Source of the DNA: a virus
Lineage: Duplodnaviria > Caudoviricetes
Virus record (IMG/VR): IMGVR_UViG_3300037781_000042
Coordinates: 128,001 to 192,000 of that record
Reading direction: 5' to 3' (one strand)
Length of the DNA stretch: 64,000 nucleotides
Shown: one piece after another, positions 1 through 64,000 of the stretch
Layout: each line of letters starts with the position of its first letter
How positions within the stretch are numbered: the first letter of the stretch is position 1
Program-made: the position numbers and the translations under genes
Notes under the pieces: generated by a model
Told to the model about the DNA's origin: nothing
Seen by the model: the letters and a program-made list of their open reading frames with translations, nothing else
The model's database searches: none

Positions 1-15
1 AGAAGAATTTGAAGA

Positions 16-207
16 ATGGAAAAAATTAAAGGAAATAAAATGAACAACTTTTTAACACAATTAGGAAAAATATTAATATACAGTGGAATATTTATATTAT
101 TATTACTTCCTTTTCCTGAAATTACAAGCGTGCTATGGAAACATATTTCAATGGCATTAATATTAGGAATTTTTGCAACAGGACTTGATCCACTTGGGAT
201 AGGTTAA
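16..207 (+). CDS. small membrane protein, unknown function
   Basis: 63-aa ORF with two hydrophobic stretches; tightly packed with the next two ORFs. Confidence 0.55.
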   Translation: MEKIKGNKMNNFLTQLGKILIYSGIFILLLLPFPEITSVLWKHISMALILGIFATGLDPLGIG

Positions 208-208
208 A

Positions 209-586
209 ATGGAAATAACAATTAGAGATGCTTTTTATTTAGTAGGTGGAGTAATAGTTGGAATTTTTTTAAATTCTTTATTAGAATATATTACTTCATT
301 TTTTACTAGAAAGAAAAAAATTGAAATAATTTCATTAGAAAGAAACAAAGATCATTCTCCAATAGAATGGATAGCAGAATTAGAAAACGGAAAGATGTTA
401 GGAATTTTGTATATGTCAGGATGTTTAGTTGGAACTATAAGTAAAAAGAAAACTTCTGATTATTTAGACATTTATAAAAAAGGAAATTTTTCTTTTTGTG
501 ATGTTTTTCATGATGACTATAAATGTTTACCGGCAATAGAAAAATTTTTAAAACAACATAATTTTATAATAAAGGAAATAGAATGA
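209..586 (+). CDS. hypothetical protein with N-terminal membrane anchor
   Basis: Hydrophobic segment FYLVGGVIVGIFLNSLL followed by a soluble domain. Confidence 0.6.
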   Translation: MEITIRDAFYLVGGVIVGIFLNSLLEYITSFFTRKKKIEIISLERNKDHSPIEWIAELENGKMLGILYMSGCLVGTISKKKTSDYLDIYKKGNFSFCDVFHDDYKCLPAIEKFLKQHNFIIKEIE

Positions 587-882
587 AAAAAGAAACGAAA
601 AATAAAATAGTAGAATTTTTAACAGACTTTGGCATAGATGCTGTATTAATATTCATTTATGTTCTAATTTTTAAATATTGCCTGTCATATTTTGATTTAA
701 TGTTTACAGAAGATCAACAAGCAGTAATAGTAGGTATATTAACTTTTTTCGCAGTATTTTTATCAAAAATTATTTTTGATGATAGTTTAAAAAATATTAA
801 CAATAATATTTATATAGATGACGATGTCTTAGAAAAAATGAACGAGGCATACGAAAAAAGAAAAGCAAATCAAGAAAAATAA
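583..882 (+). CDS. two-TM hypothetical membrane protein
   Basis: Two hydrophobic helices and a charged C-terminal tail; ATGA overlap with the upstream ORF. Confidence 0.6.
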   Translation: MKKETKNKIVEFLTDFGIDAVLIFIYVLIFKYCLSYFDLMFTEDQQAVIVGILTFFAVFLSKIIFDDSLKNINNNIYIDDDVLEKMNEAYEKRKANQEK

Positions 883-901
883 ATAAAATTTTCTTAAATT
901 T

Positions 902-947
902 AAATCCTAATCATTAAATATATAGTTTATATCAATGATTAGGATTT
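902..947 (+). promoter_or_regulatory. 14-bp perfect inverted repeat enclosing a candidate late promoter (AAATATATAG, 916-925), ending 4 nt before the ATG at 952
   Basis: aaatcctaatcatt (902-915) and aatgattaggattt (934-947) are exact reverse complements; 18-nt loop. Confidence 0.7.
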
Positions 948-951
948 TTGT

Positions 952-1311
952 ATGTATTTAGATTTCAAAAAGTTTTGTTTACAAGAAGATAGTTCAGCTG
1001 TTGCTTTTATGGGACCGGAAACAGACGGTTCTATTGTGTATCAAAGTTGGCACACCCCTTCCTTTCAAGTTGCGATTTTAAGTAGAGAAAGAGCAGCACA
1101 AATCTATGAGCCTAAATCAAATTTAAAACCAAGTCCTACTATAATTAAAAAAGGAGATGAAGTTGAAGTTTTTGATATGAACAAAAAGAAAAACATTCAT
1201 GGTAAGTTTATAACAGGAATAAAAGATCCTGAAGGAAATTATAAAACGGTTACTTTAAATGTAGATGGTAAGATAATTAAATTAGAAACTTCAGAAATAG
1301 AAAAAGCTTAA
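952..1311 (+). CDS. hypothetical protein with capsid-targeting-like leader
   Basis: N-terminus MYLDFKKFCLQE; lies downstream of the late motif. Confidence 0.6.
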   Translation: MYLDFKKFCLQEDSSAVAFMGPETDGSIVYQSWHTPSFQVAILSRERAAQIYEPKSNLKPSPTIIKKGDEVEVFDMNKKKNIHGKFITGIKDPEGNYKTVTLNVDGKIIKLETSEIEKA

Positions 1312-1320
1312 GAATAACAA

Positions 1321-1797
1321 ATGACATTAAATTTAAATTGTGCTCCTACGGGAACTACAGATGGAAATAAGATAATTATAAGAGACGATCATTTTACTGT
1401 AATTAAAAATGGTAAAACAGTTACTACTGTTTCTTTAAAAGATTGTGTATGGGTTGCAGACAATGTTGTAAGTTATACAATTGATCTTCCTAAAAATTCA
1501 GCAGTTACTTTAGATTCTTCTACTATTTCTTCTGAAACAGATGAAGGAATGATTATGTTTGCTGTAATGGCTAAAAATTCAGTCTTTGCCGAAAAGGATT
1601 ATGAAAATGATAAATTATTTTATACAAGAGATAGTGATGATCCAACTCCGTTAGGACAGTTAAATGTAATTTCTGGAAGTACTGTAAATAGAATTACGGG
1701 AGTTTTTAAATTTTTTAACGGAACTCCTAATGCTGTTATTGATGATATAAATGATGGTCAATATGATGCTACTCTAGATATTTTAATAGCACTTTAA
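1321..1797 (+). CDS. putative virion structural protein
   Basis: Beta-rich acidic protein co-oriented between late genes; no recognised family. Confidence 0.45.
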   Translation: MTLNLNCAPTGTTDGNKIIIRDDHFTVIKNGKTVTTVSLKDCVWVADNVVSYTIDLPKNSAVTLDSSTISSETDEGMIMFAVMAKNSVFAEKDYENDKLFYTRDSDDPTPLGQLNVISGSTVNRITGVFKFFNGTPNAVIDDINDGQYDATLDILIAL

Positions 1798-1819
1798 AAA
1801 TAGAAAAATAAAAATATAA

Positions 1820-4726
1820 ATGAGCTTATTAGTAGATATAAAGAAAAGAATTGAATTACTTTTAACAGGAATTAGACCTAACATTCCAGATGCCGGAACA
1901 AATCATATTGACGATCCAGGAGATTGGACAGTTGATAGTATTTATAAAGGCGAACTTGCTATTAATGCAGATACTGGGGAACTATTTACTTCTGACGGAA
2001 TTCAGCCTATTAATCTTTCTACAATAGATGGAATTTTAGAAGGTTTAGAAATTTCAACTTCTGGAGCATCTTTAAGAGAGATAAACATTTCAGCAGGTAC
2101 TTTTAGAATAAATGGAAGAGTTTATAAACATGATGGTACTTTAGATGTTGATGATGCAACTATAACAGTTCCAGAAAATATAGAGATTTATCCAAGATTA
2201 GATGCAGTTGCTGTAAAAGGAGATATGACATTTGAATCAGGAGGATTTTATGGAGCAGAATTTAAAGTGTTTAAAGGAAACATTGCTTCTGATATTCCTG
2301 TTCCTTCTGTAGATGATGGATATTTATTTTTAGGTTTTGTATTAGTAATGCCTAATCAAACGGTAAGTGATGTTCTTAGACCTTTACCAGTAACAACACT
2401 TTATGGATATAATATTCCTTTAAATATTAATCCTTTAAAATTTGAAAAAGATTTAACTACTAGAATATTACAATGGGAAACTGATACTTTGTATTTAGAA
2501 AATCAAGTAGTTGAACACGATAATAATTTATATCAAGCAGCTTATACTCATGTATCTGATGGAACTTCTTTATCTACAGATTTTGCTGCAGATAAATTAG
2601 TATCTATGGGAGCAGTAACTGCTTCTAATATAAGTAGATTTTCTCACATAGGAAGTACTCCTACTTCGGGAAACTTTGTAGATCATTTCTTTGATCATTG
2701 GAATACTGATACTAGAATATTAGATGCATTTCAAGATATATCGGCTTTCATAAATTCATTTGCCCCTACTAAACCTGTAAATATAGATAATGCTAATTTG
2801 CAATTAGTTACTGAACATAATAAGGCAGGATTTACAGAAGCGGCTTATGCAGTAGATGATAATTATAGTAATAATATAGTTAGAGATAATACAACAGTAG
2901 AAGCTGAAGTAGAAGAAAAGTTTACTCCTTATGATTCAGGAGCCTTGAAATCGTATTTATTTACACCTTTAACTTCTTATTCAACCGATAATTTAAACTT
3001 AGATCCACCTCCATCTACTTTACCTAATACTGTTATTATAACAGATGCAGAAACAAAATTAGATTTTACTGTAGTTAGAGACGATCATTATGGAACACAA
3101 CAAGGATATAAAGGTTTTTATAATTCAATAGATGCTAATTTAGTAACAGTTGAAACTTTAACTCCTAGTGAAGATTCTTATAAATTAAATATTACTCACT
3201 TAAGTTCTGCTGATGCAACAGAAGTAGAATTTTATGTAGAATCTGTAAGAACTCCAAGTATTGCAAACGTAGAAAACTTTATAGCAGTTTCAAATGATAC
3301 AGATTTAAAATATTTAAGCGGTGTCCCTGTATTAAAAGAAGGAGACCATATTGAATTTGATTATGAAATTCATGATGCTGTTAGATATTTTTATAATCAC
3401 GAAAAAATTACAGAGGTTTCTTCTGATATAATGGAAGAAGCATTAGTTATAGATTTTGGAGATACTGGGTATTTTGATCCTGGATCTTTACCTCCTTTAA
3501 CTTTACCAGCAGGCCCTACAGAAGACGGTCCGGTAATCGAAACTGCAAACGTTGCTTGTTTAATTGCTGAAGATGCAATATCTTCTTCTCCTAGTTTTGT
3601 GATTAAAGCTTATAATGCTTTAGCAGATTCTGTAACTCATAATACTGGCGGAACAGGATTCTTAGTTGATGATGTTACAGTAGAGGAAGGTGTTAGATTA
3701 ACTTCTGGTGTAGGTGATTTTCCAGCAGGTTCTCCTGGAGTAGATTGGGGAGTATTGTATGATGAAGCACAAACACAAGTAAATATATTAGGAAATAAAG
3801 AACTTCAATTATTTGGAGGAAAATATTTTTATCCACAAGTAGATTATACGGCATTTACGGGAGTTACTCATGATGGATCTCCGGTAGCATATCCAGATTA
3901 TTCTAATAGTGATACGGATTATAGATGGACAACCTTTAATTTAGGAACTCTTGAGGCTAAGAAACATTTTAACTTAGAAATAAGAGACACTACGGGAATT
4001 TTATATGATTTAACTGATGGTGTAACTGTTACTCCTGATTTTAAAATGTATATTATGATTTATAACCCATTAAATCCTGCTTATGGAACAGGTTGGTTAG
4101 ATTTAAATAAAGCTTATAATTCTACTTTAATAGAAAATCCTACAGGAGACGGGGATCCTGCACTAGATTTAGGGTGGATGGAAGGAAATGCTAATTATAG
4201 AAGAGCTAGTTTTGGAACAATAGAAAGAACAGGTATAATTTATGTAAGAATAGGAACTTCTTCTAAAAGCATTTCATTTAAAGATGTAGTAGAAACTGAT
4301 GCTACTCCTGAATTAAATGATGCAGGTTGGGACGAATATAACTTAGGAGAAATTGTTGGAGAATCTTATGTAATTTTGTCTATTAACGGAACAGATAATT
4401 CTTTATTGGATGACTTTTTAAATGGAACAACAATGACTTCTAATTTTGATATGCAAGTAAGAGTATTAAATACTGATAATGCAAGTTTAGGAACTGATTG
4501 GATAGATGCAAATGAAGCATATCCTGCAAATGCATTTATTCCAGAAGAATACCAAGATCCTGCATTAGATTTAACTTATTATGATGACGGAGAAACTAAT
4601 CCAGATATTAGAAAAATAACATTTGGTCCAACTACAAGAACAGGACAATTACAAGTAAGGCTAAAAATAAATGGAGATCAACATTATGACGATGTTACAG
4701 TTATAAGTCCTTCATATTTAGCTTAA
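1820..4726 (+). CDS. putative tail fibre / virion adhesin
   Basis: N-terminal GELAINADTGELFTSDG (Mtd N-terminal-like), a CBM5/12-like segment WETDTLYLENQVVEHDNNLYQA, and a duplicated C-terminal domain. Confidence 0.6.
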   Translation: MSLLVDIKKRIELLLTGIRPNIPDAGTNHIDDPGDWTVDSIYKGELAINADTGELFTSDGIQPINLSTIDGILEGLEISTSGASLREINISAGTFRINGRVYKHDGTLDVDDATITVPENIEIYPRLDAVAVKGDMTFESGGFYGAEFKVFKGNIASDIPVPSVDDGYLFLGFVLVMPNQTVSDVLRPLPVTTLYGYNIPLNINPLKFEKDLTTRILQWETDTLYLENQVVEHDNNLYQAAYTHVSDGTSLSTDFAADKLVSMGAVTASNISRFSHIGSTPTSGNFVDHFFDHWNTDTRILDAFQDISAFINSFAPTKPVNIDNANLQLVTEHNKAGFTEAAYAVDDNYSNNIVRDNTTVEAEVEEKFTPYDSGALKSYLFTPLTSYSTDNLNLDPPPSTLPNTVIITDAETKLDFTVVRDDHYGTQQGYKGFYNSIDANLVTVETLTPSEDSYKLNITHLSSADATEVEFYVESVRTPSIANVENFIAVSNDTDLKYLSGVPVLKEGDHIEFDYEIHDAVRYFYNHEKITEVSSDIMEEALVIDFGDTGYFDPGSLPPLTLPAGPTEDGPVIETANVACLIAEDAISSSPSFVIKAYNALADSVTHNTGGTGFLVDDVTVEEGVRLTSGVGDFPAGSPGVDWGVLYDEAQTQVNILGNKELQLFGGKYFYPQVDYTAFTGVTHDGSPVAYPDYSNSDTDYRWTTFNLGTLEAKKHFNLEIRDTTGILYDLTDGVTVTPDFKMYIMIYNPLNPAYGTGWLDLNKAYNSTLIENPTGDGDPALDLGWMEGNANYRRASFGTIERTGIIYVRIGTSSKSISFKDVVETDATPELNDAGWDEYNLGEIVGESYVILSINGTDNSLLDDFLNGTTMTSNFDMQVRVLNTDNASLGTDWIDANEAYPANAFIPEEYQDPALDLTYYDDGETNPDIRKITFGPTTRTGQLQVRLKINGDQHYDDVTVISPSYLA
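3923..4700 (+). repeat. tandem duplicated ~130-aa C-terminal domain
   Basis: Units start at aa 702 (RWTTFNLG) and aa 836 (GWDEYNLG) and share GTxWxDxNxAY, DPALDL and RxxxFGxxxRTG. Confidence 0.8.
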
Positions 4727-4744
4727 AATTAAATAAATAGATAT

Positions 4745-4972
4745 ATGCATAAAGAAAAAAGAATAATAGAAAGTTTTATAGAATTTAATAAAATAAATGA
4801 AAATGTCGACAGTGATATAGAAAAGTTAAAGAAATTTAATACTCGCGAAAAGCGATATGAATTTATAAAAGATTTTTCTAAAGATAGATTAATAAATATA
4901 GCAGATAAACTTGATATAGATTATGAAGATCATGATGATTTAGAATCTAGAGTATTAAATTGCTTCGATTAG
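4745..4972 (+). CDS. small internal-protein-like ORF with capsid-targeting-like leader
   Basis: MHKEKRIIESFIEFNKINE leader. Confidence 0.65.
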   Translation: MHKEKRIIESFIEFNKINENVDSDIEKLKKFNTREKRYEFIKDFSKDRLINIADKLDIDYEDHDDLESRVLNCFD

Positions 4973-4984
4973 GAAAAGTATTTA

Positions 4985-5425
4985 ATGAAAATTATGAATA
5001 AGAATGAAACAAAAAGAGGATCAGAAGAAAACGAAAAAGGTCCAAGAGCAATTGATATAGAAGGAACCGGAATATTTCTATCTTATCAAATGCTAATATT
5101 ATTAATTGGTGGTTTAGTATCATTAGGAATAACTATAAGTGTTTGGAATTCTTACGATGGGAGTATTCAATCAAATAAGACTGAAATTTCTCAAATAAAA
5201 CGTGAAATGAATGAAAGATTTAAAACTTTAGATAGAAAAATAGATCATAAATATTTAGAAACTATACATAAAGTAGATGAAAAATATGAAATTATAGAAA
5301 GAAGAGTAGATAAAAACAATCTTAGATTTAAAGATTGGATAAAGAAAAATTCTGAAACTATAGATGAAATTCAATTGGACAACATTGAATTATTTTACAC
5401 AAAACAAGATAAAAATAAAAAATAA
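4985..5425 (+). CDS. single-TM coiled-coil protein (holin/XhlA-like architecture)
   Basis: TM segment MLILLIGGLVSLGITISVW followed by a heptad-rich charged region. Confidence 0.4.
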   Translation: MKIMNKNETKRGSEENEKGPRAIDIEGTGIFLSYQMLILLIGGLVSLGITISVWNSYDGSIQSNKTEISQIKREMNERFKTLDRKIDHKYLETIHKVDEKYEIIERRVDKNNLRFKDWIKKNSETIDEIQLDNIELFYTKQDKNKK

Positions 5426-5439
5426 AAAAGAGAAAAATT

Positions 5440-5910
5440 ATGGAAAGAAAAAATTTAATGAATTTCGAAAACTTTAGAAATCATTTAAACGAAAATGAAG
5501 AAGGTACATTAGAAATAAATAATGTAGAAGAAGAAACTGAAGAAGAGTCTAAAGAAGATAAAAAGAAAGACAAAAAGAAAAAAGACAAGAAAGAAGATAA
5601 AAAATCTGATGGAGAAATAGCATCTGATGTTATGGAAGATGTAATGGAAGACATAGAAAAGAAATTTTCTTCTGATGCTACTTTAACATTTACTTCAAAA
5701 GAAATTACTTTAACTGTACCTGGAGAAGAAGAATCTTATTCATCTACTCAAAAATTAGATGATGATAAAGATATGGAGAAAGTAGTTAAAGAAATGATTA
5801 AAGATATTGAATCTCAAATGGAAGAAGAACCTTCTAAAGAACCAGAAGAAGGAGAAGATCCATCTACAGGAGATGATATTGATTTATCTAAGTTTTTAGA
5901 TGAAGAATAA
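5440..5910 (+). CDS. highly charged internal-protein-like ORF with leader
   Basis: MERKNLMNFENFRNHLNE leader; E/D/K-rich low-complexity body. Confidence 0.65.
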   Translation: MERKNLMNFENFRNHLNENEEGTLEINNVEEETEEESKEDKKKDKKKKDKKEDKKSDGEIASDVMEDVMEDIEKKFSSDATLTFTSKEITLTVPGEEESYSSTQKLDDDKDMEKVVKEMIKDIESQMEEEPSKEPEEGEDPSTGDDIDLSKFLDEE

Positions 5911-5929
5911 AATTATAAATAGAAAAATA

Positions 5930-6226
5930 ATGAAAAAAGAAAATAGAATAGTAGAAAATTTTGAAAAATTTTCTAAAATAAATGAAGATAGAACCGATGA
6001 AATAACCCCAGGAAAAAAATATACTACATCAGATTATGTTTACGCAGTATCTTTAGATAATGTAGCAGATCAAAATTATGAAGTAACTATCGATAATGGG
6101 GAAGAATTTACAGTACTTCCTAAAGAAGAATGGTATTCTGAAAGGACTATTGCGGTAGATTATTATGGAAATAAAGTATTTGTAGATGGTAATTTTATTA
6201 AATATGAATGCTGGGAAAACAATTAG
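5930..6226 (+). CDS. small internal-protein-like ORF with leader (start moved from 5900 to 5930)
   Basis: MKKENRIVENFEKFSKINE begins at ATG 5930, preceded by TATAAATA at 5914-5921. Confidence 0.65.
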   Translation: MKKENRIVENFEKFSKINEDRTDEITPGKKYTTSDYVYAVSLDNVADQNYEVTIDNGEEFTVLPKEEWYSERTIAVDYYGNKVFVDGNFIKYECWENN

Positions 6227-6249
6227 AAAAATATAATATGAAAAACGAA

Positions 6250-6759
6250 ATGAAAAAAGAACAAAAACAAAGAATAGTAGAAACCTTTAAAGGATTTAAT
6301 GAAGCATTTGATCCTTTTCGCCGCACAAAAATGTATACAAATGCAGACAAAAAACGAGAAAGAGAAGAATTTAGTAAATATGATATTAATTCTATAAAAG
6401 AAAAATTGGAAAAAAATATAAGTTTTCTAAATTCACAAATTTCTAAAGTATTGGAAGCAGATGTTAGATTTATAGTTGAATACGACCCAGAAAAATTTGA
6501 ATTTTTACTTACTTCTAACAATCTTTTAACTTCTATGGATACTATAGGATATAATGTAAAAATGGTACTATTTGGTCATCTAAGTGCATTAGAATCAGGA
6601 TTTTTATTTTTTGAAACAAAAATAAATTATAACTTAGGAGAAGGAATAGAAACTAATTATTTAGAAGCTTTTCCAGGATTAGAAAGATTTATTGCATTTG
6701 GAGTTAATACTGAAACATGGAAATTCGAAAATGTTGATATTGAAGCAATAGATAAATAA
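6250..6759 (+). CDS. internal-protein-like ORF with leader (start moved from 6208 to 6250)
   Basis: MKKEQKQRIVETFKGFNE begins at ATG 6250. Confidence 0.65.
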   Translation: MKKEQKQRIVETFKGFNEAFDPFRRTKMYTNADKKREREEFSKYDINSIKEKLEKNISFLNSQISKVLEADVRFIVEYDPEKFEFLLTSNNLLTSMDTIGYNVKMVLFGHLSALESGFLFFETKINYNLGEGIETNYLEAFPGLERFIAFGVNTETWKFENVDIEAIDK

Positions 6760-6792
6760 CAAAGAAAATATAAATATAAATTTAATTTATTT

Positions 6793-6828
6793 AAAAGTCA
6801 AAAGAAGTTTTACTTTTTTGACTTTTTT
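6793..6828 (+). terminator. rho-independent terminator
   Basis: aaaagtcaaaa / ttttgactttt stem with T run, after the ORF ending at 6759. Confidence 0.65.
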
Positions 6829-6836
6829 GCTTTTTT

Positions 6837-6846
6837 AAATATATAG
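6837..6846 (+). promoter_or_regulatory. candidate late promoter AAATATATAG
   Basis: Immediately after a terminator and 35 nt before the sheath gene; recurring motif. Confidence 0.55.
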
Positions 6847-6881
6847 ACTATAAAGAAAATATAAATTTAAAATAAAAGACA

Positions 6882-9800
6882 ATGGCAAATAACAGATACT
6901 TAGATTTATCACAGTATAAAGCCCCAGGGATATATTTTGAAGAATATGAAGGAGCTCCGGTAACGCAGGTAGATACTACTATTCTTAGATTAGTTCCAGG
7001 CTTTTCTAGAAAAGGAATTTATAATAAGCCAATCTTAGTTAATTCTAAAAACGAAGCAATTCAAATATTTGGAGATATTGATCCATTTTTAGAAAAAAGA
7101 GGTTCGTTTTTCCACAGATCATTATTTACTGCATTAGAAGCTGGACCTGTTTTAGCTTTAGCATTAATGCCAGTAAACAATGGAACAGATTTAGATTTTC
7201 CAAGAGATGAAGTAGAATATCAATCATTTTCATTAGATACAAAAGAGAAAAATTCTAAAGTATCTAGTGCATTATATTCTGCATTTTTTAATAAAGAAAG
7301 ATTTTGGGAACTAGATTTAGAAAACTTTGATGGTATTATAGAATTTAATGCAACAACTTCAGGAAAATTATTATCAGTAGCAAATTTAGGAACTAAGCAA
7401 GTTTCTTTAATTACTAGAAAAACTAATGTTAAAGGTTTTGATATAACTGCAAGAAAATTCTTTGGACAAAATAATGTTCCAGATTATTTACAAGATTTTG
7501 ATATATTGAATGATTATTTCTTAGAAGTAATTATAATTGAAGGAGATTGGAATGATTATGAGAAATTATCAATTGATCCAATTTATTCAAAATACTTTAC
7601 TAAGGACGGTTTAATTAAATCAAAATTAAATGACTTCTTAGCTGAAGATGGAGTAGATTATGTTCAAAATTATACAGGATCTGTGATTCCTGATTTAATT
7701 GACGGTAACGGTAAAAACTGGTCATTAGATGCAATAATGAATCAAGGAATAACAATAACAGGATTGTTTACTTCTATTAATAGAGAAGTTCTAGAAAATT
7801 GGGAAAATAAAGCTGATTCAGTTTCTGATCTTGATTTAGTAGGTCACTCATTAATTAATCAAACAGCTTCTGGTTCTGCAGTAAAAGAATTAGATTTCTT
7901 ATCATATAAAGCAAACTTCAATACTTCTAAAACTTATCCTTCTTCTGAAAACGGAGAAGATTTATCTACAAAAGTAGGTAATATAACTTTAGATGGTGTT
8001 ACTTTACAATCTAAAGCAATTGAAGGTTATGGATTATTGAATAATAGGTTAAGAATAATAAAGCCTACAGATGCTACCCAGTTAGCTACTTATAATACTT
8101 TAAAGCAAGCAGCTACTGAAAAAACAGCTGTATTTGCAGGACATAATGATACAACAGATACTGCTTCTGAAATTTATTTTGGTGTTGTAGATGCTTACGA
8201 AATAAATGAAGTAAATTCTTTAGGAGACAATGAAATAGTTCTTTATGTAGATTTAAAGAATTCTGGAAAATCTGCTGAAGCTGATACGGTTTATACGTTT
8301 GATGAAACTGATTTGGATGCAAATTCAATCAATTTAACTTCATATACAGTATATGGTGCTGAAGTTGGTAGACAAATTTATTTCAAACCTAAAACTTCTG
8401 CTTCTACAGGATATTATGCAACTATTTCATCATTAACATTAGATGATCCAGGAGATGAATGTGCTATCGTAGTAACAGGATTACCTGATACAATGACTAA
8501 TTTAGGAATTGGAAACTCTACTCACGATGTTGTAGTAAGTAATTTAAATCCTTGTCAAGCTATAAATAGTGGTTTAACTTGGACTGTTAGATATTCAGCT
8601 GCTCCTAATTTAACTATTTTAGATGAAGCAGGAACTGATTATTTAGAAGTTTATTCAGGATCAGATCTTTACAAAGATATTGAATCTGGTTTAATTAAGA
8701 ATGGACAAGTTACTGGAGATACTGAATATTTGAAAATTGAAAAAGCGCAAGATTCTGTAGGAATTGATATTTATAATGTTAAGTTCTTTACAAATGAAAG
8801 TTTATCAATCAATTCAGCAACAGATGCTCCGGCTGAAGATGCTACATTCACAACTCCATTTACGACTACGGATATAGTACAAACGGTTCCTATCGTAACA
8901 AATTCATTATCAGCAGATACAAAATCTGTTAAAATAACGAATGCTAATTTAGGAGATACTAAAGTAGGGGATTATATTGCAACTTCAATAACTGAAGGTT
9001 TAACTACTAAATATTATGCGGCTAAGATTATTTCAATGGTAAGTAATGGAGATGGTACTAAAACTGTAACGTCTGCAGCTTCAATTACTACATTTGATGT
9101 ATCTTCTGTTGATAACGTTTACATTTTATCTGCAGTTGAAGACTTTGCAACTAATTATACTTTTGCTACTTTAAGTGGATTTACAGTAAACGATTATCAC
9201 CTACCAGGTAATTTCTTAAATAGACAATCTCAATTAGAGAAAATTATTAAAGTAATGGGACCAGGAACAAATATCTACAAAGCTCTTGCTGATAATGAAA
9301 CAATGAGATTTAGATATATTGTTGATACATTCAGTGGAGGTGTTTCTGCAGAATGTTATCCTAAAAACTTAATTACTAGATTAGCTAAAGATAAATTAAG
9401 ATGTTTAGCTATAATGAATACTCCTTCTTGGAAAGAATTGAAAGAGTCTACTGATCCTAGGTTCTCTGATTTACCGTCAGAAGTTGATCCTAGACCACCA
9501 ATTAAAGTTCAATATATTAAAGAAGGTGGTAACTTAAGTTTAGGACCAAGTGTTAGATTCTCGCTTCCTTCAGAAGAAAATGGTTCAAGACATTGTGGTT
9601 TCTTCGGAACATATCCATTAGTTAGATATAATAAGAAAAATATTGCAGTTCCGCCTGCAGCTGGAATTTCAAATAGATTTGTTTCTAAGCATTTTGATGG
9701 AACTAAGTTTAATGCAGTTGCTGGTAAATATGGAGGATTCTCTGTAACTGGAGCAACAGGAGCATTAGAGCATGATTTTACTTTTGAAGATAGAGAGTTT

Positions 9801-10238
9801 TTAGCTGAGTTAGGTTGGAATCCGATTGTTTGGAGAGAAAATCAAGGTTATGTAATATTTGATAACTTGATGGCATACCAAGAACAATTATCTGCATTTA
9901 ACTACTTATCAACTAGAGATTTATTAATTACTATTGAAGATGGTATAGATTCAATCTTACAATCTTACTTATGGGATAATAATACAGATTTCTTAAGAGA
10001 AGAAGTTTCTGCTAGATTAAGAGCATTCTTAAATCAAGTTAAAGTTGCTGGAGGTTTAACTGACTATAAAGTAACAATGACAAGTGCTAATAACACAAAT
10101 GAAACAATAACTGCAGGATTTGGTATAATTGATATTGATGTAGAACCTACATTCCCAATATCTAAATACTTGAATAGAATTACTGTTCATAATGCTGGAG
10201 GCGTTGGAGAATTGCAACAATCTGGTTTTAGCGGTTAA
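6882..10238 (+). CDS. gp18: contractile tail sheath protein, copy 1
   Basis: N-terminal YKAPGIYFEEY motif; C-terminal sheath domain (VPPAAG, GWNPIVW, GYVIFDNL, RDLLITIE, IDIDVEPTFP). Confidence 0.92.
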   Translation: MANNRYLDLSQYKAPGIYFEEYEGAPVTQVDTTILRLVPGFSRKGIYNKPILVNSKNEAIQIFGDIDPFLEKRGSFFHRSLFTALEAGPVLALALMPVNNGTDLDFPRDEVEYQSFSLDTKEKNSKVSSALYSAFFNKERFWELDLENFDGIIEFNATTSGKLLSVANLGTKQVSLITRKTNVKGFDITARKFFGQNNVPDYLQDFDILNDYFLEVIIIEGDWNDYEKLSIDPIYSKYFTKDGLIKSKLNDFLAEDGVDYVQNYTGSVIPDLIDGNGKNWSLDAIMNQGITITGLFTSINREVLENWENKADSVSDLDLVGHSLINQTASGSAVKELDFLSYKANFNTSKTYPSSENGEDLSTKVGNITLDGVTLQSKAIEGYGLLNNRLRIIKPTDATQLATYNTLKQAATEKTAVFAGHNDTTDTASEIYFGVVDAYEINEVNSLGDNEIVLYVDLKNSGKSAEADTVYTFDETDLDANSINLTSYTVYGAEVGRQIYFKPKTSASTGYYATISSLTLDDPGDECAIVVTGLPDTMTNLGIGNSTHDVVVSNLNPCQAINSGLTWTVRYSAAPNLTILDEAGTDYLEVYSGSDLYKDIESGLIKNGQVTGDTEYLKIEKAQDSVGIDIYNVKFFTNESLSINSATDAPAEDATFTTPFTTTDIVQTVPIVTNSLSADTKSVKITNANLGDTKVGDYIATSITEGLTTKYYAAKIISMVSNGDGTKTVTSAASITTFDVSSVDNVYILSAVEDFATNYTFATLSGFTVNDYHLPGNFLNRQSQLEKIIKVMGPGTNIYKALADNETMRFRYIVDTFSGGVSAECYPKNLITRLAKDKLRCLAIMNTPSWKELKESTDPRFSDLPSEVDPRPPIKVQYIKEGGNLSLGPSVRFSLPSEENGSRHCGFFGTYPLVRYNKKNIAVPPAAGISNRFVSKHFDGTKFNAVAGKYGGFSVTGATGALEHDFTFEDREFLAELGWNPIVWRENQGYVIFDNLMAYQEQLSAFNYLSTRDLLITIEDGIDSILQSYLWDNNTDFLREEVSARLRAFLNQVKVAGGLTDYKVTMTSANNTNETITAGFGIIDIDVEPTFPISKYLNRITVHNAGGVGELQQSGFSG

Positions 10239-10263
10239 AATATATAAATTATAAAATTAAAAC

Positions 10264-10290
10264 GGAGGTCGAAAGGCCTCCTTACTTTTT
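10264..10290 (+). terminator. GC-rich hairpin with GAAA loop, probable terminator
   Basis: ggaggtc-gaaa-ggcctcc followed by ttacttttt, after the sheath gene. Confidence 0.75.
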
Positions 10291-10316
10291 AAATAAAAAC
10301 AAATAAGAAAAACAAA

Positions 10317-10547
10317 ATGAAAAAAGAACAAAGAATAGTAGAAAGTTTTGAAGATTTTCAAAATCCTGAAGCAGCTCCAGTAGAAAATAAAATTTCTCCA
10401 GAAGCAAAAGAAAGAATGGAAAGTTTCGCAGATGCTGAAAATTTAACAGCTCTTGTTGATAGTGTAAGATTATTTGCTTCTGAAATGATGAACGACGGTT
10501 TTGAAAAAGAAGATGTAATGGAATACATTGAATCTATAATTGATTAA
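10317..10547 (+). CDS. small acidic internal-protein-like ORF with leader
   Basis: MKKEQRIVESFEDF leader. Confidence 0.65.
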   Translation: MKKEQRIVESFEDFQNPEAAPVENKISPEAKERMESFADAENLTALVDSVRLFASEMMNDGFEKEDVMEYIESIID

Positions 10548-10560
10548 ATACTAAAAAACT

Positions 10561-11037
10561 ATGAAAAAAGAACAAAAAATAGTCGAAAGTTTTCAAGATT
10601 ATTTCAAAAATAAAGAAGAAAACGTAAGTAAAATTCAAGAAGAAAAAAATTACGATCTTGATTCAAAAACAGGTCAATTAGAATTTTTAAATAACGAAAT
10701 GGATGCTCTTGAAAAAGAACTTGAATTTGAAAAAGATCCTGCGAAAAGAAAAGAGATTGAACAAGAAATGGAAGAAGTTGGTCAATCTATTAGAGATTTA
10801 GAAAATGAAGAAGACGAAAGTGTAGTAGAAAGTTTTGCTCCTCAAATAGATAAAAGACTTGAAAAAAGACAAAAGAAATCTTTAGAATTAAAAGAATATA
10901 AAGAACAGGCAATGACAATTATCCAAGGCAGAGATTATGATCTTTATGATTTCGAAGATAAAATGTATGATGCTTTTATGAGAGGAGATGATCCTAAACA
11001 ATTTGCTAGAGATTATGTATTAGATAACGAGTTATAA
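10561..11037 (+). CDS. acidic coiled-coil internal-protein-like ORF with leader
   Basis: MKKEQKIVESFQDYF leader; a second VVESF motif internally. Confidence 0.65.
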   Translation: MKKEQKIVESFQDYFKNKEENVSKIQEEKNYDLDSKTGQLEFLNNEMDALEKELEFEKDPAKRKEIEQEMEEVGQSIRDLENEEDESVVESFAPQIDKRLEKRQKKSLELKEYKEQAMTIIQGRDYDLYDFEDKMYDAFMRGDDPKQFARDYVLDNEL

Positions 11038-11038
11038 A

Positions 11039-11479
11039 ATGAAATTAGATTTTTTTACTAATATGGAAAATACTGTAGAAAAGTTTTTAGAGCCACAATA
11101 TAATAATTTATTCGATATAGATTTATTTACAAATAATTCTAAGATAAATGATGAAATTTTTATAGAGCTTTTAAATGAGTCTGTAGTATCCGTAGATTTA
11201 GAACTTAAGAAATATAGATTTCATACAGAAATTTGTTTAAATGAAGGAACTAAATATATTTTAGAATTGTTTCATAACTTAAAACATAGATTTCCAAATC
11301 CTAAAGTAACACTATCTTTATTTAATAGAATTCATGAACCTTCTATTTCTATTGATTTTACAGAAGTTCAATTAGATGATATTGAATTTTTAAAATTTGA
11401 TTATAATGATAATTCTTTAACTAGGTTAAATTTAGTTTGGGGATTTAGAAAATACAAATTACGTTTACATAATGACTAA
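11039..11479 (+). CDS. tail tube-like protein (gp19 fold)
   Basis: EPQYNNLFDI near the N-terminus; C-terminal VTLSLFN...IDFTEVQLDDIEFLKFDYNDNSLTRLNLVWGFRKY pattern; lies between two sheath genes. Confidence 0.55.
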   Translation: MKLDFFTNMENTVEKFLEPQYNNLFDIDLFTNNSKINDEIFIELLNESVVSVDLELKKYRFHTEICLNEGTKYILELFHNLKHRFPNPKVTLSLFNRIHEPSISIDFTEVQLDDIEFLKFDYNDNSLTRLNLVWGFRKYKLRLHND

Positions 11480-11696
11480 ATTATATGAAAGCTTTGATGA
11501 ATATTCTTCTTATGCTGGAGAAGTAGAAGTAAATACTGATTTAGAAGATGGTATTTACAAAGGAACTATTTCAGGATGGATAGTTACTGTAGAAGGACAA
11601 GATTATAGAAGTACAACAGGCGGAGTTAGATGCAGTGGGTGTCCTATTGAAGCCTTTGTTAAAAATAATGTTTTAAGATTTAAACAATTAAGGTAA
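11472..11696 (+). CDS. small protein with leader-like N-terminus
   Basis: MTKLYESFDEY; body resembles the next ORF (DGxYxGxxxG). Confidence 0.55.
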   Translation: MTKLYESFDEYSSYAGEVEVNTDLEDGIYKGTISGWIVTVEGQDYRSTTGGVRCSGCPIEAFVKNNVLRFKQLR

Positions 11697-11706
11697 AGAA
11701 AAGCTT

Positions 11707-11946
11707 ATGGAAAAGAAAGATAGATTATATGAATCGTATAACAGTTTTTGTACACCTCCTAATATAAATACGTTCACTACAGAACAAAAAGATGGAACAT
11801 ATTCAGGATATGTTTATGGAGATAAATTGTATCTCCAAGGATGGGATAAAATAGAAGAATATTCTTTAATGACAAATAGAAGAATTAAAGGAAAGAAAAA
11901 AATAATAGTTGAAGTAAAAGACGGTTCATTTACTTACAATGTATAA
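11707..11946 (+). CDS. small protein with leader-like N-terminus, probable paralogue of 11472
   Basis: MEKKDRLYESYNSF; DGTYSGYVYG versus DGIYKGTISG in 11472. Confidence 0.55.
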   Translation: MEKKDRLYESYNSFCTPPNINTFTTEQKDGTYSGYVYGDKLYLQGWDKIEEYSLMTNRRIKGKKKIIVEVKDGSFTYNV

Positions 11947-11953
11947 AAATAAG

Positions 11954-12418
11954 ATGGAACAGAAACCAGTAAAATTATTTGAAGCTTGGAGAAAATTTAA
12001 TGAAGATAACAATCAAATGTCTCCAGAAGAAATGTTATCTCAGATTATAATAGATAAAGGATATGATGAAGCTATTGAGGTAATAGAAGAAAATCCTAAA
12101 CAATACTTAAGTGATTCTGCTGTAAGATTTGTTTCTGATTATCATGTATCAGAATGGGAAATCACTAAAGAATATCAAGAAAAATATTCTATTCCAGTTG
12201 AAAGATATTCTGAAATTTTACAAAGACTAGATGATTTAGTTGAAAATGAAATGAATAAACCTAAAGAAGGAGAATGGTTTAATGAAAAGGTTAAAGATGT
12301 TTTAGGAACTGATGTAATTAAATTAGAAGAACATTATTTAGATAAAGTAGTTTTTGATGATTACAATCATTTAAAATACATCTTAGAAAGAAGAAAGAAA
12401 CAAAGCATTCATTTATAA
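11954..12418 (+). CDS. acidic protein with leader-like N-terminus
   Basis: MEQKPVKLFEAWRKFNE from ATG 11954 (longest ORF starts at 11939). Confidence 0.55.
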   Translation: MEQKPVKLFEAWRKFNEDNNQMSPEEMLSQIIIDKGYDEAIEVIEENPKQYLSDSAVRFVSDYHVSEWEITKEYQEKYSIPVERYSEILQRLDDLVENEMNKPKEGEWFNEKVKDVLGTDVIKLEEHYLDKVVFDDYNHLKYILERRKKQSIHL

Positions 12419-12441
12419 AAATAAATTACAAATAAACTTTT

Positions 12442-12470
12442 AAAAGAGACTTAGAAATAGGTCTCTTTTT
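12442..12470 (+). terminator. rho-independent terminator
   Basis: aaaagagac...gtctctttt stem with T run. Confidence 0.75.
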
Positions 12471-12474
12471 TATT

Positions 12475-12484
12475 GAATATATAC
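12475..12484 (+). promoter_or_regulatory. candidate late promoter GAATATATAC
   Basis: Directly after a terminator and before the second sheath gene, the same layout as at 6837. Confidence 0.55.
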
Positions 12485-12511
12485 ATTATGTACTAAACAG
12501 TAAACCTAATT

Positions 12512-15500
12512 ATGGCAGTAAATATAAATCTTTTTGATATTAAAAAACCCGGCGTAACTATAATTGAAACAAGCGCAAATGATCAAGAATTACTTCAAAG
12601 TAATCGATTATCAGAAGAGCGTTTAGTAGTTGGTTTTTCAAGGGTGGGAACATTTAATAAAGTAGTAAGAATAGAAAACGTAGAACAAAGAAGAAGAGTT
12701 TTTGGAGAAATTGATTCGTTTTTAGAAAAAAGAGGATCTTATTTCCATAGATTTATAGATATTTGTTTACAAGAAGGTCCTGTTCTAGCACTAAATTTAT
12801 TAGCTTTAGATAATAGTGATGATGGAGATAAAGTAGAATTTAATTCATTTTCAACTACCCCGCAAACAGAAAATCCTAATAAAATAAAAGAACTTTATGC
12901 TGCATTTTATTCTAAAGAAAGAATGTGGGAACCTTCAGAATCAAACTTTAAAGCTATTATTGATAGTAATATAGAAACAAAAGATTCTATTTTATCATTT
13001 GTAAATTTAAGTCAATCTCAATATTCTATATTGATCAAAAAAGCAGATTCTACTAGAGAGTTTGATGTATATGCGCACGAATATTTTGGAAAAGAAAATG
13101 TTCCTCCATATATGAATCCTTTAGATAAAATTTCAGATTATTTTGTAGATGTAAAGATAATTAAAGGAGACTTCACTGATTATCAAAGTTTGTCTACTGA
13201 TGCTGTTTATTCAAAATATTTTAGCACTAACGGGTTAAATAAAGATTCAGTTTCTTCTTTAGAAGGTTCATCAGATTTTGATGTTGTTCTTTCTGTTACT
13301 GGATCAATAGTTCCTGACATTTTAGATGGGTCGGGAATTTCTTATTCTATTGATAATATCATCAACAACTATTTATCTACTGTTGGTTTATTTTGTACTA
13401 TTAACGATGATTATTTATTGTCTTTATCAGAAGAAGATTTTTCTGTAATTGATATGTTAGGTCATAGTTTAGTAGATGAAAATTTAGATATAGAATCTAT
13501 AGACTTTTTATCTTATAAATTTAGTTTATTAGAGAATATAATTTATACACAAAAAACTACATTTACAGAAGATAACGTTCCTTTAGCAGACGGATCTGAT
13601 CATTATCAGAATTCTGTAGGAAAAGGAGAAAATGGATTATTTTCTAATAGAGTAACTGTAGATGGAACAGATGTTCAGGCAAACATAATTCCAGAAACTT
13701 CTTTAATAAAATTAGATAATGGAGCTAAGTATGCAACAATTAAAAATTATAGTACAAGTTCTGGAAATACTATAATTACCTATACACATCCAGATAAAGC
13801 AGGGGAAGGAACTTTTAATTATTTAGTTGATTCTGTTGATGCAGCAAATAGTAATGTTGTAATAAAAGGAGTTCATGGAGATCTTGATTTAGGAATGACA
13901 AATGAAGATTTCTATTTAACGAACGGAATTTCTAAATATTATTTTGAACTTTCTGGATTTGATGTAGATGGAACAAATAACATAACGACATTTACAGTAG
14001 CAGATAATACAAATTTATCTAACATTGATACTAATTATAAAGCTACTTGGTCAGCAGGATATAAAATTTTAGAAGTAGATTCAGCAAATAGTAAAGTAAC
14101 GATTGACGGTTATTGGGATTTTGATACTATAAGTTCTAACTTAACTGCTAATACAGTTTATTTAAAAACTAATTCAGGAACTACTGGAACTATGGCTTTT
14201 TCTGGTCATACAATTGATGATAATGGAGATACTGTAGTAACAATAACTGCTGCTTCTACAGAATTGGCAAATGGAACAACATTTAATTTAGTGAGTTTAG
14301 GAGAATTGGATGAGCTTGCAACAAATCCTTATTATGTTACTTTTGGTTTTGATTCAATAACTAGACCAAATATTTCAGCAAATAATGTTCAACTTGTATA
14401 TGAACCAGACGTTGTAAAAATAGATGGTGATAAATTAGTTGCTTATAAGAGTTCTCAAGCTTATGTTGATTGGGAGTCTGGTAAACTTGCTCAAGGAGAT
14501 GTTTATTATAAAGAAATTACTGGTCCTACAGATAAAGCATATTATGTTTCAATTGAAAAATTATTAGATAATGATGGAGTAGAAAGAATAGTAATTGATA
14601 ATTATACTGATACAGATTTATCTGTAAAAGATTCAGAAGTAATGGCATTAGGAAATAAAAAGAAAGTAGGAGATACTTACGAAGCAGTTTCTCCTTCAGA
14701 AATTGCATTTTCTTCTAGAATAGGAAATATTAATGAAAAGATTTTAATTGAACAAACATTTGATTCTGGAACAAGAATAAGATTAACTTCTACAGAAGCA
14801 GATAAATTAAAAGTAGGAGATTTATTAAATACTCAAGTAAATGTAGAAGGAATAACTAAAAATTATTTAACTCCTATTTTAACTAAAAGAAAAGTAGTAG
14901 TTTCTGAAGTAATTTATTATGATATTACTTTAGTAAGAGCTCCTAAAATATTTTTAATTTCAAGTAGTTATTATATTGAAAAATACAAAACATTTAACGA
15001 CTTCACTGATTCATTTAATTTAATTACTTTAGGTGGATTTAAAATGGGCGAATACCATTTACCTGGAAGCTTTTTAAATAAATCAAGCCAATTAGAAAAA
15101 ATATTAGGAGTCATTACAGATACTAATTTAGAAGATTCTTTAATAGATAGAAACATTATAGATTTTAGATACTTAGTAGATTCGTTTGAATCTTTAATAA
15201 CAAATGAACTTTATCCTAAAACAATTTTATCTAATTTATGTAGTAAACAAGGAAGATCGATTGCACTTTTAAATGGACCAAGTATAGAAGCATTTACTAA
15301 TTCAGTTGCTCCTGGACCAATTTTTTCAAGCGCTGCTAACAATAGAGTATTTGATGCTATTTATGTAGCTGAAGGTGGAAATGATGATTTAAACCCAGAT
15401 TATAAATATTCACATCCTTCTGTTTCAAATGGAGCAAAACATTCAACTGTAGTTGGACCTTATGTTACTTATGTTAAAAACAATGGTCAAAGAATTAAAC

Positions 15501-16075
15501 TTCCTGCTGGAGCACATGCTTCAAATTTATTTGTTTCTAAAAATAGAACAGGAGATAGATTTAAACCTGCTGCAGGAACATCTAGAGGATTTATTAGAGA
15601 TCCTAGAGTAGTAGGAGTAGAATATATTTCTGAAAATGATGTTCAATATTTTACTGAAATAGGATATAATCCATTTATAGATAAAAGTGGATATGGAATA
15701 ATAATGTACGGAAATCAAACAAATTATTTAAAAGTTTCTCCTTTAGCAAATTTACATGTAAGAGACATGTTATGTACAGTTGAGAGATTAATTGAATATG
15801 TTCTACAAAGATATATTTTCGATAATAATACTCCTAGAACAAGATTTCAAATATTCGAAGATGTAGATGCTTTATTATTTCCTTTAAAAGATGAAGGAGC
15901 ATTTACAGATTATTCAATTAAAATAGATTCTAGTAATAACAATGGATCTGTTTTAGATGGATCTTATGGTATAATAGAAATTGAAATTTTCCCTACGTCT
16001 GCAATAAGAAGCTTTATTTGTGAACTTAATGTAAAGAAAGGAAGTGGTATAGAAGTTTCAGGATTTAATATTTAA
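12512..16075 (+). CDS. gp18: contractile tail sheath protein, copy 2
   Basis: IKKPGVTIIE start; shares GFSRxG, FGxIDxFLEKRGSxFH and DFRYLVDSF with copy 1; C-terminal GYNPFI, YGNQT, VRDML. Confidence 0.9.
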   Translation: MAVNINLFDIKKPGVTIIETSANDQELLQSNRLSEERLVVGFSRVGTFNKVVRIENVEQRRRVFGEIDSFLEKRGSYFHRFIDICLQEGPVLALNLLALDNSDDGDKVEFNSFSTTPQTENPNKIKELYAAFYSKERMWEPSESNFKAIIDSNIETKDSILSFVNLSQSQYSILIKKADSTREFDVYAHEYFGKENVPPYMNPLDKISDYFVDVKIIKGDFTDYQSLSTDAVYSKYFSTNGLNKDSVSSLEGSSDFDVVLSVTGSIVPDILDGSGISYSIDNIINNYLSTVGLFCTINDDYLLSLSEEDFSVIDMLGHSLVDENLDIESIDFLSYKFSLLENIIYTQKTTFTEDNVPLADGSDHYQNSVGKGENGLFSNRVTVDGTDVQANIIPETSLIKLDNGAKYATIKNYSTSSGNTIITYTHPDKAGEGTFNYLVDSVDAANSNVVIKGVHGDLDLGMTNEDFYLTNGISKYYFELSGFDVDGTNNITTFTVADNTNLSNIDTNYKATWSAGYKILEVDSANSKVTIDGYWDFDTISSNLTANTVYLKTNSGTTGTMAFSGHTIDDNGDTVVTITAASTELANGTTFNLVSLGELDELATNPYYVTFGFDSITRPNISANNVQLVYEPDVVKIDGDKLVAYKSSQAYVDWESGKLAQGDVYYKEITGPTDKAYYVSIEKLLDNDGVERIVIDNYTDTDLSVKDSEVMALGNKKKVGDTYEAVSPSEIAFSSRIGNINEKILIEQTFDSGTRIRLTSTEADKLKVGDLLNTQVNVEGITKNYLTPILTKRKVVVSEVIYYDITLVRAPKIFLISSSYYIEKYKTFNDFTDSFNLITLGGFKMGEYHLPGSFLNKSSQLEKILGVITDTNLEDSLIDRNIIDFRYLVDSFESLITNELYPKTILSNLCSKQGRSIALLNGPSIEAFTNSVAPGPIFSSAANNRVFDAIYVAEGGNDDLNPDYKYSHPSVSNGAKHSTVVGPYVTYVKNNGQRIKLPAGAHASNLFVSKNRTGDRFKPAAGTSRGFIRDPRVVGVEYISENDVQYFTEIGYNPFIDKSGYGIIMYGNQTNYLKVSPLANLHVRDMLCTVERLIEYVLQRYIFDNNTPRTRFQIFEDVDALLFPLKDEGAFTDYSIKIDSSNNNGSVLDGSYGIIEIEIFPTSAIRSFICELNVKKGSGIEVSGFNI

Positions 16076-16077
16076 AA

Positions 16078-16956
16078 ATGAATAAAGAAAAGCAACAAAA
16101 AGAAAATTATAATCAAAGTCTTAGAGGAAAGGATTGGTTAGGTATAGTTGTTGATATAGAAGATCCTTTACAAAGAGGAAGAGCTAAGATAAGAATATTT
16201 GAAAGATTTGATCAAAGAGCTCCTATTGACGATAAAGGAACTTATCCCGACGAACCTTTAAAACTAGAAGATTATCTAGATGAATCACATTTTTTACTTC
16301 CTAATAAAGCTTTGCCTTGGATGTTTCAAGTAAATTCTCAAATATTTGCAGGAGGCGAAAATCCAGGATCAGGTTCTTTTTGTACTCCTAAGTTAGGATC
16401 TTTGGTAAAAGTTAATTTTGTAAACGATGACATTTATTCCGGAGAATATCATACTGTTCATAAATTAAATGAAAAGATGATGGGAATAATTACTCGTGAA
16501 GATGGTGATTATGTAAATGCAAATGTTACTTTCTTTGATGAAGATGAAGATTATTGGATGCTTTATACAAAATCTATAGGACTTCAAGTATATCATAAAG
16601 GAAGTCAAATAGTAATTCGCCCAGACTCTTCTATATTCATAGAACATAAAGATACGGAATCTATGATAGAATTAAAAGGTCCTGATATTAAGATAATATC
16701 AAATAGAGATATTGACATAACTTCAGAAAATAGAATAACTGTTAATTCAAGTATAGTTAAAATAAATGGAGACAATACTTATTTAGGAAGCTCTCCTACT
16801 TTTTCTGCTGTTCATGGAGAACCTTTAATGAAATTACTTAAAGCTATGGCAGTAAATATAGACGGAAAAATGTTTGCTACCCCTGGCGTTACCACTACTG
16901 CCGTAGATGCAGCAGAAAATTTAATACTAGCACAAACCGTAAAAGTTGGATCATAA
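16078..16956 (+). CDS. gp5: baseplate hub/spike protein, gp5/VgrG OB-fold
   Basis: WLGIVVDIEDPLQRGRAKIRIF OB-fold motif, PKLGSLVKVNF, and beta-helix-like C-terminal repeats. Confidence 0.85.
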   Translation: MNKEKQQKENYNQSLRGKDWLGIVVDIEDPLQRGRAKIRIFERFDQRAPIDDKGTYPDEPLKLEDYLDESHFLLPNKALPWMFQVNSQIFAGGENPGSGSFCTPKLGSLVKVNFVNDDIYSGEYHTVHKLNEKMMGIITREDGDYVNANVTFFDEDEDYWMLYTKSIGLQVYHKGSQIVIRPDSSIFIEHKDTESMIELKGPDIKIISNRDIDITSENRITVNSSIVKINGDNTYLGSSPTFSAVHGEPLMKLLKAMAVNIDGKMFATPGVTTTAVDAAENLILAQTVKVGS

Positions 16957-17795
16957 TGAATAAAGAATTTAAGACATATAAAGAGTTTTTAAATGAGAGT
17001 CAGGAACTAGATCAATCTATATTTCCATTAGAAGAACCTGAAGAAGTAAAAGCGTTTATAGAAAAACATCTTGTAAATAAAAAATATAATGAAGAATATA
17101 GATTAACAGGAGATTGGAAAGTAGACGAAGAAGGATATTTTAGCACTCCTGGAAATTTAAATATATCTTCTATGAGAGCAGTTAAGAAAAAAATTCCATT
17201 TAAAATAAAAAATATAGGAGGAAATTTTAATTGTAGTCATAATGCTTTATATGATTTAGAAGGTCTTGAGAAGTTAGAACAAGTTGGTGGAAATTTTAAT
17301 TGCGGTTGGAACAATTTACACAATTTAAAAGAATTAAAAAATCTCGAATCAGTAGGGGGTTATTTTGAATGTCAGAGTAATAATAAATTAACTAGTTTAG
17401 AAGGGTTAAAAAAGCTTCAATTTGTTGGAAAAGAATTGCATTATTCATTATATTATTATTTTAATATAGTACATCTAGCACGAAATCATAGGAAGTTTAT
17501 TTATTATTTTAGTACCTTAATGTTCCCACAATTACATTCAAGGGTAAAAGTTTCTATTAAAAATCATTCATCATATTATGATACTTCATACGAAGATGGA
17601 ATAAAAACTTTTGTATCTTTGACACAAAACGAACAAAAGAAAATAATAACTGCTTTAAGTGAAGTAGATCTTCAAGCATATAGAAAACTTCTTTCTTATG
17701 CTGAAGAAAATAATATTAAGTTACCTTTAGATAAAGAAGTTTACAAATGGAATAAAGAAGCTAAAGATTTAGATGATACTGGATTAGAATTTTAA
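16956..17795 (+). CDS. LRR protein family A with capsid-targeting-like leader
   Basis: MNKEFKTYKEFLNE leader; 23-aa GGxFxCxxNxLxxLxGL repeats; ends DLDDTGLEF. Confidence 0.85.
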   Translation: MNKEFKTYKEFLNESQELDQSIFPLEEPEEVKAFIEKHLVNKKYNEEYRLTGDWKVDEEGYFSTPGNLNISSMRAVKKKIPFKIKNIGGNFNCSHNALYDLEGLEKLEQVGGNFNCGWNNLHNLKELKNLESVGGYFECQSNNKLTSLEGLKKLQFVGKELHYSLYYYFNIVHLARNHRKFIYYFSTLMFPQLHSRVKVSIKNHSSYYDTSYEDGIKTFVSLTQNEQKKIITALSEVDLQAYRKLLSYAEENNIKLPLDKEVYKWNKEAKDLDDTGLEF

Positions 17796-17806
17796 TTTTT
17801 TATTTT

Positions 17807-17825
17807 AAAAATTTTTACTATATTA
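17807..17825 (+). promoter_or_regulatory. candidate early promoter AAAAATTTTTACTATATTA
   Basis: Near-identical copy at 54933-54951 on the minus strand; both precede AAGGAG-led genes; low complexity. Confidence 0.35.
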
Positions 17826-17845
17826 AAAATAAAAAGGAGTAAAAA

Positions 17846-18436
17846 TTGAATATTTTTTATTTAGATGAAGATATAGATAAAATAGTAGATTATCATTGCG
17901 ACAAACATGTTGTTAAAATGACAGTAGAATCTATTCAAATGCTAGCTACTGCATATTACATCCAACACGGATACGGAAAAATGTTTAAGAAACTTACAGA
18001 AGAAGAAATTTCTTTTATGAAAAATGAAGTATTTGTAGATTTTCCAAGAGAAGAAATTTATAGAACTTCTCATCCATATCACCCTTCTACTCAATGGGCC
18101 GCACAATCTATAAATAATTGGAATTGGCTTCTACAATTAGGAATGAAACTATCAGCTGAATTTACAAAAAGATACGGAAAAGAACATGCTACAAATCCTA
18201 GATTTGAATGGATGAAAAATAATCCTCCTACAAATCTTCCAGACATTCCATGGACTCCGCCGCCTCTTGCCATGCCTGACATATATAAGCTAGAAAATGT
18301 GGTAGAATCATACAGAAATTTCTACATTCATGATAAACCATTTGCTACATGGGACAGATTAAATAATAAACCAGAATGGTTTGAAAAAGGTGACTTCAGA
18401 ATATGTACAGGGAGTGCAGAGGAGCATCAGGTTTAA
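17846..18436 (+). CDS. pyrimidine-dimer DNA glycosylase-like protein
   Basis: MNIFYLD...HCDKHVVKMTVESIQML, HPYHPSTQWA, VVESYRNFY motifs; TTG start with AAGGAG upstream. Confidence 0.8.
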   Translation: MNIFYLDEDIDKIVDYHCDKHVVKMTVESIQMLATAYYIQHGYGKMFKKLTEEEISFMKNEVFVDFPREEIYRTSHPYHPSTQWAAQSINNWNWLLQLGMKLSAEFTKRYGKEHATNPRFEWMKNNPPTNLPDIPWTPPPLAMPDIYKLENVVESYRNFYIHDKPFATWDRLNNKPEWFEKGDFRICTGSAEEHQV

Positions 18437-18462
18437 TTTTAAATTAAAAGATATAGGTAACT

Positions 18463-19059
18463 ATGCCATACAATAAAAGCTTCTTAGGGGATAAAGAGAC
18501 ACGTCGAGGATATACTACAACTAGTAACTTGGTGATGTTAAATTTTCAGCCTTTATATCAGGATATGTTTGTTTTTGATCCTGATCATTTAAGTGATTAT
18601 GTTCAAGATTATACTAATATTTTGTATTTGTATGAAGAGGAAAATTCTGCTTTTGATGTATATCAGATACAGGCTTTTTTAGAAGATACTTGTGGAATAG
18701 ATGATGTCGACTTTTTAAAGGTTCAGACTAAGAGTAAAGAAGAAGGATTCTTTTTAGACTTTAAAGATTTGGATGTTAATGAACTTGAGTTAGTAAAGTT
18801 TATTAGATATATGGATTCAAATGAAAAAGAATTAGATACTTTAACATTTGATGAGTATAAGAAATTAGGACTTTCCAAAGAGTTAAGTTTTGGAAAACTA
18901 CAAGAGCAAAATTTTTATATTCCTGATATTTATAGACATTTTGAATATGATAAGTTTACTTTTATAGGTGGACCAGAAGAAGATTCTTTATGGGAATTTA
19001 AGATTATGTTTGATGCTTTAAAATTGAAGTATGAATTAGATTATGATTTTATCTTTTAG
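18463..19059 (+). CDS. hypothetical acidic protein
   Basis: 198-aa ORF; no family recognised. Confidence 0.55.
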   Translation: MPYNKSFLGDKETRRGYTTTSNLVMLNFQPLYQDMFVFDPDHLSDYVQDYTNILYLYEEENSAFDVYQIQAFLEDTCGIDDVDFLKVQTKSKEEGFFLDFKDLDVNELELVKFIRYMDSNEKELDTLTFDEYKKLGLSKELSFGKLQEQNFYIPDIYRHFEYDKFTFIGGPEEDSLWEFKIMFDALKLKYELDYDFIF

Positions 19060-19060
19060 A

Positions 19061-19070
19061 GGATATATAG
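19061..19070 (+). promoter_or_regulatory. candidate late promoter GGATATATAG, 3 nt before the ATG
   Basis: Same ATATATAG-NNN-ATG geometry at 26459 (+) and 32065 (-). Confidence 0.55.
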
Positions 19071-19073
19071 TTT

Positions 19074-19760
19074 ATGAGTAGTACTGCACATATAGAAAAT
19101 CCAAATGATCCTGGATTTATTTGTAAACCTGAATTAACTGTATCTGGATTAGCAGAAGGAAAGATATTATTAGATGAAATCCTTTTAGTTTCAGAAGGAT
19201 ATGTTAAAAGAGATTCTATATTAAAAATATCTTTAACTGAATCTTATTTACAAGAAAATGATACTTATACATTTAATGCTCAAGATGTTTATAAATTTAT
19301 TTTAGGAGATAATGTTCAATCTTACTATTTAGAAAAAATAGAAGAGGTTGGAGATGTTACTGTTATTCATGTTTATGGAAAAACAGTTGAATTAGAAAAA
19401 ATATTTGGAACTTTAGAAGCTAAATCTTTATCTGAAGTTTATTTAGAAATTTCTGGTGAATTACAATTAACAGCTCCTTTAACGTGTCAATTAAGCAATC
19501 AGGATCCCGAAATTAGAGGAGTAACTTCTACTTCTGTAATATTTGATTCAAATGAATTAAATTCAAATTTTAGTAAAATAAGAGTTAGATATAAAAAAAT
19601 AAATGATTCAACTTGGTTATTTGCTGAATCATCTACTAGTGGATCTTTAACTTTATCTAATCTAGAAGAAAATGAAATTTATATTGCTTCTTATATGAAG
19701 TATTGTTCTTCTACTGATTGGTCTTTTTATTCTAAAAATTTATCATTCAAAACTTTTTAG
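19074..19760 (+). CDS. putative virion protein with C-terminal fibronectin type III-like domain
   Basis: VTSTSVIF...IRVRYKK..DSTW...SLTLSNLEENEIY pattern typical of FN3. Confidence 0.55.
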   Translation: MSSTAHIENPNDPGFICKPELTVSGLAEGKILLDEILLVSEGYVKRDSILKISLTESYLQENDTYTFNAQDVYKFILGDNVQSYYLEKIEEVGDVTVIHVYGKTVELEKIFGTLEAKSLSEVYLEISGELQLTAPLTCQLSNQDPEIRGVTSTSVIFDSNELNSNFSKIRVRYKKINDSTWLFAESSTSGSLTLSNLEENEIYIASYMKYCSSTDWSFYSKNLSFKTF

Positions 19761-20144
19761 TTCTGGACAATATTTGATAAATTCTAAATTGTCTAATTCT
19801 TTTAATTCCTTTTTACATTCTTTTATTTCTGTAGAAACTATCATAAATTTTTCAATTTTTTCAGAATATTTCTCTTCTATAAATCTCTGTAAATTTTCAA
19901 CTAAAGAAGTATGAATTACAGGAACTTTATAAACAAAGTATTTAGACTTAGAACTTTTAAAACTATTTTGAATTTTCTTAGTTAAAAAACAATTAAAATG
20001 AAAATCTGTATATTCAGGATCTCCTAAATCATGACTATTTTCATAATCTTTTCTAAGAATTTCTACATCTAAAAATTTATAATAAAATGGATCTAAGATG
20101 TCTTTTAAATCTTTTTCTATTTCAGTAGTTAAAATAAAATTCAT
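19743..20144 (-). CDS. hypothetical protein
   Basis: 133-aa ORF at the end of a minus-strand gene run. Confidence 0.5.
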   Translation of the reverse strand: MNFILTTEIEKDLKDILDPFYYKFLDVEILRKDYENSHDLGDPEYTDFHFNCFLTKKIQNSFKSSKSKYFVYKVPVIHTSLVENLQRFIEEKYSEKIEKFMIVSTEIKECKKELKELDNLEFIKYCPELKSFE

Positions 20145-20174
20145 TTATAATAAGTGGTTAATTAAAGTAACAGA

Positions 20175-21659
20175 TTATATATTGACACTAGATTTACGCA
20201 ATTCTTTTATTTGTTCTTCTAAATCACCTGGATTTTCTTCTACATTAATTCTACGAGCTTTAGGTAAAAAGTCTAATTTTTCTATTTCATTATAACTTAT
20301 ATCTAACATACCCGTTATTTCTTTTTGTAATCCTTCAATAGAAGTAAGTTGATTTCCAAATAATATTATATTTCCTTTTACTAGAGGAATTTCTTTTAAA
20401 GTTTTAAGTTTTGTTCTTTGAGCAAATAAAGACCCATTTACTTTTTTAATATCTTCGAACTTTTCTATTTTAGTAAATCCTACAGTTAAATCTCCATCTA
20501 CAATTTCTGGTCCACCTTTTAAAGAAGTTAAGTACTTATTATTTGAAAGATACAAATCTCCTACTTCCTGTGGGCAATGAAGTAAATTTATAATTTCAGT
20601 ATTTTGACAATCTAAATCTCCTACTTTTACTGGAATTCCTTCTAAAGTCTTTAATGGATTATAAGAACAGTCGTATTCGCGACCTACCTGTTTTGGTCCA
20701 TCTACCAAACTAGGCAAATTGTTATAAGAACAATCAAAAATTCCTTCTACTATTTCTGGAGATCCTTCTAAATTTTCTAATTTATTATTAGAGCAATTGA
20801 AATTTTCTGTAATTTTTCTGAATCTAATTCCTATATCTAATAAACTATTTAAATTTCTTCTAAATAAGTTTATGCTTCCATCATAATCATAAGTTCCATC
20901 TCCATTATCAGTTAACTTATCTTCATTAATTCCATATTTTGTAAGTGTACGATGTAATTGAGCTTGAGGAGAAGTTAATTCTCTAGGCATAAAAATATTT
21001 TCATCAAGTCCTAACTCGTTCATAACATAATGCATTCCTATTTCTGTATCATTTGCATTATAAACAAGTCTTCTTTCATCTTCATAAACAGCTACTGCAA
21101 TTTTGGAATAAGTTTTACTGTGTGATCTATTTTTATCTATAATGTAATAAAGAGTTACTCCTTGATTATAAACATAACTTTTAAAATAATTATCTTTTTT
21201 AGCAGCAGTACACCATCTAGTTCCTGATCCGTATTTACAACTAGATTCTATCGTTTGCGGAACAATAATTAAAAAATCATCATTATCTAATATTACTTCT
21301 ACCTCAGAAGTTTCTTTCTTTTCTTTATCTATTTCCTTTTTTCTTTTAAGTGCTTGTGTAATAAGCGAATCAAATTCTTCATAAGAAAGTCTTTGAATAT
21401 CTGCATTTATTAGATTTCTATTTTCTAATTCATGATAAGTCTCTATAGCAGAAGAAAGTTCAAATGGTTCTACTTTATCTTTTAAATGAAATTCAATTAA
21501 TTTTTCTACATATTTAAAATTAGGACTTGGATCCATCTTTACAAACTCGTCAAACGTTTCCTTATCTATTTTATTTGTATTTAAAAATCTTCTTTTAGCA
21601 CTTGCTTTAGATTCATTTAAACTTAAAAAGTCTCTATAATTTAAAAATTCTTTATTCAT
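20175..21659 (-). CDS. WCTA-domain LRR protein (family B) with capsid-targeting-like leader
   Basis: MNKEFLNYRDFLSLNE leader; DPSPNFKYVEK; SCKYGSGTRWCTAA; C-terminal GxFxCSxNxLxxLxGxP repeats. Confidence 0.85.
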   Translation of the reverse strand: MNKEFLNYRDFLSLNESKASAKRRFLNTNKIDKETFDEFVKMDPSPNFKYVEKLIEFHLKDKVEPFELSSAIETYHELENRNLINADIQRLSYEEFDSLITQALKRKKEIDKEKKETSEVEVILDNDDFLIIVPQTIESSCKYGSGTRWCTAAKKDNYFKSYVYNQGVTLYYIIDKNRSHSKTYSKIAVAVYEDERRLVYNANDTEIGMHYVMNELGLDENIFMPRELTSPQAQLHRTLTKYGINEDKLTDNGDGTYDYDGSINLFRRNLNSLLDIGIRFRKITENFNCSNNKLENLEGSPEIVEGIFDCSYNNLPSLVDGPKQVGREYDCSYNPLKTLEGIPVKVGDLDCQNTEIINLLHCPQEVGDLYLSNNKYLTSLKGGPEIVDGDLTVGFTKIEKFEDIKKVNGSLFAQRTKLKTLKEIPLVKGNIILFGNQLTSIEGLQKEITGMLDISYNEIEKLDFLPKARRINVEENPGDLEEQIKELRKSSVNI

Positions 21660-22816
21660 TATTCTATTATTCTTGGTGGTCTGTTTGAAATTACTTCTAA
21701 TAAACCTAATTCTAACTCATCTCTTTTATTTGATTCTGGATTTATATTTTTAGGAGCTTCTGGAATTCTCCTATCTGGATTTACTTCTAAATTTCCTAAA
21801 TCCAGTTGTTCTCTTCTAGCACTCGAAACATTTAATTCTCCTAAATCTAATTGTTCTCTTTCTGAACTTTCTGCATTTATATTATCAGGAAGTCTAATTT
21901 CTCTTTTAAGTTTTGCTTCTTCAGCAGATTCTTCTTCAATATTTGAAATTTTTATTTTATTTGAATCTTTAAAATCTTGATAATCTTCTTCCTTAGGTCT
22001 TCTTTCGTTTCCTTGTTCTGCATATAAACCAGTTTTAGGTCTAACGAAATTAGTTAAGAAATTAAAGTCTTGTCTATTATCATCACTAAAGTAGCCTGTT
22101 CCTCCATATCCAAATAATTCTTTAGTAGGCAAATTATAAACTTCTAAAATTCTTCTAGGAATAATTTCAAATGTATGTTTTATATCATCTTCGGTTCCTT
22201 CATTAGTAATAGAAGATGCAAGTCCCGAATAATCATCAAAAACAAATTCACAATCTCTAAGCTTTAAAACAATTACTCCTTGAGAATCATCATCATATTC
22301 TAATTTATTTCCATTTCTCTTAAGTAGTATTCTAGGATCTATAAGATAAATAGACATATCAAAAAATCTTAAATTTTTAACTAAAACGTCTCTCATATAT
22401 TTTTTATCTTGAACTGTTGATCTATAAGCTTCCATTAAAGATAAAAATTTCATATCGACAGATTCTCTAGAAGATACCGTAAAAGAAGTTCCTTCAGGAA
22501 GTCTTGGACCTTCGTTATTTAAAGTTAAAAGATCATTTACTCCTGAAAGTTGAGTAAACCACCAAGGTTCTTCAATAGAAAATTTTCTTAATAAATTAAC
22601 AAAATAATCTAATTTTTGAACTCTTAAATCGTCTCCTCTTGAAGATAGAAAATCTCTAGCACCTCCTGAAAGTAATCCAGGTTCTAAAGATTCGTCAGGA
22701 GAAATTCTAGGAAAAAATTCAAAACGCAAACCAAATGTTAAATATAATGGATCTTGAACTCCATCTACACTTCTATTTATAAATCTATTTCTATAATTAT
22801 CGTACTTATTTATCAT
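21659..22816 (-). CDS. putative tail-tube-fold baseplate/tail protein
   Basis: DPLYLTFGLRF, a FTVSSRESVDMKF...LRFFDMSIYL...LKLRDCEF pattern reminiscent of gp19/gp54; low-complexity C-terminal tail with REQLDLG repeats. Confidence 0.35.
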   Translation of the reverse strand: MINKYDNYRNRFINRSVDGVQDPLYLTFGLRFEFFPRISPDESLEPGLLSGGARDFLSSRGDDLRVQKLDYFVNLLRKFSIEEPWWFTQLSGVNDLLTLNNEGPRLPEGTSFTVSSRESVDMKFLSLMEAYRSTVQDKKYMRDVLVKNLRFFDMSIYLIDPRILLKRNGNKLEYDDDSQGVIVLKLRDCEFVFDDYSGLASSITNEGTEDDIKHTFEIIPRRILEVYNLPTKELFGYGGTGYFSDDNRQDFNFLTNFVRPKTGLYAEQGNERRPKEEDYQDFKDSNKIKISNIEEESAEEAKLKREIRLPDNINAESSEREQLDLGELNVSSARREQLDLGNLEVNPDRRIPEAPKNINPESNKRDELELGLLEVISNRPPRIIE

Positions 22817-22826
22817 TTGTATCTAT

Positions 22827-23732
22827 TTAAAATTCTAATCCTGTATCTTCTAAATCTTTAGCTTCTTTATTCCATTTATAAACTTCTTGATTTATAGATA
22901 ATTTAATATTATTTTCTTCTGAATAAGAAAGAAGTTTTCTACATGAGGGTAGATCCCAATCCATTAAATCTTCTATAATCTTCTTTTGTTCTTCTTCTGG
23001 TAAAGATACTAGATATTTTATTGAATCTTCGTATTTTTCTTGAGGTTCAACTTCTATATTTCCTTTAACTTCAAAAGTAAATTTTTTAGAAAGTATATTG
23101 TTACGATGACACCGGAAATCGCCACCTACAGACTTAAGATTTTCAAGACCTTTCAAACTGGTTAACTTGTTACCATGGCACGCAAAAGTACCATCTACAA
23201 ACTTAAGACTTTGAAAACCTTCTAAACTAGTTAACTTATTATAATGCAACCATAAATCCTCTCCTACAGACTTAAGATTCTCAAGCCCTTTTAAACCGGT
23301 TAATTTGTTATTATCACACCTGAAAGAGCCACCTACAAACTCAAGATTCTTAAGACCTTCTAAAGTAGTTAACTGGTTTTTAGAACATAAAAAATAATCA
23401 CGTACAGACTTAAGACTTTCTAAACCTTCTAAACTAGTTAATTTGTTATTAGAACAATCGAAATCGCCACCTACAGACTTAATTCTAAAAGGTAACTTAG
23501 TTAACTTCATTTCACTTAAATTTATATCCCCTGTACAAGAGACATACCCTTCTTCACCTATTGTCCAAGCACCAGATAAACGATGCTTCCTAGTTGGAGT
23601 CTTTTTCCCTTCTAGGTTTTCTTGGATCCATTTTTTAACTTCTCCAGGATCTTCTAAAGGAAACCTAGATTGATCGAAACCTTTGCTTTCGTTTATAAAC
23701 TCTGTATAATTTTTTATCTGTTTAGTTATCAA
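22827..23732 (-). CDS. LRR protein family A with capsid-targeting-like leader
   Basis: TTG start; ITKQIKNYTEFINE leader; six 23-aa LRRs; ends DLEDTGLEF. Confidence 0.85.
   Translation of the reverse strand: MITKQIKNYTEFINESKGFDQSRFPLEDPGEVKKWIQENLEGKKTPTRKHRLSGAWTIGEEGYVSCTGDINLSEMKLTKLPFRIKSVGGDFDCSNNKLTSLEGLESLKSVRDYFLCSKNQLTTLEGLKNLEFVGGSFRCDNNKLTGLKGLENLKSVGEDLWLHYNKLTSLEGFQSLKFVDGTFACHGNKLTSLKGLENLKSVGGDFRCHRNNILSKKFTFEVKGNIEVEPQEKYEDSIKYLVSLPEEEQKKIIEDLMDWDLPSCRKLLSYSEENNIKLSINQEVYKWNKEAKDLEDTGLEF
23126..23483 (-). repeat. 69-bp tandem repeat encoding LRR units
   Basis: (c/g)taca(g/a)act(t/c) recurs on the + strand at 23126, 23195, 23264, 23333, 23402 and 23471. Confidence 0.9.
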
Positions 23733-24172
23733 TTTTCTTTATTTTTGTTTTTTACATTTGCTAACTTCTTTTTAGTTAGTATCAATTTCATCATCATTGC
23801 AAGCAATAATGAATTTTCTTCTCTATTTAATACATAAGCAAAATTTTCTTTTAAAGACCACTTACTGATAAATTCTCTCATATTTAAAGAAGATACATCA
23901 ATTGCAATTGCATCTATTTCTCTAGTAACTTCTTCTGCTCCAAAAGAACCATCGTTATTAAAGCTTCCTAAAAAACTTATTCTTTTAGAATCTACTTCTA
24001 GTTCTAATTCGTCTAAAATTTCTGCTAAAACGTCGTGAGTTTCATCTTGAGGCTCTACTATAAAAGGTCTATTATTTAAAACATTTTCAGAATAATAAAC
24101 TCCTAACTGCCCTTCCTTTGTCATAGTATACAAAAGAAATCCCATTTTAGTATATTCAATATTATTTGGCAT
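23729..24172 (-). CDS. hypothetical protein, possibly a degenerate Nudix fold
   Basis: ETHDVLAEILDELELEV loosely recalls a Nudix box but lacks the GX5EX7REUXEE consensus. Confidence 0.3.
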   Translation of the reverse strand: MPNNIEYTKMGFLLYTMTKEGQLGVYYSENVLNNRPFIVEPQDETHDVLAEILDELELEVDSKRISFLGSFNNDGSFGAEEVTREIDAIAIDVSSLNMREFISKWSLKENFAYVLNREENSLLLAMMMKLILTKKKLANVKNKNKEN

Positions 24173-25394
24173 TAATACTCCCTAATACTGGAGCCCATCT
24201 TCTCTGTAAAAAATCATACATAGAAGTTTTCTCCTTGTTATTTTTCCAAGTTAACTTTTTCCTTAAAGTAACTCCTTTTAAATCATCAATTGCATCTTTA
24301 CCCAAAGAAGGATTGTTTTCTATTGTCAAGGTACCTGAAATGTTTTTCGGTAAACCTTTTAAACTTGTTAATTTTTTATTTCCTTCTATTTTAAAACTTT
24401 CAACACCTTTAAATTCTGAAAAATCTACGCTTTCTAAAGATTCTAGATCTGTATCAGAAATAACAATTGCTCCTGTTATTTTAAAATCTATATTCTTCAT
24501 TCTAGAAAAATCGATATAAGGAATATCAGAATTTACATAAAAATCTTTAAAATGAATCTGTTCAACGTTTTTTTCAACATTATGTCCTATTTTAGGATTA
24601 TGATTGTGAACTAAAATTTTTCTGCTTTCTCCTTCTGGTTCAGGTTTTTCTAAAAGCTTTTTAATTTTATCTGGTAAAGCATTCCACCAAATTCTTCTTT
24701 CTTCATTCATTCCAGTATCTAAAATAGGATTAAATGAAGAATCAGGTGCGTCCCAAAAATTAGAAAGCTGTCCACTATAATTTACTTGGGCAGCAACCTT
24801 ATATAAAGGATTTTTATCTTCACTCGAAACGGGTTGACTATCAAAAGCTTTGTTTGTTATAACATAAAAATGTTGTCCTTGTCTCCAAAAATAATCGTTC
24901 CAGTGTACTGGAGTTAAAAACGTAATACACCATTTAGTTCCTGATCCTATCTTTTTTGCTCCTGTCCAATTAAATACTAAATGACATCTCCAAGCATCGT
25001 CATCATAAACCATTACACTATTTTCAGAAATTTCTTTTTTCTTCTTTTGTGTATTAGAAATCTTTCCTCTAGCATCTATAATAACTTTTTCAAAGTCATC
25101 TATTTCAGAATATCTTTGAATGTCTTTATCGTTTCCACTTATTATATTTCTATTTGTTTTTTCGTGAAACTCTTCTATTAAATGACTAAGAGCCATTATT
25201 CTTTCCAGTTCCATGATTTGAGAATAATTTTCATGATCTTTCATTTGAAGAAAGAAGTCACACATTTTCTCAATATATTTTTTATTATTTGTTGGATCTG
25301 CAGATAAAAGCTGTGTAAAAGTAGAACTGTTGATTCTTCCAGTTTCTACAAATCTTTGTTCTGCTTGTTTTTTACCTTCATTAAGATGTTGCAT
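24162..25394 (-). CDS. WCTA-like-domain protein (family B) with short leader and short LRR tail
   Basis: MQHLNE then GKKQAEQRF; DPTNNKKYIEK; GAKKIGSGTKWCIT; LTSLKGLPKNISGTL. Confidence 0.8.
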   Translation of the reverse strand: MQHLNEGKKQAEQRFVETGRINSSTFTQLLSADPTNNKKYIEKMCDFFLQMKDHENYSQIMELERIMALSHLIEEFHEKTNRNIISGNDKDIQRYSEIDDFEKVIIDARGKISNTQKKKKEISENSVMVYDDDAWRCHLVFNWTGAKKIGSGTKWCITFLTPVHWNDYFWRQGQHFYVITNKAFDSQPVSSEDKNPLYKVAAQVNYSGQLSNFWDAPDSSFNPILDTGMNEERRIWWNALPDKIKKLLEKPEPEGESRKILVHNHNPKIGHNVEKNVEQIHFKDFYVNSDIPYIDFSRMKNIDFKITGAIVISDTDLESLESVDFSEFKGVESFKIEGNKKLTSLKGLPKNISGTLTIENNPSLGKDAIDDLKGVTLRKKLTWKNNKEKTSMYDFLQRRWAPVLGSINAK

Positions 25395-25423
25395 TCTTAT
25401 TTGTTTTTATTTCTTTTAGTATA

Positions 25424-25433
25424 GTATATATTT
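25424..25433 (-). promoter_or_regulatory. candidate late promoter AAATATATAC
   Basis: Minus strand, 29 nt upstream of the ORF starting at 25394. Confidence 0.5.
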
Positions 25434-26102
25434 CTATTGTTTTACGTACCTGTCTAAGTATTCATAACAACATTTTAAAAACCATTCAAAAGTATCTGTT
25501 CCTTTAAATAATTTTAAATAAACATTCCATATTTGACCTTTAACATGATCTACAGGTTCTACTTCTTGTAAAGTTCTTTCTATTTTTTCTTTATTCCACT
25601 TCAATTGATTTTGGAACTTATTCATTTGTTCATTTGCATAAGCTCTTATTTCTTCAAAAGTAGAAAAATATTTAATATCATCTTCTAAATCAGAGCCTTC
25701 CATAAAAGGTCTTTTAGGATTTAAAGAATCTTGTTGATGTGTCATTTCATGAACTAAAGAATCTTCTAATCTAGACATCCAATTATCCCATTTAGTATCA
25801 TTTTCTTTTATAGAAAGAACATCTGGCTGTAGTAAAATATGTACTTGTTCATCTTTAGAATTATGAAATGCTGGACTTCCTTCTAATTCTGGAAAATCTT
25901 TGTAAGTATGAAATACTACGTCATATTTTTTAGTTACCATTGTTAAATATTCAGCAAGCTCCTCTAAAGAAGTTACTTTAGATTGAATAAAATCTTTAGA
26001 TCTAGCAACGTCTTTTTTAATTAATTCAATAGCATCCCATGGGATTGATGTTGATACTTTTTCATTTATAAATTCTTTATATGTCTTAAATTCTTTATTC
26101 AT
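25434..26102 (-). CDS. putative zincin metallopeptidase with capsid-targeting-like leader
   Basis: MNKEFKTYKEFINE leader; LVHEMTHQQD (HExxH) and downstream EEIRAYANE. Confidence 0.6.
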   Translation of the reverse strand: MNKEFKTYKEFINEKVSTSIPWDAIELIKKDVARSKDFIQSKVTSLEELAEYLTMVTKKYDVVFHTYKDFPELEGSPAFHNSKDEQVHILLQPDVLSIKENDTKWDNWMSRLEDSLVHEMTHQQDSLNPKRPFMEGSDLEDDIKYFSTFEEIRAYANEQMNKFQNQLKWNKEKIERTLQEVEPVDHVKGQIWNVYLKLFKGTDTFEWFLKCCYEYLDRYVKQ

Positions 26103-26440
26103 TATGGTGTATAATTTTCTAATGGTACTGTTAAATCAATTTTATCTCCATTAAAAGTAAAACATAAAAGATATTCAGGAGTAGTATTTACATTAGCAAC
26201 AAAATAATTTACGAATATGTTTGAAGAAAAATCTACTAATACATTGGCGTCCGAAGTTCCTAAATCGGAATGTGTATACACTTCTAAATTATCTACAAAT
26301 TTCTTTATTACTATTGTTTGATCATCATAATCTAAAGTGTCTTCCAAAAGTATATCAGAAACTTGTTCTAAAGGATATTTCATTACAGGAAATACATCTT
26401 CCTTTAAATACGTTATTACTATAGGATCTAAAATTTTCAT
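26102..26440 (-). CDS. hypothetical protein (late)
   Basis: 112-aa ORF downstream of the GGATATATAA motif; TAATG overlap with the next gene. Confidence 0.55.
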   Translation of the reverse strand: MKILDPIVITYLKEDVFPVMKYPLEQVSDILLEDTLDYDDQTIVIKKFVDNLEVYTHSDLGTSDANVLVDFSSNIFVNYFVANVNTTPEYLLCFTFNGDKIDLTVPLENYTP

Positions 26441-26445
26441 ATAAC

Positions 26446-26466
26446 TTATATATCCTTAATATATAG
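26446..26466. promoter_or_regulatory. back-to-back candidate late promoters
   Basis: GGATATATAA on minus (26446-26455) and TAATATATAG on plus (26457-26466) in a 29-nt divergent gap. Confidence 0.6.
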
Positions 26467-26469
26467 TTT

Positions 26470-28443
26470 ATGAAAGATTCTCCTTGTAAAGATTGTAGTT
26501 GCGAGACTATTTATAGAAAAATTGAACGTCCTAAAACATACCAATTCGGGGTAGATAGTGACCAATGGATAAAATATTATGTTCCTGTAGATGATTATGC
26601 GGATGTAGCTGGTGCTGATTATTTTACATCTTATGAGGACATGGAAACAGATTACAATTCTACTGCTTTAGTAGCCTCTTTAGCAACTAAATTTTTATCT
26701 AATGGTCCGGGGTTTGATCCTTGGCACGATACTATAGAAGAAGCTGTAACATATTTAGATAGTTTTGATTATACGTTTGGAGGTTCATTTCCAGCAAATT
26801 CTTTTTATTGGACAATTATTTATGTAACTAATCCTAATTATGGAAAAGAATTACAATATGATTCTTCAGTATTAAGTTGGCCAATAAATCAAGATGCTAT
26901 TTGTTATGACGAATTAAAAGATCCTTTTTGGAAAATTAAATTTCCTATATGTGGATCGAATGGAAAAAAAGACAAAGACAATACTTTTAAATTTAAAGAT
27001 TGTGGTATCTGGAACGTAGAATATAGACTAAGACTTCGTCCTTTAGTATTTTTTGGTTGGCCAGAAGATGGAGATACTTGTGCAGATCATTGGTTAGAAT
27101 CGGGAGAAGAAGTAGATAATACTGAAAATAGAACTAAGCTATGGAATACGTATAGATTTTATAGTGCTATGAAAGAACAGGCAGGAGCAAAATATTTAGG
27201 AATGACTAAGCTTAGATTAGAAACTGGAATATTTAATGAAGATAGTCAAACACAAAAACCTATAGTTTGGTCAGAAGGAAAATATCCTCAGCCAGTAATT
27301 AAATATAAAGACTATTGGGATTCAAATTATGAAAATGGTAAATATCTTTATTATAAGGAATGCTCGCCTACTCAATGGGAAGGAATGCATCCTCATTTAA
27401 TATCTTCTGATATGGAAGAAACTGAAGTAGTTTATAAACAATTTAACTACAGTTTTACTTCAGGTTCTGTAAGTGAAGGATTATTTGAAGTAACTACAAA
27501 TGATTTTGATAATCCTGGCGATATTATTCTTTCTAAAAAATCACAACTAAAAGGAGATCAATATAATACAGCAGACATTCCTTTAAAATATAGGTTAGAT
27601 GAACCTGATAGATTTTTCAGTAACTGTTTAGAAAATCAATATGCTTCTCCAACAGGAGATGTTGAAATTGTACAAAGAGCTTTTATAAATGGTGAATGGA
27701 AAAAACTTCGTAAAGTTAGTTATAGTTTAATAGAAGTCGTAGAAAATCCTACTTCAGTTACTTTAGATGTAGATGTAGGAACAGTTATTAATTATGATGT
27801 AGGTAACATTGAAGATACTGATACATTTTATAATGGAACTACGTATAAAACAAAATATGAAATTTTAGTAAGTATAGAAAAAGTAACTAAATCTGTTCCT
27901 AAAATGGATTATGCAAACGTTACTATAGGAAATGTTACTGAATTAACAGATGATTTTGTTTATGAATTGGAAGGATTTACTCATGTAGATATGGATAAAC
28001 AAAAAGAAATTTCTATTTATCTTAAAGCTTTACCAGATTCTCCTAGCGGGCATCCTTTAGAACATGATACTGGATTTACAATGCCAGGTATTTCTTCTAT
28101 ACAACCAACTAAAAATGGATCTGACCCTGCAATTATAAATGAATCAGATACCATGCCTGAAAAATATTGGCCTTGGGGTGTACTTTCTGCAGATGAAAGA
28201 ACAGGCTATCAAGAACAATTTAAAAAAGTATACGAACCTTTACTTCCTATTCGTCCTGATCTTATTGATTTTGATGCTACTGGAACTGGGATAATAGATA
28301 ATGTTAGAGCAGGGCAAGCATATAGATGGGGTCACGTTCTTTCTGATGAAAATTGGATAGGAAGAAAAAATCCTTTCTGGTATATTATGATAGAAGAAGG
28401 ATGGATTAGATTAACTAAAACATGCGAAGGTTGTTGTGATTAA
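26470..28443 (+). CDS. large hypothetical protein, probably virion-associated
   Basis: 657-aa acidic, aromatic-rich ORF after a late motif; Cys clusters at both termini. Confidence 0.5.
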   Translation: MKDSPCKDCSCETIYRKIERPKTYQFGVDSDQWIKYYVPVDDYADVAGADYFTSYEDMETDYNSTALVASLATKFLSNGPGFDPWHDTIEEAVTYLDSFDYTFGGSFPANSFYWTIIYVTNPNYGKELQYDSSVLSWPINQDAICYDELKDPFWKIKFPICGSNGKKDKDNTFKFKDCGIWNVEYRLRLRPLVFFGWPEDGDTCADHWLESGEEVDNTENRTKLWNTYRFYSAMKEQAGAKYLGMTKLRLETGIFNEDSQTQKPIVWSEGKYPQPVIKYKDYWDSNYENGKYLYYKECSPTQWEGMHPHLISSDMEETEVVYKQFNYSFTSGSVSEGLFEVTTNDFDNPGDIILSKKSQLKGDQYNTADIPLKYRLDEPDRFFSNCLENQYASPTGDVEIVQRAFINGEWKKLRKVSYSLIEVVENPTSVTLDVDVGTVINYDVGNIEDTDTFYNGTTYKTKYEILVSIEKVTKSVPKMDYANVTIGNVTELTDDFVYELEGFTHVDMDKQKEISIYLKALPDSPSGHPLEHDTGFTMPGISSIQPTKNGSDPAIINESDTMPEKYWPWGVLSADERTGYQEQFKKVYEPLLPIRPDLIDFDATGTGIIDNVRAGQAYRWGHVLSDENWIGRKNPFWYIMIEEGWIRLTKTCEGCCD

Positions 28444-29372
28444 GCAGAACCAAATTTGTTAGGATCTAAACTTTTAAAATAATCTAAAGATTGCATTTCT
28501 ACCTTTTCAGGATCAAATTTAATATAAGGATCTTTTTCAGGTTCTGGAGCAGATGCTAAAGTTATAGTTTTTTGTTGATTTGTATTTCCTAAAATCTCTT
28601 CTTTTTTAACAGAAGCTAAATTAGCAGATCCTTTTAATGTAGTAGCTAAAGTAGCTATAGTTTTTTCTACATCTTTTAAAGGTTTAATTTTTCCTTTTCT
28701 TATCTCATTTTCTAATCTTTTAGCAGATCTTTTTCTAGCAGTCCCTTCTGATTCTCCTGTTCCAAAACCTACAACTCTATTTACATAATCTATATCAGTA
28801 AGTCTTTCTTTTTTAGCTCTTTCAAAATATTTTACTGCTATATCAAAAGCATATTCAGGATCAGCTGCTAACTCAGGATTATTTACTAAATCAACTCCTA
28901 ATTGCTTAGATGCTTTAGTATAATTGTGTTTTCCTGTAAGTTGAATTAAGCCACCTCCTCTATATTTATAACCATCTTCAAATTTGTCATTTCCTAAATC
29001 TTTTCTTTTTCCATAAAGAACTCCAAATAAATATTCTGGTCCTTTTTTTATAGCTGCTTGTGCATGTTGAATAGTAGGAAATTTAACTGCATTTTTTCTT
29101 TTACTCTTTTGCTGTTCTTTAGGGCCCCAAAGTTCCATTAATCTTTCAGCAGAATAATTAGTTAATTCTCTTTTAGGAATAAAACCGGATTCATGCTTTA
29201 TTTGTGCTAAAATGTTAGCTTGTGCTTTAGGATCTGTTATCCCTGCTTCAATTAATTTACTAAGTAAGATGTTCTTATTTAATTGCACTAACTTTTCTTG
29301 ATCAGATTTTGCAACCTTTCTCCAATTAAAAGTATCTTCGTTTAATTTATAATCTGTGTATTTTATAATCAT
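28440..29372 (-). CDS. glycoside hydrolase family 19 (chitinase-class) lysozyme with leader-like N-terminus
   Basis: AQIKHESGF, YKYRGGGLIQLTGKHNY, LVNNPELAA motifs; MIIKYTDYKLNE N-terminus. Confidence 0.85.
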   Translation of the reverse strand: MIIKYTDYKLNEDTFNWRKVAKSDQEKLVQLNKNILLSKLIEAGITDPKAQANILAQIKHESGFIPKRELTNYSAERLMELWGPKEQQKSKRKNAVKFPTIQHAQAAIKKGPEYLFGVLYGKRKDLGNDKFEDGYKYRGGGLIQLTGKHNYTKASKQLGVDLVNNPELAADPEYAFDIAVKYFERAKKERLTDIDYVNRVVGFGTGESEGTARKRSAKRLENEIRKGKIKPLKDVEKTIATLATTLKGSANLASVKKEEILGNTNQQKTITLASAPEPEKDPYIKFDPEKVEMQSLDYFKSLDPNKFGSA

Positions 29373-29378
29373 ATTTTT

Positions 29379-29741
29379 TTATTTTACACCTACATCTAAA
29401 TATCTTTGTCCATTAATATAAACCGTTAATAATGCTATATCTCTTACTTGAGCTTGAAAGAACTGTAATTCATAATCTATATCAAACTTAGAATCATCAT
29501 AAACTAAAAATTGTCCAGTCTGATATTTAATGTTATTCAAAATAGTATATTTATTGTAATTCGTCTCAAATATCAAGCGTTCAAGATTAAGCCCCAGAGA
29601 AATTGCCTTTAAGACATCACCTTGATTTGTGAAAAAGAGCATCTTCAATTGTGATAGAAGTTGCTCTAATTCATCTCTTTCATCTACTCTTGTAGAGTCA
29701 AATGTAATATCATTATTTCCTTTAAAATAAAAATCTTTCAC
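29379..29741 (-). CDS. gp25: baseplate wedge protein, gp25-like
   Basis: LEQLLSQLKMLFFTNQGDV...LGLNLERLIFE pattern, 120 aa, GTG start. Confidence 0.7.
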   Translation of the reverse strand: MKDFYFKGNNDITFDSTRVDERDELEQLLSQLKMLFFTNQGDVLKAISLGLNLERLIFETNYNKYTILNNIKYQTGQFLVYDDSKFDIDYELQFFQAQVRDIALLTVYINGQRYLDVGVK

Positions 29742-29752
29742 GAAAAATTATT

Positions 29753-31747
29753 TTATTTTATTTTATTTAATATTCCTAAGCCAGTTTCATCTGCAAATCT
29801 ATTTACAAGCTGTTTGAACGTTTTAATTTTTTTAGAATCTATTTCTGCTTCTAATTTTGGGATAGCAGCTTCAATTTTTGCGATATCTGCAGGAGGAGCT
29901 AATTTAATTACATCTGGTGATATTGAACCATTTAAAATTTCTTTTAACTGTTTTTGAGAAAATTTGTATTTTGAAATAACTTTTATTTGTAACCCATTAA
30001 AATAAGATTGTACCTGTTTAAAAGCTTCTCTTGTCCAATCTGAAATTCCTTCATTCATTTTATTATACTCCGTAAAATTTTTAAATCTTTTATTTTGATT
30101 ACTTTCGTTCATAACATCTTTTTTATTTTCTCTGAAATTTCTAAAAGATGATATTGTAGATTCTTCTAACATACTATCGGGAACTATGTATTTTTGATTT
30201 GTTGCTGTTGATGATTGTGCCATAGTAGTACCTTTAAATTCTCCAGGTCCTGTAAATTCTCGGGAAGGTTTTCCACTAGAATCTATAATACCTAAATCTT
30301 TTACTTTTTTATTAATTTGTTGTAATTCTGCTTCAGTTTCTTTTTTAGCTAATCCTACAAGTTTTTCAAATTCTTCTGCTTCTTGTTGTTTTGCAAAAAG
30401 CTCTTGATACGCAGGAATCATTTCAACTATATTTTTAATATACTTAACTATCGCTCCTACTAATTTTAATAAAGTTTGAGGAAATATTTCAATTGCAGAA
30501 AATACTTCTTCTATTAAATTATCAATTCCATCTACATATCCTCCCATAGTAGACATTACTTTTTCTTTCATTTGCGAAGTAGCATTACTTAATTTAGCAG
30601 AAATACTTTTAACAATATTTTCTAATCCAGTAAGAAAATCTAAAATAGAATAAGCTTTTCCTTTTTCTAATCCAGTTACTGATTTTTTACCTAAATTTTT
30701 GCCTGTAAAATAAACTAACATTGCAGCTAGAAAATGTTGACCAAAATGTATAGTAGCATGTTTATTAATAGAAATCATAAAAGCCTTTTTAAAACTTCTT
30801 TGAGCTATTCCAACCATTATTTTACTAAAAACTTCTTTTAAAGACATTGAAACTTGTCTTGCTACAGTTTCAGCAGCTTTCTTATATCCTGGGCCACCAA
30901 GTAAACCAAATGGAGCAACAGTAATACTTACCACCCCCATCAAGGCGTGCATCGTACCGTTTGAAAATACATCAATAGGATGTCCTAATCCTTTGTCAGC
31001 TTCTAATAATAAAGATTCATTTGCTCCTTTATAAAATTCATAGCTTCCATCTTCTTTTCTTACTACTCCATATTGTTTTCCTGATTTAATATCTTTTACG
31101 GCAAGAACTCCATCTATCTTAGTTTTCTTTGCTTTATTAGAATCAAATTCAATATCACCTAATTTTTGAATATTTTCTTCTCCACCAGAACCGTCGAATC
31201 TTTTAGCAGTTTCCTCTAAAGAACCCATATCTTTAGAAGCTTCTAAACATTCAAAAATTCCACCTGCAAGTAATCCTACTCCTCCAAGAAGAGCTAAAGT
31301 AATACTTACTGGTTTTAAAACTGGTAGAAAACTAGAAGCAAGAGCAAAAAATTCACAAAGAGCGCCAACACTTAAAAGAACTCCAGAAGCATTTCCTCTT
31401 CCAATAGCTTTTAAATTATCTACAATATGTCCAGCTGCACCTGCTGCATAACTAGGTAATTCTTTAACTGCTCCCCAAAGATCATTCCAAAAACCAGAAT
31501 CTTCATTAATAGATTCTTTTTCTAATAAAGTATTTGAAATTAGAGCTACGTTACCTCCTCCAAATACTAAAGTTTTTCCTTTTCCTGTATCGTATTTGTA
31601 AAGTTGATCTTTTGATTCTACTATCCATTTACAATTTTCTACTAAATGACTTTGTTCATCTTGAGATGATTCAAAAATCATTTTTAAGTTTTCAACAGAT
31701 TCAGAATATTGTTTTTGTCTTTCTTCTAAATTTATAAAGTTATTCAT
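29753..31747 (-). CDS. large membrane-segment-containing putative internal/ejection protein
   Basis: Several G/A-rich hydrophobic helices; many (I/L/M)-x-E motifs; internal leader-like RFKNFTEYNKMNE. Confidence 0.45.
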   Translation of the reverse strand: MNNFINLEERQKQYSESVENLKMIFESSQDEQSHLVENCKWIVESKDQLYKYDTGKGKTLVFGGGNVALISNTLLEKESINEDSGFWNDLWGAVKELPSYAAGAAGHIVDNLKAIGRGNASGVLLSVGALCEFFALASSFLPVLKPVSITLALLGGVGLLAGGIFECLEASKDMGSLEETAKRFDGSGGEENIQKLGDIEFDSNKAKKTKIDGVLAVKDIKSGKQYGVVRKEDGSYEFYKGANESLLLEADKGLGHPIDVFSNGTMHALMGVVSITVAPFGLLGGPGYKKAAETVARQVSMSLKEVFSKIMVGIAQRSFKKAFMISINKHATIHFGQHFLAAMLVYFTGKNLGKKSVTGLEKGKAYSILDFLTGLENIVKSISAKLSNATSQMKEKVMSTMGGYVDGIDNLIEEVFSAIEIFPQTLLKLVGAIVKYIKNIVEMIPAYQELFAKQQEAEEFEKLVGLAKKETEAELQQINKKVKDLGIIDSSGKPSREFTGPGEFKGTTMAQSSTATNQKYIVPDSMLEESTISSFRNFRENKKDVMNESNQNKRFKNFTEYNKMNEGISDWTREAFKQVQSYFNGLQIKVISKYKFSQKQLKEILNGSISPDVIKLAPPADIAKIEAAIPKLEAEIDSKKIKTFKQLVNRFADETGLGILNKIK

Positions 31748-32061
31748 TTTTTCTTTTTACGTTTCTTTTTTCTTAAATATTTTGATTTAACTCCTTTTTT
31801 AGTACCATTCATAAGATTAGAAAAAGATTGAATTAATTTTTGAGGGTCTCCGTCCTTTAAATTTTTAGTAAGCATTCTTTCAAGTTCTTTTTTTCCTTCT
31901 TCGCTTGAAAATTTTTCATTAATTTTTTCTAAATCTAAATTTTCAGGATCTAAAGCAAATTGTTTTTGAACCTCTTCAGCTACTTCTTCTGCAGATTCAA
32001 CAATATGATCTACGTTACCTAATTCTTCTTTTAATAGTTCTTTATTCGAAGTTTCTTTCAT
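31744..32061 (-). CDS. hypothetical charged protein (late)
   Basis: Starts 3 nt after AGATATATAG; basic C-terminal tail. Confidence 0.5.
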   Translation of the reverse strand: MKETSNKELLKEELGNVDHIVESAEEVAEEVQKQFALDPENLDLEKINEKFSSEEGKKELERMLTKNLKDGDPQKLIQSFSNLMNGTKKGVKSKYLRKKKRKKKK

Positions 32062-32064
32062 AAT

Positions 32065-32074
32065 CTATATATCT
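32065..32074 (-). promoter_or_regulatory. candidate late promoter AGATATATAG, 3 nt before the ATG at 32061
   Basis: Same geometry as at 19061 and 26457; overlaps the stop codon of the upstream gene. Confidence 0.5.
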
Positions 32075-32229
32075 TTCCTTAATGTAGGATCAATTGGTTG
32101 TTGTTTCTTTTTCTTTTGTTCTTTACTAAATTCTACTAAGTTTTCTAAAATTTCTTCAAATCTAAAATAATCAATAGAATCTACATCTGAAAGACTTATT
32201 GGAAATCTTTCAAATATTAATTTAGACAT
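32065..32229 (-). CDS. baseplate hub assembly protein, gp51-like (start moved from 32319 to 32229)
   Basis: MSKLIFERFPISLSDVDSIDYFRFEEILENLVEFSKEQ matches the short helical gp51 pattern; follows the gp26-like gene without overlap. Confidence 0.5.
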   Translation of the reverse strand: MSKLIFERFPISLSDVDSIDYFRFEEILENLVEFSKEQKKKKQQPIDPTLRKDI

Positions 32230-32233
32230 TACC

Positions 32234-33226
32234 TTATTTAGCGAATCTGTACGGATCAGAAACAAGGAAGATGGATAAAAGTCCTGAGGGAAACTGAAAG
32301 GGTACGGTGACCTCGGCACCGCAGGATTTACAATTATCTATTGTCTTATTTACCATTTGCTTTTTAAAATCTTCTATAACTTTTAAAAATAAAGAATATT
32401 TTTCAGTTGACCATTTATATGTTTCTAGAATTTGATTATCTAATCTATCTTCAGTCATATTTTCCCAATCAAGATTTAGATATTTAATATTTTCTAAAAT
32501 ATCAACTTCTACTTTATTTCCTTTTCTTCTTTTAGTAGAAATATAATTTTCTATAACGCTTGTAGTTAAAATCATAGGAGGTTTAATTTCTAAAGTTTCT
32601 CCATCATTAAAATTAAAACTATAACATCTTTTAGAAGCATTGTAAAAATTAGATAAATTCTGGTCTTCTTCAAAAAATACTGTATTGCTTGTAAATATTT
32701 CTATTCCACAGGCTTGTCCACATTTAGGACAACTAGAAGGATTTTTTATTTTATTTGGAATATGATAAAAAGTTAAATCTCTTACTGCTAATAAGAAAAA
32801 GATTTTATCCATTTCTAACATATAATTAGTACTATATTGTTTTGGTCCTACTGAATATTTTACTGTAGGATTTAGTATTCCATTTATAGATTGGTTTATA
32901 GTATATGCATCTTTTTGTGCATAAGAAGAAAACGTTCTTATTTCAGTTGTTTGTCCTCCTCTAATTCTAAATGTAGAATTTTCAGGGTAAAACATTACAG
33001 CAGAAGGAATTATTTCTTTATTTAATTCTATGTAACCTACATTATTATCTTTAGGTTCTTCTACAAAAAGTTTCTTTTCCGAAGGTTTCGTTTCTTCTTG
33101 CTCTTCTTCAGGTTCTTCTGAAGGTTTTTCATTTACGTCTTGATTTACACCAAGTTGTTTTTCTCTTTCTTCTAATTCTTTTATTTGATCTTCATCAAAA
33201 TTTACAAATTTATTTTTATCTTTCAT
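32234..33226 (-). CDS. baseplate hub subunit / tail assembly chaperone, gp26-like
   Basis: DKIFFLLAVRDLT, CPKCG and CKSCG zinc motifs, LEIKPP, terminal VTVPFQFPSGLLSIF. Confidence 0.65.
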   Translation of the reverse strand: MKDKNKFVNFDEDQIKELEEREKQLGVNQDVNEKPSEEPEEEQEETKPSEKKLFVEEPKDNNVGYIELNKEIIPSAVMFYPENSTFRIRGGQTTEIRTFSSYAQKDAYTINQSINGILNPTVKYSVGPKQYSTNYMLEMDKIFFLLAVRDLTFYHIPNKIKNPSSCPKCGQACGIEIFTSNTVFFEEDQNLSNFYNASKRCYSFNFNDGETLEIKPPMILTTSVIENYISTKRRKGNKVEVDILENIKYLNLDWENMTEDRLDNQILETYKWSTEKYSLFLKVIEDFKKQMVNKTIDNCKSCGAEVTVPFQFPSGLLSIFLVSDPYRFAK

Positions 33227-33227
33227 A

Positions 33228-34076
33228 TTAAAATGGGCTTAAGTCTTTAAAATCAAACTCTAAAATATTTCCTAATTCGTATTGAACTCCTAATCCTAAA
33301 TAAAATATTGGACCTGTAGTATTTTCTTGTCCTGGAAAAGGATTTACTCCTATACCTGCCTGAATTCCCCAGTTAATTTCAACATCTTTATTTTCTCTAG
33401 GAATGTATTTGTCAACAAATTTTTCTACTACTAAAGGATCAATAACACTTTTTACTTGATCTATGCTTACATTTTCATTTGGAGAAGTTGCTATAACAGA
33501 AATGCTATTATCATCATTCATTGTAGTAAGCATAAATATTTCTATATTGTAATCATCTCTAGTTATATACGTTTTTCCTGGAAAAATAACTACATTATCT
33601 CCACTTACTTCTACAGAATAATCAGTTTCTCCACTTAAATATCTACTTAACCCTTGTTCTTGTTTATCAAAGAACCAAGAGAATTTACCTTTTCCATCAT
33701 TATAAGTCATTTGAGTATTTGTAGAATCTCCTGTTAAACCTGTAATTGAAACATCTGCTTCTTGAGCAAAAATAACTTCTGTATCAGGTCTAGCAAGCTT
33801 TAATGAATCTACTTGATTTTGCAATCTTTGAGACCAATCACTTAAAGAATCAGTTGTTTGTAAAAGAACATAATTTTCAGAATATTCAGTATTCCATTTT
33901 GTTTTCCATTTAATTGTAGAATCTTTCAAAGCTTTTTCGTTTTGCTCGTGTATTCTTTGATTAATTTTAATCTGTTTATTGCTATCAAAAAGCATTAATA
34001 AAATAATTACAATTATAGCTATTAAACCTACTCTATGAAATGTAGGATTTTTTAAAATACTTTTAAAATTTTCCAT
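33228..34076 (-). CDS. membrane-anchored coiled-coil protein, possible spanin-like lysis accessory
   Basis: N-terminal TM, coiled coil, and C-terminal WGIQAGIGV...FYLGLGVQYEL amphipathic beta hairpin. Confidence 0.45.
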   Translation of the reverse strand: MENFKSILKNPTFHRVGLIAIIVIILLMLFDSNKQIKINQRIHEQNEKALKDSTIKWKTKWNTEYSENYVLLQTTDSLSDWSQRLQNQVDSLKLARPDTEVIFAQEADVSITGLTGDSTNTQMTYNDGKGKFSWFFDKQEQGLSRYLSGETDYSVEVSGDNVVIFPGKTYITRDDYNIEIFMLTTMNDDNSISVIATSPNENVSIDQVKSVIDPLVVEKFVDKYIPRENKDVEINWGIQAGIGVNPFPGQENTTGPIFYLGLGVQYELGNILEFDFKDLSPF

Positions 34077-34272
34077 CAGGACACTTAAATTTTTTGAACT
34101 TTGTTTTTATTTTCATATCACATCCACATTTACCGCATCTTGAATTAGATTTAATAAAATATGGACAACTAAAACATGTTTCTAATCTTTTTACTCTTTC
34201 ATCAGAAGAAACATGCATAGTTTTTTCAATATGTTCTTCTACCTTTTTTCTCATGTTATCAAGATTATCCAT
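34063..34272 (-). CDS. small Cys-rich zinc-binding protein
   Basis: CFSCPY, CGKCGC and KCPDGKF motifs; AAGGAG upstream. Confidence 0.6.
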   Translation of the reverse strand: MDNLDNMRKKVEEHIEKTMHVSSDERVKRLETCFSCPYFIKSNSRCGKCGCDMKIKTKFKKFKCPDGKF

Positions 34273-34297
34273 AGTTTTTTCGCAACTCCTTTTATTA

Positions 34298-34325
34298 ATT
34301 ATACTTTAAAAATATTTAAAAGTTT
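34298..34325 (-). promoter_or_regulatory. candidate AAACTTT-N15-TATAAT promoter
   Basis: Exact 15-nt spacing, conserved in four copies. Confidence 0.65.
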
Positions 34326-34330
34326 ACTGA

Positions 34331-34340
34331 AAATATATAT
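34331..34340 (+). promoter_or_regulatory. candidate late promoter AAATATATAT
   Basis: 26 nt upstream of the leader-bearing gene at 34367. Confidence 0.45.
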
Positions 34341-34366
34341 TATTAAGGAAATCAACTGAAAATGAA

Positions 34367-35989
34367 ATGAATAAAATAGTAAAAGGATATACAGAATTTT
34401 TAAATGAATCTAAAGCAACTGCTAAAAGAAGGTTCTTAGAAACAGATAAAATAGATAAAGAAACTTTTGATAAATTAGTTTCTATAGATCCAAGTTCATC
34501 ATTTAAATATGTAGAAAAAATGATCGAATATCACTTAGAACATAAAGTTGATGTAGAAGCTTTAGAAAAGCAAATAAAAGAATTTGACAAATTATCTTCT
34601 AGAAATTTAATTAAAAATAAAGATATTCAAAGATTAAGTTATGAAGATTTCAAAAAGGAAATAGATCAAGGGTCAACTAAACTAGAAACTAAAGAATATC
34701 AGAAAGAAAAAGAAGAGGGAATACAGGTTATTCTTGATAATGAATATTTTAGAGTAGTTGTTCCAGATACAGAAGAAGCTTCTTGTAAATATGGTCAAGG
34801 AACTAGATGGTGTACGGCTGCTACCAGATCGCAAAACCGTTTTAAAGAGTATCGATACAGAGATGATGTTACTCTTTACTATATTTTAGACAAAAGAAAA
34901 TCTAAAGAAGACAGTTTACATCAAATTGCTGTAGCTATTTATCCAAACGGAAATTCTAACGTATTTGATGCAACAGATTATTCTATGTCATTTGAAGAAA
35001 TTCCAAAAGAATTGTTTAAATATATTCCAGCAAATACCTTTAGACCTAGGAATTTAAGTATTGAATTGAATCAATTTGAAAAATTTGGGATAGAGAAAAA
35101 TAATTTAAAAAAATTAGAAAATGGGTTATACTACTATAAAGGAGATCTTCATTTAAGTAAAGAAGTATTTGATTTTTTAGAAAAAGAAAATATTTATTTA
35201 GAAGCTGTAGAAGGAACTATAAAAATATTAAATGATGATAAATTAACAAATCTTAAAATGCTTCAACATTTAAAAGTTGCAATTTCATTTATTTTAGAAG
35301 GATGTGAAAATTTAACTTCTTTAGAAGATCTTAAACAGTTAACACATATACATAAATATCTTACTATAAGACATTTAAACATTACAAATTTAAAAGGATT
35401 AGAAAACTTACAACAAGCAACATATCTTAATTTAGGGTACAACCAATTATATACTTTAGAACATCTTAAAAGCTTAACAGAGGTGGAAGACTTGTCTTTA
35501 CCTAATAATAAGTTAACAAATTTAAAGGGGTTAGGGAAAATTAAATCTCTTTATACTCTGAACGTACAAACAAATTATTTAAAAGATTTTAAAGGTTTAG
35601 AAAAATTAGAAAAATTATTTATGTTATATTGTTCAAACAATCAAATTGAAAATTTTAACGGTTTAGAAGGATTAAAAAATGAAAAAATATTTAGTATTTC
35701 TATAATTAAAAATAAATTAACAATTTTAAAATTTCCATCTTCAATTAAAATTATAGAAAATATAAATCTACATAAAAATCCTATAATTTCTCCTAAAACA
35801 AAAATAGAAATACAGGATATTATACATAATTATACAGGAAGCGGATTTAATTTAAAAACAGGAATTGAAGAATTTTTGAAATTAACAAAGGAAGAACAAG
35901 AAAGAGCTTTAGAAAAATTAAAAGACTGGGATCCTGAAGCCTACAATAAAACATTAAAATATATAAATAAAATGAACAATAAAAAATAG
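34367..35989 (+). CDS. WCTA-domain LRR protein (family B) with capsid-targeting-like leader
   Basis: MNKIVKGYTEFLNE leader; DPSSSFKYVEK; SCKYGQGTRWCTAA; SDS22-like LxxLxGLxxL repeats; WDPEAY cap. Confidence 0.85.
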   Translation: MNKIVKGYTEFLNESKATAKRRFLETDKIDKETFDKLVSIDPSSSFKYVEKMIEYHLEHKVDVEALEKQIKEFDKLSSRNLIKNKDIQRLSYEDFKKEIDQGSTKLETKEYQKEKEEGIQVILDNEYFRVVVPDTEEASCKYGQGTRWCTAATRSQNRFKEYRYRDDVTLYYILDKRKSKEDSLHQIAVAIYPNGNSNVFDATDYSMSFEEIPKELFKYIPANTFRPRNLSIELNQFEKFGIEKNNLKKLENGLYYYKGDLHLSKEVFDFLEKENIYLEAVEGTIKILNDDKLTNLKMLQHLKVAISFILEGCENLTSLEDLKQLTHIHKYLTIRHLNITNLKGLENLQQATYLNLGYNQLYTLEHLKSLTEVEDLSLPNNKLTNLKGLGKIKSLYTLNVQTNYLKDFKGLEKLEKLFMLYCSNNQIENFNGLEGLKNEKIFSISIIKNKLTILKFPSSIKIIENINLHKNPIISPKTKIEIQDIIHNYTGSGFNLKTGIEEFLKLTKEEQERALEKLKDWDPEAYNKTLKYINKMNNKK

Positions 35990-35993
35990 AACT

Positions 35994-36830
35994 ATGAAAA
36001 GAAAATATACACAATCTTTTTCAGATAGATTAAACGAAAATAAAAATGTTTCTACTAAAAAAGAAAATAAAATAGATAAACTTATTAGTGATTTTGATTT
36101 TAAAAAATCAAACATTAAATTAGGTAAAATTACAGAATCTGTAGAAAAAGACTTTTCTTCTGGAGATAAAACTTTTAAAGCATTTACATATTTGAAAGAA
36201 AATAAATTTGTTTCTGATATTTATGAAATAGATACAGAAAATAAAAAGATGAAGAAAGTTCAAACTATTTCTCCAGAAACAGAAGCAGGAAGAGCTTCAT
36301 GGGAAGTAGAAAAAGCAGGAAGAGAACTTATTGGAGAATCTTTAAATGAAAATGATGCTAGAAATAGTTATAATTTTAAAGAGTCAGATGATAAAAGAAA
36401 AAGACCTACTGAAGATTTAAAGTATTTAGATAAACTTTTAGACTATGTACAAGAAGAACTAGAAGTAGTAGCAGGAATTTCTGTAGATTTAGAATATCAA
36501 AAACATAATGGATGGTCAGAATTTTATACTTGTAAAGTTTCTATTAATGATCGAAATGTAGGTGAATTTGAATTTAAAGTAAATTCAAAAGGAATTTATG
36601 TTTTATTAATGGGTACTTGGGTAGATACTACAGTAGTAGAATATGACGGTAAAGAGTTAATATCAAATGCTGTAATTGCTATGATGGGATTCCCGATTGC
36701 TGGAGATACTATTAAATCTAAATTAGATGAATTAAAATCTAAGCATCCTGATTTATTCCAAGAAGAAGATTATGACGAAGAAGAGGATGATGATATTGAA
36801 CCGTTATTTCCTCCAATGGGATTAAATTAA
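35994..36830 (+). CDS. internal-protein-like ORF with leader
   Basis: MKRKYTQSFSDRLNE leader; further xxE sites (KITE, SLNE); AAATATATAA at 35957-35966 upstream. Confidence 0.6.
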   Translation: MKRKYTQSFSDRLNENKNVSTKKENKIDKLISDFDFKKSNIKLGKITESVEKDFSSGDKTFKAFTYLKENKFVSDIYEIDTENKKMKKVQTISPETEAGRASWEVEKAGRELIGESLNENDARNSYNFKESDDKRKRPTEDLKYLDKLLDYVQEELEVVAGISVDLEYQKHNGWSEFYTCKVSINDRNVGEFEFKVNSKGIYVLLMGTWVDTTVVEYDGKELISNAVIAMMGFPIAGDTIKSKLDELKSKHPDLFQEEDYDEEEDDDIEPLFPPMGLN

Positions 36831-36856
36831 AATTTAAAATATAAAGAACAAAACAA

Positions 36857-37444
36857 ATGAATAATTACAAACAATTTTCAAAAACGGATACATATTCTGG
36901 AGTTATTACTTACATACGTGACTATGGAGGACAAAAATCTAAAATAACACAAGAAAAAGAATATGTATTTAAAAATATGTTTTTTTCAGAATTTTATAAT
37001 TTATGCAATATTCAATATAATAACCATAAAAGAACAAAAGATCATAATCCAAATACAAAGAAAATAAACAGCTGGATTGTCGATTTGTTAATTAAAAATG
37101 ATCAAACCGGTGAAACTCTTCATATAAAAGAAGAATCGGATATAAATTACTTTTTAAATATTCCAATAGAATATTTATATGCGGAAAATAAAAATATGAA
37201 TAAAGAAAATAAAATAATAGAAAGCTTTGATGAATTTCAAAATGAAAAAGTAAATGAAGAAATTAAAGCATTAGGAACAAGAAGTCAAATAGATGAAGTT
37301 TCTGATTTAATAGATGAGGCATTAAGTAAATCAGAAATTGCATTAGACGATTCACTATTAAGAAAATACCTTTCAGATGCACGAACAAGAATACAATTTA
37401 TTTTAGACGTAATAGAAAAGGAATTACAAACGTCTACAAAATAA
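36857..37444 (+). CDS. hypothetical protein containing an internal in-frame leader-bearing start at 37196
   Basis: Residue 114 begins MNKENKIIESFDEFQNEKVNE. Confidence 0.55.
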   Translation: MNNYKQFSKTDTYSGVITYIRDYGGQKSKITQEKEYVFKNMFFSEFYNLCNIQYNNHKRTKDHNPNTKKINSWIVDLLIKNDQTGETLHIKEESDINYFLNIPIEYLYAENKNMNKENKIIESFDEFQNEKVNEEIKALGTRSQIDEVSDLIDEALSKSEIALDDSLLRKYLSDARTRIQFILDVIEKELQTSTK

Positions 37445-37463
37445 AATTAATTTGTTATAAAAT

Positions 37464-37500
37464 AAAAGAGGACTTAAAAATTAATTTAGGTCCTCTTTTT
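37464..37500. terminator. bidirectional rho-independent terminator
   Basis: aaaagaggac...gtcctctttt stem between convergent genes. Confidence 0.8.
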
Positions 37501-37504
37501 TATT

Positions 37505-37771
37505 TTATTTCTTCTTTCCTTTATTATTATTCTTTTCTTCTACTTCTTCCTCTATATCTTCTGGATATTCTATTTGAAGACTATCTAAAAAAGCATCTAA
37601 TTTAGAATTATCATGTACATCTTGAAACCAACCTACTCCTTGTAGAATTCCCATTGAAGCAGCAATTAAATTTGGATGTGCTTCTGTACCAAGTTTATTA
37701 TTTTCAAAGCATTTAACCAAATAACCTTCAGCTGCTTTCTTTAATTTTTTAGAATATTTTACTTCTATCAT
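37505..37771 (-). CDS. hypothetical protein
   Basis: 88-aa ORF with AAGGAG upstream. Confidence 0.55.
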   Translation of the reverse strand: MIEVKYSKKLKKAAEGYLVKCFENNKLGTEAHPNLIAASMGILQGVGWFQDVHDNSKLDAFLDSLQIEYPEDIEEEVEEKNNNKGKKK

Positions 37772-37782
37772 TTAATTCTCCT

Positions 37783-39678
37783 TTATTTATAATATTCTGG
37801 AATTGAATATTGTTTATTTAAAAATTTGTCCATATAATTTGTCATGTGATTTCCATCTTCAGAATTATCTGAAATTGTATCGTGTTGCATGAACAACTGA
37901 GGAAAAGACATATAACATTTAAAGTTTTCATTTCTTTGTACTAATGCTGCTAGAACTCTATCTAATTCATATTGATAACCGTTTTCTTCATAATAATCAA
38001 TAATCCATTTCATAAGTTTTCTACTTAAACAATAAGCATGTCCTGACCACACATGTGATGCTTCCCAAATTCTAACATTTCTAGTTTCATCATTTATTGG
38101 ATAAGAATCAATATAAGTTTCTGGTAATTCAAAACTTCCAGTACACATTCCTCCACCTAGATAAAATAAGTCCCATTCAGTTTTATTTTCAACTACCATG
38201 CTATTCATTATTCTTTCAAATTCTTCATTTACTTTTCTATGAATAATAATATCATCTTCTAAAATTAAAATCTTTTCATGACCTTCATTATAAGCAGTTT
38301 TTATTACTTCTAAATGAGAAAGTAAACATCCTAAATATCCAGGAGTTCTTCTAACTAGAATAGTTTCATCTACAAATTCTTTTAACAATTGACCATCATA
38401 AGCTTTCATTCTTTTAAAACTTATTCCAGCTTCATTTAATTTTTTAGTTGCTCTAGTTAATCTATCTTTTCTTCTTTCTAAGTTGATAAGGTAAACTTCA
38501 TCAAAATAGTTATTTATAGAATACCTTTCAGGCTTAATCTGTGCATTACCTTTAAAGAATTCTAGATTGTTGATTATTCTATCATCTTGACAATATTCTT
38601 TAAAATCTGGTGCTTCTAGAAGCTTTTCATAAGTTTGAACAGCTTTAGAAAAGTATAATGTCTCAGCATAACAAATTCCTAGAAGATCTAATATTTTATG
38701 ATTGTAACAAAACCTATTTATGAATAAGATATTGTCATGAGGAAATGGAAGATCTTTAGCAGCTTCTAAAAAGGTAATTGCATCAAAAGGATTTTTCATA
38801 TTATAATAATAAAGTAAAGCAAGTTCATGATATGCTTCTGCTCTATTACTTAAAAAAGAAATTGCTCTTTTAAATACTTCTTCTGACTCATCTAATCTTC
38901 CTAACATCTTCAAAGACTTTCCTTCATCTAATAAACTATACCAATATTCTTCTCTAAAAATATATTGATCTTCTTCTGATTTTTTTCTATATTTTATTGT
39001 GTACTCTATACACTTTTCCCAATCTCTACTATCAAAATAAGTTCTAGCAATATAGAATAAACATCTTCTAAAATAAGGACCGTTTGGATTATTGTTTTCG
39101 TATTTATGTAAAAGATCTAAATAAAATTCAAATGTTTCTTTTTTATTTTTTCCTTCTGTTTTATGTTGGTGATAAACTTCTAAATCTTTAAATGATAAAG
39201 AATTTTCTTCTCCATAAGGAATATATTCATGAATAGATGGTCCATGGAATTTAATTGATTCTATATTTTTCCATATCCTAGGTCTATCATAAATAGATCC
39301 AGTTACCTCATTGTGAAAGTCATGTATAGAAGTAATTAAAACTTCATATTTGGTTTGCTTAAAAATATTATATGCTTTTTGAAAAGATTCTACATCTTCT
39401 TCTAAAATATATTCATCTGCATCCATCCATAAAATATGAGTATATGGCATCTTTTCTGCAAAGTCAAGGACTTCATTTTTAGTAGTAACAAAATCTTGAA
39501 ATTCTATTTCTTTAACATAAGCATGCTCATATTGATTAGCTATTTCTAAAGAATTATCAGTAGATCCAGTATCTACTAAAAGATAACCATCTACTATATC
39601 TTTTACTGAATCTAAACAACGTTTAAGAATTTCTTCTTCATTCTTAAACATTACACAACATAATAACTTTGTTTCCAT
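37783..39678 (-). CDS. GT2 - TPR - GT25 fusion glycosyltransferase
   Basis: N-terminal CVMFKNEEEILKRCLDS, VDTGSTD, WMDADE, IHEYI (GT2); central TPR (NRAEAYHELA); C-terminal YLINLERRKDR, GCLLSH, ILILEDD (GT25). Confidence 0.85.
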   Translation of the reverse strand: METKLLCCVMFKNEEEILKRCLDSVKDIVDGYLLVDTGSTDNSLEIANQYEHAYVKEIEFQDFVTTKNEVLDFAEKMPYTHILWMDADEYILEEDVESFQKAYNIFKQTKYEVLITSIHDFHNEVTGSIYDRPRIWKNIESIKFHGPSIHEYIPYGEENSLSFKDLEVYHQHKTEGKNKKETFEFYLDLLHKYENNNPNGPYFRRCLFYIARTYFDSRDWEKCIEYTIKYRKKSEEDQYIFREEYWYSLLDEGKSLKMLGRLDESEEVFKRAISFLSNRAEAYHELALLYYYNMKNPFDAITFLEAAKDLPFPHDNILFINRFCYNHKILDLLGICYAETLYFSKAVQTYEKLLEAPDFKEYCQDDRIINNLEFFKGNAQIKPERYSINNYFDEVYLINLERRKDRLTRATKKLNEAGISFKRMKAYDGQLLKEFVDETILVRRTPGYLGCLLSHLEVIKTAYNEGHEKILILEDDIIIHRKVNEEFERIMNSMVVENKTEWDLFYLGGGMCTGSFELPETYIDSYPINDETRNVRIWEASHVWSGHAYCLSRKLMKWIIDYYEENGYQYELDRVLAALVQRNENFKCYMSFPQLFMQHDTISDNSEDGNHMTNYMDKFLNKQYSIPEYYK

Positions 39679-39698
39679 TAAATCCTTTGTTTTTATTT

Positions 39699-39726
39699 AT
39701 TATACACTGTATAAGTGATAAAGTTT
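39699..39726 (-). promoter_or_regulatory. candidate AAACTTT-N15-TATAAT promoter
   Basis: AAACTTT ATCACTTATACAGTG TATAAT upstream of the glycosyltransferase. Confidence 0.65.
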
Positions 39727-39732
39727 TAGATA

Positions 39733-39742
39733 AAATATATAA
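39733..39742 (+). promoter_or_regulatory. candidate late promoter AAATATATAA
   Basis: 24 nt upstream of the ORF at 39767. Confidence 0.45.
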
Positions 39743-39766
39743 ATTATAATTCAATCTTAGTATATA

Positions 39767-42160
39767 ATGGCAGTTACTACACCTCCTATTAACGGAGAAA
39801 ATATTAAAAATCCTTTAATTGTTCAATCTGATAAGCCAGGTTCTGCAAATAATGATGGTCCACCTTCTAGTGCTCCAGCCGATCCAGCAGCAACAAATCC
39901 TAGAGATGTAGAAAGTTCTGTAGAAAAAGAATTTGAATATTTTAGAGATAAAGCTGGAATATTTAATACAAATAATGATTTTATTAAGCCTAAGAAAAAG
40001 GCTACAGAATCATGGATGAATAAATATGCTTTTATTTCTTATGGAGGATCTTATCTAGACGGAAGTTCTGGAAATGTTAAGAATGATTTTGTAGGAGAAG
40101 GAAAAAAACAAACAGCTACAAAAGGATTAAATACTGATATAGAAAAGTGGCAAAATCCTACGACTAAGAATATTATTGAATGGTCTAAGACTCTTAGAAA
40201 AAATACTCCACAAAGCAGCACATTTGATCCACAGTCTCAGATACAAGCTTCTGATGGAACAAGTGGAAATATAACCGAAGATGGAGAAACTGTAGATACT
40301 GGAAATACAAATTTAAGTGATTTACAAACTACTTCTAAAGGTGCCATAGACAGAGGAAATATAGGAAAGTCAAATGCTAAAACAATTAATGACGCTACTG
40401 CTTCTGGAAATACAGTAAATGGAATAGGAAACTTAGAATATGAATGGAAAGACTTCGCTGCTTGTAAATGGTGGGGGAGGATTCCAAATAATAAAATGAT
40501 AACTCTTAGAAGATTTAAATTGCCTGTTTTAGATAATGGAGTTATTGCAGGAAAAGAAAGATTAAAAGCAATTTTAAAGAAAAATAGGTATGATCCTGAT
40601 GATTATATTACTTCTGATTCTGCTAGAGCAATTACTTATTATGGAGAAGGAACAGGAAATACTTTAGGAAGTTTTACTAATTGGACAGTAGGAGCAAACT
40701 GGGAAGATGTAAATTCTGATTTAGGAAATCCTGAAATTAATAAAGATGGGATTCAAAACGGAGCTTCTAGTTTTTTAGACAATCCTATTGATGGATCTGC
40801 TATAGTAGATAAAATATCAGGAGCTACTAATTCAGACACTTTAGCAAGAATTATTAAAGGATATGGGTTACAAAAACAGTTAGAAGATGGAGATAAAAAA
40901 AGTCTTTTAGAATTAGTTAAAACTCAGTCTAAAGAAAATGATCCATTTTCGAATGGATGGCAAAATAGAATTTATGGTCCTATCAATGTAGTTACCAGAA
41001 CTATGAGAAGAGCAAGAGGACTAAAATTTGATGCAGGTACAATTGATATTAATTTTGAATATGAAGCTGCTCAAATAGGAACAATGAACAGTAAATTGTT
41101 AATGATAGATATTATGAATAATATGCATGCATTAACATATAATAATGGATCTTTTTATGGAGGAGATTATAGGTTTCATAGACAACCAACAGAACTTCCA
41201 TATCCAGAAACTTTAGTAGAACAATTAGAAAAAATGGCTACTGGAGTAGGGGAAGGAGAAGTAAATTATTCAGAAATTTTTAAAGCATATAAAGGAATTG
41301 CTAAAGATTATGGGACTGATTTAGTTCAAAGATTTATTAAAGATGCTGGAGAAATAGGAAGCGAAAGCTATAAAACAATTAAAGAGATAATCGATGCTGG
41401 AGGTTTTGAAGTTCCAACAGATCCAAAGACTCCTAAAGCAGGTGAAAATAGACAAGATACTTCTGGAACATTAACTTTCGGAGATGGAAACTTTGATGAT
41501 TCTGGAGCGCCAAGTACTGGAGGAGGTACTTCAGAAACTGCTTTATCTGATATATTTTCTAAGGCTTCTGGATTTGTTGCTTTATTATCAAAAGCAAGTG
41601 GTCAATTAGTTGACGCTATAGAAAATAATATTAATAAGGATGGATCGTTATTGAAAACAGTAGTTACTTCTGGATTATTCCAGGAAGGATATGACATTCA
41701 AAGAATAAACGAAAAGATAATGAGAATTAATCCATTAACTACAGGAGAGCCTGTAGGAGAATGGCACGTAACAGTAGGAAATCCTATGAATCCTGCTATG
41801 ATGATAGGAAATTTAGTCTGTACAGGAATGAGTATGGAAATAGGAGAAACTTTAGGTCCAGATGATTTTCCAACTTCTGTTAAATTTACGGTTACTTTAA
41901 AACATGGTAGAGATAGAGATATTGGAGATATTATGTCAATGTTTAACTTAGGACAAGGAAGATTTTATACTCCTTTAAACAATAATCAAAGTGAAGAACC
42001 TTGGGATTATGGGTTTTCTACTAGAAATACAGGAAACGATACAGGTCTTTTGGATAATGATCCTGCTGGAAGAATAAACCAAAATGATGATGGAACTATT
42101 ACAGACGCAGATCCTGCTCCACAAGATTTATTTATTGGTCCTAGAAGACCGGGAGAATAA
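39767..42160 (+). CDS. large putative baseplate / tail-tube initiator protein
   Basis: C-terminal WHVTVGNPMNPAMMIGNLVCTGMSMEIG...SVKFTVTLKH resembles a tube-fold terminus; heads a run with gp53- and gp27-like genes. Confidence 0.4.
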   Translation: MAVTTPPINGENIKNPLIVQSDKPGSANNDGPPSSAPADPAATNPRDVESSVEKEFEYFRDKAGIFNTNNDFIKPKKKATESWMNKYAFISYGGSYLDGSSGNVKNDFVGEGKKQTATKGLNTDIEKWQNPTTKNIIEWSKTLRKNTPQSSTFDPQSQIQASDGTSGNITEDGETVDTGNTNLSDLQTTSKGAIDRGNIGKSNAKTINDATASGNTVNGIGNLEYEWKDFAACKWWGRIPNNKMITLRRFKLPVLDNGVIAGKERLKAILKKNRYDPDDYITSDSARAITYYGEGTGNTLGSFTNWTVGANWEDVNSDLGNPEINKDGIQNGASSFLDNPIDGSAIVDKISGATNSDTLARIIKGYGLQKQLEDGDKKSLLELVKTQSKENDPFSNGWQNRIYGPINVVTRTMRRARGLKFDAGTIDINFEYEAAQIGTMNSKLLMIDIMNNMHALTYNNGSFYGGDYRFHRQPTELPYPETLVEQLEKMATGVGEGEVNYSEIFKAYKGIAKDYGTDLVQRFIKDAGEIGSESYKTIKEIIDAGGFEVPTDPKTPKAGENRQDTSGTLTFGDGNFDDSGAPSTGGGTSETALSDIFSKASGFVALLSKASGQLVDAIENNINKDGSLLKTVVTSGLFQEGYDIQRINEKIMRINPLTTGEPVGEWHVTVGNPMNPAMMIGNLVCTGMSMEIGETLGPDDFPTSVKFTVTLKHGRDRDIGDIMSMFNLGQGRFYTPLNNNQSEEPWDYGFSTRNTGNDTGLLDNDPAGRINQNDDGTITDADPAPQDLFIGPRRPGE

Positions 42161-42178
42161 AAGATAATAAATAAAAAT

Positions 42179-42973
42179 ATGAATAAAGAATTTAAAACAT
42201 ATAAAGAGTTTTTAAACGAAAGTAAAGAATTTGATCAATCGAGATTTCCTTTAGAAGATCCTGAAGAGGTAAAAGAGTGGATAAATAAAAATGTAATAGG
42301 ACAAATAAGTAATGATAGAATACGTAGATTTCAAGATAGTATTCAGTGGAATGTAGACAATGAAGGATATTTTAGTACTCCTGGATCTTTGTGGTTGCAT
42401 AGAATGGAATTAATAAAATTACCTTTTAAAATTAAATCAATAGGAAAAATTTTAAGTATTTCCGAAAACAATTTAACGGATCTTAAAGGTTTAGAAAATT
42501 TAGAATTTATAGGTGATTTTTTTATGGCAGATGGTAATCAATTAACTACTTTAGAAAATTTAAAAAATCTTAAATATGTAGGAGGATCTTTTAGTTGTTA
42601 CGATAATAAGTTGACAATGTTAAAAGGACTCGAAAATCTCAAATACATAGGAAATAATTTTGGTTGTTTTAATAATAAATTACTTTCTAAAAAAGTTCCA
42701 TTTGAAGTGAAAGGAACTATTTATTTTAAAGGAGATTTGCCTAGTAGTTCCCCTTACAATTATGAAGATTCTGTAAAACATTTAGCTTCTTTAAGTGAAG
42801 AAGAACAAAAGAAAATTATAGGAGATCTAGAATCTTGGGATCCTGAAGCCTATCAAATGTTAAAGGAGTATTCTTGGAAAAAAAGATTAAATATTTCAGG
42901 ATTACATACTGAAGAAGAGCTTGAATGGAGAAAAAAGGCAGAAATATTAGATGATACCGGATTAGAATTTTAA
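42179..42973 (+). CDS. LRR protein family A with capsid-targeting-like leader
   Basis: MNKEFKTYKEFLNE leader; 23-aa LRRs; WDPEAY cap; ends ILDDTGLEF. Confidence 0.85.
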   Translation: MNKEFKTYKEFLNESKEFDQSRFPLEDPEEVKEWINKNVIGQISNDRIRRFQDSIQWNVDNEGYFSTPGSLWLHRMELIKLPFKIKSIGKILSISENNLTDLKGLENLEFIGDFFMADGNQLTTLENLKNLKYVGGSFSCYDNKLTMLKGLENLKYIGNNFGCFNNKLLSKKVPFEVKGTIYFKGDLPSSSPYNYEDSVKHLASLSEEEQKKIIGDLESWDPEAYQMLKEYSWKKRLNISGLHTEEELEWRKKAEILDDTGLEF

Positions 42974-42989
42974 AATATAAAAAAGAAAA

Positions 42990-43667
42990 ATGGAAAAGAT
43001 ATTAGACGAAAAACCTTTAATAATTAAGAATGGAATTGAAATGTACGATTTCTTTGAGCCTTCTTATGAATCTAGAATAGAGTCTGCGAGAATAGATGAT
43101 GTAGGTTATGTTACTAGTCAAATGGAAGCTAGAGGAGATTTATTTTCTTTAGTTTATTCTTATAATATAAATGACGAATATCATATTTTAAAATATAATA
43201 GAATTTCAAATCCATTTTCTATTAAAGAAGGAATGTATTTAGCAATTCCTGAAATTTCTGACATAGAGTCTTTATTTTATACAGAAGCAAAAAGAAAGGA
43301 AATGCGACCTGAAATAGAATCTTCTAAAGATAGAATTAAGAAACAAATAATAGAACAATATAATCCTTTTACTAAAGAAAGAACTTCTAATACTTCTTTT
43401 GAAGCATTTAAAAATAAGTACAGTAGATTAGAAGAAGAAAAACAATTAGAAGCTTCTAAAAATTTACAAAGTGGAAATAATTCTGACACTGAAAATTTAC
43501 TACCTCCTAATTTTTCAGATAAGAACAAAAAAGAAGTTACTGTTACTCCTAATGGAACGGTTATTTTAGGAACTTCTGTTGCTGATACTAAAACATCATG
43601 CGGAGAAAAAACATTAACTAAAGCAGAATTACTCAATTCATTAATGAAAAATAGAATAGTTAGATAA
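42990..43667 (+). CDS. baseplate wedge protein, gp53/LysM-like
   Basis: ARGDLFSLVY...ILKYNRISNPFSIKEGMYLAIP LysM-like motif. Confidence 0.65.
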   Translation: MEKILDEKPLIIKNGIEMYDFFEPSYESRIESARIDDVGYVTSQMEARGDLFSLVYSYNINDEYHILKYNRISNPFSIKEGMYLAIPEISDIESLFYTEAKRKEMRPEIESSKDRIKKQIIEQYNPFTKERTSNTSFEAFKNKYSRLEEEKQLEASKNLQSGNNSDTENLLPPNFSDKNKKEVTVTPNGTVILGTSVADTKTSCGEKTLTKAELLNSLMKNRIVR

Positions 43668-45191
43668 ATGACAATAAGAAATATACATAGACCTGAAATT
43701 TTATTAGAAGATCTAAAAGTAAAGAATAAAAATGAATATGTTTATTCTGAAGCTGATGGAGAAGCATATACTAATATTAATAACAAGGGAGTAAATTTTG
43801 AAAAGTTAGTAGGTCTACATAATTTTTTCATTAACATAAATGGATTTTCTATTCTTCCTACATCTATAGAAATTTGTACTGTAAATTTAGCAGACAAATA
43901 TCCTACTATAAAATTAAGAATTCAACCTAAGTTTGATGAATTTGTAAACTTTGGACTTCCTAAAGACGGAGACATCATTACTTTATTCTATAGATCAACT
44001 ATAGAAGATTTTAAACCTTTAAGAATAGATTTCATAATTACTGACATTAAAAATGAAAAGGATTCTTCTTTTGTTTTATTTGGAGTAGTCAATATTCCTA
44101 AACTATTTAATGATTCAAGTTTCTTTGAAGAAGATACTTCTTTAAATACTTTGATCAAACTATCAAAAGAAATGAAACTTGGTTTTTCTACAAATGAAAT
44201 TGAAACTTCTGATAAACAAAATTGGTTATGTGCTAATCAACCGTTTGATACTTATTTAGAAGAAATTAAAAAACATGCATGGAAAAACGAAAGATCTTTT
44301 TATGATTCTTTTATAGACATGTACTATAATTTAAACTTTATAAATGTCTTTGATCAGTTATCAAATGAAAAAGAAAAGAAAGTAAATGTAGGTCTTTATA
44401 AATTAAGAGATTTTATCCAAGCTAAAGATAATACTGCTTCTAAAGTTATAGAAGAAGAATTGGAATTCGAATCTCCTATAGTTTTACACAATTGGAAATA
44501 TTCAAGTATTAAAGAAGCTACGATTACTAGTCTAGGAATTTTAAATGAATCTTCAAGAATTTCGTTAGAAGAAGGTTATCAAAAATATTCTCATTTTTAT
44601 GATTTTACATTAGATGAAAAAGTAGAACTTTTAAATGAAGCAATAACTTCAAAAGGATCAGAAGAAAATTATTTATCTTTAAAGGGAAATGTATTTAATG
44701 ATAAATGGAAAGAAAATACTAGACATATATGGTCAGGTATTTCTTATTCTTTACCAGAACATAACGTACATCCTTTTTATTATCAAGCACAACTTCATAA
44801 CGAACATAATTTAAAAGAAATAGATAAATTTTCTATTCAAGTTACTTTAGATCAAGTCAACTTCAATTTACATAGGTATATGATTTTACCTATTCTTTGG
44901 TATGAATATGGAGATACTGCTAAAAAATTAAGATCTATTGGAGGAGAATATAATGCTCTTAAAAGCGATGAAAAGGTAAGTACTACATATCCTTATATTT
45001 TAAATGAATTTATTTCAGGATTTTATGTATTGAAAGGATTTCATTTAGATTATGTAGGACCTTCTGATGGAAATCCTCCAGTAATTCAACAAAGATTAAT
45101 TCTTACTAGAACCGAATGGCCTAAGACATTTATTGTTACTGATGCTGATGATAAAGTAGTAACTAATCTTCCTTTACCAGAAAACGGTTAA
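43668..45191 (+). CDS. putative baseplate hub protein, gp27/gpD-like
   Basis: Follows the gp53-like gene; beta-rich N-terminal barrel, C-terminal GFYVLKGFHLDY...QRLILTRTEW. Confidence 0.5.
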   Translation: MTIRNIHRPEILLEDLKVKNKNEYVYSEADGEAYTNINNKGVNFEKLVGLHNFFININGFSILPTSIEICTVNLADKYPTIKLRIQPKFDEFVNFGLPKDGDIITLFYRSTIEDFKPLRIDFIITDIKNEKDSSFVLFGVVNIPKLFNDSSFFEEDTSLNTLIKLSKEMKLGFSTNEIETSDKQNWLCANQPFDTYLEEIKKHAWKNERSFYDSFIDMYYNLNFINVFDQLSNEKEKKVNVGLYKLRDFIQAKDNTASKVIEEELEFESPIVLHNWKYSSIKEATITSLGILNESSRISLEEGYQKYSHFYDFTLDEKVELLNEAITSKGSEENYLSLKGNVFNDKWKENTRHIWSGISYSLPEHNVHPFYYQAQLHNEHNLKEIDKFSIQVTLDQVNFNLHRYMILPILWYEYGDTAKKLRSIGGEYNALKSDEKVSTTYPYILNEFISGFYVLKGFHLDYVGPSDGNPPVIQQRLILTRTEWPKTFIVTDADDKVVTNLPLPENG

Positions 45192-45484
45192 TCTATAAGT
45201 AAACCACCTACAACACCAAATTCTCCAATTGTAGTCAATCCTTTACTATCTAAATAATATAGAAGTGTTTCTTTTTGTTTTTCTAAATTATTTAAACCGT
45301 TTTTAAATGGATCTTTAATAATAACATAATATTCGGCATCTCCACCATAAGAAGCAGACCCAGTTTCAAAAAATGAATATTCTTCATTTTCTACTTCATC
45401 TTCTAAAAAAGAATCTATAGATATTTCATCTTCTTTATCTACTTGAATTCCTATTCCATAATACGCTGAATAATCTACACCCAT
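45188..45484 (-). CDS. hypothetical protein
   Basis: MGVDYSAYYGIG N-terminus, 98 aa, AGGA upstream. Confidence 0.55.
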   Translation of the reverse strand: MGVDYSAYYGIGIQVDKEDEISIDSFLEDEVENEEYSFFETGSASYGGDAEYYVIIKDPFKNGLNNLEKQKETLLYYLDSKGLTTIGEFGVVGGLLID

Positions 45485-45499
45485 TTTTATTCCTATATT

Positions 45500-45868
45500 T
45501 TAATAATAATACCATTTATAAAATCTACTAGAAAGCGATTTTTTCTTATGTTTGAATTTTTTATTTAATCGTTCACCATCTTTGTATGACCAATAGTAAC
45601 CGACGCAAAGTTCAAATTTTCTTTTTCTCCAAAGCCACTTAAGTTTTTGTAAAAAGTTTAATTTGTAAATACGAACAAAGGCATCATAATCTCCTTGAAG
45701 TTCTTCGTCCTCTTCATCTTTATCATAAACAAAAAATGTTTCAAATTCACATAATTCGTTTTCATAGATACATATTCCATTCAAATTAATATCCCAATGG
45801 TGACTTACCCATTTAAAACAAACTTCTTCATAAGGTATAGTTGCTATTATAGAAGATTCTTTTTTCAT
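45500..45868 (-). CDS. hypothetical protein
   Basis: 122-aa ORF co-oriented after RNase H. Confidence 0.55.
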   Translation of the reverse strand: MKKESSIIATIPYEEVCFKWVSHHWDINLNGICIYENELCEFETFFVYDKDEEDEELQGDYDAFVRIYKLNFLQKLKWLWRKRKFELCVGYYWSYKDGERLNKKFKHKKKSLSSRFYKWYYY

Positions 45869-47044
45869 TTAAAATAACTCCTCATTTGAAGAATCTACTA
45901 GTGTAGGTTGTATCTTAGAAAATAATCCTTTTCCTTCTTTTAAATCTTCAAATGCTTGATCAAATTTACTTACTAAATCTTTAGGAAACGTTTGTCTTGA
46001 TAAATAAAGAAGTTTAAAGTTTAAAAAGATATTATGTTTTAGTTCTTCTAAAGGAACGGTTATGTAAGTATCTTTTTTAGAATTTGATTTATTGATTTCA
46101 TATTCTAAAGTGTCTTTAATAATTTCAATATTTTTTAAAATACTTTTAATATGAATTGGAAGATTCTGTTCTTTAAACTTTTCAAATATCTTTTTTACAT
46201 ATCTATCAGTTACTCTTGTAGGATTTCCATTTTTATTATTCCAATGAAAAGAAGAAGGAACATTATCTTTATCGTCTCCTTTTAAAATTTTAGTACAGAT
46301 TTTTTCTTGACTATCTATATTATGAATATCTAAAGAGCTTTGCAATATTTTATGTAAAGGAACATCGGAATTAGAATCTGTTATACTAATATCTGAAACG
46401 TCAAATATAGAAAATGGATCATCATTAGAAGTTTCTGTTGCTGCTTCTAAAATAGCAGGTTCTTTTTCTTCTAAAATTTTAATATCTTCTAAAGTAAAAT
46501 CTTCAGACATTAAAAGCTTTATATGATTTCTTACTGGATGATAAATTAAAGTTCTAGGTTGAAGTAGCTGTTGAAAATCTCCATCTGAAGAAAGAATAAT
46601 ATTAACACATGTAGGATCTTCTTCAAGCAATCTTCTATTTAATAAACATACTAAATCATCTGCCTCAAAACCTTTCATTCTAATATTTGTATAATGAGGT
46701 TCAGAAGAAATCATCCAATCTATTCCTGTTGTCCAGGCATTCCAATCCATGTCATCATGTGAATCTTCTCTATTTGCTTTATAAGATTTTTCTCCGTGAA
46801 TATCAACTTGTTTTCTCCAAGAAGAAGAATCTTGAACAAAATATACTTGATCAATTTTAGAAAAGTTTTGACATATAGTTCTAAATGAAACATTGATACT
46901 TTCCTTAAATATTTCTAATGCTTCAGGAGAACCTAATTTTTTCTCAGTCGTTGGAAATTTATGCCCTACTCTATTTGCATAATATTTTACATCAGCATTT
47001 TGATAGAATAAATTGTTTGTGTCTACTATTAAATTAACTTTCAT
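45869..47044 (-). CDS. rnh: RNase H / 5'-3' exonuclease (FEN/T4 RNase H family)
   Basis: IVDTNNLFY, QDSSSWRK, SYKANR, FEADDL, SSDGDFQQL, LKGDDKDNVP motifs. Confidence 0.9.
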   Translation of the reverse strand: MKVNLIVDTNNLFYQNADVKYYANRVGHKFPTTEKKLGSPEALEIFKESINVSFRTICQNFSKIDQVYFVQDSSSWRKQVDIHGEKSYKANREDSHDDMDWNAWTTGIDWMISSEPHYTNIRMKGFEADDLVCLLNRRLLEEDPTCVNIILSSDGDFQQLLQPRTLIYHPVRNHIKLLMSEDFTLEDIKILEEKEPAILEAATETSNDDPFSIFDVSDISITDSNSDVPLHKILQSSLDIHNIDSQEKICTKILKGDDKDNVPSSFHWNNKNGNPTRVTDRYVKKIFEKFKEQNLPIHIKSILKNIEIIKDTLEYEINKSNSKKDTYITVPLEELKHNIFLNFKLLYLSRQTFPKDLVSKFDQAFEDLKEGKGLFSKIQPTLVDSSNEELF

Positions 47045-47054
47045 TTTCTTTTAC

Positions 47055-47645
47055 TTAATTATCGTATTCATAATATTGTTCTCCAGTAGGAGTTACTTCT
47101 TTAATCACTCTAGATTGTGAATCATATTCTTTTTTCCACCATCTATTGTATTTATCATTATAATAAACTTGATTTGAATTTTCGTCATATTCTGATTTCC
47201 AATAAAAACCTTTCTTGTCTTGATAATAAATTTTATTTTCTTGTTTATCATAAAATAAAATAGGATCTGGAATTTCTATAAAAAGATCTTCTAATTGTAC
47301 TTCTCTATGTTCCCCATTTTGTAAATTTGGATCTCTTGCAGTAAGACCTTCATTAGAATTATTTTTTATTGAATATGTTTTTATTTTAAATTTCTTTTTA
47401 AAATCCGGTCTATTGTCAAATTTAATTCCGTTAGGATTTTTAAAATATATTAAGTTTCCTTCATTATCATATTCACATTCTTTAAAATAACCACTTGACA
47501 TTTCTTGATATATTAATCTATTTGAACTATCATAAATCATTATTATAAATTGTCCATTTTCTTCTTCATGATAAATTACATTTTTATTTTTATCATAAAG
47601 AGTTATTGGAAATGTAATATTATCAAAAACTTCTTTAACTTTCAT
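47055..47645 (-). CDS. beta-repeat protein with two copies of a YD-like module
   Basis: Repeated IYYxxxxG-W/F-xxxEYDxxxNxxY units; two domains starting FPITLYDKN and DPILFYDKQ. Confidence 0.55.
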   Translation of the reverse strand: MKVKEVFDNITFPITLYDKNKNVIYHEEENGQFIIMIYDSSNRLIYQEMSSGYFKECEYDNEGNLIYFKNPNGIKFDNRPDFKKKFKIKTYSIKNNSNEGLTARDPNLQNGEHREVQLEDLFIEIPDPILFYDKQENKIYYQDKKGFYWKSEYDENSNQVYYNDKYNRWWKKEYDSQSRVIKEVTPTGEQYYEYDN

Positions 47646-47738
47646 TTTTTATCCTTTTTAAATTCTTTAATCACATCTAATATAAAATCCAATACAATCA
47701 TTAATAGAATAACTGTACCAGCAAAGGTCCAAAAACTT

Positions 47739-48410
47739 CTAAATATTATTTCCATTATTCTTTTTAACTAATTGTTGTAAATTTTCTAAAGCTTTAATAT
47801 TTAAATGCTCAAAGTATTTTGTTTTATATAATCTTCCGCCCTTTTCCATTGCTTCTACTATAGTTTCATAGAAAGTATTTGGAGTTGATTTTTCATGTTT
47901 CAATATTTGAAGTTCATTAAATACTTTTTCTTGATTTAAAATGAATTCTTCTTCATCATAAGAAAATCCTAAAAGATCTAAATCTTGAATTATTTCTGCA
48001 AGTAAATATGGCTTTACATAATAATGTTTTGGGTGATTTAATGTAGGATTGAAACTAGTCGATTTTATCAATCCTTTAATTGTTAACACATCTTCAAATG
48101 ACCATCCAGCTCTTAATAAAAAAGTATTTGCAAAATCTGCAGAAGCTTCTTCATTTACCGAAGATCCTGGAACATAAATGACATCATGAAATAAAATACC
48201 AGTTTTAAGTAAAAGCATTTCTTTTTCAGATAAATCGTTTTCTATTTCTGTTGTAATAGAATCTAATAAAGAAAAAACATGATCTACATTGTGATATTTT
48301 CTCCAAGGTTGAGAATATTGAAATACTAATTCGTCTAAAAATAAGTTTAAGTGTTCATCACTTTCATTGAAGTGAATTATTTGTTTAAATGTTTCTTTTA
48401 AATTTTTCAT
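47739..48410 (-). CDS. HD-superfamily metal-dependent phosphohydrolase
   Basis: YSQPWRKYHNVDHV, ILFHDVIY, NEEASA, IQDLDLLG motifs. Confidence 0.75.
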   Translation of the reverse strand: MKNLKETFKQIIHFNESDEHLNLFLDELVFQYSQPWRKYHNVDHVFSLLDSITTEIENDLSEKEMLLLKTGILFHDVIYVPGSSVNEEASADFANTFLLRAGWSFEDVLTIKGLIKSTSFNPTLNHPKHYYVKPYLLAEIIQDLDLLGFSYDEEEFILNQEKVFNELQILKHEKSTPNTFYETIVEAMEKGGRLYKTKYFEHLNIKALENLQQLVKKNNGNNI

Positions 48411-48414
48411 ATTT

Positions 48415-48442
48415 ATTATACTTAAAAATAAGTGAAAAGTTT
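48415..48442 (-). promoter_or_regulatory. candidate AAACTTT-N15-TATAAT promoter
   Basis: AAACTTT TCACTTATTTTTAAG TATAAT, 4 nt before the ATG at 48410. Confidence 0.65.
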
Positions 48443-48446
48443 TCTA

Positions 48447-49985
48447 TTACAAAGATTCCAGAAGTTCAGTTCTTTCTTCTACCATATTTTCTAATTGGTC
48501 CATATCAAAACCCAAAATATTAAAATGTACTTGTGCTTTTAATTCATCTAGTTTTCTTTTTAGATATACTATTTCTCCAATGCTACCCGTCTCATTAATA
48601 GTGAAATTTATTTCAACAACACAACTAGACGGGAGAGTTGATAAAAATTCAAGTATTGTCATCGTTGGAATGTCTTTAATTTGAATATGTTTTAACGTTT
48701 GAATATTGATATTATCTAATAAATTTTTATCATTGTCTATTCTTAAACAGCTATGAATAATTAAATTTTCTAAATCAATTTCAATTTTTGGGTTAATTTT
48801 AATTTTATTATGTCCAAAACCGATACGGAAAGTATTAATTTTAGAAGGAAATTGTTTAAAATTTAATGTGTAATTAGCTGAGTTTCTTTCTAAAAATAAT
48901 TCACCAGTAATAATATCAGGCATATAATCTATGTAGTCTATTTTATCTAAACTTTCAATCTTCAAGTTTTTTAATTTTTTAGGAATTCCTTTAAAAGAAA
49001 AAGGATTTTCATTTACTCTTTCATATCCAACCCCTCCTCTAATAATCAATCTATTATTAGAAGGAAGTCCTTCTAAAGTTTCTAAATTATTTGAATGGAT
49101 TTCAATTTCATTAATAAATTCTACAGAAGAAAGTATATTTAAATCTTTCAACGTTTTACTAAAAAAATGACATTCGCCATGAATATTTTTAATTTTTAAA
49201 TTTTTAAAAAAATCATCTCTTTGATTTCTAATATAAAAGTTATGTAAATCATAAGTGCTGTCTATATTTTTAGTTATTTTTATTTCATCTACATCAATAA
49301 GAATGTCGACCCCACTAAATGACGATATTTCTTCGAACTCTTTATTAAGAATTGGAAAATTTTGATATTCTTGTGGTAATAATTTGCTTAATTTGTTTTT
49401 TGTATATTCAGAATATATCTGATCATTAGGCGCATCCCAAATAGTTATTCCGTTACTATTAGAATGAACTGCCATTTTATATCTTTTAGCATTCGGTGAT
49501 AATTTTTTATTTTGAAAATAGTATAAAGTTCCATTAGGATATACATGATAGTAGAAATAATTTTTACTTTCAGTTGCTGCAGTACACCATTTAGCTCCAT
49601 AGCCGTATTTTATCGAAGATGTTTTATTTAACGGAACTACTATTTTCCATTCTTCATCATCTCTAAGAATCAATTCGTGTGATTTTACGTCTTCACTATT
49701 TCGTATAAATCTATTTGTAATTGCTTCAACATCAGTACACATTTTATGGATAGAAAATTCTTGGTATGGATTATACATGTTATACTTATTTCTTTTATCT
49801 AAATTATACATAGATTTAGTAATAAATTTTATATAAAAATGAGAATATTGGTGTAAATAAAGTTCACAAATAAATATCATATATTTATATGCTTTAAAAG
49901 GAACCGCTTCTTTTAACTTATTAAATTCTTCTTTATTAATCTTTCCGGTTTCTACATATTTTTTTCTAGCTAATTTTAAACTCAT
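48447..49985 (-). CDS. WCTA-domain LRR-like protein (family B), leaderless
   Basis: MSLKLARKKY start; SSIKYGYGAKWCTAA; degenerate LRR C-terminus; AGGAG upstream. Confidence 0.8.
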   Translation of the reverse strand: MSLKLARKKYVETGKINKEEFNKLKEAVPFKAYKYMIFICELYLHQYSHFYIKFITKSMYNLDKRNKYNMYNPYQEFSIHKMCTDVEAITNRFIRNSEDVKSHELILRDDEEWKIVVPLNKTSSIKYGYGAKWCTAATESKNYFYYHVYPNGTLYYFQNKKLSPNAKRYKMAVHSNSNGITIWDAPNDQIYSEYTKNKLSKLLPQEYQNFPILNKEFEEISSFSGVDILIDVDEIKITKNIDSTYDLHNFYIRNQRDDFFKNLKIKNIHGECHFFSKTLKDLNILSSVEFINEIEIHSNNLETLEGLPSNNRLIIRGGVGYERVNENPFSFKGIPKKLKNLKIESLDKIDYIDYMPDIITGELFLERNSANYTLNFKQFPSKINTFRIGFGHNKIKINPKIEIDLENLIIHSCLRIDNDKNLLDNINIQTLKHIQIKDIPTMTILEFLSTLPSSCVVEINFTINETGSIGEIVYLKRKLDELKAQVHFNILGFDMDQLENMVEERTELLESL

Positions 49986-49998
49986 TTCATTCTCCTAT

Positions 49999-51672
49999 TT
50001 AAAATGGTATATTTTCATCTACTTCAATTATTTCTATTTCATAATCTTCATTTTGTACTGCATAGACAGGTTTTTTACCCCATATAGTAGTATACCCTCC
50101 TGATAAAGATAAATCTTCTTCTATCGATTCTTCTATTTCTTCATTTATTTTTTCCGTTTCTTTTTGACGAGGATTAGATAAACGAACACTTCTAATAAAT
50201 GCTCCGTTCATTTTAAAATTGGCTGAAGATTCTATTTCTAAATCTTCAAAACCATTCTTAGATAAATCAGAAATTTCTTTTATTGGATTTCTTTTTAAAT
50301 CTATATTAACACAATATGAAGGCAAATTTTCAACTTTAGTTATTTTATTATTTGCTAAAATAAGATTATCCATTTTATCATTTAGATTTTCTATTTTAGT
50401 TATATTATTATCTTCTAAATTTAAGTAACATATTTTATTTCCTCTAGGTAAATCTATTTGTTTCAAGTTATTGTAATTTACTGTCAAAGCTTTGATATTT
50501 AACGGGATATTTTTTAATGATTTAATTTCGGTATGTTTTAGAAATATTTTTGAAGTAATTTCTAAATCAGTATAATCTATATGTGAAATATTTCCGTGTA
50601 TAATACAAAACTCTCTTACTCTTCCTTTAGGCAACTTCACAGAAAAATTGTGAGTGTTAGAGGGCATATAGTTCACAAATCTTAATTCTGTTTTTAAATA
50701 AACGAACTCTGGTAAATTATCATAAAATTCTTTATCATGAACAATTAAATTTGAGCGACTTCCAAAAAGATATTTTATTTTTATAGGAAAAGAAGACATA
50801 TAAATAGAACTTATAATATCTGACATTTCTTCTGCTCTTTCAAAAATGTCAATTGTTTTGTCATCATTAAATACATATACTAATTGAGTATAATAACTTT
50901 GTAGTTTTTCAATAAAAGAAATTTTAGGACTTAGAGTAAAGTATTTATCTTTTATAAACTCTTCATTTTTATAATCAATTAATCTCAAAGCTTCTACATG
51001 ATTCGCATTAAATTCTTTTAATGTTTCCTTTGCTTTTTCTTCGTTTTCAAAACGAAAAGAATATAGTAGAGAATCGTCTGCGTCCCAAAGTTCAACTAAA
51101 TTTTCTTCATAATCTACTAAATATGCAGTTTTATATTGAGAATCATTATGCATAGGTTTATCTGGAAAATCGTCTAAATCTTTAAAGTGGACATAATACA
51201 AAACACTAGAAGAATTTCTATATTCACGAAATCTGTTACTGTTCTTTGCAGACGTACACCACTTGGTTCCTGCGCCATGTTTAATAGATGCATATTTTGT
51301 ATGAGGAACTACAATTTTTAATTTTTCATTGTCTACTATTACAGTTTCAGAAGTATGCGAATCTAAAGTTTTTAAAATTTTATCATTATATTTCATTCCT
51401 ACTTCAGTTAAGATACGGTTAAATTCATTAAAATTTAACTGATTAATATCTTCTTTAATGTATTTCTTTTTTCTAAATCTATTCCAATGATAAATGTATC
51501 TTGCAAGTTTAGGAATGTCGTGTTCTGTAAAATCGTTTTGTAAATAAAATTTACACATAGCTTCAAGATACTTGTAGCTTTTAGAAGGATCCGCTTCTTT
51601 AAGTTTATTAAAAAGTTTTTTGTTTATTTTTTTCTTAAGTAAATATTTTTCTTTAGCAGTTTTTAAACTCAT
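49999..51672 (-). CDS. WCTA-domain LRR protein (family B), leaderless
   Basis: MSLKTAKEKY; DPSKSYKYLE; ASIKHGAGTKWCTSA; LxLxxNxIxKIENL repeats; ends DENIPF. Confidence 0.8.
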   Translation of the reverse strand: MSLKTAKEKYLLKKKINKKLFNKLKEADPSKSYKYLEAMCKFYLQNDFTEHDIPKLARYIYHWNRFRKKKYIKEDINQLNFNEFNRILTEVGMKYNDKILKTLDSHTSETVIVDNEKLKIVVPHTKYASIKHGAGTKWCTSAKNSNRFREYRNSSSVLYYVHFKDLDDFPDKPMHNDSQYKTAYLVDYEENLVELWDADDSLLYSFRFENEEKAKETLKEFNANHVEALRLIDYKNEEFIKDKYFTLSPKISFIEKLQSYYTQLVYVFNDDKTIDIFERAEEMSDIISSIYMSSFPIKIKYLFGSRSNLIVHDKEFYDNLPEFVYLKTELRFVNYMPSNTHNFSVKLPKGRVREFCIIHGNISHIDYTDLEITSKIFLKHTEIKSLKNIPLNIKALTVNYNNLKQIDLPRGNKICYLNLEDNNITKIENLNDKMDNLILANNKITKVENLPSYCVNIDLKRNPIKEISDLSKNGFEDLEIESSANFKMNGAFIRSVRLSNPRQKETEKINEEIEESIEEDLSLSGGYTTIWGKKPVYAVQNEDYEIEIIEVDENIPF

Positions 51673-51685
51673 TTTATTCTCCTAT

Positions 51686-53344
51686 TTAAAATGGTACCCC
51701 GGCTCTGTCGCAAGTACTTTCACTAAGTGTAATACCCGAATTTACTATAATTTTTTTACTATTTGGTAAAATTAACGTTTCTTCTGCAGTTCTAGGGTTG
51801 GACAATGAAAGTTCAGAAACATCTATATCGTTTATAACTATTTTGTTGTAAGAAAGATTTAACGATTCAAAATTACTATTCGAAAGATTTTCGGGTAAAG
51901 ACTTAATATTATTTTCCATTAACAATATTCTTCTTGTCCATTGAGGAAGATTTTCTATTTTTTCAATTTCATTATCTACTAAATTTAGTAAATTCATTTT
52001 TTTAGGTAACCCTTTAATCTTTTTTATTTTACATTTACTTAAATTAATTTCTTTCATTTTTTCTGGAAATACTACTTCTATTTCATTTATTTCATTAGAA
52101 CTTCCGTTAAATATTTCCAAATGCTGAGTATTTAAATTTAAAAGTGTTTTAATTTTAGTATTTGAAACGTCTAATTTCCAATATGAAATATTTGAAATAT
52201 GTTTTAAATCGTCAATATCAGAATCATGTAAATCCAGATCATATATTAATCCGTTAGAAAAAGATTTCCAATTATCTATTTTTAAATTACCTCCGTATAA
52301 ATATACAGAAGTTATATTTTCAATATTTAAATTTTCAAAATAAATTTCCCTTATAAATAAACTTCTACAAAAACAATTTTTAATTTTAATAGGGTAGTCT
52401 GTTGGAATATAATTATTATATCCAAATACATCTAATGTTCCATCATCATTAAATACTCTATAACTTCCTACTTCGTCAATTATTTCTTTGTCGTATTTGC
52501 TATTTTGTTCTTTATATTTTTCATCAAAATATTTTTCTGAAAAATCTATATAAGATACTGCAAGTTTAATTATATCATGAAAATCTGCTCTATGTGGAGG
52601 ATCTAAAGATTTCCATATTGCTATTTTTTTATAAATTTCTTCTAGATTTTCTTCAGTGTTTTTTGTATTTTCCCAATGTATTACATAAACATTTGAATCT
52701 TCAACATCCCAAAATTTAATATATTGTTCTTCTCTACTAACTTCTGCTGCTAATTTATACAAATTACTATTTGAAGATGGATCGTCTGGATGCCTATCTA
52801 AATATTTAAAATAGAAATAATATAAAACACAATTAGAATTTTGATATTGATTAAATCTGTTATCTTCTGTTCCTGCTGTACACCATTGAGTTCCGTACCC
52901 GTATTTTATAGAAGCAGTATCTGTGTGAGGAATAACTACTTGTATATCATCATTGTTTTCTAGAATAGTTTTTTTATATTTTCGAGTGTCATTTTTTTCT
53001 ATAAATTTAATATTATATTTTTCAAATACTCGAACTAAAATAGTTCTAATTGTATCAGCAGAAAGTTGATTTATATCTTCTTTAATGTAACCCTTTTTTC
53101 TAAACCTATCCCAATGATAAATTAATCTTTCTACCCATTTTATTTTATATAGAGTTAAAAACTTTTCCGGGTAGTGGTCATCTTCATTTATGTAAAAATA
53201 ATAATTTTCATACATATCACACATAGCTTCAAGATACTTATAGCTTTTAGAAGGATCTAGTTCTTTTAGTTTATTGAAAACTTCTTTAGAAACTTTTTTT
53301 GTTTTTAAATATTTTTCTCTAGCAGATTTTAAACTCATTGCCAA
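51686..53344 (-). CDS. WCTA-domain LRR protein (family B), leaderless
   Basis: MSLKSAREKY (second Met); ASIKYGYGTQWCTAG; LRRs; ends AGVPF. Confidence 0.8.
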   Translation of the reverse strand: MAMSLKSAREKYLKTKKVSKEVFNKLKELDPSKSYKYLEAMCDMYENYYFYINEDDHYPEKFLTLYKIKWVERLIYHWDRFRKKGYIKEDINQLSADTIRTILVRVFEKYNIKFIEKNDTRKYKKTILENNDDIQVVIPHTDTASIKYGYGTQWCTAGTEDNRFNQYQNSNCVLYYFYFKYLDRHPDDPSSNSNLYKLAAEVSREEQYIKFWDVEDSNVYVIHWENTKNTEENLEEIYKKIAIWKSLDPPHRADFHDIIKLAVSYIDFSEKYFDEKYKEQNSKYDKEIIDEVGSYRVFNDDGTLDVFGYNNYIPTDYPIKIKNCFCRSLFIREIYFENLNIENITSVYLYGGNLKIDNWKSFSNGLIYDLDLHDSDIDDLKHISNISYWKLDVSNTKIKTLLNLNTQHLEIFNGSSNEINEIEVVFPEKMKEINLSKCKIKKIKGLPKKMNLLNLVDNEIEKIENLPQWTRRILLMENNIKSLPENLSNSNFESLNLSYNKIVINDIDVSELSLSNPRTAEETLILPNSKKIIVNSGITLSESTCDRAGVPF

Positions 53345-54882
53345 GATCCTCTTTTATTATTTAACACTAAATCTTCAATAAAAATATCATTAATTTTAAT
53401 TTTATTTCTGTGTAAATATAATCTATTAAACTGATGAGACATTAAATTTTCAGGAATTTCTTTAATTTCATTGTCATCTAAAAATATAGTATCAAATTTT
53501 AGTGGCAAATACTTTAAATCCTGAATATTATTATTTCGTAAATAAACTTCTCCTACATTATCAGGTAAATTTTTCAAAGATTTTAAATTATTATTTTCTA
53601 ATACAATCTCATCCATTTTATTTGGTAATTTACAATCTATTTTTTCTAAAGGTACTCCATTTGCGTGTATACTTAAAACATTTTTACTAATAAGCTTTAA
53701 AGATTTTATTTGACTCCAATTCAAATTTATTTTAAAGTAAGAAATATCTTTTAAATGATATAAATTTTTAATTTTGCTATTAGTTAAATCAATATAATAA
53801 GTACTTCCTTTTGGAAAACTAGACCATTTATTTAAATCTAAATTGTTAGCTTCTATTTTATAACATTCAACGTTTTCAATATAGTTAGATAAATCATTTA
53901 TCTTCAAATTATTTAAATATAAACCATCTCCTATAAAATTCTTTATTTTTATACAATTTTCTCCTTTCTCTTCAATATATGAATTTAAATCACAATCTCC
54001 ATAAAATTTATCTAATGTTCCATCATCATTGAAAATATATCCTCCATTATTAGGTAAAAGCGTTGCCAAATTATTTTGTTGAATATATTTTTTACTTAAA
54101 AAACGTCTATTGAAAGTTAAATATTTAATTATAGGAACATAAACTTTTTGGAATTCTAGAGAATAATGACGTTCAATAAATTCTTGTAAATCCTTTCTAA
54201 CCTCTTTTGCAGGTTCTTCTAAATCTATACTGTAACAAGTTAAAATTTTATTGTCATTAACATCCCAAAATCTAATTTCATCCTCTTCAATATCTATATC
54301 TATAGCAGTTTTATAATAATTTGAATTTAATTCAGGATTATTAGGATGAGTATCTAAATCTTTAAAGTGAACGTAATAGAAAAAATGACCTGCGTTTTGA
54401 TATTCATTGAATCTATTGGATCTTTTTGCAGCAGTACACCATCTAGTTCCTGATCCGTATTTTATAGAACCCATATCTGTATGCGGAACTACAATTTTGA
54501 ATTTATCGTTATCTACAATAACAGTTTCATGATATTTTCTAGTGTCCTTTTTTTCCATAAATTTAATATTAAATTCATATCCGGTCTCTAAAACTATCTC
54601 TACACATTCATTAAAATTTAATTGATTAATATCTTCTTTAATATAACCTTTTTTTCTAAATCTTTCCCAATGGTAGATAATTTTACTTATAAATTTAATC
54701 CTATGATTCTGTTTAAATGCTTGTGGATAACCGAGATCTGGAGATTTAGTTAAATAGTAGTCACACATTGCTTCGATATATTTAAACGTTTTAGAAGGAT
54801 CATTCTTTTTTAATTCGTTGAAAACTTCTTCAGAAACTTCCCCTGTATCTAAATACTTTTTTCTTGCTGATTTTAAACTCAT
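53335..54882 (-). CDS. WCTA-domain LRR protein (family B), leaderless
   Basis: MSLKSARKKY; GSIKYGSGTRWCTAA; LRRs; AAGGAG upstream. Confidence 0.8.
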   Translation of the reverse strand: MSLKSARKKYLDTGEVSEEVFNELKKNDPSKTFKYIEAMCDYYLTKSPDLGYPQAFKQNHRIKFISKIIYHWERFRKKGYIKEDINQLNFNECVEIVLETGYEFNIKFMEKKDTRKYHETVIVDNDKFKIVVPHTDMGSIKYGSGTRWCTAAKRSNRFNEYQNAGHFFYYVHFKDLDTHPNNPELNSNYYKTAIDIDIEEDEIRFWDVNDNKILTCYSIDLEEPAKEVRKDLQEFIERHYSLEFQKVYVPIIKYLTFNRRFLSKKYIQQNNLATLLPNNGGYIFNDDGTLDKFYGDCDLNSYIEEKGENCIKIKNFIGDGLYLNNLKINDLSNYIENVECYKIEANNLDLNKWSSFPKGSTYYIDLTNSKIKNLYHLKDISYFKINLNWSQIKSLKLISKNVLSIHANGVPLEKIDCKLPNKMDEIVLENNNLKSLKNLPDNVGEVYLRNNNIQDLKYLPLKFDTIFLDDNEIKEIPENLMSHQFNRLYLHRNKIKINDIFIEDLVLNNKRGSWQ

Positions 54883-54932
54883 CGATACGTTACTCCTTTA
54901 AAATTTTTCTTAATTGTTAATTGAATGTGTTG

Positions 54933-54951
54933 TAATATAAGAAAAATTTTT
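54933..54951 (-). promoter_or_regulatory. candidate early promoter AAAAATTTTTCTTATATTA
   Basis: Matches 17807-17825 at 17 of 19 positions; heads the four-gene array. Confidence 0.35.
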
Positions 54952-54952
54952 T

Positions 54953-54991
54953 AAATAAAAAAATCTCTACTAAAATTAATTAGTAGAGATT
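54953..54991 (-). terminator. rho-independent terminator
   Basis: 12-bp stem aatctctactaa / ttagtagagatt followed by a U run on the minus strand. Confidence 0.8.
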
Positions 54992-55020
54992 CAATATGAA
55001 AACAACAAAAATAGTTTTAT

Positions 55021-56811
55021 TTAGCCACGGAATTGATCTAGGCCTTCAAGTTCTTTAAATTTATTTATAACTATATCTGCATTTTTTTGATGTATTTCTG
55101 GTGAGATGTCTCCATAATCCTGTGATCCTTTAACACCTCCTTTAGAATTGTTATTTGTTTGATCTACTTTTTCTCCCGATTCGTATTCATCATCTATACT
55201 AAATTTTTTAAGTACATCATGTTTCTTAGATCCTTCTTCTATTCCATATATAAGTTGCATTAAAGCTAAGTAAGTAATCGAGCCTTCCCATATAGAAGCC
55301 ATTAGAGCATAAGAAGCCCAAAATGTAGCAAATGCTAAAGTAACATTTGTAACAGGAACTTTTTTATCTGAAGCAGCGTTTGCCTTTAAAAATTTAGTAA
55401 CAAACGGTCCTACTTGTTTAAGTAAATCTTCAAATGACCCTTTAGTTGTATACTTACCATCTTCATTTAAAACACCATATTCTAATTGTCTTAAAAATCC
55501 AATATCAGTTAAAAGAGAATCATTTCCTAAAATGATTTTACAATATTTTTGAAATTCTTGAATTCCAAAATTCGAAGCATCTAAATTATCAACTCTATTA
55601 TTCCAATAAGAACGTATTACCTGATGTAACCATTTTCTATTGGTAATATTGTGAGTACTATTTGCTTGATTTAAATATTCTTCTGAAAGCATCCAAGAAG
55701 CCCATCCAATAGTATTCATCCCAGGAATAAAATTATCAAAGAAAGTATCATACCATCCTTCTGATTCTTCTGCTACCGACATCTTATAAGGATTTTTTTC
55801 ATCATCGTCATTTTCTAACATATACTTAGAAACATAAGCTTTCATAGAAGTATAATCTTCTATATCTTTTCTTCCTGAAACATTAAATCCTGCATATTGA
55901 TCAAATACTTCATCTATCCAATCTTCTTTAGAATCTCCTGCTAAAATTTCATTCATCAAAGAAGATTCAGTTATAGACTCTCCTAATTTCTCTATTCCTT
56001 TCATGTACTCTTCTACATACTTAAGAGATTTTTGATCGTCTGCAATTCTTATGGTAAACTTTCCTTCTCCTTTAAAACTATCATTTAATTTTCCTAAAAA
56101 AGAAAGTCCTGCTGTTTTAGAAGCAAATAAACCTCCAGCAACAGATTTATAAATATTTTTTATCTTTGTTTTACTAGTACTCTTTTTATGTTTTCCATTT
56201 TCCCAGATTTCTTTAATCTCGTACATGTCTGGATTTCCTCTAAGATAGAAGAATCCCCATACAACCGCGGCTGCCGCTAATACAGTTACCCCTGCAGCAG
56301 TTGTAAAGAAACTAAGAATGGCTTTTCCTCCCATCAATAAAGATCTTCCTATACCTGTCCAAAATCCTGCTCCCCATAAACCAGTAGTAGTTCCAGCAGA
56401 AGTTGCAGCAACAGCAGATTTTACACCTAATGCAGAAAGAGCCTTTGTAAAAATACTTACTTTAGCTGCTCCTGCGGCTGCTGCAGTAGTTCCAACAGCA
56501 AAAGAAGATTTAGCAACAGCAGCGGCTCCTGCTTTCGATATAGCTGAACCAACTAACCATCCCCCTAATTTCTTAAAAGCAAATTTTGCTACCAAACCCA
56601 TTCCTACATAAGTAGTTAATGTCTCAGCAACACTAGTAACCATACTTACATTTGCTGTAGCAGTTTCATCACCACCTATTTCATTTTCTACGTTTAAAGA
56701 TTCTACATCTTCGTCCTCATAGATGAACCCAGAGGTGTTTGTTTCTTTAAGATGATTATTACTATGTCTTTTCGATTCTAAGTCCTTAGAATACTCCGTA
56801 TAATTTTTCAT
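55021..56811 (-). CDS. putative internal/ejection protein with long Ala/Gly-rich hydrophobic region
   Basis: MKNYTEY start; about 130 aa of A/G/V-rich apolar helices; late motif upstream; own terminator. Confidence 0.5.
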   Translation of the reverse strand: MKNYTEYSKDLESKRHSNNHLKETNTSGFIYEDEDVESLNVENEIGGDETATANVSMVTSVAETLTTYVGMGLVAKFAFKKLGGWLVGSAISKAGAAAVAKSSFAVGTTAAAAGAAKVSIFTKALSALGVKSAVAATSAGTTTGLWGAGFWTGIGRSLLMGGKAILSFFTTAAGVTVLAAAAVVWGFFYLRGNPDMYEIKEIWENGKHKKSTSKTKIKNIYKSVAGGLFASKTAGLSFLGKLNDSFKGEGKFTIRIADDQKSLKYVEEYMKGIEKLGESITESSLMNEILAGDSKEDWIDEVFDQYAGFNVSGRKDIEDYTSMKAYVSKYMLENDDDEKNPYKMSVAEESEGWYDTFFDNFIPGMNTIGWASWMLSEEYLNQANSTHNITNRKWLHQVIRSYWNNRVDNLDASNFGIQEFQKYCKIILGNDSLLTDIGFLRQLEYGVLNEDGKYTTKGSFEDLLKQVGPFVTKFLKANAASDKKVPVTNVTLAFATFWASYALMASIWEGSITYLALMQLIYGIEEGSKKHDVLKKFSIDDEYESGEKVDQTNNNSKGGVKGSQDYGDISPEIHQKNADIVINKFKELEGLDQFRG

Positions 56812-56835
56812 TTATTTTTAGTCTATTTAATATTA

Positions 56836-56845
56836 GTATATATTC
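56836..56845 (-). promoter_or_regulatory. candidate late promoter GAATATATAC
   Basis: Directly after a terminator, as at 12475 and 6837. Confidence 0.55.
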
Positions 56846-56847
56846 AC

Positions 56848-56872
56848 AAAAAAAGAGACCTTAAGTCTCTTT
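56848..56872 (-). terminator. rho-independent terminator closing the gp47 / gp46-fragment transcript
   Basis: AAAGAGAC-TTAAG-GTCTCTTT plus U run, abutting the stop codon at 56871. Confidence 0.8.
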
Positions 56873-57080
56873 AATATTGTATATTTGCATACTCTTTAAA
56901 TTTCTTTTCTAATTCAGGATCATCAAACTTTATACTTATCATAGTATCTGGATGAACGCATTTCCCATGACCATTTTTTCCTGTCAGTAGGTTTAAAGAT
57001 CCGGTTTTTTCGAATTTAATTGATTGTGAATTGTTCCCGTACGGTCCAATATTTCTAAATTCAAGTTCTTCTATTTGCAT
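56871..57080 (-). CDS. gp46: N-terminal fragment of gp46/SbcC/Rad50 ATPase fused to a split-intein N-fragment
   Basis: MQIEELEFRNIGPYGN...LNLLTGKNGHGK is a Rad50 N-terminus ending in Walker A; directly follows gp47; continues CVHPDT then stops. Confidence 0.88.
   Translation of the reverse strand: MQIEELEFRNIGPYGNNSQSIKFEKTGSLNLLTGKNGHGKCVHPDTMISIKFDDPELEKKFKEYANIQY
56874..56960 (-). mobile_element. split intein N-fragment (29 aa)
   Basis: CVHPDTMISIKFDDPELEKKFKEYANIQY: intein block A C-x-x-x-D-T placed where the Walker A S/T is expected. Confidence 0.82.
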
Positions 57081-57081
57081 A

Positions 57082-58152
57082 TTATCCTTCTAATTTTTTC
57101 ATCTCTATTTCAATATAATCTACTAATTTTTCTATTAAAGAATCTTTATATCCTTTTTTAGACAGGTATTCTTTAACTAATTCTCTATTATTCTGTTCTT
57201 TCATTTTAGAAATATCTACATCTATATCTATAGAATCTGGAGTTAAAGATTTATCTATAAATTTAATTTTAGTATCTCTACTTTGTGTATTAGATAACAT
57301 ATCCATAAAATTATCTAATTCTTTCGTATCTTTAATTTCAGAACTTACATTTACATCTACAAAATTATTTTTAATTATTTTTTTAATTTCATCTTCTTCT
57401 TTTCCTAATAAAGAATCATAATTAATAGATAAATGTTTAGGAGAAAAAGTGTTTATTATTTGAATTTCTTTTCCAGTTTTAATATCAAATCCCCAAATAG
57501 ATTTTTGATTTCCTCTATCATTTCTAGTAATTTCATAAGGTGAACCATTAAATCTAACATTCTTTATTTTTTGAGAAGTATGAATATGTCCTGTATAAAC
57601 TTGTCCAAAATCAGCATAAGATTCTGGTTTATTTCCATGCTCTACTCTTCGGGTTCCTGAATACAAAGCTCCTATAACTGAAGTATGTGCTAAAAGATAA
57701 TCTGAATCTTTAATTCCTTTTAAGGTTTCTTTTTCGTGTTTTGAACTAAGTTGCCATGGAAGTAGGGCTATATCTTTATCATGAATTCTTAACACTTCTT
57801 CTTCATTTACTATAAGATGAACATTTTTTATTCCTTCTAAAATAACTAAAGAATTAATTTCATTAGTATCTTTTCTGTAAGTATCATGGTTTCCACAAAT
57901 GACATAAACTCCTTCTGGAAATAAAGCTGCTAAATCTTTAAAAAGATGTTTAGCAAAACACATAACAGAAATATTAATAGCATTTCTACTATCAAACACA
58001 TCTCCCATGTGAACTAAAATATCAGTAGGTCCTTTTCTTTTTGATACTTCTGGAATAAAAAAATCATAATAATAAGATCTAGCTATTTCTAACCATTCTT
58101 CAGAATTATTCTTTACTCCAAAGTGAGAATCTGTTGTCATCCAAAGTTTCAT
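57082..58152 (-). CDS. gp47: recombination nuclease gp47 / SbcD / Mre11
   Basis: TTDSHFG, HMGDVFD, CGNHD, LAHT, YTGHIH, GSPYE metallophosphoesterase motifs. Confidence 0.92.
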   Translation of the reverse strand: MKLWMTTDSHFGVKNNSEEWLEIARSYYYDFFIPEVSKRKGPTDILVHMGDVFDSRNAINISVMCFAKHLFKDLAALFPEGVYVICGNHDTYRKDTNEINSLVILEGIKNVHLIVNEEEVLRIHDKDIALLPWQLSSKHEKETLKGIKDSDYLLAHTSVIGALYSGTRRVEHGNKPESYADFGQVYTGHIHTSQKIKNVRFNGSPYEITRNDRGNQKSIWGFDIKTGKEIQIINTFSPKHLSINYDSLLGKEEDEIKKIIKNNFVDVNVSSEIKDTKELDNFMDMLSNTQSRDTKIKFIDKSLTPDSIDIDVDISKMKEQNNRELVKEYLSKKGYKDSLIEKLVDYIEIEMKKLEG

Positions 58153-58156
58153 AAAT

Positions 58157-58738
58157 TTAATCTGATAGTGGAATTAAAAAATGAAACAATCCAACTACTA
58201 AAAACCCTTCAGAATGCATTTTTTCTTTACTAGGAAACCAAGTTGAAACAGTTCTTAAAGACAGTTTATCTACTTTATGTAAAATATCATAATACCATTT
58301 ACCGTCTTTAGAAAAAGAAAAAGTATGTATTTTTCTTTCATTTGAAAGATTATCATAAACATAAACTTTGCGATCGTAAACAACTACAAAACACTTTTCA
58401 TTTAATTCATCAAAAATATTAATATAGTAATCAATAATATTATCATTTGGAATTTCATAGTTTATAAAATATCCTTCATCAAAGGAGGATAAACCTATTT
58501 TAAAAGAAGAAGGAACTTTTAGTAATAAATTTTCATTTCTTATAGAATGACTAATACACATTCTAAGATCACTAATAAATTTATCAGTGAATGTAGAAGA
58601 CGGGTTTTCTTCATTAATTATCATTTGAGATAGTATGTCATCAGTTCTTAAAGGATATTCTATACTTTCCTTAAAAGATTTCCATAAAGTTTCTTCATTT
58701 TGATATACATCAAATTCTTTATTTGATTCTTTTTCCAT
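58157..58738 (-). CDS. hypothetical protein
   Basis: 193-aa ORF within the minus-strand run. Confidence 0.55.
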   Translation of the reverse strand: MEKESNKEFDVYQNEETLWKSFKESIEYPLRTDDILSQMIINEENPSSTFTDKFISDLRMCISHSIRNENLLLKVPSSFKIGLSSFDEGYFINYEIPNDNIIDYYINIFDELNEKCFVVVYDRKVYVYDNLSNERKIHTFSFSKDGKWYYDILHKVDKLSLRTVSTWFPSKEKMHSEGFLVVGLFHFLIPLSD

Positions 58739-58772
58739 ATTTTTATTTATAATTTTTTAGTTTATTTTAATT

Positions 58773-60269
58773 TTAATAACAAGCAGTATAAAATATAGGA
58801 AGACCTTTCCCATTTTTAAAATTTTCAATAGCCATTTTTATTTCTTCGATGTCACCTATTCTTGTATTAGCAACATCTTTAATAGTAATTTCTTTACTTG
58901 TATCCAAATTTGGATATTGTCTAGAAAAATCAGTATGATATAATTGCGCATCTAATATGAATTTATTAATATCTTTTGTTAATTGTACTAGAGCAGGAAA
59001 ATATTCGCTAATTGATGTTGCAACTGGAACAGCTCCTTGAGGACCATACATTTGTTTACCCCAATCTTTTAAAATATCTATCTTATAAGGATATTTTTGT
59101 TGATTGTTTTTATTTTTAAAAAACGATTTAATTTTTTTATTAAACTCTTTTTCTTCGACAGAAACATACTTAAGTATAATTTCTAACACTTCACTTAAAT
59201 ATTGAACATAATCCTTAAGTTCATCAATTTGTTCTGCTAATAGGTCGTATTCTACAACTTGTTCTCCATATTCTGAATTTATTTTACCTTTAAGCCATTG
59301 ATAAGCATCTTTATCCCATTCTTTTAATTCCCTTCTAATAAATTGTCTTTCTTCTTCCGATAATAATTTAATAAAATATTTGTTAAAAGCTTCTTCTCTA
59401 CTAGAATTAATTTCTTCTTCCGAAACTTCATTAGGAAATCCTTTAAATGAAACAAGTTTATTTCCATTTAAGAGTTTAGCAGATTCTGGAAGATAATCTT
59501 GATTCTGAAAACAATTATCTAGATGTTGTTCATAATCTTTGTCTGAACCTCCGTAAGATCCACACATTTGATAACCTGCTATAGGGTGACCGCCAAATCT
59601 TTGAAAACCAGGCACATTCTCCGGTATTCCCTTTAAACAAAAAATTCTATTCGCATGGACATTATATTTACCCGTAACTATTTTAGGACCATTAGTAAGA
59701 GTTAGTAATAAATTATGATGAGCTAAAAAATCTCCTTCTATAATAAGAGGACAATTTTTTAAATAAACAATATCATTTCTAGAAATATTAAACTCCCCAA
59801 TAACAATTTGATTTTTCCATTTTTCTGGAATTTCAGTTAAATGCGATCCAGACAAATCAACATCACCAAAATGTAATTCATATCCTTGTTGAATATATGA
59901 ACTATATTTTTCATAAAAATATACAGTATCTTGTGTGTCTTTAGCTTCTGCTTCTGCTCCTACACTTCCTCCTTCAATCATAGGTTCTACATATTCCATA
60001 GATCCGTTAATTTCAGAATTTTTAAAAGAAAATAAATTAAATTTGGTACATTTTTTTATTTTTTCAAGTATTTCTTTTTGATTAGAAATACCAAATTCAT
60101 CTCCATTATAAAACTCTATATTAAATATAGATTTTCCGGAAGTTCTTGCAGCTCCTACAAATTTTACTATTAATCTATTTTCTGACGATTCACCAAATAA
60201 TAATATAAACTTTTCTCCTATTCGAGAATCTTCTATTCTTTTATCGTCTAATTGTACTTTAATAATCAT
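58773..60269 (-). CDS. LRR protein family C
   Basis: VDLSGSHLTEIPEKWKN...GEFNISRNDIVYLKNCP...GDFLAHHNLLLTLTNGP; WDKDAY cap. Confidence 0.8.
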   Translation of the reverse strand: MIIKVQLDDKRIEDSRIGEKFILLFGESSENRLIVKFVGAARTSGKSIFNIEFYNGDEFGISNQKEILEKIKKCTKFNLFSFKNSEINGSMEYVEPMIEGGSVGAEAEAKDTQDTVYFYEKYSSYIQQGYELHFGDVDLSGSHLTEIPEKWKNQIVIGEFNISRNDIVYLKNCPLIIEGDFLAHHNLLLTLTNGPKIVTGKYNVHANRIFCLKGIPENVPGFQRFGGHPIAGYQMCGSYGGSDKDYEQHLDNCFQNQDYLPESAKLLNGNKLVSFKGFPNEVSEEEINSSREEAFNKYFIKLLSEEERQFIRRELKEWDKDAYQWLKGKINSEYGEQVVEYDLLAEQIDELKDYVQYLSEVLEIILKYVSVEEKEFNKKIKSFFKNKNNQQKYPYKIDILKDWGKQMYGPQGAVPVATSISEYFPALVQLTKDINKFILDAQLYHTDFSRQYPNLDTSKEITIKDVANTRIGDIEEIKMAIENFKNGKGLPIFYTACY

Positions 60270-60300
60270 ATCCTTTTTATTTTTAATTTAAAATTTCTTA

Positions 60301-61335
60301 TTATCCCCAGTTACCAAGCATTAGTTCACCATATTTTTCAAAAAACTTAATATGTTTTTTTATCTCATTAAAAGTCCCTACCTGTAAATTAAGAACGTCT
60401 ATTAGTTCAACTAATTTTCCAGTATTTAATTCTGGGTAAAGATTCATAAAAACTTGTAATTTATTACTATCAATTTTTTTAAGAAGATTGTTTATTTTAT
60501 TTACTACAATAACTTCTTCTGGAAATTCTTTTTCATTTGGTAAAAGAGGAACGATTTTACTTTGATTTGCCATAGTTACATTAAAAGTCTTTTTTCCGCC
60601 AAAAGGAAAATCGTTTTTATTTTGTATGGGAGCAGTTTTATTAAATATTTCTTGTAATCTTTTTTCTAAAGAATCTTCTTCTAAAGTTTCTTCATGTTTT
60701 TTAATTCTGTCAGAAAGATCAAAATGAAAATATCTAGTTAACTCTAAAATTCTTTTTTGTTCGTCCTTAGGAAGAGTTTTAAAACTATTATATGCTGTTT
60801 CAAATGAATGTCGAATTAATTCATTTCTTTCGTCCCCAGCAATAGAAGTACGTAACCTAATATCATTTCCCGCAGATGTACTATAACTTATTCCTAATAC
60901 TTTATTATTGAAATTATTTATCCAATCGGTTCCAATATGCTCTTTTTGCCATTCTCTTACATATTCCTCTGAACATGGACTCTGCGGTCCCATTTCAAAA
61001 GGATTATCATAAAAATGTAAATTCTGCCCTATTATACCCATTCCATAATTCGTAACTAAATTATTAGCGCCACACCAATAATCAGTACCAACTATAATAG
61101 GTCCATTTTCTAAAGTAATTAAAAAATTATGATTAACATGAAAACTACCTAAAACGTATTTTGGACAATTATTAAGATTTTTTAAATAATTAAAAGACAC
61201 GTCAAAATTTCCTATAATTAAAGCATCTTTATATTGTTCTGGTATTTCTGTTAATTTTTGTCTGCTTAAATCAACATTACCATTAACAATTTTAATATTT
61301 TCTTCTGGAGATATTTGAAATCTTTTTTCACTCAT
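60301..61335 (-). CDS. LRR protein family C
   Basis: VDLSRQKLTEIPEQYKD...GNFDVSFNYLKNLNNCP...HNFLITLENGP. Confidence 0.8.
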   Translation of the reverse strand: MSEKRFQISPEENIKIVNGNVDLSRQKLTEIPEQYKDALIIGNFDVSFNYLKNLNNCPKYVLGSFHVNHNFLITLENGPIIVGTDYWCGANNLVTNYGMGIIGQNLHFYDNPFEMGPQSPCSEEYVREWQKEHIGTDWINNFNNKVLGISYSTSAGNDIRLRTSIAGDERNELIRHSFETAYNSFKTLPKDEQKRILELTRYFHFDLSDRIKKHEETLEEDSLEKRLQEIFNKTAPIQNKNDFPFGGKKTFNVTMANQSKIVPLLPNEKEFPEEVIVVNKINNLLKKIDSNKLQVFMNLYPELNTGKLVELIDVLNLQVGTFNEIKKHIKFFEKYGELMLGNWG

Positions 61336-61360
61336 AAAGGACCTCTTTTTCTTTATTTTT

Positions 61361-62296
61361 TTATTTATTTTTTAATTCTTGTAATAAATTATCGAAAAAA
61401 TTAATATTAAAATGATTCTCTAAATTTTGATAATATATTGGAGGAACGCTATTATAATTAAAAATTTTTCCGTTTTCTCTTTTAAGAAAATAAAGATCAT
61501 ATTGATAACTTTGAACATTACGACAGTTTTTACGCATACATTGATCAAATTCTTCGTCAGAAAGTTCCATTAATTTATCATTTAGAACTTGAATAGAATT
61601 TTCATCACCAGAAATTTTTAATGGAGCGTTTTTTCCATCCCATATAAAAAAATATAACTCTTCTTTAGGAATATTAATATTCCAATATTTGTCATAATAT
61701 TCATCGAATATTTTAAACGCTAAAGGATCCCAGTTTTCTAATAATTCTAAAATATAAGCTGTATTATTCATTGTTTGACGGAATAGATTTCTAATGGCGT
61801 TGTGATATTCAATTCCCGTTACATACTTAATACCTGAATGAGTATTTTTCAATGACAGTAAAGTATTACCAAAATTATAAGCTGCATTACCAACACTTTT
61901 TACATATTGTTTTTGTCTTCTGATAGTAAAATCATCAAATTGTTCTTTTGTTCTTTTTTCTGTATCAAAAATGGGATCATCAAAGCAACCGGTTAGACCG
62001 TGTCCAGTAAAACCGAATTCTCTATCAGGCCTATCTATTCCATAAAAAAGTAGAATATTATTACTACTTGCTAAGTAATCACCCTTAACTATTCTCGGCC
62101 CGTCCTCACAGGTCAATAACATATTATGTGAGCAATTAAAATTTCCATTAATCAATTTTGGACTATTTTTAAGACTTTTAATTTCATTTTTAGAAATATT
62201 AAAATCTCCATCAATAATAGAATCTTTATATTTTTCAGGTATTTCAGTCAATCGTTGTCTACTTAAATCTACACTGGCAAATCTTTTTTCTTTCAT
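61361..62296 (-). CDS. LRR protein family C
   Basis: VDLSRQRLTEIPEKYKD...GDFNISKNEIKSLKNSP...HNMLLTCEDGP; WDPLAF. Confidence 0.8.
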   Translation of the reverse strand: MKEKRFASVDLSRQRLTEIPEKYKDSIIDGDFNISKNEIKSLKNSPKLINGNFNCSHNMLLTCEDGPRIVKGDYLASSNNILLFYGIDRPDREFGFTGHGLTGCFDDPIFDTEKRTKEQFDDFTIRRQKQYVKSVGNAAYNFGNTLLSLKNTHSGIKYVTGIEYHNAIRNLFRQTMNNTAYILELLENWDPLAFKIFDEYYDKYWNINIPKEELYFFIWDGKNAPLKISGDENSIQVLNDKLMELSDEEFDQCMRKNCRNVQSYQYDLYFLKRENGKIFNYNSVPPIYYQNLENHFNINFFDNLLQELKNK

Positions 62297-62315
62297 ATTT
62301 AATCTTCTTTATTTT

Positions 62316-62648
62316 TTAGTTTAAAAATTTAACAAATTGTTCTAAAGGATTAAAAAATTTTTCTACTCCATAATAATGAAATAAAATTCCTTCTTCTGTT
62401 TCATAACATTTAAAAATTGCTAAAACTTTAAAATTTTTACATTCTTCTAATAAATCATCTAATGTTTTAAAAGTTTTCTTTTCTATATCTTCTTCTGAAA
62501 TTATAAAATTAGTAACTAAAAATTCTTCACTTTTTCTTTTAGTATAAATAGATAATCTACAAGGAATTTTTTCATCACTCATATTTTTAGTAGGGACTTT
62601 TAATTCCTTTTCTAATAAGGTACATATTTTAAATGTTATATTAATCAT
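62316..62648 (-). CDS. hypothetical protein
   Basis: First gene after the AAACTAT-N15-TATAAT motif. Confidence 0.55.
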   Translation of the reverse strand: MINITFKICTLLEKELKVPTKNMSDEKIPCRLSIYTKRKSEEFLVTNFIISEEDIEKKTFKTLDDLLEECKNFKVLAIFKCYETEEGILFHYYGVEKFFNPLEQFVKFLN

Positions 62649-62652
62649 AATA

Positions 62653-62680
62653 ATTATACTTTAAAAATGACATATAGTTT
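62653..62680 (-). promoter_or_regulatory. candidate AAACT(A)T-N15-TATAAT promoter
   Basis: AAACTAT ATGTCATTTTTAAAG TATAAT, one mismatch to the other three copies. Confidence 0.6.
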
Positions 62681-62687
62681 TAATTTT

Positions 62688-63146
62688 TTAAAACAATCTT
62701 GTAGAATCTTCTCGTTTCTTTAATTTTGAATAGTCTTTGATTTCTTTCAAAGCAGTATCTTTATAATCTACAGGAAGATTTTCATATATTACGGTTTCTT
62801 TTACATCATTAAGTAAATCACAAATTACAAAAAATCTTTCTGCAAAAGTATAAGTAGTATATTCGTCTAAGAAAGGAAGAATATATTCTAATACTTCTGG
62901 AACTGCTCTTTTAATTAATTTCTTATTTGTAAGTATTTTTTCAAAAGGAGATCCTTCTACATACTTATACAATTCAGCACTTAATTTTTTGATTCGATGA
63001 TCTACGTCAGAATTATATTCTTGATTAAGAAACGTTTTCTTATATTTTTCATTTAATACAATTTCTTCAGTTGAAAAATCATCAAGATTTCCAGTGTTGT
63101 AATTGTTATCAAATACTTTATCTCTATCTCTTTTTCTTGCTGCCAT
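62688..63146 (-). CDS. hypothetical protein, possibly a gp33-like late transcription coactivator
   Basis: C-terminal helical pattern FVICDLLNDVKETVIYENLPVDYKDTALKEIKDYSKL and a terminal TRLF; adjacent to the helicase. Confidence 0.3.
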   Translation of the reverse strand: MAARKRDRDKVFDNNYNTGNLDDFSTEEIVLNEKYKKTFLNQEYNSDVDHRIKKLSAELYKYVEGSPFEKILTNKKLIKRAVPEVLEYILPFLDEYTTYTFAERFFVICDLLNDVKETVIYENLPVDYKDTALKEIKDYSKLKKREDSTRLF

Positions 63147-63158
63147 AATTTTTTCTTT

Positions 63159-64000
63159 TTAATATGTTATCATTTCTTGTGAAGTGTCTTGAGATATTCT
63201 CATATAGTCATAATCAATGTCAAATACTTGAGAACAATTCTTATATCCCGAAGATCTATTTTTAACTATCTTAATATTGTACTTTCTATTAGCATACATT
63301 ATTGCATCTTGCATTATACCAAATCCTAAATCAATTGTATGTCCTAGAGCCGATGATTCTCCCATATCCTCTAATCTTAAGTCAGTAGACCCATAAGCAT
63401 TTATCTTTGCTTGAGTAACAGTAATAACTCCCCAATGATTGTTTTTAGCCATTCCTCTTAAATCTTCTGCTACTTGTTTTATTTTCATATAAGTATTTTC
63501 TGAATTAGGATTTCTCCAATTAGACATAATATTAATATAATCAACTAAAATAACATCTAATTTAAGATTATGAGTTTTTTCTATTTTATCTACTAAATAA
63601 GATTGTAACCCAGGAACAGTTAGTCCATTAGTTGGAAAATCTTCTATAAATAGTTTTCCTAATTTAGCTCCACCTATTAAAGATTCTGTCTCTTTTCCTT
63701 TTTTATATTTTGCTATAGTTTCTTTTGCAAAAATAGGATCGTTCATTTTTTCAAAATAGTGTCCCATTTTTACATTAAACATATTTGATCCAATTCTTTC
63801 TAGAACTTCATGTTTTGGCATCTCACAAGAAATATAACAAACGTTATGTCCTTGATCAACTAACCATCTAGCAAAAGCACTTAACCAAATAGATTTACCA
63901 ATATTAGATTCTCCTACTCCACACCATACAGTACCGGGAGTAATTCCACCTCTTGAAATTTTATCCCAAAATTCAACACCAAAACTTTTCTTTTCTTCTA
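63159..64000 (-). CDS. gp41: replicative DnaB-like helicase (5' truncated by the window edge)
   Basis: Frame is open to the window end: Walker A GESNIGKS, YISCEM, ILVDYIN, VAEDLRGMA, VTQ, KNR motifs. Confidence 0.92.
   Translation of the reverse strand, partial: EEKKSFGVEFWDKISRGGITPGTVWCGVGESNIGKSIWLSAFARWLVDQGHNVCYISCEMPKHEVLERIGSNMFNVKMGHYFEKMNDPIFAKETIAKYKKGKETESLIGGAKLGKLFIEDFPTNGLTVPGLQSYLVDKIEKTHNLKLDVILVDYINIMSNWRNPNSENTYMKIKQVAEDLRGMAKNNHWGVITVTQAKINAYGSTDLRLEDMGESSALGHTIDLGFGIMQDAIMYANRKYNIKIVKNRSSGYKNCSQVFDIDYDYMRISQDTSQEMITY

Follow-up and report, generated by a model that had tools for sequence, protein, structure and literature searches.

Candidate T4-Type Head-Loading Leaders on LRR Proteins and Enzymes of an Uncultured Pond Jumbo Phage

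The DNA analyzed here is a window of 64,000 nucleotides from a 211.6 kb contig (27% GC; 82% complete by CheckV estimate) of an uncultured phage, and DNA matching this stretch was found in pond metagenomes, with no RNA run listed for it. The host is probably a member of the Bacteroidota, judged only by lipoprotein-like signal peptides and by the nearest relatives of the capsid protein. By scanning 274 ORF calls and the six-frame translation of the whole contig (263,592 residues) with leader HMMs, we found nine genes that start with a type A leader (MNKEFKTYKEF[LIV]NE-like) and nine that start with a type B leader (MKKE(Q/N)RIVESF-like). Coordinates refer to the window unless they are marked as genome positions, and a slash within or behind a sequence marks the presumed cleavage site.

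Fifteen members of one LRR family are encoded on the contig, and five of the six window genes with a tight type A leader belong to this family. The first codes for a short LRR protein of 279 aa (16956..17795, +) directly behind a gp5-like baseplate hub gene, and begins with the leader MNKEFKTYKEFLNE/ (16956-16997). The same leader, MNKEFKTYKEFLNE/, opens a 264-aa paralogue (42179..42973, +; leader at 42179-42220). A third short paralogue of 301 aa (22827..23732, -) has a TTG start and the leader M-ITKQIKNYTEFINE/ (23688-23732). Its LRR_4 match reaches 28.5 bits at a Pfam cut-off of 27, and the remaining family members score just under this cut-off. Among the long members, the 540-aa protein at 34367..35989 (+; leader MNKIVKGYTEFLNE/) consists of an N-domain, a PcfJ-like 'WCT' region (a lead only) and the LRR part, in this order, and the 494-aa paralogue at 20175..21659 (-) carries the leader MNKEFLNYRDFLSLNE/ with a two-residue insertion (21612-21659). 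In a 410-aa paralogue (24162..25394, -) the leader is shortened to MQHLNE/; the orthologous protein of the relative L021 begins with MNTKRSNILNE/, which also ends in hydrophobic-N-E. Four tandem long paralogues (48447..54882, -) are leaderless and begin M-SLK..., and in the alignment this Met falls on the Glu of NE/ in their tagged counterparts. Three further leaderless family members lie at 58773..62296 (-).

BLAST joins the short and long forms at 3e-14, and the ESM Atlas structures that match the family with higher TM (0.41-0.47 by query) are all LRR proteins. When homologues of the long LRR protein were sought by shared words, most matches were generic LRR proteins, and tblastn of the short LRR protein against cultured phages gave no match. 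The untagged copies lie near recombination genes (Mre11/Rad50-like, 56871-58152), a region that we assume to be early or middle. If the tags work as in T4, the occurrence of tagged LRR proteins together with untagged copies near recombination genes suggests that one function would be both pre-made and expressed.

The sixth tight type A leader of the window (MNKEFKTYKEFINE/, 26061-26102) precedes a 222-aa HExxH protein (HEMTH; 25434..26102, -), whose 69% identical orthologue starts with MKVKRYNEFINE/. As a lead only, this product may be zincin-like and a putative metalloprotease; the ESM Atlas matches that point to zincin, ArdC and PcfJ lie below 0.9 or at a TM below 0.5 and serve as leads. Elsewhere on the contig, a leader of the type A or CTS type introduces a 215-aa ART-like protein (genome 17139-17786), in which R110 and E183-x-E185, the candidate catalytic Arg and E-x-E motif of an R-S-E type ADP-ribosyltransferase, are invariant among 58 sequences. 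In a model with a pLDDT of 88, residues 97-212 match almost only ART toxins (Z 5-6), and VIA comparison with TreX, CARDS, PltA, Scabin, pertussis S1 and LT-A gives the middling Z scores of 5.0-6.0. Foldseek returned ARTs only, yet with E ≥ 0.2. This protein has no match in Pfam or, by tblastn, in cultured phages, and phmmer searches of PDB sequences with it and with the capsid protein gave nothing useful. The type A leader is also present on a Pol-beta-type nucleotidyltransferase (genome 17787-18692) with G56, S57, D67, D69 and D131 (G[GS] motif, DxD pair and third Asp) invariant among 23 sequences. Its model (pLDDT 90) matches Pol beta and Pol lambda in Foldseek with a probability of 1.0 and an E of 2e-5, and its match to Pfam DNA_pol_B_palm stays below the cut-off. 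Among homologues of this enzyme whose N-terminus is intact, most carry a leader of variable sequence that closes with [LIF]-x-E/GG, and two begin exactly at the leader boundary, at the conserved GG.

Looser leaders had also been proposed for several genes, with uneven outcome. Those at 24162 and 28440 are credible, and those at 952, 5440 and 11472-11954 are singly indistinguishable from chance. Two candidates fail: the ..RLNE/ site of 35994..36830 (+) is lost in the L021 orthologue, and MKNYTEYSKDLE at the start of 55021..56811 (-) has no hydrophobic P3 residue and breaks the hydrophobic-x-E rule. The body of the latter protein contains long Gly/Ala-rich hydrophobic stretches. The credible gene at 28440..29372 (-; leader MIIKYTDYKLNE/) codes for a 310-aa GH19 muralytic enzyme. 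Its syntenic counterpart in L021 shares the leader and the C-terminal ~35 aa but has SLT+CHAP as the catalytic part instead. Since the adjoining gene for a 120-aa protein (29379-29741) is gp25-like by eye, a tail location is possible for this enzyme. The gene at 5440..5910 (+; ..MNFENFRNHLNE/) codes for an acidic, highly charged low-complexity protein of 156 aa with a composition like that of the T4 core protein gp67. Pfam and PHROGs provide no family for most tagged bodies.

Type B leaders occur on proteins of 75-235 aa and pI 4.2-5.3 with nine mutually unrelated bodies. In the window these are acidic proteins of 75 aa (4745..4972, +; MHKEKRIIESFIEFNKINE/), 98 aa (5930..6226, +; MKKENRIVENFEKFSKINE/; ORF open from 5900), 76 aa with a pI of 4.2 (10317..10547, +; MKKEQRIVESFEDF) and 158 aa (10561..11037, +; MKKEQKIVESFQDY), a 169-aa protein (6250..6759, +; MKKEQKQRIVETFKGFNE/; ORF open from 6208), and the product of 37196..37444 (+; MNKENKIIESFDEFQNE/). 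The leader of the last begins at Met114 of ORF 36857-37444, which is probably the true start. Three small genes at 11472, 11707 and 11954 (11472..12418, +) have loose type B-like starts. The type B leader carries two [IL]-x-E sites, and MKKEQRIVE is identical to the T4 gp22 N-terminus MLKEQLIAE at six of nine residues. Searches of IMG/VR and five large phages with type B patterns gave chance-level, internal matches only, a result that also serves as a negative control. Since there is no counterpart outside the lineage, the case for type B draws on within-genome evidence and on the identity with gp22. We read it as a second, lineage-specific leader that probably directs small acidic proteins to the core used by type A.

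Each of the 18 tight leaders opens with a start codon, ATG or TTG, and neither the ORFs nor the six-frame residues contain an internal one. The HMM scores are set off from the next match by 15.6 versus 11.1 for type A and by 22.8 versus 13.9 for type B. With a loose pattern, [FYW]xx[FYW]x(0-5)[LIVMF]xE within the first 26 residues, we scored 29 of 274 ORFs versus 9.4 ± 3.0 in shuffled proteins (~3-fold); the frequency in internal windows was 4.0%, and near the sheath genes of distant relatives 4 of 223 ORFs matched. The comparison of N-terminal with internal and shuffled frequencies that the preliminary description had called for shows N-terminal enrichment with both HMMs and loose pattern. 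Its 12 tight leaders (six type A, six type B) were all found, and the sheath (6882, 12512), baseplate (16078) and replication genes are indeed free of leaders. Its count of about 20 genes holds for the whole contig, where the excess of loose-pattern N-termini over chance amounts to ~20 genes, but the window itself contains 12 tight and two or three credible loose leaders. That the bodies are unrelated needs similar qualification, given the LRR paralogues among the tight type A genes of the window; genome-wide, however, type A bodies comprise four folds without mutual similarity (LRR, ART-like, Pol-beta-type nucleotidyltransferase and HExxH). The leader is kept in orthologues whose sequence has drifted. 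With leaderless paralogues and homologues that begin exactly behind the presumed cut, and with unrelated bodies behind it, the leader is a discrete, optional and portable module.

The capsid-targeting sequence (CTS) of T4 is MKTYQEFIAE (PMC8442874), and mutagenesis established that targeting needs residues 4 and 7 and processing residues 8 and 10 (PMC9026906). The T4 parallel in the preliminary description is accurate: type A leaders retain Y, F, L/I/V and E in the spacing of these residues, and the four functional residues of the T4 peptide are the invariant type A core. Type B leaders retain I-V-E and usually a second [LI]-N-E; the T4 spacing is absent. The same site logic is found in the T4 record, with FGSFLTE/AEIGG in gp23 and MLKEQLIAE/ and KEWLAE/N in gp22.

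The contig also encodes a gp21-like protease, whose absence the preliminary description had named as a ground for refutation. A 655-aa protease-scaffold ORF contains a Peptidase_S77 domain (PF03420; 53.9-56.3 bits at a cut-off of 27), matches phrog_207 at 1.5e-22 and has, by eye, DHP and SSR motifs in common with T4 gp21. Its scaffold part consists of ~12 tandem 14-residue units, each with YSEY[LIV]AE. A Gp23-type capsid gene (PF07068, 105 bits) follows directly. In the alignment, the capsid propeptides of this lineage end before the Gly-rich N-arm in a site of the same kind, with LNE/S in G009 and MA9V-2 and with MNE/A here. A search of IMG/VR with the capsid protein for related loci found no relative. 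On the strength of these genes, we assign the head module of this pond jumbo phage to the T4 type.

The type A motif is also present in other phages. A DNA pattern for KTYKEFxNE matched 15 IMG/VR contigs; in at least 12 the motif is N-terminal, and S77 is present in all four tested contigs of at least 73% completeness and in one fragment. Klebsiella phage KPV15 is among these matches, with a gene annotated as 'internal virion/head protein'. In two other S77-encoding phages, YxEF[LIV]NE occurs six times (LR756500, 462 kb) and four times (LR756501, 735 kb), in 10 of 10 cases at the N-terminus, and a control pattern occurs 0 times. The strict type A pattern gave nothing in Lak-A2, Tenacibaculum phage pT24 or Chryseobacterium phage MA9V-2, an absence that may reflect diverged leaders or, in Lak, recoding.

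In the explanation that we consider probable, the leaders are head-loading tags of the T4 CTS type that are removed by a gp21-type protease. The leader, a short amphipathic N-terminal peptide with aromatic-x-x-aromatic-[LIV]-N-E, would bind to the prohead core, and the tagged protein would be enclosed when the capsid shell forms. The gp21-type S77 protease would then remove the leader after Glu, and the matured proteins would remain in the head and most likely leave it with the DNA. This cargo would comprise the LRR proteins, the ART-like protein as the counterpart of T4 Alt, the nucleotidyltransferase, the HExxH protein and perhaps the cell-wall hydrolase. Since each unit of the protease-fused scaffold carries the tag motif, each tag would enter the core like one scaffold unit, and one protease specificity would clear scaffold and tags alike. 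The sequences show the motif with its position and enrichment, the module boundary, the protease and capsid genes and the co-occurrence in other phages, and from these we infer binding, cleavage, packaging and ejection of the tagged proteins. Ejection into the host with the DNA is extrapolated from T4 IPI and Alt only, and the terms 'effectors' and 'delivery with the DNA', which the preliminary description applied to the cargo, should be taken as presumptive.

As a tentative and rather speculative extension, the tag may be a single copy of the scaffold repeat and the scaffold a polymer of CTS units (YSEY[LIV]AE, ~12), with the cargo loading by co-assembly. A complex prediction that paired scaffold-repeat residues 280-480 with the N-terminal 40 residues of the HExxH protein scored 0.00 with a poorly folded partner, and counts neither for nor against this idea.

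The leaders could also be real prohead-core propeptides while many of the tagged proteins are assembly components like gp22, gp67 and gp68, which would be degraded and expelled at maturation. The chief candidates would be the type B proteins, with their small size and acidity, and the charged 5440 protein. Given the size and acidity of type B proteins and their gp22-like leader, they may be prohead-core components and not injected effectors; T4 gp67 is similarly acidic, and the type B genes lie within the structural gene block. However, nine mutually unrelated, lineage-specific bodies look more like accessory cargo than like an essential scaffold, and the protease fusion already supplies the main scaffold. 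On balance we regard this reading as possible but doubtful.

It is decidedly improbable that the shared N-terminus plugs interchangeable LRR or lysin modules onto the tail or baseplate, outside the head. Such docking would suit LRRs as binding modules, and every short LRR gene immediately follows a large gene of structural appearance (16078, gp5-like; 39767, 797 aa; genome 206265, 747 aa), as the lysin gene adjoins the gene read by eye as gp25-like, so that for these products a place on the tail is conceivable. However, the ART-like, nucleotidyltransferase and HExxH enzymes with the same leader have no reason for a tail placement, and the motif is that of the T4 CTS and of the sites at which capsid and scaffold are cleaved, co-occurs with S77 proteases and, in KPV15, heads an annotated internal head protein. 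We give hardly any credence to readings without sorting, namely gene conversion among paralogues, an mRNA or translation-start element, or a RiPP/radical-SAM-type recognition leader: five copies are nearly identical as DNA, but the copies differ at synonymous sites, encode the Ser after NE by TCT and by AGT/AGC and have unrelated DNA 5' of the ATG, so that conservation is at the peptide level, orthologues and distant homologues keep only aromatic-x-x-aromatic...[LIV]-x-E with the remainder variable, and the contig has no radical-SAM domain.

If head-loading tags act here as in T4, much of the head-packaged and probably injected cargo is readable from sequence, and genomes alone would suffice to list what uncultured jumbo and huge phages carry in their heads. 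Head cargo comprises the first proteins that reach the host, before any phage gene is expressed. Here the delivered set would include an Alt-like ADP-ribosyltransferase and a nucleotidyltransferase, together with a putative metalloprotease and several LRR binders. A scaffold of tag-like repeats provides a testable idea of how the CTS recognizes the core, a step that is not known to have been explained for T4. If co-assembly were true, it would give a physical explanation of T4 CTS action and a sequence rule for the injected protein sets of jumbo and huge T4-head phages up to 735 kb, and it would imply an unexpectedly rich pre-made arsenal of ART, nucleotidyltransferase, zincin-like proteins and LRR binders in tagged and untagged form, with a second, private tag class. 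Natural CTS variants with their cognate proteases would also add to the means by which foreign proteins can be packaged into phage heads.

The Dar system of phage P1 packages DarA, DarB and other proteins into the head via N-terminal determinants and injects them as counter-defence proteins. The CTS has been discussed for P1 (PMC9024508). The likeness lies in head-packaged, injected proteins that depend on an N-terminal signal; the capsid lineage and the signal are unrelated, and P1 has no short shared consensus tag. In phiKZ-like giants (SPN3US, phiKZ and 201phi2-1), ejection or inner-body proteins are processed by a gp21-related prohead protease (PMC5694885, PMC7411985). These phages share with the pond phage a jumbo head with many extra proteins and paralogue families whose conserved N-terminal propeptides are removed at x-x-E. 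However, most of their propeptides exceed 100 residues and are not T4-CTS-like, and no scaffold is known for them, whereas the pond-phage leaders are 12-20 residues long and agree with its scaffold repeat.

T4 Alt has a size of roughly 680 aa, in contrast to the 215 aa of the ART-like protein. Alt is a head-packaged, injected ADP-ribosyltransferase with gp21-cleaved propeptides (PMC9026906). The likeness is a CTS-type leader on a protein with, in the pond phage, a candidate ART-like fold and the invariant R and ExE, but sequence similarity is undetectable and the fold matches reach Z 5-6 only. The T4 core proteins gp22, gp67 and gp68 are also acidic with several [LIV]-x-E sites, and gp22 KEWLAE/N resembles the repeat YSEYLAE/N; in contrast, the pond phage joins scaffold and protease in one protein, with ~12 regular 14-residue repeats as the scaffold, and the type B bodies are unrelated to these proteins. 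The closest parallel is the T4 CTS itself: a 10-19-residue N-terminal propeptide with the core Y-x-E-F-[IL]-x-E is an optional, portable tag on otherwise unrelated proteins, S77 protease and Gp23 capsid genes are present, and in T4 gp21 cuts after Glu. Unlike T4 with its three tagged genes, the pond phage has ~18, and its leader is extended by MNKEF- with Asn fixed at P2. T4 internal proteins are small, basic and DNA-binding, whereas most of the candidate pond-phage cargo has an acidic or neutral character and a length of up to 540 aa, which counts against the T4 reading. With these differences, the computation supports well that type A leader and T4 CTS are one device, which would extend the known T4 mechanism.

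We built small HMMs for each leader type and scanned them against the six-frame translation of the contig and against 274 called ORFs. The contig is viral (IMG/VR; 211,581 bp, 27% GC, CheckV completeness of 82%), the window covers its bases 128,001–192,000, and many pond metagenome runs contain near-identical DNA. With this search, nine type A matches (for example MNKEFKTYKEFLNE) and nine type B matches (for example MKKEQRIVESF..) stand apart, with score gaps from 15.6 to 11.1 and from 22.8 to 13.9, respectively. The start codon is ATG in every case but one, which has TTG. Six tight leaders of each type lie within the window, where each tight leader placed by the preliminary description was found in position. 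The remaining type A leaders are at genome 17139, 17787, and 205420–206262, and the remaining type B leaders at genome 201830, 203776, and 208639. One type B leader in the window begins at Met114 of a 195-aa ORF that has no upstream stop (36857–37444), so that either the true start is at 37196 or the protein contains an internal leader. The DNA 5' of the leader start codons is unrelated between copies, the copies vary at synonymous positions, and the Ser following NE is encoded by TCT as well as by AGT/AGC. Hence, it is the peptide that is under selection.

A looser pattern, permissive by design (aromatic-x-x-aromatic, up to five residues, hydrophobic-x-Glu, all within the first 26 residues), occurs at the N-termini of 29 of 274 ORFs. 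Shuffled proteins give 9.4 ± 3.0, internal windows match in 4.0% of cases, and among 223 ORFs flanking the sheath genes in 16 distant relatives there are 4 matches. From these rates we estimate about 20 real cases. The earlier count of about 20 tagged genes is therefore sound as a genome-wide figure, with single loose candidates being uncertain. Among the latter, 28440 is backed by an orthologue and 24162 carries a truncated leader, MQHLNE/ (a slash marks the predicted cleavage site). We discarded 35994, because the cleavage site is missing in its orthologue, and 55021, which has no hydrophobic P3 residue.

To compare the proteins behind the leaders, we removed the first 25 residues before BLAST. 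A single LRR family with 15 members accounts for many of them: a short form (16956, 22827, 42179, and genome 205420), a long form (20175, 34367, 24162, genome 37323, and four tandem genes at 48447–54882), and three further genes at 58773–62296. Hence, all but one of the six tight type A genes in the window are paralogues, contrary to the initial view that the tagged bodies are unrelated. That view does apply to three other type A bodies, which resemble neither the LRR proteins nor each other (a HExxH protein at 25434–26102, a 215-aa protein at genome 17139, and a 301-aa protein at genome 17787), and to the nine type B bodies, which are small and acidic (75–235 aa, pI 4.2–5.3) and mutually unrelated (best pairwise E 0.26). 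The 222-aa HExxH protein belongs to a large viral family and contains the motif HEMTH; a zincin-like nature is only a lead, as is the PcfJ likeness of the long LRR proteins, which combine an N-domain with a "WCT" region showing weak PcfJ-like features. 

Alongside the tagged genes, the window encodes two 1,100-aa sheath paralogues (6882–10238, 1118 aa, and 12512–16075, 1187 aa, both far exceeding T4 gp18 in length), a gp5-like hub, glycosyltransferases, and recombination genes. Small genes with type B tags form a block between the two sheath genes; distant relatives have a sheath gene without this block. A 631-aa protein on the minus strand (37783–39678) contains GT2 and GT25 glycosyltransferase domains linked via TPR repeats. 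At 56871–58152, an Mre11-like gene (57082–58152) is followed by a 69-aa ORF that has a Rad50/gp46-like start and meets a stop soon past the Walker A motif.

Two of the type A bodies resemble known enzymes. The 215-aa protein has 449 homologues, and its residues R110, G131, W134, E183, and E185 are invariant. In its AlphaFold model (pLDDT 88), residues 97–212 match almost exclusively ADP-ribosyltransferase (ART) toxins (VIA Z 5.0–6.0), and the weak Foldseek matches are nearly all ARTs. This protein is probably a divergent ART and functional counterpart of T4 Alt. Leaders fitting the loose pattern begin 23 of 112 homologues of similar length, and several more have a hydrophobic-x-E end within the first ~20 residues. 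The 301-aa protein carries the G-S / DxD / D signature of Pol-beta-type nucleotidyltransferases, and the predicted structure (pLDDT 90) is matched to Pol beta and Pol lambda with a probability of 1.0.

Alignments show the tag to be a discrete module. Of the long LRR paralogues, four lack the leader and begin with M-SLK.., and their Met aligns to the Glu of NE/SKA... Of the 22 nucleotidyltransferase homologues whose N-terminus is intact, most carry a variable leader that ends in [LIF]-x-E, with an invariant GG immediately behind it, and two homologues begin at the boundary where this GG starts, one of them as M-GG. Three others (P0227, P0228, and P0230) contain an N-terminal insert of ~100 residues between ..FVNE and ..FINE/GG, which may represent a propeptide that is processed twice or a second small cargo freed by cleavage. 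Orthologues also retain the tag despite its drift. An orthologue of the HExxH protein with 69% identity has the leader MKVKRYNEFINE/. The lysin at 28440–29372 and its counterpart in a syntenic relative (L021:3603–4922) share MIIKY(S/T)xYK(K)LNE and have kept ~20 N-terminal and ~35 C-terminal residues, with the catalytic part being GH19 here and SLT+CHAP there. The same relative is devoid of a 664-aa gene (29753–31747, minus strand) and of the neighboring 105-aa gene; within the 664-aa protein, a stretch resembling a leader, ..KRFKNFTEYNKMNE/G.., occurs around residues 552–565.

Similar leaders occur in other phages. A DNA pattern for KTYKEFxNE matched 15 IMG/VR contigs, and the match is N-terminal in no fewer than 12 of these (MKTYKEFLNE.., MAKLKTYKEFVNE..). 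One match is Klebsiella phage KPV15, the gene of which is annotated as an internal virion/head protein. A gp21-type (S77) protease is present in all four tested pattern-bearing contigs of at least 73% completeness and in one fragment. In the relative G009, the tagged gene lies directly behind the capsid gene and codes for a 345-aa Lys-rich protein, much like a T4 internal protein. The closest deposited phages by capsid and protease are the "huge phages" LR756500–LR756504 (462–735 kb) and Lak megaphages (~36% identity), with jumbo phages of Chryseobacterium, Tenacibaculum, and Sphingomonas being more remote. LR756500 has six copies of YxEF[LIV]NE and LR756501 has four, always 2–8 residues from a start codon; a control pattern gave no match. 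The 32-kb relative G004 combines MKTYREFIKE/, MNKPVKNYTTFINE/, and MKSRYLNFKKFINE/ leaders with an LRR orthologue; MNKPVKNYTTFINE/, which is type A-like, precedes a 518-aa AAA-type ATPase (L023:3149–4705), a further enzyme class among this relative's tagged proteins. Type B patterns gave only four matches in IMG/VR, all internal and due to chance, and were at chance level in five large phages; this leader is private to the present lineage.

A gp21-like protease, the absence of which would have spoken against packaging, is encoded by a 655-aa ORF (genome 58895–60862; L002:5895–7862) matching Peptidase_S77 with 54–56 bits (cutoff 27) and the PHROG family "head maturation protease". The next gene belongs to the Gp23 major capsid family (105 bits), and the phage has a T4-type head module. 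In the protease ORF, the C-terminal half is made up of ~12 tandem 14-residue units that all contain YSEY[LIV]AE (consensus x-I-x-Y-S-E-Y-[LIV]-A-E-N-[LV]-[ND]-K), a scaffold-like array fused to the prohead protease. Fragment G009 shares both array and architecture in its 622-aa orthologue. Protease ORFs of the deposited huge phages are long as well. The capsid propeptide ends, before a Gly-rich N-arm, in LNE/S in G009 and MA9V-2 and in MNE/A in this phage, which makes hydrophobic-Asn-Glu a plausible specificity of the S77 protease.

We consider it likely that both leader types would direct proteins to the prohead core, with the S77 protease cleaving the leaders off, and that type A cargo would then stay in the head, probably to be ejected. 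The main reservation concerns the type B proteins and the charged 5440 protein, for which a role as core components that are degraded is possible, if doubtful; the type B leader and the N-terminus of T4 scaffold gp22 are identical at six of nine residues. A tail-docking role of the LRR and lysin genes, suggested by their neighboring genes, is unlikely and leaves the enzymes, the T4 match, and the protease link unexplained. A non-sorting origin of the leaders is very improbable, being contradicted by the synonymous variation and the cross-genome pattern, and the contig encodes no radical-SAM enzyme.

Cargo delivery by such leaders would follow a known system. The T4 capsid-targeting sequence (CTS) is MKTYQEFIAE (PMC8442874), and suppressor analysis assigned targeting to residues 4 and 7 and processing to residues 8 and 10 (PMC9026906). 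In type A leaders (..KTYKEFLNE), the corresponding Y, F, L/I, and E are invariant. The T4 capsid maturation site (FGSFLTE/AEIGG) and gp22 (MLKEQLIAE/, KEWLAE/N) follow the same logic (T4 record). In the papers that we found to mention the CTS there is no description of the features that we regard as new: the scale, the existence of two classes of tag, an LRR family in tagged and untagged versions, the predicted ART and nucleotidyltransferase cargo, natural "leaderless" boundaries, a scaffold of tag-like repeats, and the occurrence of the motif in phages of 462 kb and 735 kb. The targeting principle itself is already known, as the T4 literature suggests that the CTS allows T4-like phages to package varied proteins.

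Follow-up and report, generated by a model that had tools for sequence, protein, structure and literature searches.

The 64,000-nt (64 kb) window analysed here, to which all coordinates refer unless marked 'genome', belongs to a 212-kb phage genome of pond origin with T4-type head genes; near-identical DNA was not found among deposited phages. Three genes of one LRR family (family A), denoted below by their lower coordinate, lie within it: 16956 (16956..17795, plus strand, 279 residues), 22827 (22827..23732, minus strand, 301 residues) and 42179 (42179..42973, plus strand, 264 residues). The first-pass annotation had described family A as these three dispersed proteins; all three are in the window, but a fourth paralogue of 280 residues is encoded outside it (genome 205420-206262, minus strand). 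Sequence homologies, architecture, variation pattern and recombination junctions were obtained directly. The three proteins share a leader, MNKEFKTYKEF[LI]NES, an N-cap with the motif DQSxFPLExPxEVK, LRRs of an exact 23-residue period and a C-terminal helical region ending in an invariant DTGLEF. Their ends are fixed and their middle is variable, as had been proposed, with nucleotide identity of 0.81-0.85 at both ends versus 0.53-0.68 in the middle.

In 16956, the leader (codons 1-14, 16956-16997, ending FLNE) and N-cap are followed by three canonical 23-residue LRRs (~17217-17426), an aromatic-rich non-canonical stretch (residues ~166-211) and the C-terminal helical domain. Gene 22827 has a TTG start that overlaps the stop of the upstream gene by 4 nt; its product consists of the leader (codons 1-15, 23732-23688), N-cap, five canonical LRRs with a cap repeat (23058-23471) and the C-terminal helical domain. 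The product of 42179, found as an identical protein in the same gene context in several pond samples, has the same order of parts, with the leader at 42179-42220 and three canonical LRRs plus a cap repeat at ~42443-42718. The proteins differ, as first described, in the residues of the repeat face and in the number of canonical repeats (3, 5 and 3 for 16956, 22827 and 42179, respectively), and the terminal cap repeat of 22827 and 42179 is replaced in 16956 by the non-canonical stretch. This stretch of ~45 residues contains no recognisable LRR and is modelled by AlphaFold2 with pLDDT <50; 16956 could be decaying. A compensated frameshift was considered as its cause and rejected, the other two frames being full of stops and restoring no repeats.

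The repeats of the middle region are regular at the sequence level: all 28 keep the 23-residue period exactly, and Asn9, Leu11 and Leu20 of the repeat are invariant. Against Pfam LRR_4 (cut-off 27 bits), P0002 scored 28.5, P0001 12.5 and P0003 14.9. Structure prediction, which had been suggested as a check, gave for 22827 an AlphaFold2 model (pLDDT 87.9, pTM 0.82) in which the N-cap leads into an LRR solenoid, followed by a C-domain of helices; no trimerisation or attachment domain is apparent in it. Foldseek assigned probability 1.0 to LRR structures including Leptospira LIC10831, SspH1/IpaH, variable lymphocyte receptors and internalins, type III-secreted LRR effectors and internalins being among the best structural matches to family A, and the family profile matched the Roco LRR structure 5il7 (E 1e-16). 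The C-terminal domain alone retrieved only generic helical-repeat look-alikes from the ESM Atlas, and an exhaustive phmmer search with it returned family A only, with 2 representatives in 1.84 billion. A Pfam DUF6558 match in the family A proteins (E 0.003) fell below the cut-off. The first-pass annotation had named decoys or inhibitors of bacterial immune sensors as a conceivable role, which is conjectural: none of the four paralogues matched a PADLOC defence model at E 0.01 or better.

Family A genes start either in overlap with the upstream gene or at most 18 nt behind it. The start of 16956 overlaps by 1 nt a baseplate hub or gp5-like gene (16078..16956, plus strand; PHROG baseplate/hub match), itself preceded by a tail-sheath gene (12512-16075). 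Directly downstream of 22827 lies a conserved core gene of 385 codons (21659..22816, minus strand), the homologue of which in Tenacibaculum phage PTm1 (ORF-235) is the direct neighbour of a gene annotated as baseplate hub. The N-terminus of the 385-residue product, MINKYDNYRNRFINRS, loosely resembles a decayed leader. A conserved core gene encoding 797 residues (39767..42160, plus strand), with homologues in PAU, PTm1/pT24, Chryseobacterium, Flavobacterium and Lak phages, ends 18 nt upstream of 42179. Relatives have their hosts among the Flavobacteriia and other Bacteroidota. The 797-, 385-, 225- and 747-residue products of neighbouring genes had no match in Pfam or in a sequence search of solved structures, and in PHROGs only the 225-residue protein gave a weak tail-sheath match (E 1.7e-4). 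The claim that each family A gene sits directly beside a tail or baseplate gene thus holds for 16956, has indirect support for 22827 by way of the PTm1 homologue, and finds no support for 42179, the neighbour of which is conserved but unannotated. A scan of positions 12000-27000 for sigma-70-type promoters and terminators was uninformative, with fewer promoter-like sites than in shuffled sequence, and established no late-promoter motif; no RNA run was listed as containing this DNA.

These surroundings bear on an account in which the proteins stay out of the head: the N-terminus would have another role, for example as a shared translation-start region or a turnover signal, and the LRR proteins would serve as tail or baseplate adhesins, host-range factors or late cytoplasmic binders. 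Translational coupling of 16956 to the hub-like gene fits such a role, as do LRR genes inside structural modules of other phage fragments (beside sheath and tube genes in L006, beside a capsid gene in L007) and an LRR-like ORF assigned with weak probability in a vibriophage tail module (PMC10945359). The close similarity of leader DNA between genes might likewise reflect a role at the RNA or DNA level. Yet the leader codons change synonymously while the peptide is kept (dN/dS 0.08, with dS ~1.15), the leader matches a T4 capsid targeting sequence down to the cleavage motif and also occurs on unrelated proteins, PHROGs gave no tail, fibre or baseplate match for 16956, 22827 or 42179, and the model shows no obvious domain for trimerisation or attachment. 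We consider this account unlikely.

The likeness to T4 is specific. T4 IPII and IPIII start MKTYQEFIAE (read from NC_000866), and the leader core KTYKEF[LI]NE is identical to KTYQEFIAE at 6 of 9 positions, the family A leader having four extra residues at its N-terminus. In all eight family members F[LI]NE is followed by Ser, which places the gp21 cleavage motif L/I-x-E at the end of the tag; the hydrophobic residue and the Glu, both kept in the leader, are reported as processing determinants (PMC9026906). Leader residues 1-16 are disordered in the AlphaFold2 models (pLDDT <50). The same leader precedes unrelated proteins at 25434 and 34367 in the window and at genome 17139 and 17787. The first of these (25434..26102, minus strand) encodes 222 residues with the leader MNKEFKTYKEFINE, so that the leader is better described as a portable tag than as a mere trace of paralogy within the family. 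The second (34367..35989, plus strand; 540 residues) has another architecture: the leader is followed by a YGxGTRWCTAA-motif domain, then by LRRs, and the C-terminal helix bears a weak similarity to its family A counterpart. A paralogue of it is encoded at 20175-21659 (minus strand). Judged by its sequence, the family A leader is a T4-type capsid targeting sequence.

The phage genome also encodes the head-assembly machinery that such a tag would address. A Peptidase_S77/gp21 protein (PF03420; E 3e-16, 56.3 bits) and a Gp23 capsid-type protein (PF07068; E 8e-30, 100 bits) both score above the Pfam cut-off. The gp21-type protease, with its protease domain from genome 58895 onward, is fused to a scaffold made of YSEY[LIV]AEN repeats, in which ~12 consecutive 14-residue units carry the core YSEY[LIV]AE, related to the core of the leader. 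The capsid protein contains the site AMNE|ADGG, placed like the T4 site LTE|AEIGG.

The first-pass annotation had suggested that the family A proteins are injected. The T4-type leader, in a phage with T4-type head-assembly genes, lends this suggestion real, though indirect, support, but the adjacency to tail genes lends it none; as the support rests on a capsid-type leader, the predicted route is the head interior and not the tail. We therefore favour, with a probability of roughly 60%, a reading in which family A proteins are LRR binders of the T4 internal-protein type, packaged in the head, processed and injected. Docking, cleavage, packaging, ejection and target binding are steps that we infer. 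The genes would be co-translated with large genes of late or structural type, and each product would dock onto the prohead scaffold core by its disordered N-terminal tag of 14-15 residues (core KTYKEF[LI]NE). The gp21-family prohead protease would then cleave after [LI]-N-E of the tag, so that the mature protein would start at the next Ser. The mature chains hold 1-5 further [LI]-x-E triplets, which would need to escape cleavage. The LRR protein would remain in the DNA-filled head, exit via the tail along with the DNA when a cell is infected and, once inside, bind a target through its hypervariable concave face. Each paralogue may have a target of its own, or the paralogues may recognise separate variants of a single target.

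That phages inject proteins along with their DNA is known in textbook form from the T4 internal proteins, one of which, IPI, is specialised in inhibiting restriction. For IPI, IPII, IPIII and Alt, a capsid targeting sequence and processing by gp21 have been described (Mullaney & Black 1996, via PMC9026906; PMC3012670). Family A resembles them in its short N-terminal tag, KTY-x-EF-[IL]-x-E, which ends in the L/I-x-E motif and is portable over unrelated proteins, in the presence of gp21- and gp23-type head genes, and in cargo genes that are polymorphic between related phages. The payload differs: an acidic LRR solenoid (~30 kDa) joined to a C-terminal domain peculiar to the family takes the place of a small basic protein or an enzyme. 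Further differences are the four extra residues of the tag and the dispersal of a multi-gene family over the genome. The mature proteins have a pI of 4.6-6.5 and a mass of ~29-33 kDa after predicted processing, whereas T4 IPI/II/III are basic (pI 9.0-9.7), so their behaviour inside the DNA-filled head may differ.

Ejection and inner-body proteins of the giant phages phiKZ, 201phi2-1 and SPN3US are cut by gp21-like proteases after S/A-x-E (PMC9026906, PMC5694885). Family A would share with these systems the removal of propeptides after Glu by a T4-like protease, a multiplicity of head-internal proteins and a large injected load, but the propeptides of the giant phages are long and lack a common short tag, their cleavage motif differs and no LRR cargo is reported for them. 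In the heads of these phages, processed proteins are packed in large masses and include structural ones (PMC9026906), and this raises an alternative in which family A proteins, although packaged and processed, would serve the virion as head-interior accessories (scaffold helpers, DNA organisers or inner-body-like mass) and have no host target. The presence of at least four paralogues per genome could reflect bulk demand of this kind, and the tag and scaffold repeats are alike. A structural role, however, predicts conservation, whereas paralogues have almost random residues on their exposed concave face (identity 0.09) and near-identical phages differ in how many repeats and genes they carry; acidic proteins are, besides, poor DNA condensers. 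Such a purely virion-serving role appears very unlikely.

The variation is concentrated on one predicted surface. Entropy reaches 2.8-3.25 bits at LRR positions 3, 5, 7 and 8, compared with 0-2.5 elsewhere. Paralogue identity, 0.09 at predicted concave positions, rises to 0.38 at convex exposed positions and to 0.70 in the core; the corresponding dN between paralogues is 1.30 (concave), 0.46 (convex exposed) and 0.25 (core). The pattern recurs in the first and cap repeats, which are positionally anchored. When dN/dS was compared by site class, the pooled concave value of 2.5 (Nei-Gojobori, between paralogues) was rejected as proof of positive selection, because the counts are saturated and pooled and repeat orthology is uncertain.

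A comparison at shorter distance, drawn from assembled contigs, set 16956 against a ~97%-identical strain from another study. Among the 15 of 22 differences listed, 9 of the 15 changed codons are protein-altering, among them changes at positions 7 and 8 of the first repeat, both concave. In the adjacent hub gene (16078..16956), only 1 of 22 substitutions is protein-changing (Fisher p = 3e-4 versus 16956); the hub gene is under strong purifying selection. The gene-wide omega of ~0.45 for 16956 indicates selection that is relaxed or in part diversifying and falls short of proof of adaptive evolution. The predicted LRR solenoid, the concave-face variation and the excess of protein-changing differences over the neighbouring baseplate gene in a near-identical strain together support the proposal that these are diversified binding proteins. 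In a separate comparison (run X14), the LRR domain of 22827 was 88% identical and its flanks 96-98% identical; the figure is suggestive but was not used as evidence, because the short contig of the repeat region may stem from a paralogue.

An omega that does not exceed 1, the gain and loss of cassettes between close relatives, and a member (16956) with a partly unfoldable middle would also suit drifting selfish baggage, that is, leader-flanked cassettes spread by recombination without benefit, with a variable face that reflects nothing beyond relaxed constraint. Against this, scaffold, cap, core and C-terminal residues are under purifying selection (dN/dS 0.2-0.47), all family A reading frames are intact, and identical alleles persist over many pond samples and years. 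We regard drift of this kind as highly improbable.

The family changes in three observed ways. Besides fast amino-acid replacement at concave positions, 69-nt repeat units are gained and lost in frame: two natural alleles (L016/L009) are 98.6-100% identical in DNA except for a 138-nt, two-repeat deletion. Whole genes are also gained and lost by recombination within the DNA that encodes the leader, a segment shared in conserved form by unrelated cargo genes. A close relative (L014), 85-96% identical to genome 16442-18609, carries two extra family A genes; both insertion junctions lie inside leader-coding DNA, and one of the inserted genes has identical 42-nt leaders on either side. In T4-type genomes, promoter-stem-loop (PeSL) elements mediate modular shuffling and IP genes are highly variable, with >30 variants (PMC2839356, citing Repoila et al. 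1994 and Comeau et al. 2007). Family A likewise shows single-gene cassettes gained or lost between near-identical phages through short repeated sequences, but in family A it is the tag-coding sequence itself that recombines, whereas PeSL is an intergenic regulatory element.

Two further systems offer parallels for the payload. IpaH, SspH1, YopM and the Listeria internalins are LRR solenoids delivered or presented to a target cell, with a protein-binding concave face, as is predicted for family A. The relation is one of analogy only (E near 1e-3, TM-scores 0.3-0.4): family A has no E3 ligase or anchoring domain, and delivery machine, organisms and targets all differ from those of type III-secreted effectors and internalins. 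Lamprey variable lymphocyte receptors share with family A the fixed N- and C-terminal caps, the variable number of LRR modules and the hypervariable concave residues. Their diversity arises somatically by gene conversion, whereas that of family A consists of germ-line paralogy and population polymorphism.

A broader proposal, tentative and rather unlikely in this full form, is that large T4-like phages hold a germ-line repertoire of capsid-delivered LRR binders, in place before phage gene expression and reshuffled by tag-mediated cassette exchange and repeat-unit recombination, each paralogue neutralising a different first-line host factor, for instance a nuclease or a sensor of the immune system. 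Such a repertoire would be the phage-side counterpart of LRR-based recognition repertoires, and the many leader-tagged LRR families in metagenomes would form one widespread, undescribed class of injected counter-defence proteins. If the same tag routinely loads the LRR scaffold, a general-purpose binder, into capsids, injected cargo would become readable from sequence in uncultured phages, the common but unexplained LRR genes of large phages would gain a function, and the tag would double as an address label for proteins and as a recombination site in DNA through which cargo genes can move. For experiments, family A supplies natural alleles two repeats apart and paralogues whose differences are almost confined to a single face.

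No paper describing capsid-tagged LRR paralogues was found in the literature. Family-profile scans of metagenomes and viral contigs recovered only three further loci. Among fragments holding other LRR families, four of five are only 7-24% complete, and head genes are not readable there. An N-terminal leader of the type MK[HY][IL]K..F..FE[SN] is present in 21 of 113 other LRR homologues, compared with 0.76 expected from shuffles, and one fragment (L005) carries 11 tandem leader-tagged LRR paralogues.

LRR family A is best read, with a probability of roughly 0.6 judged from sequence, as a set of LRR binders that are packaged in the head, processed by the protease and injected, and whose concave face evolves fast. 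The three paralogous ORFs of the first-pass annotation were found intact at window positions 16956–17795 (+, 279 aa), 22827–23732 (−, 301 aa) and 42179–42973 (+, 264 aa), here named by their starts, and an ORF scan of the whole 211,581-bp record, of which the window covers bases 128001–192000, revealed a fourth paralogue outside the window, at genome positions 205420–206262. All four are alignable over their full length and comprise a leader (MNKEFKTYKEF[LI]NES), an N-cap with the invariant residues DQS-FPL--P-E-K, LRRs with a period of exactly 23 residues and a helical C-terminal region ending in an invariant DTGLEF. The canonical repeats number three in 16956, five in 22827, three in 42179 and four in the fourth paralogue. 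A cap repeat comes next in all but 16956, which instead has a non-canonical, aromatic-rich stretch (residues ~166–211) left unplaced by AlphaFold2 (pLDDT below 50); a frameshift does not explain this stretch. Nucleotide identity among the paralogues is 0.81–0.85 over the first 30 and last 16 codons and 0.53–0.68 in the middle, so that the earlier description of fixed ends and a variable middle holds quantitatively.

The record is a virus contig of 27% G+C from pond metagenomes, encoding a gp23-family capsid protein and a gp21-family (Peptidase_S77) prohead protease, both scoring above the Pfam cut-off, together with tail-sheath and baseplate-hub genes. In T4, the 10-residue capsid targeting sequence MKTYQEFIAE loads proteins onto the scaffold core and is cleaved off by gp21 behind the motif L/I-x-E (PMC9026906; PMC3012670). 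It forms the N terminus of T4 IPII and IPIII (NC_000866), and the leader core KTYKEFLNE matches it at 6 of 9 positions; the cleavage motif keeps its hydrophobic residue and its Glu. The same leader is found on unrelated proteins (window 25434 and 34367; genome 17139 and 17787), keeps its peptide sequence despite synonymous change (dN/dS 0.08, dS ~1.15) and is disordered in both structure models. The scaffold to which the prohead protease is fused consists of about twelve 14-residue repeats (core YSEY[LIV]AE) that resemble the leader and each end in a cleavage motif, and the capsid protein carries AMNE↓ADGG at the position of the T4 site LTE↓AEIGG. Portability, conservation through synonymous change, disorder and the similar scaffold repeats and capsid site together support the leader as a putative peptide tag of the T4 capsid-targeting type. 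Among the articles searched, none combines ‘capsid targeting sequence’ and ‘leucine-rich’, and queries pairing LRR proteins with jumbo phages or prohead proteases yielded nothing on packaged LRR proteins. A different recurrent N terminus, MKKE[NQ][RK]IVE[SN]F with an I-x-E triplet at its end (window 5900–6226 and 10561–11037; genome 203776–204255 and 208639–209346), may represent a second tag class.

Structure prediction, which the first-pass annotation had called for, gave a confident alignment-based model of 22827 as an LRR solenoid (pLDDT 87.9, pTM 0.82). Residues 1–16 are disordered, the N-cap forms a helix and hairpin, the solenoid spans residues 88–225 with short strands at LRR positions 4–5, and a four-helix C-domain occupies residues 234–296, with the final four residues of the protein as a free tail. 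Structure searches matched LRR proteins only: Leptospira LIC10831, the LRR domains of SspH1 and IpaH, variable lymphocyte receptors, internalins and viral LRR proteins; the family profile matched the Roco LRR structure 5il7 with an E value of 1e-16. With >3,600 matches, the metagenomic family of the LRR core is very large, and the C-terminal domain is confined to the small family A clade, with 2 representatives among 1.84 billion. PADLOC found no similarity for the four paralogues, and the first-pass suggestion of immune-sensor decoys has so far gained no support. The predicted mature proteins (25–33 kDa) are acidic, with a pI of 4.6–6.5, whereas the T4 internal proteins are basic (pI 9.0–9.7). 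A structural role of family A in the head interior is improbable. The C-terminal tail of all family A proteins, D-[LI]-[DE]-D-T-G-L-E-F-COOH (for example, window 17775–17792), is invariant, disordered and acidic, and Phe is its last residue. It is reminiscent of the acidic tip with which bacterial SSB docks partner proteins.

Across 28 repeats, entropy is maximal at LRR positions 3, 5, 7 and 8 (2.8–3.25 bits, against 0–2.5 bits elsewhere), which correspond to the x positions of LxxLxLxxN, known to line the concave sheet of LRR proteins. Paralogue identity and dN are 0.09 and 1.30 at concave positions, 0.38 and 0.46 at exposed convex positions, and 0.70 and 0.25 in the core, a contrast also present in the first and cap repeats, which the flanking domains anchor as orthologous. 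The pooled dN/dS of 2.5 at concave positions is saturated and is not taken as proof of adaptive evolution. Against contig consensus sequences of a ~97% identical phage from an aquatic metagenome of a different study, 9 of the first 15 changed codons listed for 16956 are protein-changing, some of them at concave positions 7 and 8 of repeat 1, compared with 1 of 22 listed substitutions in the baseplate-hub gene (Fisher’s exact P = 3e-4). Repeat number also changes in nature; two natural alleles, L016 and L009, share 98.6–100% DNA identity save for a 138-nt deletion of exactly two repeats.

Each window gene is tightly coupled to the preceding one, with overlaps of 1 nt (16956) and 4 nt (22827) or an 18-nt spacer (42179). 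The first-pass annotation placed all three beside tail or baseplate genes. Hub-like and sheath genes do lie upstream of 16956; 22827, within a minus-strand block containing other tagged genes, qualifies only through the PTm1 homologue of its 385-aa neighbour, which lies beside an annotated baseplate hub gene; and 42179 follows an unannotated 797-aa core gene. This placement probably reflects expression alongside late structural genes, a requirement for head cargo, and is not taken as evidence of tail association. That the proteins are non-packaged or tail-associated is unlikely. The earlier proposal of injected, diversified binders is supported in outline, on the capsid-type tag and concave-face variation and not on gene position. 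The LRR-adjacent core genes have their nearest relatives in Sphingomonas phage PAU, Tenacibaculum phages PTm1/pT24, Chryseobacterium and Flavobacterium phages and Prevotella Lak phages, making a Bacteroidota host likely. Two large paralogous tail-sheath genes lie close together (window 6882–10238, 1118 aa; 12512–16075, 1187 aa), with sheath homology (PHROG 34521) limited to their C-terminal thirds.

Leader DNA is near-identical across unrelated cargo genes. A locus of another phage (L014), 85–96% identical to genome 16442–18609, contains two extra family A genes between cargo genes that directly abut here; BLAST and three-way alignments placed both insertion junctions inside the ~45-nt leader-coding sequence, and identical 42-nt leaders stand on either side of one inserted gene. 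On these alignments the leader-coding sequence serves as a recombination site, which accounts for the dispersed positions of family A. A parallel is the shuffling of cassettes reported for T4-type phages and their variable IP loci (PMC2839356), although the recombining repeat here is coding. Family A also occurs in the L009/L018 phage, which likewise has tag-bearing genes, beside neighbours without counterparts in this genome. That family A consists of drifting selfish cassettes is improbable. The 385-aa gene (window 21659–22816, −) begins with MINKYDNYRNRFINRS, loosely mirroring the leader NKEFKTYKEFINES but with Arg in place of Glu; recombination may have left it there as a decayed or converted tag. 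In independent metagenome assemblies, contigs break at the leader, shared 3′ end and repeats (window 16959–16981, 17767–17774, 22828–22997 and 23481–23496), as expected of dispersed repeats, and assemblies of such phages may under-report LRR genes.

Of 113 other LRR homologues, 21 have at their N terminus a leader of the MK[HY][IL]K..F..FE[SN] type ending in a hydrophobic-x-E triplet (0.76 expected from shuffling). Eleven tandem LRR paralogues with this leader occupy positions 172–8735 of L005 (IMGVR_UViG_3300036669_000019), alternating between 222 and 264 aa, starting with MKHIKPYKIFES and ending in HYKIIE, and form another family with fixed ends and variable repeat number. In another T4-like fragment (L007, IMGVR_UViG_3300009285_002054, 2704–6297), the protease-scaffold and gp23-type capsid genes are immediately followed by an LRR gene. 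The present phage also has untagged LRR proteins, as three further LRR-containing genes lack the leader (window 58773–60269, 60301–61335 and 61361–62296, −). A second family, defined by an N-terminal helical segment (KRRFLETDKIDKETF..DPS) and a YGxGTRWCTAA motif, occurs at window 34367–35989 (+), 20175–21659 (−), 24162–25394 (−) and 48447–54882 (−); two of its members have both the leader and C-terminal LRRs, and those without the leader are four tandem paralogues (512–557 aa) and a 410-aa gene.

Follow-up and report, generated by a model that had tools for sequence, protein, structure and literature searches.

Why should an uncultured T4-like phage, with a genome of 211 kb, encode eight copies of one uncharacterised protein, the tag being present in half of them and absent from the other half? 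Seven copies lie in the window analysed here, a stretch of 64,000 nucleotides, while the eighth (C1:37323-38696, minus strand), found beyond it by searching the genome with a profile of the seven, is counted among the tagged copies. The reading that we favour, with a probability of roughly 55%, is that these proteins represent an uncharacterised phage family in which the tagged copies would be packaged and injected, and the untagged ones made in the cell before the late period.

The preliminary description of this locus listed seven paralogues, and all seven ORFs exist where it placed them and are homologous both by alignment and by profile; indeed, a profile of the first ~220 residues of the seven scores 241-312 bits on each of them, and the shared module is 24-54% identical among the window copies. 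The tagged copies are P0001 (20175..21659, minus strand; 494 aa, its module reaching about residue 221 and its seven LRR units of 20-21 aa covering residues 287-462), P0002 (24162..25394, minus strand; 410 aa, with a divergent module reading WCIT and a degenerate LRR-like tail) and P0003 (34367..35989, plus strand; 540 aa, in which the module extends to about residue 219 and residues 354-470 hold internalin-like LRRs of 22 aa). The untagged copies form an array of four coupled tandem genes on the minus strand: P0007 is the first (53335..54882; 515 aa, with SlrP/SspH2-like 20-aa LRRs at residues 364-496), followed by P0006 (51686..53338; 550 aa), which overlaps the P0007 stop in an ATGA and starts at the ATG at 53338, not at the TTG at 53344, as also called in the sister contig L102, by P0005 (49999..51672; 557 aa, with five 20-aa LRR units) and by P0004, the last (48447..49985; 512 aa, with a degenerate LRR-like solenoid). 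In each copy a helical N-domain is followed by a beta domain, in which a Trp-Cys pair is invariant, and usually by LRRs; the common architecture proposed earlier holds for the two domains throughout, while the LRRs are clear in P0001, P0003, P0005, P0006 and P0007 (5-7 units at 20-22 aa spacing, counts reached by 0-1 of 500 shuffles) and degenerate in P0002 and P0004, which have one canonical unit only. In the family tree P0003 is sister to P0001 (SH-aLRT 96), P0002 clusters with the foreign tagged proteins P0051 and P0079 (SH-aLRT 99), and the sister of the untagged clade is a foreign untagged protein, P0070; since the window copies are spread over the whole tree, the two forms are not a recent split.

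What the copies share is the module. Its helical domain carries the motifs DPxxxxKY and KDIN and its beta domain the motif YGxGTKWC, which includes the only residue invariant across 136 modules, C149; the adjoining Trp is present in 99% of them, a GxGT loop lies nearby, and W148, G143, Y161, K191, D28, Y35 and D84 are each conserved at 94% or more. No conserved His accompanies the Cys in these 136 modules, which makes a papain-like mechanism unlikely. Residues 1-226 of P0007 were modelled with a pLDDT of 89. The family comprises at least 10,216 representative proteins (protein clusters) at E<=1e-3, placing it among the largest phage protein families that are still uncharacterised, and no structure of it has been solved; relatives are encoded in at least 556 IMG/VR stretches, and the giant ones, of 1,000-3,300 aa, contain as many as five modules each.

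The loose resemblance to PcfJ suggested in the preliminary description is real but remote. PF14284 is matched by 10 of the 136 homologous modules (best E 5.7e-6), whereas at its 25-bit cut-off neither the seven proteins nor the six-frame genome give a match, so that the proteins of the window fall short of the Pfam model; 91 of 100 feature hits lie within a set in which 33% carry PcfJ. Fold searches returned weak matches to predicted models named PcfJ-like (E 6.5e-4 to 4e-2), and no solved structure gives a clear match to the module. What links the module to the PcfJ-like proteins (PF14284), which phages and conjugative elements encode, is a weak signal in fold and in sequence over its whole length, besides their occurrence in mobile elements entering cells as DNA; in DGR target genes, too, PcfJ-like sequences precede binding domains that are hypervariable (PMC5758913). 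PcfJ being without known function, the link explains little.

The distribution of the tag was described correctly: sequence comparison places a leader on the three dispersed window copies and none on the four of the array. The leader follows the pattern MNK..Y.EFLNE|S, or the short MQHLNE|G, and measures 16 aa in P0001 (MNKEFLNYRDFLSLNE|S, codons 21612-21659), 14 aa in P0003 (MNKIVKGYTEFLNE|S, 34367-34408) and 6 aa only in P0002 (MQHLNE|G, 25377-25394); about two dozen other ORFs of the genome carry the same type. When their N-termini are compared with those of the tagged copies, P0004-P0007 lack the leader and begin with M-SLK (M-SLKLARKKYV in P0004, or, for example, M-SLKSARKKYL), precisely where the tagged copies continue after their leader. 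The leader of P0001, P0003 and, in its short form, P0002 is closely like the capsid targeting sequence (CTS) of T4, MKTYQEFIAE (KTYKEFLNE versus KTYQEFIAE), which alone suffices for packaging (PMC8442874); in T4, gp21 cleaves off propeptides of 6-20 aa at sites of the ITE/LTE type (PMC5694885). The phage's own genome encodes both a Peptidase_S77 or gp21-type protease (PF03420, E 3.1e-16) and a gp23-type capsid protein (PF07068, E 8.1e-30), each above the cut-off. A (L/I/V)xE|S/G site stands in front of about 80% of foreign modules (n=128), with P1 = E in 102/128, P3 = L/I/V in 97/128 and P1' = S/G in 104/128; these figures include 27 of 44 internal modules, and a leader is missing from only 2 of 84 N-terminal foreign modules. 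In part, the E|S/G junction could be a helix cap rather than a cleavage site. The IMG/VR loci of relatives include 54 tagged, 9 with internal sites and 17 untagged.

One homologue is known from virions. In the Pseudomonas jumbo phage PA5oct, where 93 virion proteins were identified by MS (PMC7318152), EST35_0205 is annotated as 'structural protein, ESI-MS/MS' and is a true homologue when compared with the module profile (hhalign probability 99.9, E 5e-31). It resembles the tagged copies in its leader-like start, MKLFEVFTLYE, and in its detection in virions, but its C-terminal half is helical, where LRRs are found here. The MS result is one of virion association, not of head location or ejection; PA5oct gp205 provides a cultivable handle by which the family becomes directly testable.

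A different promoter-like motif had been noted ahead of the untagged array, and this is confirmed: a second-class motif of 38 nt, TAAAAAATTTTTCTTATATTACAACACATTCAATTAACA (54916..54953, minus strand; its part TTTTTCTTATATTACAACACATTCAATTAAC at 54916-54946), distinct from the AATATATA class, lies 34 nt before the array. It occurs once in the window versus 0 expected by chance, and its 12 copies genome-wide head 12 units; the ones that were tested, an operon for a CCA-adding enzyme and a unit for an AAA_28 protein, are non-structural. The gene upstream of the array ends in a terminator-like hairpin with a T-run (54961..54992, minus strand), which sets the array apart as its own unit; its neighbours encode a FEN-like exonuclease and a gp47-like phosphoesterase. 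The AATATATA class, in turn, heads the capsid, protease and both sheath genes, and this 8-mer is found in 26 upstream regions versus 0.6 expected. Its core lies 38 nt before the start of P0002 (25425..25432, minus strand) and 35 nt before that of P0003 (34332..34339, plus strand), the match in both cases being limited to the 8-nt core and not reaching the extended AATATATAnnnTAT form of this late-type motif; P0001 is without a motif of its own, and its start codon (ATG) overlaps the stop of the gene at 21659-22816, just upstream. As reported before, Shine-Dalgarno sites go with the untagged copies: AGGAG/AGAGGA-like sequences precede 4/4 array genes (in P0005, AGGAGA 8 nt before the ATG) and 0/3 tagged copies, and genome-wide they precede 7/12 second-class genes versus 2/31 late-type genes. 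Immediately behind the array lies a gene (47739-48410) whose product has a leader-like N-terminus and which lacks the late-type motif, so that the second-class unit may not be purely pre-late.

The C-terminal arms are where the copies part. The LRRs of P0003 match LRR_4 (E 8.6e-5) and internalin-type LRR models (E 1e-11 to 2e-9), and the LRR regions of the window copies are locally similar to those of internalin, SspH2 and SlrP; in relatives, the arm may be LRR, ankyrin, WG, DUF4116 or LRV repeats, an M23 peptidase or a nucleotidyltransferase. By BLAST, the arms of tagged and untagged copies have almost no detectable similarity, the single cross-form match (48 residues, E 8e-4) lying among tagged copies. 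The idea of one activity delivered twice thus holds in part at most, since the arms of the two forms are unrelated; to judge from the sequences, tagged and untagged copies look like different specificities, not one protein sent twice. That the binding arms can be exchanged hints at an arms race with host targets, among which may be defence systems.

On the reading that we favour, a conserved two-domain module, remotely PcfJ-like, would be joined to a variable protein-binding arm, here of LRRs. The tagged copies (P0001, P0002, P0003 and the one outside the window) are probably made late and probably carried into the prohead core by the T4-type leader, after which the gp21-type protease would trim them behind (L/F)NE; the trimmed proteins would then leave the head with the DNA and act in the new host before phage genes are read. 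The untagged copies, which have their own motif, Shine-Dalgarno sites and DNA-metabolism neighbours, are most likely produced within the cell before the late period, the arm differing from copy to copy. As a best guess, the shared working part is the module, as an enzyme or an adaptor, while the choice of host target falls to the repeats. Tagged and untagged lineages side by side constitute a natural experiment, which could separate what is needed at DNA entry from what can be made later.

It might be argued that the difference in tag has no meaning, the array being a group of duplicates that drift and whose leader was lost through chance, and neither motif class being a mark of timing. Timing is indeed read from motifs alone, the leader-like gene after the array is without the late-type one, and array genes diverge from their L102 counterparts by 1-9% in nucleotides, faster than flanking genes (1-2.4%). 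This account is nonetheless improbable, given that the array is under purifying selection in the L102 comparison: all four genes are retained intact, with no indels between the two phage variants and a dN/dS of 0.21-0.28 (0.21 for P0005, 0.25 for P0006 and 0.28 for P0007; P0004 is 99.0% identical in nucleotides), and the 38-nt motif is 100% identical while the coding DNA of the array differs by up to 9%. Moreover, the copies start exactly at the predicted mature end, the sister of their clade is foreign and untagged, and untagged forms recur in other phages, at times beside tagged ones (L077, L079 and L083). We give similarly little credence to the proposal that the proteins are virion-surface or tail adhesins, with LRR arms binding the host envelope and the leader-less array supplying alternative receptor-binding or decoration proteins by late read-through. 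The internalin-like LRR domains, a PA5oct homologue known only as 'structural', the tail and baseplate genes amid which the tagged copies are situated, and the baseplate or terminase genes that adjoin some relatives would all suit it; a cleavable T4-type head-targeting leader, however, is unexpected on proteins of the tail or the surface, a non-late motif, a terminator upstream and replication-gene neighbours accompany the array, relatives bear arms of intracellular type (ankyrin, nucleotidyltransferase), and no fibre, collagen or trimerisation motifs were seen.

Somewhat more plausible, though still doubtful, is the view that the module is a carrier or anchor, which attaches to packaged DNA, to the scaffold core or to the ejection path, or else guides cargo through the tail, leaving the C-terminal part as sole effector and the untagged copies as cytoplasmic binders that reuse the scaffold. 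Fusions of the module to enzymes such as the M23 peptidase are as compatible with a carrier or anchor as with an effector, and the joining of modules to unrelated enzymes and repeats, their concatenation up to five times, the lack of a catalytic-type residue set such as Cys-His and the basic helical domain of untagged copies (pI 9.1-9.7) all point that way. Yet in the tagged copies, supposedly the packaged ones, this domain is not basic (pI 5.8-6.4), an invariant Cys in so diverse a set, with its Trp and GxGT loop, fits an active or ligand site better than an anchor, and the sufficiency of the T4 CTS for packaging (PMC8442874) makes an extra anchor unneeded.

Extending the favoured reading to the family as a whole, one may speculate that the Trp-Cys module, PcfJ-like as it is, represents a new enzyme dependent on a thiol or else an adaptor that hijacks host factors, directed by thousands of phages at host proteins through exchangeable arms (LRR, ankyrin, WG, DUF4116), usually loaded into the capsid behind a prohead-protease site and acting at time zero, with a leader-less second wave bearing other arms in the phage described here. 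Unlikely as so broad a statement is at present, it would, if true, put the family beside the modular LRR effectors of bacterial secretion systems, as their equivalent in phages, and probably reveal a large and untapped class of proteins for anti-defence or takeover. The favoured reading itself, if right, would make the short and recognisable junction (L/I/V)xE|S/G before a conserved module the mark of thousands of phage proteins as capsid-delivered cargo.

Several known systems invite comparison. The LRR type III effectors (SlrP, SspH2, IpaH class) and the internalins, which are delivered into or act on another cell, likewise join LRR arms of 20-22 aa spacing to a separate conserved domain, but scores are far below family cut-offs, the likeness is confined to the repeats, and the LRR-bearing copies have neither a NEL ligase domain nor a secretion signal. 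The giant relatives, combining modules with peptidase, nucleotidyltransferase and repeat domains, recall the polyvalent proteins of phages and conjugative elements, whose layout Iyer et al. (2017, PMC5512222) described for proteins that enter along with invading DNA; that paper mentions neither the module nor PcfJ or LRRs, and each window copy has a single module. The CTS-tagged internal proteins of T4, a diverse anti-restriction cargo (PMC3012670), share with the tagged copies a leader of ~10-16 aa, rich in Y/F-x-E-F and ending in (L/I)xE, on diverse proteins of genomes with gp21-type protease and gp23-type capsid genes; they differ in being small and basic, the copies here being multidomain proteins of 410-540 aa, not basic when tagged, within a cargo set of about two dozen genes. 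Closest in logic is the T4 pair of the injected head protein Alt, whose propeptide ends ITE-6 (PMC5694885), and its early-made relatives ModA and ModB, with targets that differ among copies (PMC2988021), a precedent that overturns the earlier statement that no system of this form had been described. No ADP-ribosyltransferase family was found in Pfam, PHROGs or NCBIfam scans, and the shared domain here is the uncharacterised PcfJ-like module; copies number four plus four rather than one plus two, targeting would reside in separate LRR arms, and the present system is known from sequence alone, T4's being known as injected and early-made. In both, a single genome holds one family in a propeptide-bearing packaged form, presumptive here, and a propeptide-less form, and by this analogy the module system appears to work like Alt/Mod while standing outside that family.

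The seven ORFs that the preliminary description had grouped as one family are real and homologous: a profile built on the N-terminal ~220 residues gives 241-312 bits for each of the three tagged (leader-bearing) copies, P0001 (20175..21659, - strand), P0002 (24162..25394, -) and P0003 (34367..35989, +), and of the four untagged copies of the tandem array, P0004 (48447..49985), P0005 (49999..51672), P0006 (51686..53338) and P0007 (53335..54882), all on the - strand. Family membership and the common architecture, a module formed by a helical N-domain and a beta domain with Trp-Cys, followed by a variable C-terminal arm, are hardly in doubt. The same profile, run genome-wide, finds an eighth copy, lacking LRRs, outside the window (37323-38696 of the whole record, -; 67 bits). 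Pairwise identity between copies is 24-54% in the module and 23-34% in the C-terminal part, where BLAST-significant similarity is essentially limited to P0005-P0007. LRRs are clear in five copies (5-7 units with a period of 20-22 aa, matched by 0-1 of 500 shuffles), being internalin-like in P0003 and SspH2/SlrP-like in P0001, P0005 and P0007; the tails of P0002 and P0004 are degenerate and solenoid-like only. A terminal (I/V)PF is shared by P0005 (NIPF) and P0006 (GVPF), whose tails are otherwise unrelated. Searches of the seven proteins against Pfam, PHROGs and NCBIfam gave no name for the module, returning only weak LRR matches and phrog_17056 and phrog_28193, both of unknown function.

In a tree built without the leader columns (supports are SH-aLRT), the array copies form one clade (88), whose sister is the untagged foreign protein P0070 (74), followed by a tagged protein (84); P0001 and P0003 are sisters (96), P0002 clusters with tagged foreign proteins (99), and the genome's own copies are spread over the whole tree. 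Several old lineages thus coexist in this genome; in one of them the leader was lost before expansion of the array. The helical domain (about residues 2-120) is near-neutral (pI 5.8-6.4) in the three tagged copies and, in the four untagged ones, strongly basic (pI 9.1-9.7, net charge +5 to +12), a shift that may represent a single evolutionary event, because the untagged copies form one clade.

The window covers positions 128,001-192,000 of the IMG/VR virus record (211,581 bp, ~82% complete, 27% GC). The phage has a contractile tail; the window encodes two large sheath paralogues as well as a baseplate hub, and a prohead protease of the T4 gp21 type (Peptidase_S77, E 3e-16) and a major capsid protein of the gp23 type (E 8e-30) are encoded outside it in the same genome. 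The sheath paralogues are very large (1,118 aa, 6882-10238, +; 1,187 aa, 12512-16075, +), each preceded by a late-type motif. At the DNA level, none of 50,697 phage records was matched by megablast of 25 kb; tblastn matches were limited to CcrBL9, PA5oct-like phages and Salicola phage SCTP-2, and an IMG/VR scan found no close relatives of P0007. A 631-aa protein at 37783-39678 (-) has a tandem pair of glycosyltransferase PHROG matches and may have a role in DNA or surface sugar modification.

The leaders of the tagged copies are MNKEFLNYRDFLSLNE in P0001 and MNKIVKGYTEFLNE in P0003, each followed by S, and MQHLNE in P0002, followed by G. The commonest leader in the genome, MNKEFKTYKEF(L/I)NE, with the predicted prohead-protease cleavage point before S, is carried by some two dozen ORFs that are unrelated in other respects; its KTYKEFLNE is closely matched by KTYQEFIAE of the T4 capsid targeting sequence, MKTYQEFIAE (PMC8442874). 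T4 internal proteins, and likewise Alt, reach the scaffold core by means of propeptides 6-20 residues long, which gp21 then cuts off at ITE/LTE-type sites (PMC5694885; PMC3012670). The four array proteins start M-SLKSARKKYL, which coincides exactly with the position just past the leader of the tagged copies. Judged from these sequence features, the tagged copies are probably packaged. The leader was also considered as a Sec signal peptide, a reading rejected because its residues are charged, not hydrophobic. Other proteins carry such leaders: one at 28440-29372 (-), starting MIIKYTDYKLNE with cleavage predicted before D, contains a Glyco_hydro_19 lysozyme/chitinase-like segment (E 2e-8) and may be a packaged enzyme that degrades the wall; a second tagged LRR family, without the Trp-Cys module (16956-17795, 22827-23732, 42179-42973 and, on the whole record, 205420-206262), shares the N-terminus MNKEFKTYKEF(L/I)NE, then S(K/Q)E(F/L)DQS(R/I)FPLE(D/E)PEEVK after the cleavage point, so that several kinds of LRR protein would be packed by the phage.

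The association with a leader extends to the wider family, for which the module profile retrieves 10,216 representative proteins at E<=1e-3 and 6,325 at 1e-10, 208-3,332 aa long and with up to five modules apiece; a relative is encoded in at least 556 IMG/VR stretches. Among 128 foreign modules the junction has E at P1 in 102, L/I/V at P3 in 97 and S/G at P1' in 104, the same pattern occurs in 27 of 44 modules internal to long proteins, and the leader is absent from just 2 of 84 N-terminal foreign modules; the family therefore normally stands behind an apparent prohead-protease site. Direct evidence for presence in virions comes from another phage, whose homologue, PA5oct EST35_0205 (482 aa, starting MKLFEVFTLYE and containing FGKGTRWCTAA; probability 99.9, E 5e-31 against the module profile), has a record annotated 'structural protein, ESI-MS/MS'; 93 particle-associated products are reported for PA5oct (PMC7318152). 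A PHROG tally over 149 neighbours of relatives (head maturation protease 3, terminase 2, baseplate 2) is too sparsely annotated to establish a morphogenetic context.

The two forms also differ in their upstream signals, for which an unbiased 8-mer count over upstream regions yielded two motif classes. Class 1, AATATATA(G/A), has 37 copies (in the window, for example, at 6838, 12476 and 39734) and occurs in 26 upstream regions vs 0.6 expected; it lies 30-50 nt upstream of the capsid, protease and both sheath genes, and also precedes many leader-bearing genes. P0002 and P0003 match this late-type motif in its core only, 38 and 35 nt from their starts, respectively; P0001, whose ATG overlaps the stop codon of the gene before it, therefore lacks a motif of its own. 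Class 2 is a 38-nt box, TAAAAAATTTTTCTTATATTACAnCAnATTCAATTAACA, with 12 copies genome-wide, of which the sole one in the window (54916-54953, -; 0 expected by chance) stands between a terminator-like hairpin and the array. The nameable class 2 units (a CCA-adding enzyme operon, an AAA_28 protein and a beta-flower protein) are all non-structural, and a FEN-like exonuclease and a gp47-like phosphoesterase are encoded next to the array. The Shine-Dalgarno sites previously remarked on in the array proved to be part of a genome-wide split by gene class, since such sequences are found before 7 of the 12 class 2 genes vs 2 of the 31 in class 1, 4 of the 34 with a leader and 89 of the 230 remaining genes (39%), against a background of 8.7%; translation on late mRNAs would seem to begin without a Shine-Dalgarno site. 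A sigma-70 consensus scan was uninformative in 27% GC DNA (77 sites vs 88 expected). As far as promoter-like motifs can tell, pre-late expression of the array is somewhat likelier than not.

The array is maintained. Coupling between its genes is either through 13-nt gaps with AGGAGA or through an ATGA overlap (the true start of the gene at 51686 being 53338), and the sister contig L102 holds all four (79-6514), with the same lengths, no indels and a 100% conserved 38-nt box. Between window and L102, dN/dS is 0.21-0.28 for the array genes and 0.05 for the FEN gene; the LRR part shows no sign of diversifying selection (dN/dS 0.08-0.49, few changes). DNA divergence is 1-9% in the array genes, rising toward the promoter-proximal ones, and 1-2.4% in flanking genes, which could mark the array as a hot spot of local divergence or recombination. 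A 223-aa gene 36 nt past the array (47739-48410, -) has a leader-like start, MKNLKETFKQIIHFNE before S, with neither a AATATATA motif of its own nor a Pfam match, and may encode a tagged protein within a non-late unit.

AlphaFold on 136 sequences reaches a pLDDT of 89 and predicts a six-stranded alpha/beta domain preceded by five helices; a model from 8 sequences, in which the beta domain reached a pLDDT of only 34-52, was discarded. No informative fold match for the module came from Foldseek against the PDB, VIA-align wide or AFDB Swiss-Prot; in predicted-structure libraries the matches are uncharacterised phage proteins (E down to 2e-10), PA5oct and CcrBL9 among them, and, more weakly, models named PcfJ-like (E 6.5e-4 to 4e-2). 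The proposed resemblance to PcfJ thus survives as a remote one, PF14284 matching 10 of 136 relatives (best E 5.7e-6); it fails for the window's own copies, none of which is matched, nor did the model run on the whole genome give a match. To our knowledge, PcfJ has no known function. PcfJ-like domains have been described in DGR target genes, where they precede hypervariable regions (PMC5758913), and the polyvalent-protein paper makes no mention of PcfJ, LRR or DUF4116 (PMC5512222).

Taken as a whole, these observations are best read, with a probability of about 0.55, as tagged copies that would be head cargo, trimmed by the protease and then injected, and an array that would supply the same module with other arms, made for intracellular use. 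That the tagged/untagged difference is meaningless is quite improbable; among 80 IMG/VR loci the start is tagged in 54 and untagged in 17, with internal sites in 9, and both forms occur side by side in one lineage (loci L077, L079 and L083). Within the best reading, an enzymatic module is doubtful. The Cys of WC is the sole invariant residue over 136 modules, with W148, G143, Y161, K191, D28, Y35 and D84 conserved at >=94%, and a search for a conserved His across them found none. A module acting as carrier or anchor is unlikely. The partners of the module in relatives are LRR, ankyrin, WG, DUF4116 and LRV repeats, M23 peptidase and PolyA_pol-type nucleotidyltransferase, and three giant foreign relatives, P0015, P0024 and P0029, have two or more modules each, fused to a PolyA_pol/CCA-type nucleotidyltransferase, to ankyrin and DUF6919, and to M23 peptidase and DUF4116. 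We give little credence to a surface adhesin.

Returning to injected cargo and intracellular array, the earlier formulation of one activity delivered twice has to be abandoned: the arms of tagged and untagged copies are unrelated, and the system would therefore be one chassis in two delivery modes. Nor is such an arrangement without a described counterpart, as had been supposed, since T4 Alt vs ModA/ModB provides a precedent for two delivery modes (PMC2988021).

Follow-up and report, generated by a model that had tools for sequence, protein, structure and literature searches.

The analyses described here identify, in the 64,000-nucleotide stretch of phage DNA that was studied (the window; bases 128001-192000 of a 211,581-bp IMG/VR contig of 27% GC that CheckV rates 82% complete), a 69-aa open reading frame, hereafter the stub, that joins the first 40 residues of a gp46/Rad50-type protein to a Cys-initiated tail of 29 residues and then stops. 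As judged from its sequence, the tail is the N-fragment (IntN) of an atypically split class-1 (Cys1) intein. We lean towards the view that the stub is the N-half of a fractured gp46, to be trans-spliced with a remotely encoded intein C-fragment (IntC) fused to the rest of gp46 (gp46C) into a Rad50-like ATPase. Trans-splicing with a remote partner is likely in our assessment. The data establish what the two parts of the stub are, that it is intact, conserved and under selection, and to which family it belongs, whereas we infer that the partner exists, where it is encoded and that the two are spliced.

The stub reads M...GKNGHGK↓CVHPDTMISIKFDDPELEKKFKEYANIQY followed by TAA (the arrow marks an extein-intein junction). 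Its residues 1-40 (MQIEELEFRNIGPYGNN...LLTGKNGHGK) match the N-termini of Rad50/SbcC proteins (phrog_77, E 7.5e-4; PF13476, E 7e-4) and our own HMM made from four phage gp46 proteins (E 1.8e-9), and align with the N-termini of gp46 proteins whether these are intein-less, split or interrupted by a contiguous intein. Walker A, GKNGHGK, occupies residues 34-40 and gp47 lies directly upstream, as expected of a gp46/Rad50/SbcC N-terminus; the Ser/Thr after the Walker A lysine is absent because the intein follows that lysine. The coiled coil with its zinc hook, the signature motif, Walker B and the D-loop were found neither in the stub nor in the ~274 kb of this phage that were searched. A terminator-like hairpin overlaps the stop codon, and terminator-like sites number two in the stub region against 0.5 expected. 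The anatomy given by a reading made from the letters alone (the sequence-only reading), namely 40 residues of Rad50 as far as GKNGHGK, a 29-residue tail, a stop and a terminator, is thus borne out by the ORF, the HMM matches and the hairpin. On the upstream side, a single nucleotide separates the TAA of gp47 from the ATG of the stub, and a Shine-Dalgarno-like GAAGGA lies within the 3' end of gp47, 6-11 nt before that ATG, for which reasons the two genes are probably co-transcribed and translationally coupled. On the downstream side, the place that a homing-type endonuclease gene (HEG) and gp46C take in relatives is occupied by the gene for a 596-aa protein, 51% identical to a 558-aa protein at the same position in the relative L017; its N-region is Ala/Gly-rich and apparently membrane-spanning.

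Table 1. Positions of the features discussed, in window coordinates unless a contig is named
Feature	Position	Strand	Basis or remark
gp47 (Mre11/SbcD-like nuclease), intact, 356 aa	57082..58152	-	phrog_100, E 2.6e-53
Stub, 69-aa ORF	56871-57080	-	
gp46/Rad50 N-extein (residues 1-40, the last being the Walker A lysine)	56961..57080	-	phrog_77, PF13476, custom gp46 HMM
Predicted intein N-fragment (IntN), 29 aa, Cys1...Thr6, strands b1-b2 and helix a1	56874..56960	-	alignment A4, phmmer against P0186, profile A3, P0186 model
Stop codon of the N-fragment	56871..56873	-	identical stop in independent contigs
Intrinsic terminator-like hairpin and T-run	56852..56872	-	9-bp stem, 3 pairs G-C, loop of 3, tail TTTTTGTGAAT
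596-aa protein, no family match, not Rad50	55021..56811	-	no PHROG/Pfam match, none to gp46/IntC profiles
Four tandem paralogues, predicted LRR-protein family	48447-54882	-	
Two further LRR paralogues, in an extension	L219:5623-10004		
Fractured uvsX/RecA, outside the window	G000:C1:192521-195884 (= L101:2521-5884)	-	
DNA polymerase, palm/thumb half, 408 aa, beside uvsX	G000:C1:195860-197083	-	
DNA polymerase, exonuclease piece, 248 aa, past the contig's right end	L213:2291-3037 (Ga0394806_000153, about 33.4-34.1 kb)		PF10108
gp46 C-half locus of a relative	L170:1-2566 (Ga0209777_10004130)		

Contiguous gp46 mini-inteins at the same site can be aligned with the tail over their first 24-29 residues, Cys41 and Thr46 being invariant across 15 split and contiguous homologues (alignment A4), and the intein profile A3 matches stub residues 44-67. 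The best contiguous match, P0186, pairs with the stub in phmmer at 3e-17, the tail being aligned as CVHP.T.I..KFDDPE.EK.F (intein start CVHPRTNITVKFDDPEVEKLF, against CVHPDTMISIKFDDPELEKKF in the stub), and itself scores above the Pfam Intein_splicing cut-off (37.4 vs 35.8 bits). AlphaFold, given an alignment of 21 contiguous homologues, modelled the P0186 intein as a HINT domain (pLDDT 97.3). Among solved inteins, which the model matches at probability 1.00, VidaL (6vgv) has the best TM scores (0.80/0.81) and NrdJ-1 the lowest E-value, NpuDnaB and gp41-1 coming next. In this model the first strands take up residues 2-12, helix a1 residues 15-21 and a loop residues 22-27; since the stub stops after intein residue 29 and the C-half in split relatives starts at the end of the loop, the split falls after helix a1 (S2). 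Among the atypically split inteins found in nature, the N-fragment measures 15-37 aa and ends either after b2 (S1), as in VidaL and PolB16, or after a1 (S2), as in AceL-TerL and GOS-TerL (PMC13014065). The 29-residue fragment had been called atypically short, but it falls inside this range and is therefore typical of a rare class, not exceptional. The insertion point lies between the Walker A Lys and Ser, because the site has the sequence GTNGKGK-SSLLESIDF in a homologue without an intein; this homologue and the contiguous GK↓C...SHN↓S inteins agree with the P-loop K↓S/T that had been named as the insertion site.

The relatives hold what the window lacks. In IMG/VR, homologues 36-59% identical to the stub end 25-58 residues after the Cys, and each has, about 1 kb downstream on the same strand, an ORF of ~650 aa whose first ~122 residues carry blocks B (TxxH), F and G (HN), recognisable as ...SPDH..., ...DLxDLxV... 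and ...SHN, and which continues, after the junction SPDH...SHN↓S with its +1 nucleophile, with S(S/T) and the gp46 remainder, including the zinc hook, signature motif and Walker B. The halves are separated by a free-standing endonuclease gene in which YW..KGYSEEEA modules recur. With the C-fragment as profile, an exhaustive search gave 140 representative proteins (50% clusters, E<=1e-30), about fifty of them IntC-gp46C proteins of 633-670 aa and about twenty contiguous proteins of 709-751 aa with a mini-intein of 139-188 aa at GK↓C...SHN↓S; the contiguous mini-inteins include those of P0052, P0095, P0164, P0174, P0182, P0186, P0187, P0193, P0194 and P0200. The gp46 site presents a natural series, from contiguous inteins through those split with an HEG to those split without one, the last with halves 40 bp apart in, for example, L023, L166 and L186. 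All 10 N-anchored IMG/VR loci have either a C-half 0.04-1.5 kb downstream or a contiguous intein gene, and among about 80 C-anchored metagenome loci an adjacent N-half is present in nearly all that have enough upstream sequence. The non-adjacent layout of the halves is the exception among the relatives. One C-half in a relative (L170) is preceded by an opposite-strand GIY-YIG-like endonuclease gene and a TnpB gene, with no N-half in the 2.5 kb upstream of it, which suggests that mobile elements can separate gp46 halves. The 348-kb record L020, whose C-half stands at the contig start, contained no N-half when searched for one.

The same short ORF (67-72 aa, 67-70% identical, always GKNGHGK↓CVHPDT) occurs in four more protein clusters (90% clusters); with that of the stub itself, all five clusters preserve the frame, the length, Cys1 and Thr6. 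An adjacent C-half is absent from the window and likewise from L017 (a 17-kb contig) and L018 (7 kb), and the order gp47, stub, 596-aa gene is kept in L017. Among these three, pairwise dS is about 0.9-1.7, and dN/dS of the stub ORF is 0.14-0.26 over 64 codons with near-saturated dS, the N-extein giving 0.14-0.18 and IntN 0.17-0.38 where computable. With such ratios at a dS of about 1, the decay expected of a pseudogene did not occur, which argues that the stub is functional and under purifying selection, the dN/dS values being supportive rather than decisive.

The search for the C-half was extended beyond the contig. Two contigs of JGI sample 3300037601, Ga0394806_000153 (193 kb) and Ga0394806_000609 (56.6 kb), reach 57.6 kb beyond its right end and 49.1 kb beyond its left end, respectively; because the two extensions do not overlap, the genome measures at least 318 kb, and CheckV's 82% overrates the completeness of the 211.6-kb contig. 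Many pond-metagenome runs of 2019-2020 contain the phage. Walking recovered 45.4 kb and 17.2 kb of the extensions (62.6 kb), which encode a topoisomerase, a DNA-polymerase exonuclease piece, ligases, glycosyltransferases and paralogues of a leucine-rich repeat (LRR) protein, so that ~274 kb of the at least 318-kb genome were searched and at least 44 kb lay beyond reach. In the window and the whole 211.6-kb contig, PF13476, PF02463, PF13558, PF14890 and phrog_77 found the stub only, without an IntC or gp46 remainder, and six-frame searches of the contig (hmmsearch --max with gp46, IntC+gp46C, IntC and whole-intein profiles) returned only the stub and the IntC of uvsX. The statement that the window holds no C-terminal gp46 or IntC is thereby confirmed for the contig as well. 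The 62.6 kb of recovered extensions contained no gp46C, and the IntC-Rad50 ORF that the sequence-only reading had expected in the rest of the genome did not turn up in the ~274 kb. Neither did a separate intact gp46, which that reading had set against its own proposal, nor was another Rad50/SMC-like ATPase detected in the sequence searched. Exact 38- and 41-mers from the extensions are absent from IMG/VR. Among the matches listed in protein databases (IntC+gp46C, IntC alone and the exhaustive profile), no IntC-gp46C protein could be traced to the samples or contigs of this phage, and a metagenome search with an IntC pattern gave no Ga03948xx-sample contig among the matches listed. Individual candidates were set aside: P0013 and P0015 belong to other phages; a cluster look-up of 30 candidate C-halves led to no contigs matching this phage; and P0277, promising by amino-acid composition and contig number, comes from a phage of 35% GC without a nucleotide match and has its own N-half just upstream of its C-half.

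A complete fractured gene is present in the same genome, namely uvsX/RecA. Its N-half ends LLLAGDPG↓CLHPDQEIEVYIGKSENFKDLTKL and a stop, with an IntN of 24 aa (CLHPDQEIEV...); its C-half comprises a 166-aa IntC ending NHN↓TGKT and the RecA portion (PF00154); and between them lies a gene for a 471-aa endonuclease with GFSEEEAKEEI repeats and a Vsr-like C-terminus. At least one essential recombination protein of the phage therefore evidently depends on trans-splicing of the atypical kind. This IntC is related to the gp46 intein family (E 9e-14 vs profile A3). In the uvsX C-half ORF the alignment to the whole-intein profile begins at residue 24, where the string H-CEKNTKKIKIKDLIEK resembles the vestige of a block A and might reflect a partial duplication of the N-region.

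In the predicted assembly of gp46, the stub would be translated just after gp47 from the same transcript, which would end at the hairpin; the peptide would dock into an intein C-fragment of ~120 aa fused to the remaining ~530 residues of gp46; and the reassembled HINT domain would excise itself and join K40 to Ser+1, restoring GKNGHGK-S(S/T). The C-half would most likely lie in the unread part of the at least 318-kb genome, apart from the N-half. A remote partner is supported by the complete system of the relatives (N-half, optional HEG, and an IntC of ~122 aa ending ...SHN↓S[ST] fused to gp46C), by the contiguous mini-inteins at the identical site GK↓C...SHN↓S, by the anatomy of the stub and its coupling to gp47, by the four further clusters that hold the same short ORF, by the purifying selection at dS about 1 between the window, L017 and L018 and the gene order kept in L017, by the complete fractured uvsX of the same genome, and by the incompleteness of the 211.6-kb contig; it is weakened by the failure to find IntC-gp46C in ~274 kb or to link one to this phage among the database matches listed, by the adjacency of the halves that is the rule in N-anchored IMG/VR relatives, and by the small basis of the dN/dS values (64 codons, dS near saturation). 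Of the earlier proposal that the gp46/47 nuclease is assembled by trans-splicing from separate loci, the identity of the stub as a conserved gp46 N-extein plus IntN stands, whereas its partner ORF was not found in the ~274 kb.

The main rival reading, less easily reconciled with these data and in our estimate doubtful, is that the stub is an orphan remnant, the C-half together with any endonuclease gene having been lost or replaced in the ancestor of the clade, so that no Rad50 is made and gp47 acts alone or with another ATPase. The absence of a partner from ~274 kb and from the database matches listed would fit such a loss, as would the unrelated 596-aa gene at the HEG/gp46C position; but frame, length, Cys1 and Thr6 have been kept in five lineages with dN/dS of 0.14-0.26 at dS about 1, gp47 is intact and tightly coupled to the stub, no alternative Rad50/SMC-like ATPase was detected in the searched sequence, and at least 44 kb of the genome lie outside it. 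That the genome has no C-half anywhere and that the stub is selected for some other role, for example as a decoy or modulator of the uvsX IntC or of gp47, appears improbable to us; if true, this would be the first split-intein half with a solo function. A particular form of this idea, which we hold to be highly improbable, is that the IntN peptide is kept for a new function such as competing or cross-reacting with the uvsX IntC or binding gp47. Purifying selection without a visible partner would be explained, the IntN peptides of uvsX (CLHPDQEIEV...) and gp46 (CVHPDTMISI...) share C-x-H-P-D, and the profile match given above relates the uvsX IntC to the gp46 inteins; however, the two peptides differ after their first five residues, a chimera of gp46N and UvsXC would have a garbled P-loop, and the idea, which no measurement favours, is less parsimonious than a remote partner in unread sequence. 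Finally, a chimeric join or a false stop cutting short an ordinary gp46, for which nothing speaks beyond the missing C-half, can be dismissed, since the 69-aa ORF, with identical sequence and identical neighbours, is carried on 13 contigs (several JGI pond-metagenome assemblies and Logan assemblies, many samples), other phages have short ORFs homologous to it, and Logan contigs of the independent runs X7 and X9 (run X2, a possible source sample, being left out of this evidence) bridge the ORF end, the terminator and the next gene with 0 differences, joints or indels, which settles the contiguity at the break and excludes misassembly.

The proposed trans-splicing of gp46 with a remote partner is worth comparing with known systems. 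AceL-TerL, GOS-TerL and Cat-TerL are natural atypically split inteins of phage terminases (Thiel 2014; Bachmann and Mootz 2015; via PMC11766414 and PMC13014065), and the known atypically split inteins also include VidaL and PolB16 (PMC11766414, PMC13014065, PMC10189870). Like the stub, the three terminase inteins, all from uncultured phages, have Cys1 and a short IntN (25-37 aa there, 29 here) split after the first alpha-helix (S2), and their large C-fragment exceeds 100 aa, as in the relatives of the stub; they differ in the host protein (TerL vs the Walker A K↓S of gp46/Rad50) and in the +1 residue (Cys vs Ser in those relatives). The comparison with AceL-TerL drawn earlier therefore holds for the split site, but structurally, by the P0186 model, the family is nearest to VidaL, NrdJ-1 and gp41-1. 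VidaL, the best structural match to that model, is likewise atypically split, Cys-dependent and of environmental phage-like source, but it is split after b2 (S1) with an IntN of 16 aa (PMC13014065) and is only 18% identical in sequence to the P0186 model. The fractured genes described by Dassa, London, Stoddard and Pietrokovski in 2009 (gp41, NrdJ, NrdA, IMPDH and others, with canonical split sites; PMC2677866) resemble the present case in that a phage replication or repair gene is divided between two ORFs, the first ending and the second starting with a split-intein half, and the free-standing endonuclease gene between the halves recurs in the relatives of the stub and in the uvsX of this genome. 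In the window, by contrast, the N-half stands without a neighbouring C-half, and what follows it is not an endonuclease gene but a terminator and the unrelated 596-aa gene. As intein hosts, gp46, Rad50 and SbcC are absent from that paper and from the Novikova 2016 survey. The literature searched contained no account of an intein in gp46, Rad50 or SbcC. The kind of element is already known, and what distinguishes the present one is its non-adjacent partner, which was not found.

A precedent for distant extein-intein halves that are joined by trans-splicing is the cyanobacterial DnaE split intein of Wu, Hu and Liu (1998), the dnaE-n and dnaE-c genes of which reportedly lie far apart on the chromosome; it differs in belonging to a cellular genome, in its canonical split (long IntN, short IntC) and in that both of its halves are known. 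An N-half that is under selection and not adjacent to its C-half would mean either trans-splicing between distant units in a jumbo phage or a new use of a lone intein half. In the former case, trans-splicing between distant transcription units could gate the activity of Mre11-Rad50. For the semisynthesis and labelling of proteins, atypically split inteins whose N-fragment is short are much sought after, and very few natural examples have been characterised. Being large, diverse and both split and contiguous at one site, the family of gp46 P-loop inteins is therefore a rich source of candidate orthogonal pairs, and it offers a natural series for how a mini-intein becomes split; without its partner, the stub locus is of less practical value than the complete loci.

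Two further observations concern the same genome. Its family-B DNA polymerase is divided between two loci separated by more than 40 kb, a palm/thumb half beside uvsX and an exonuclease piece past the right end of the contig (Table 1), and no intein motifs were seen at either break. Downstream of the 596-aa gene, the window carries four tandem paralogues of 512-557 aa, 30-41% identical, with a common N-domain (...GSGTRWCTAAK...) and with leucine-rich repeat tails that are plain in the fully read 515-aa member. Together with the two extension copies, which are of 730 aa, this array is, by prediction from sequence, an expanded LRR-protein family.
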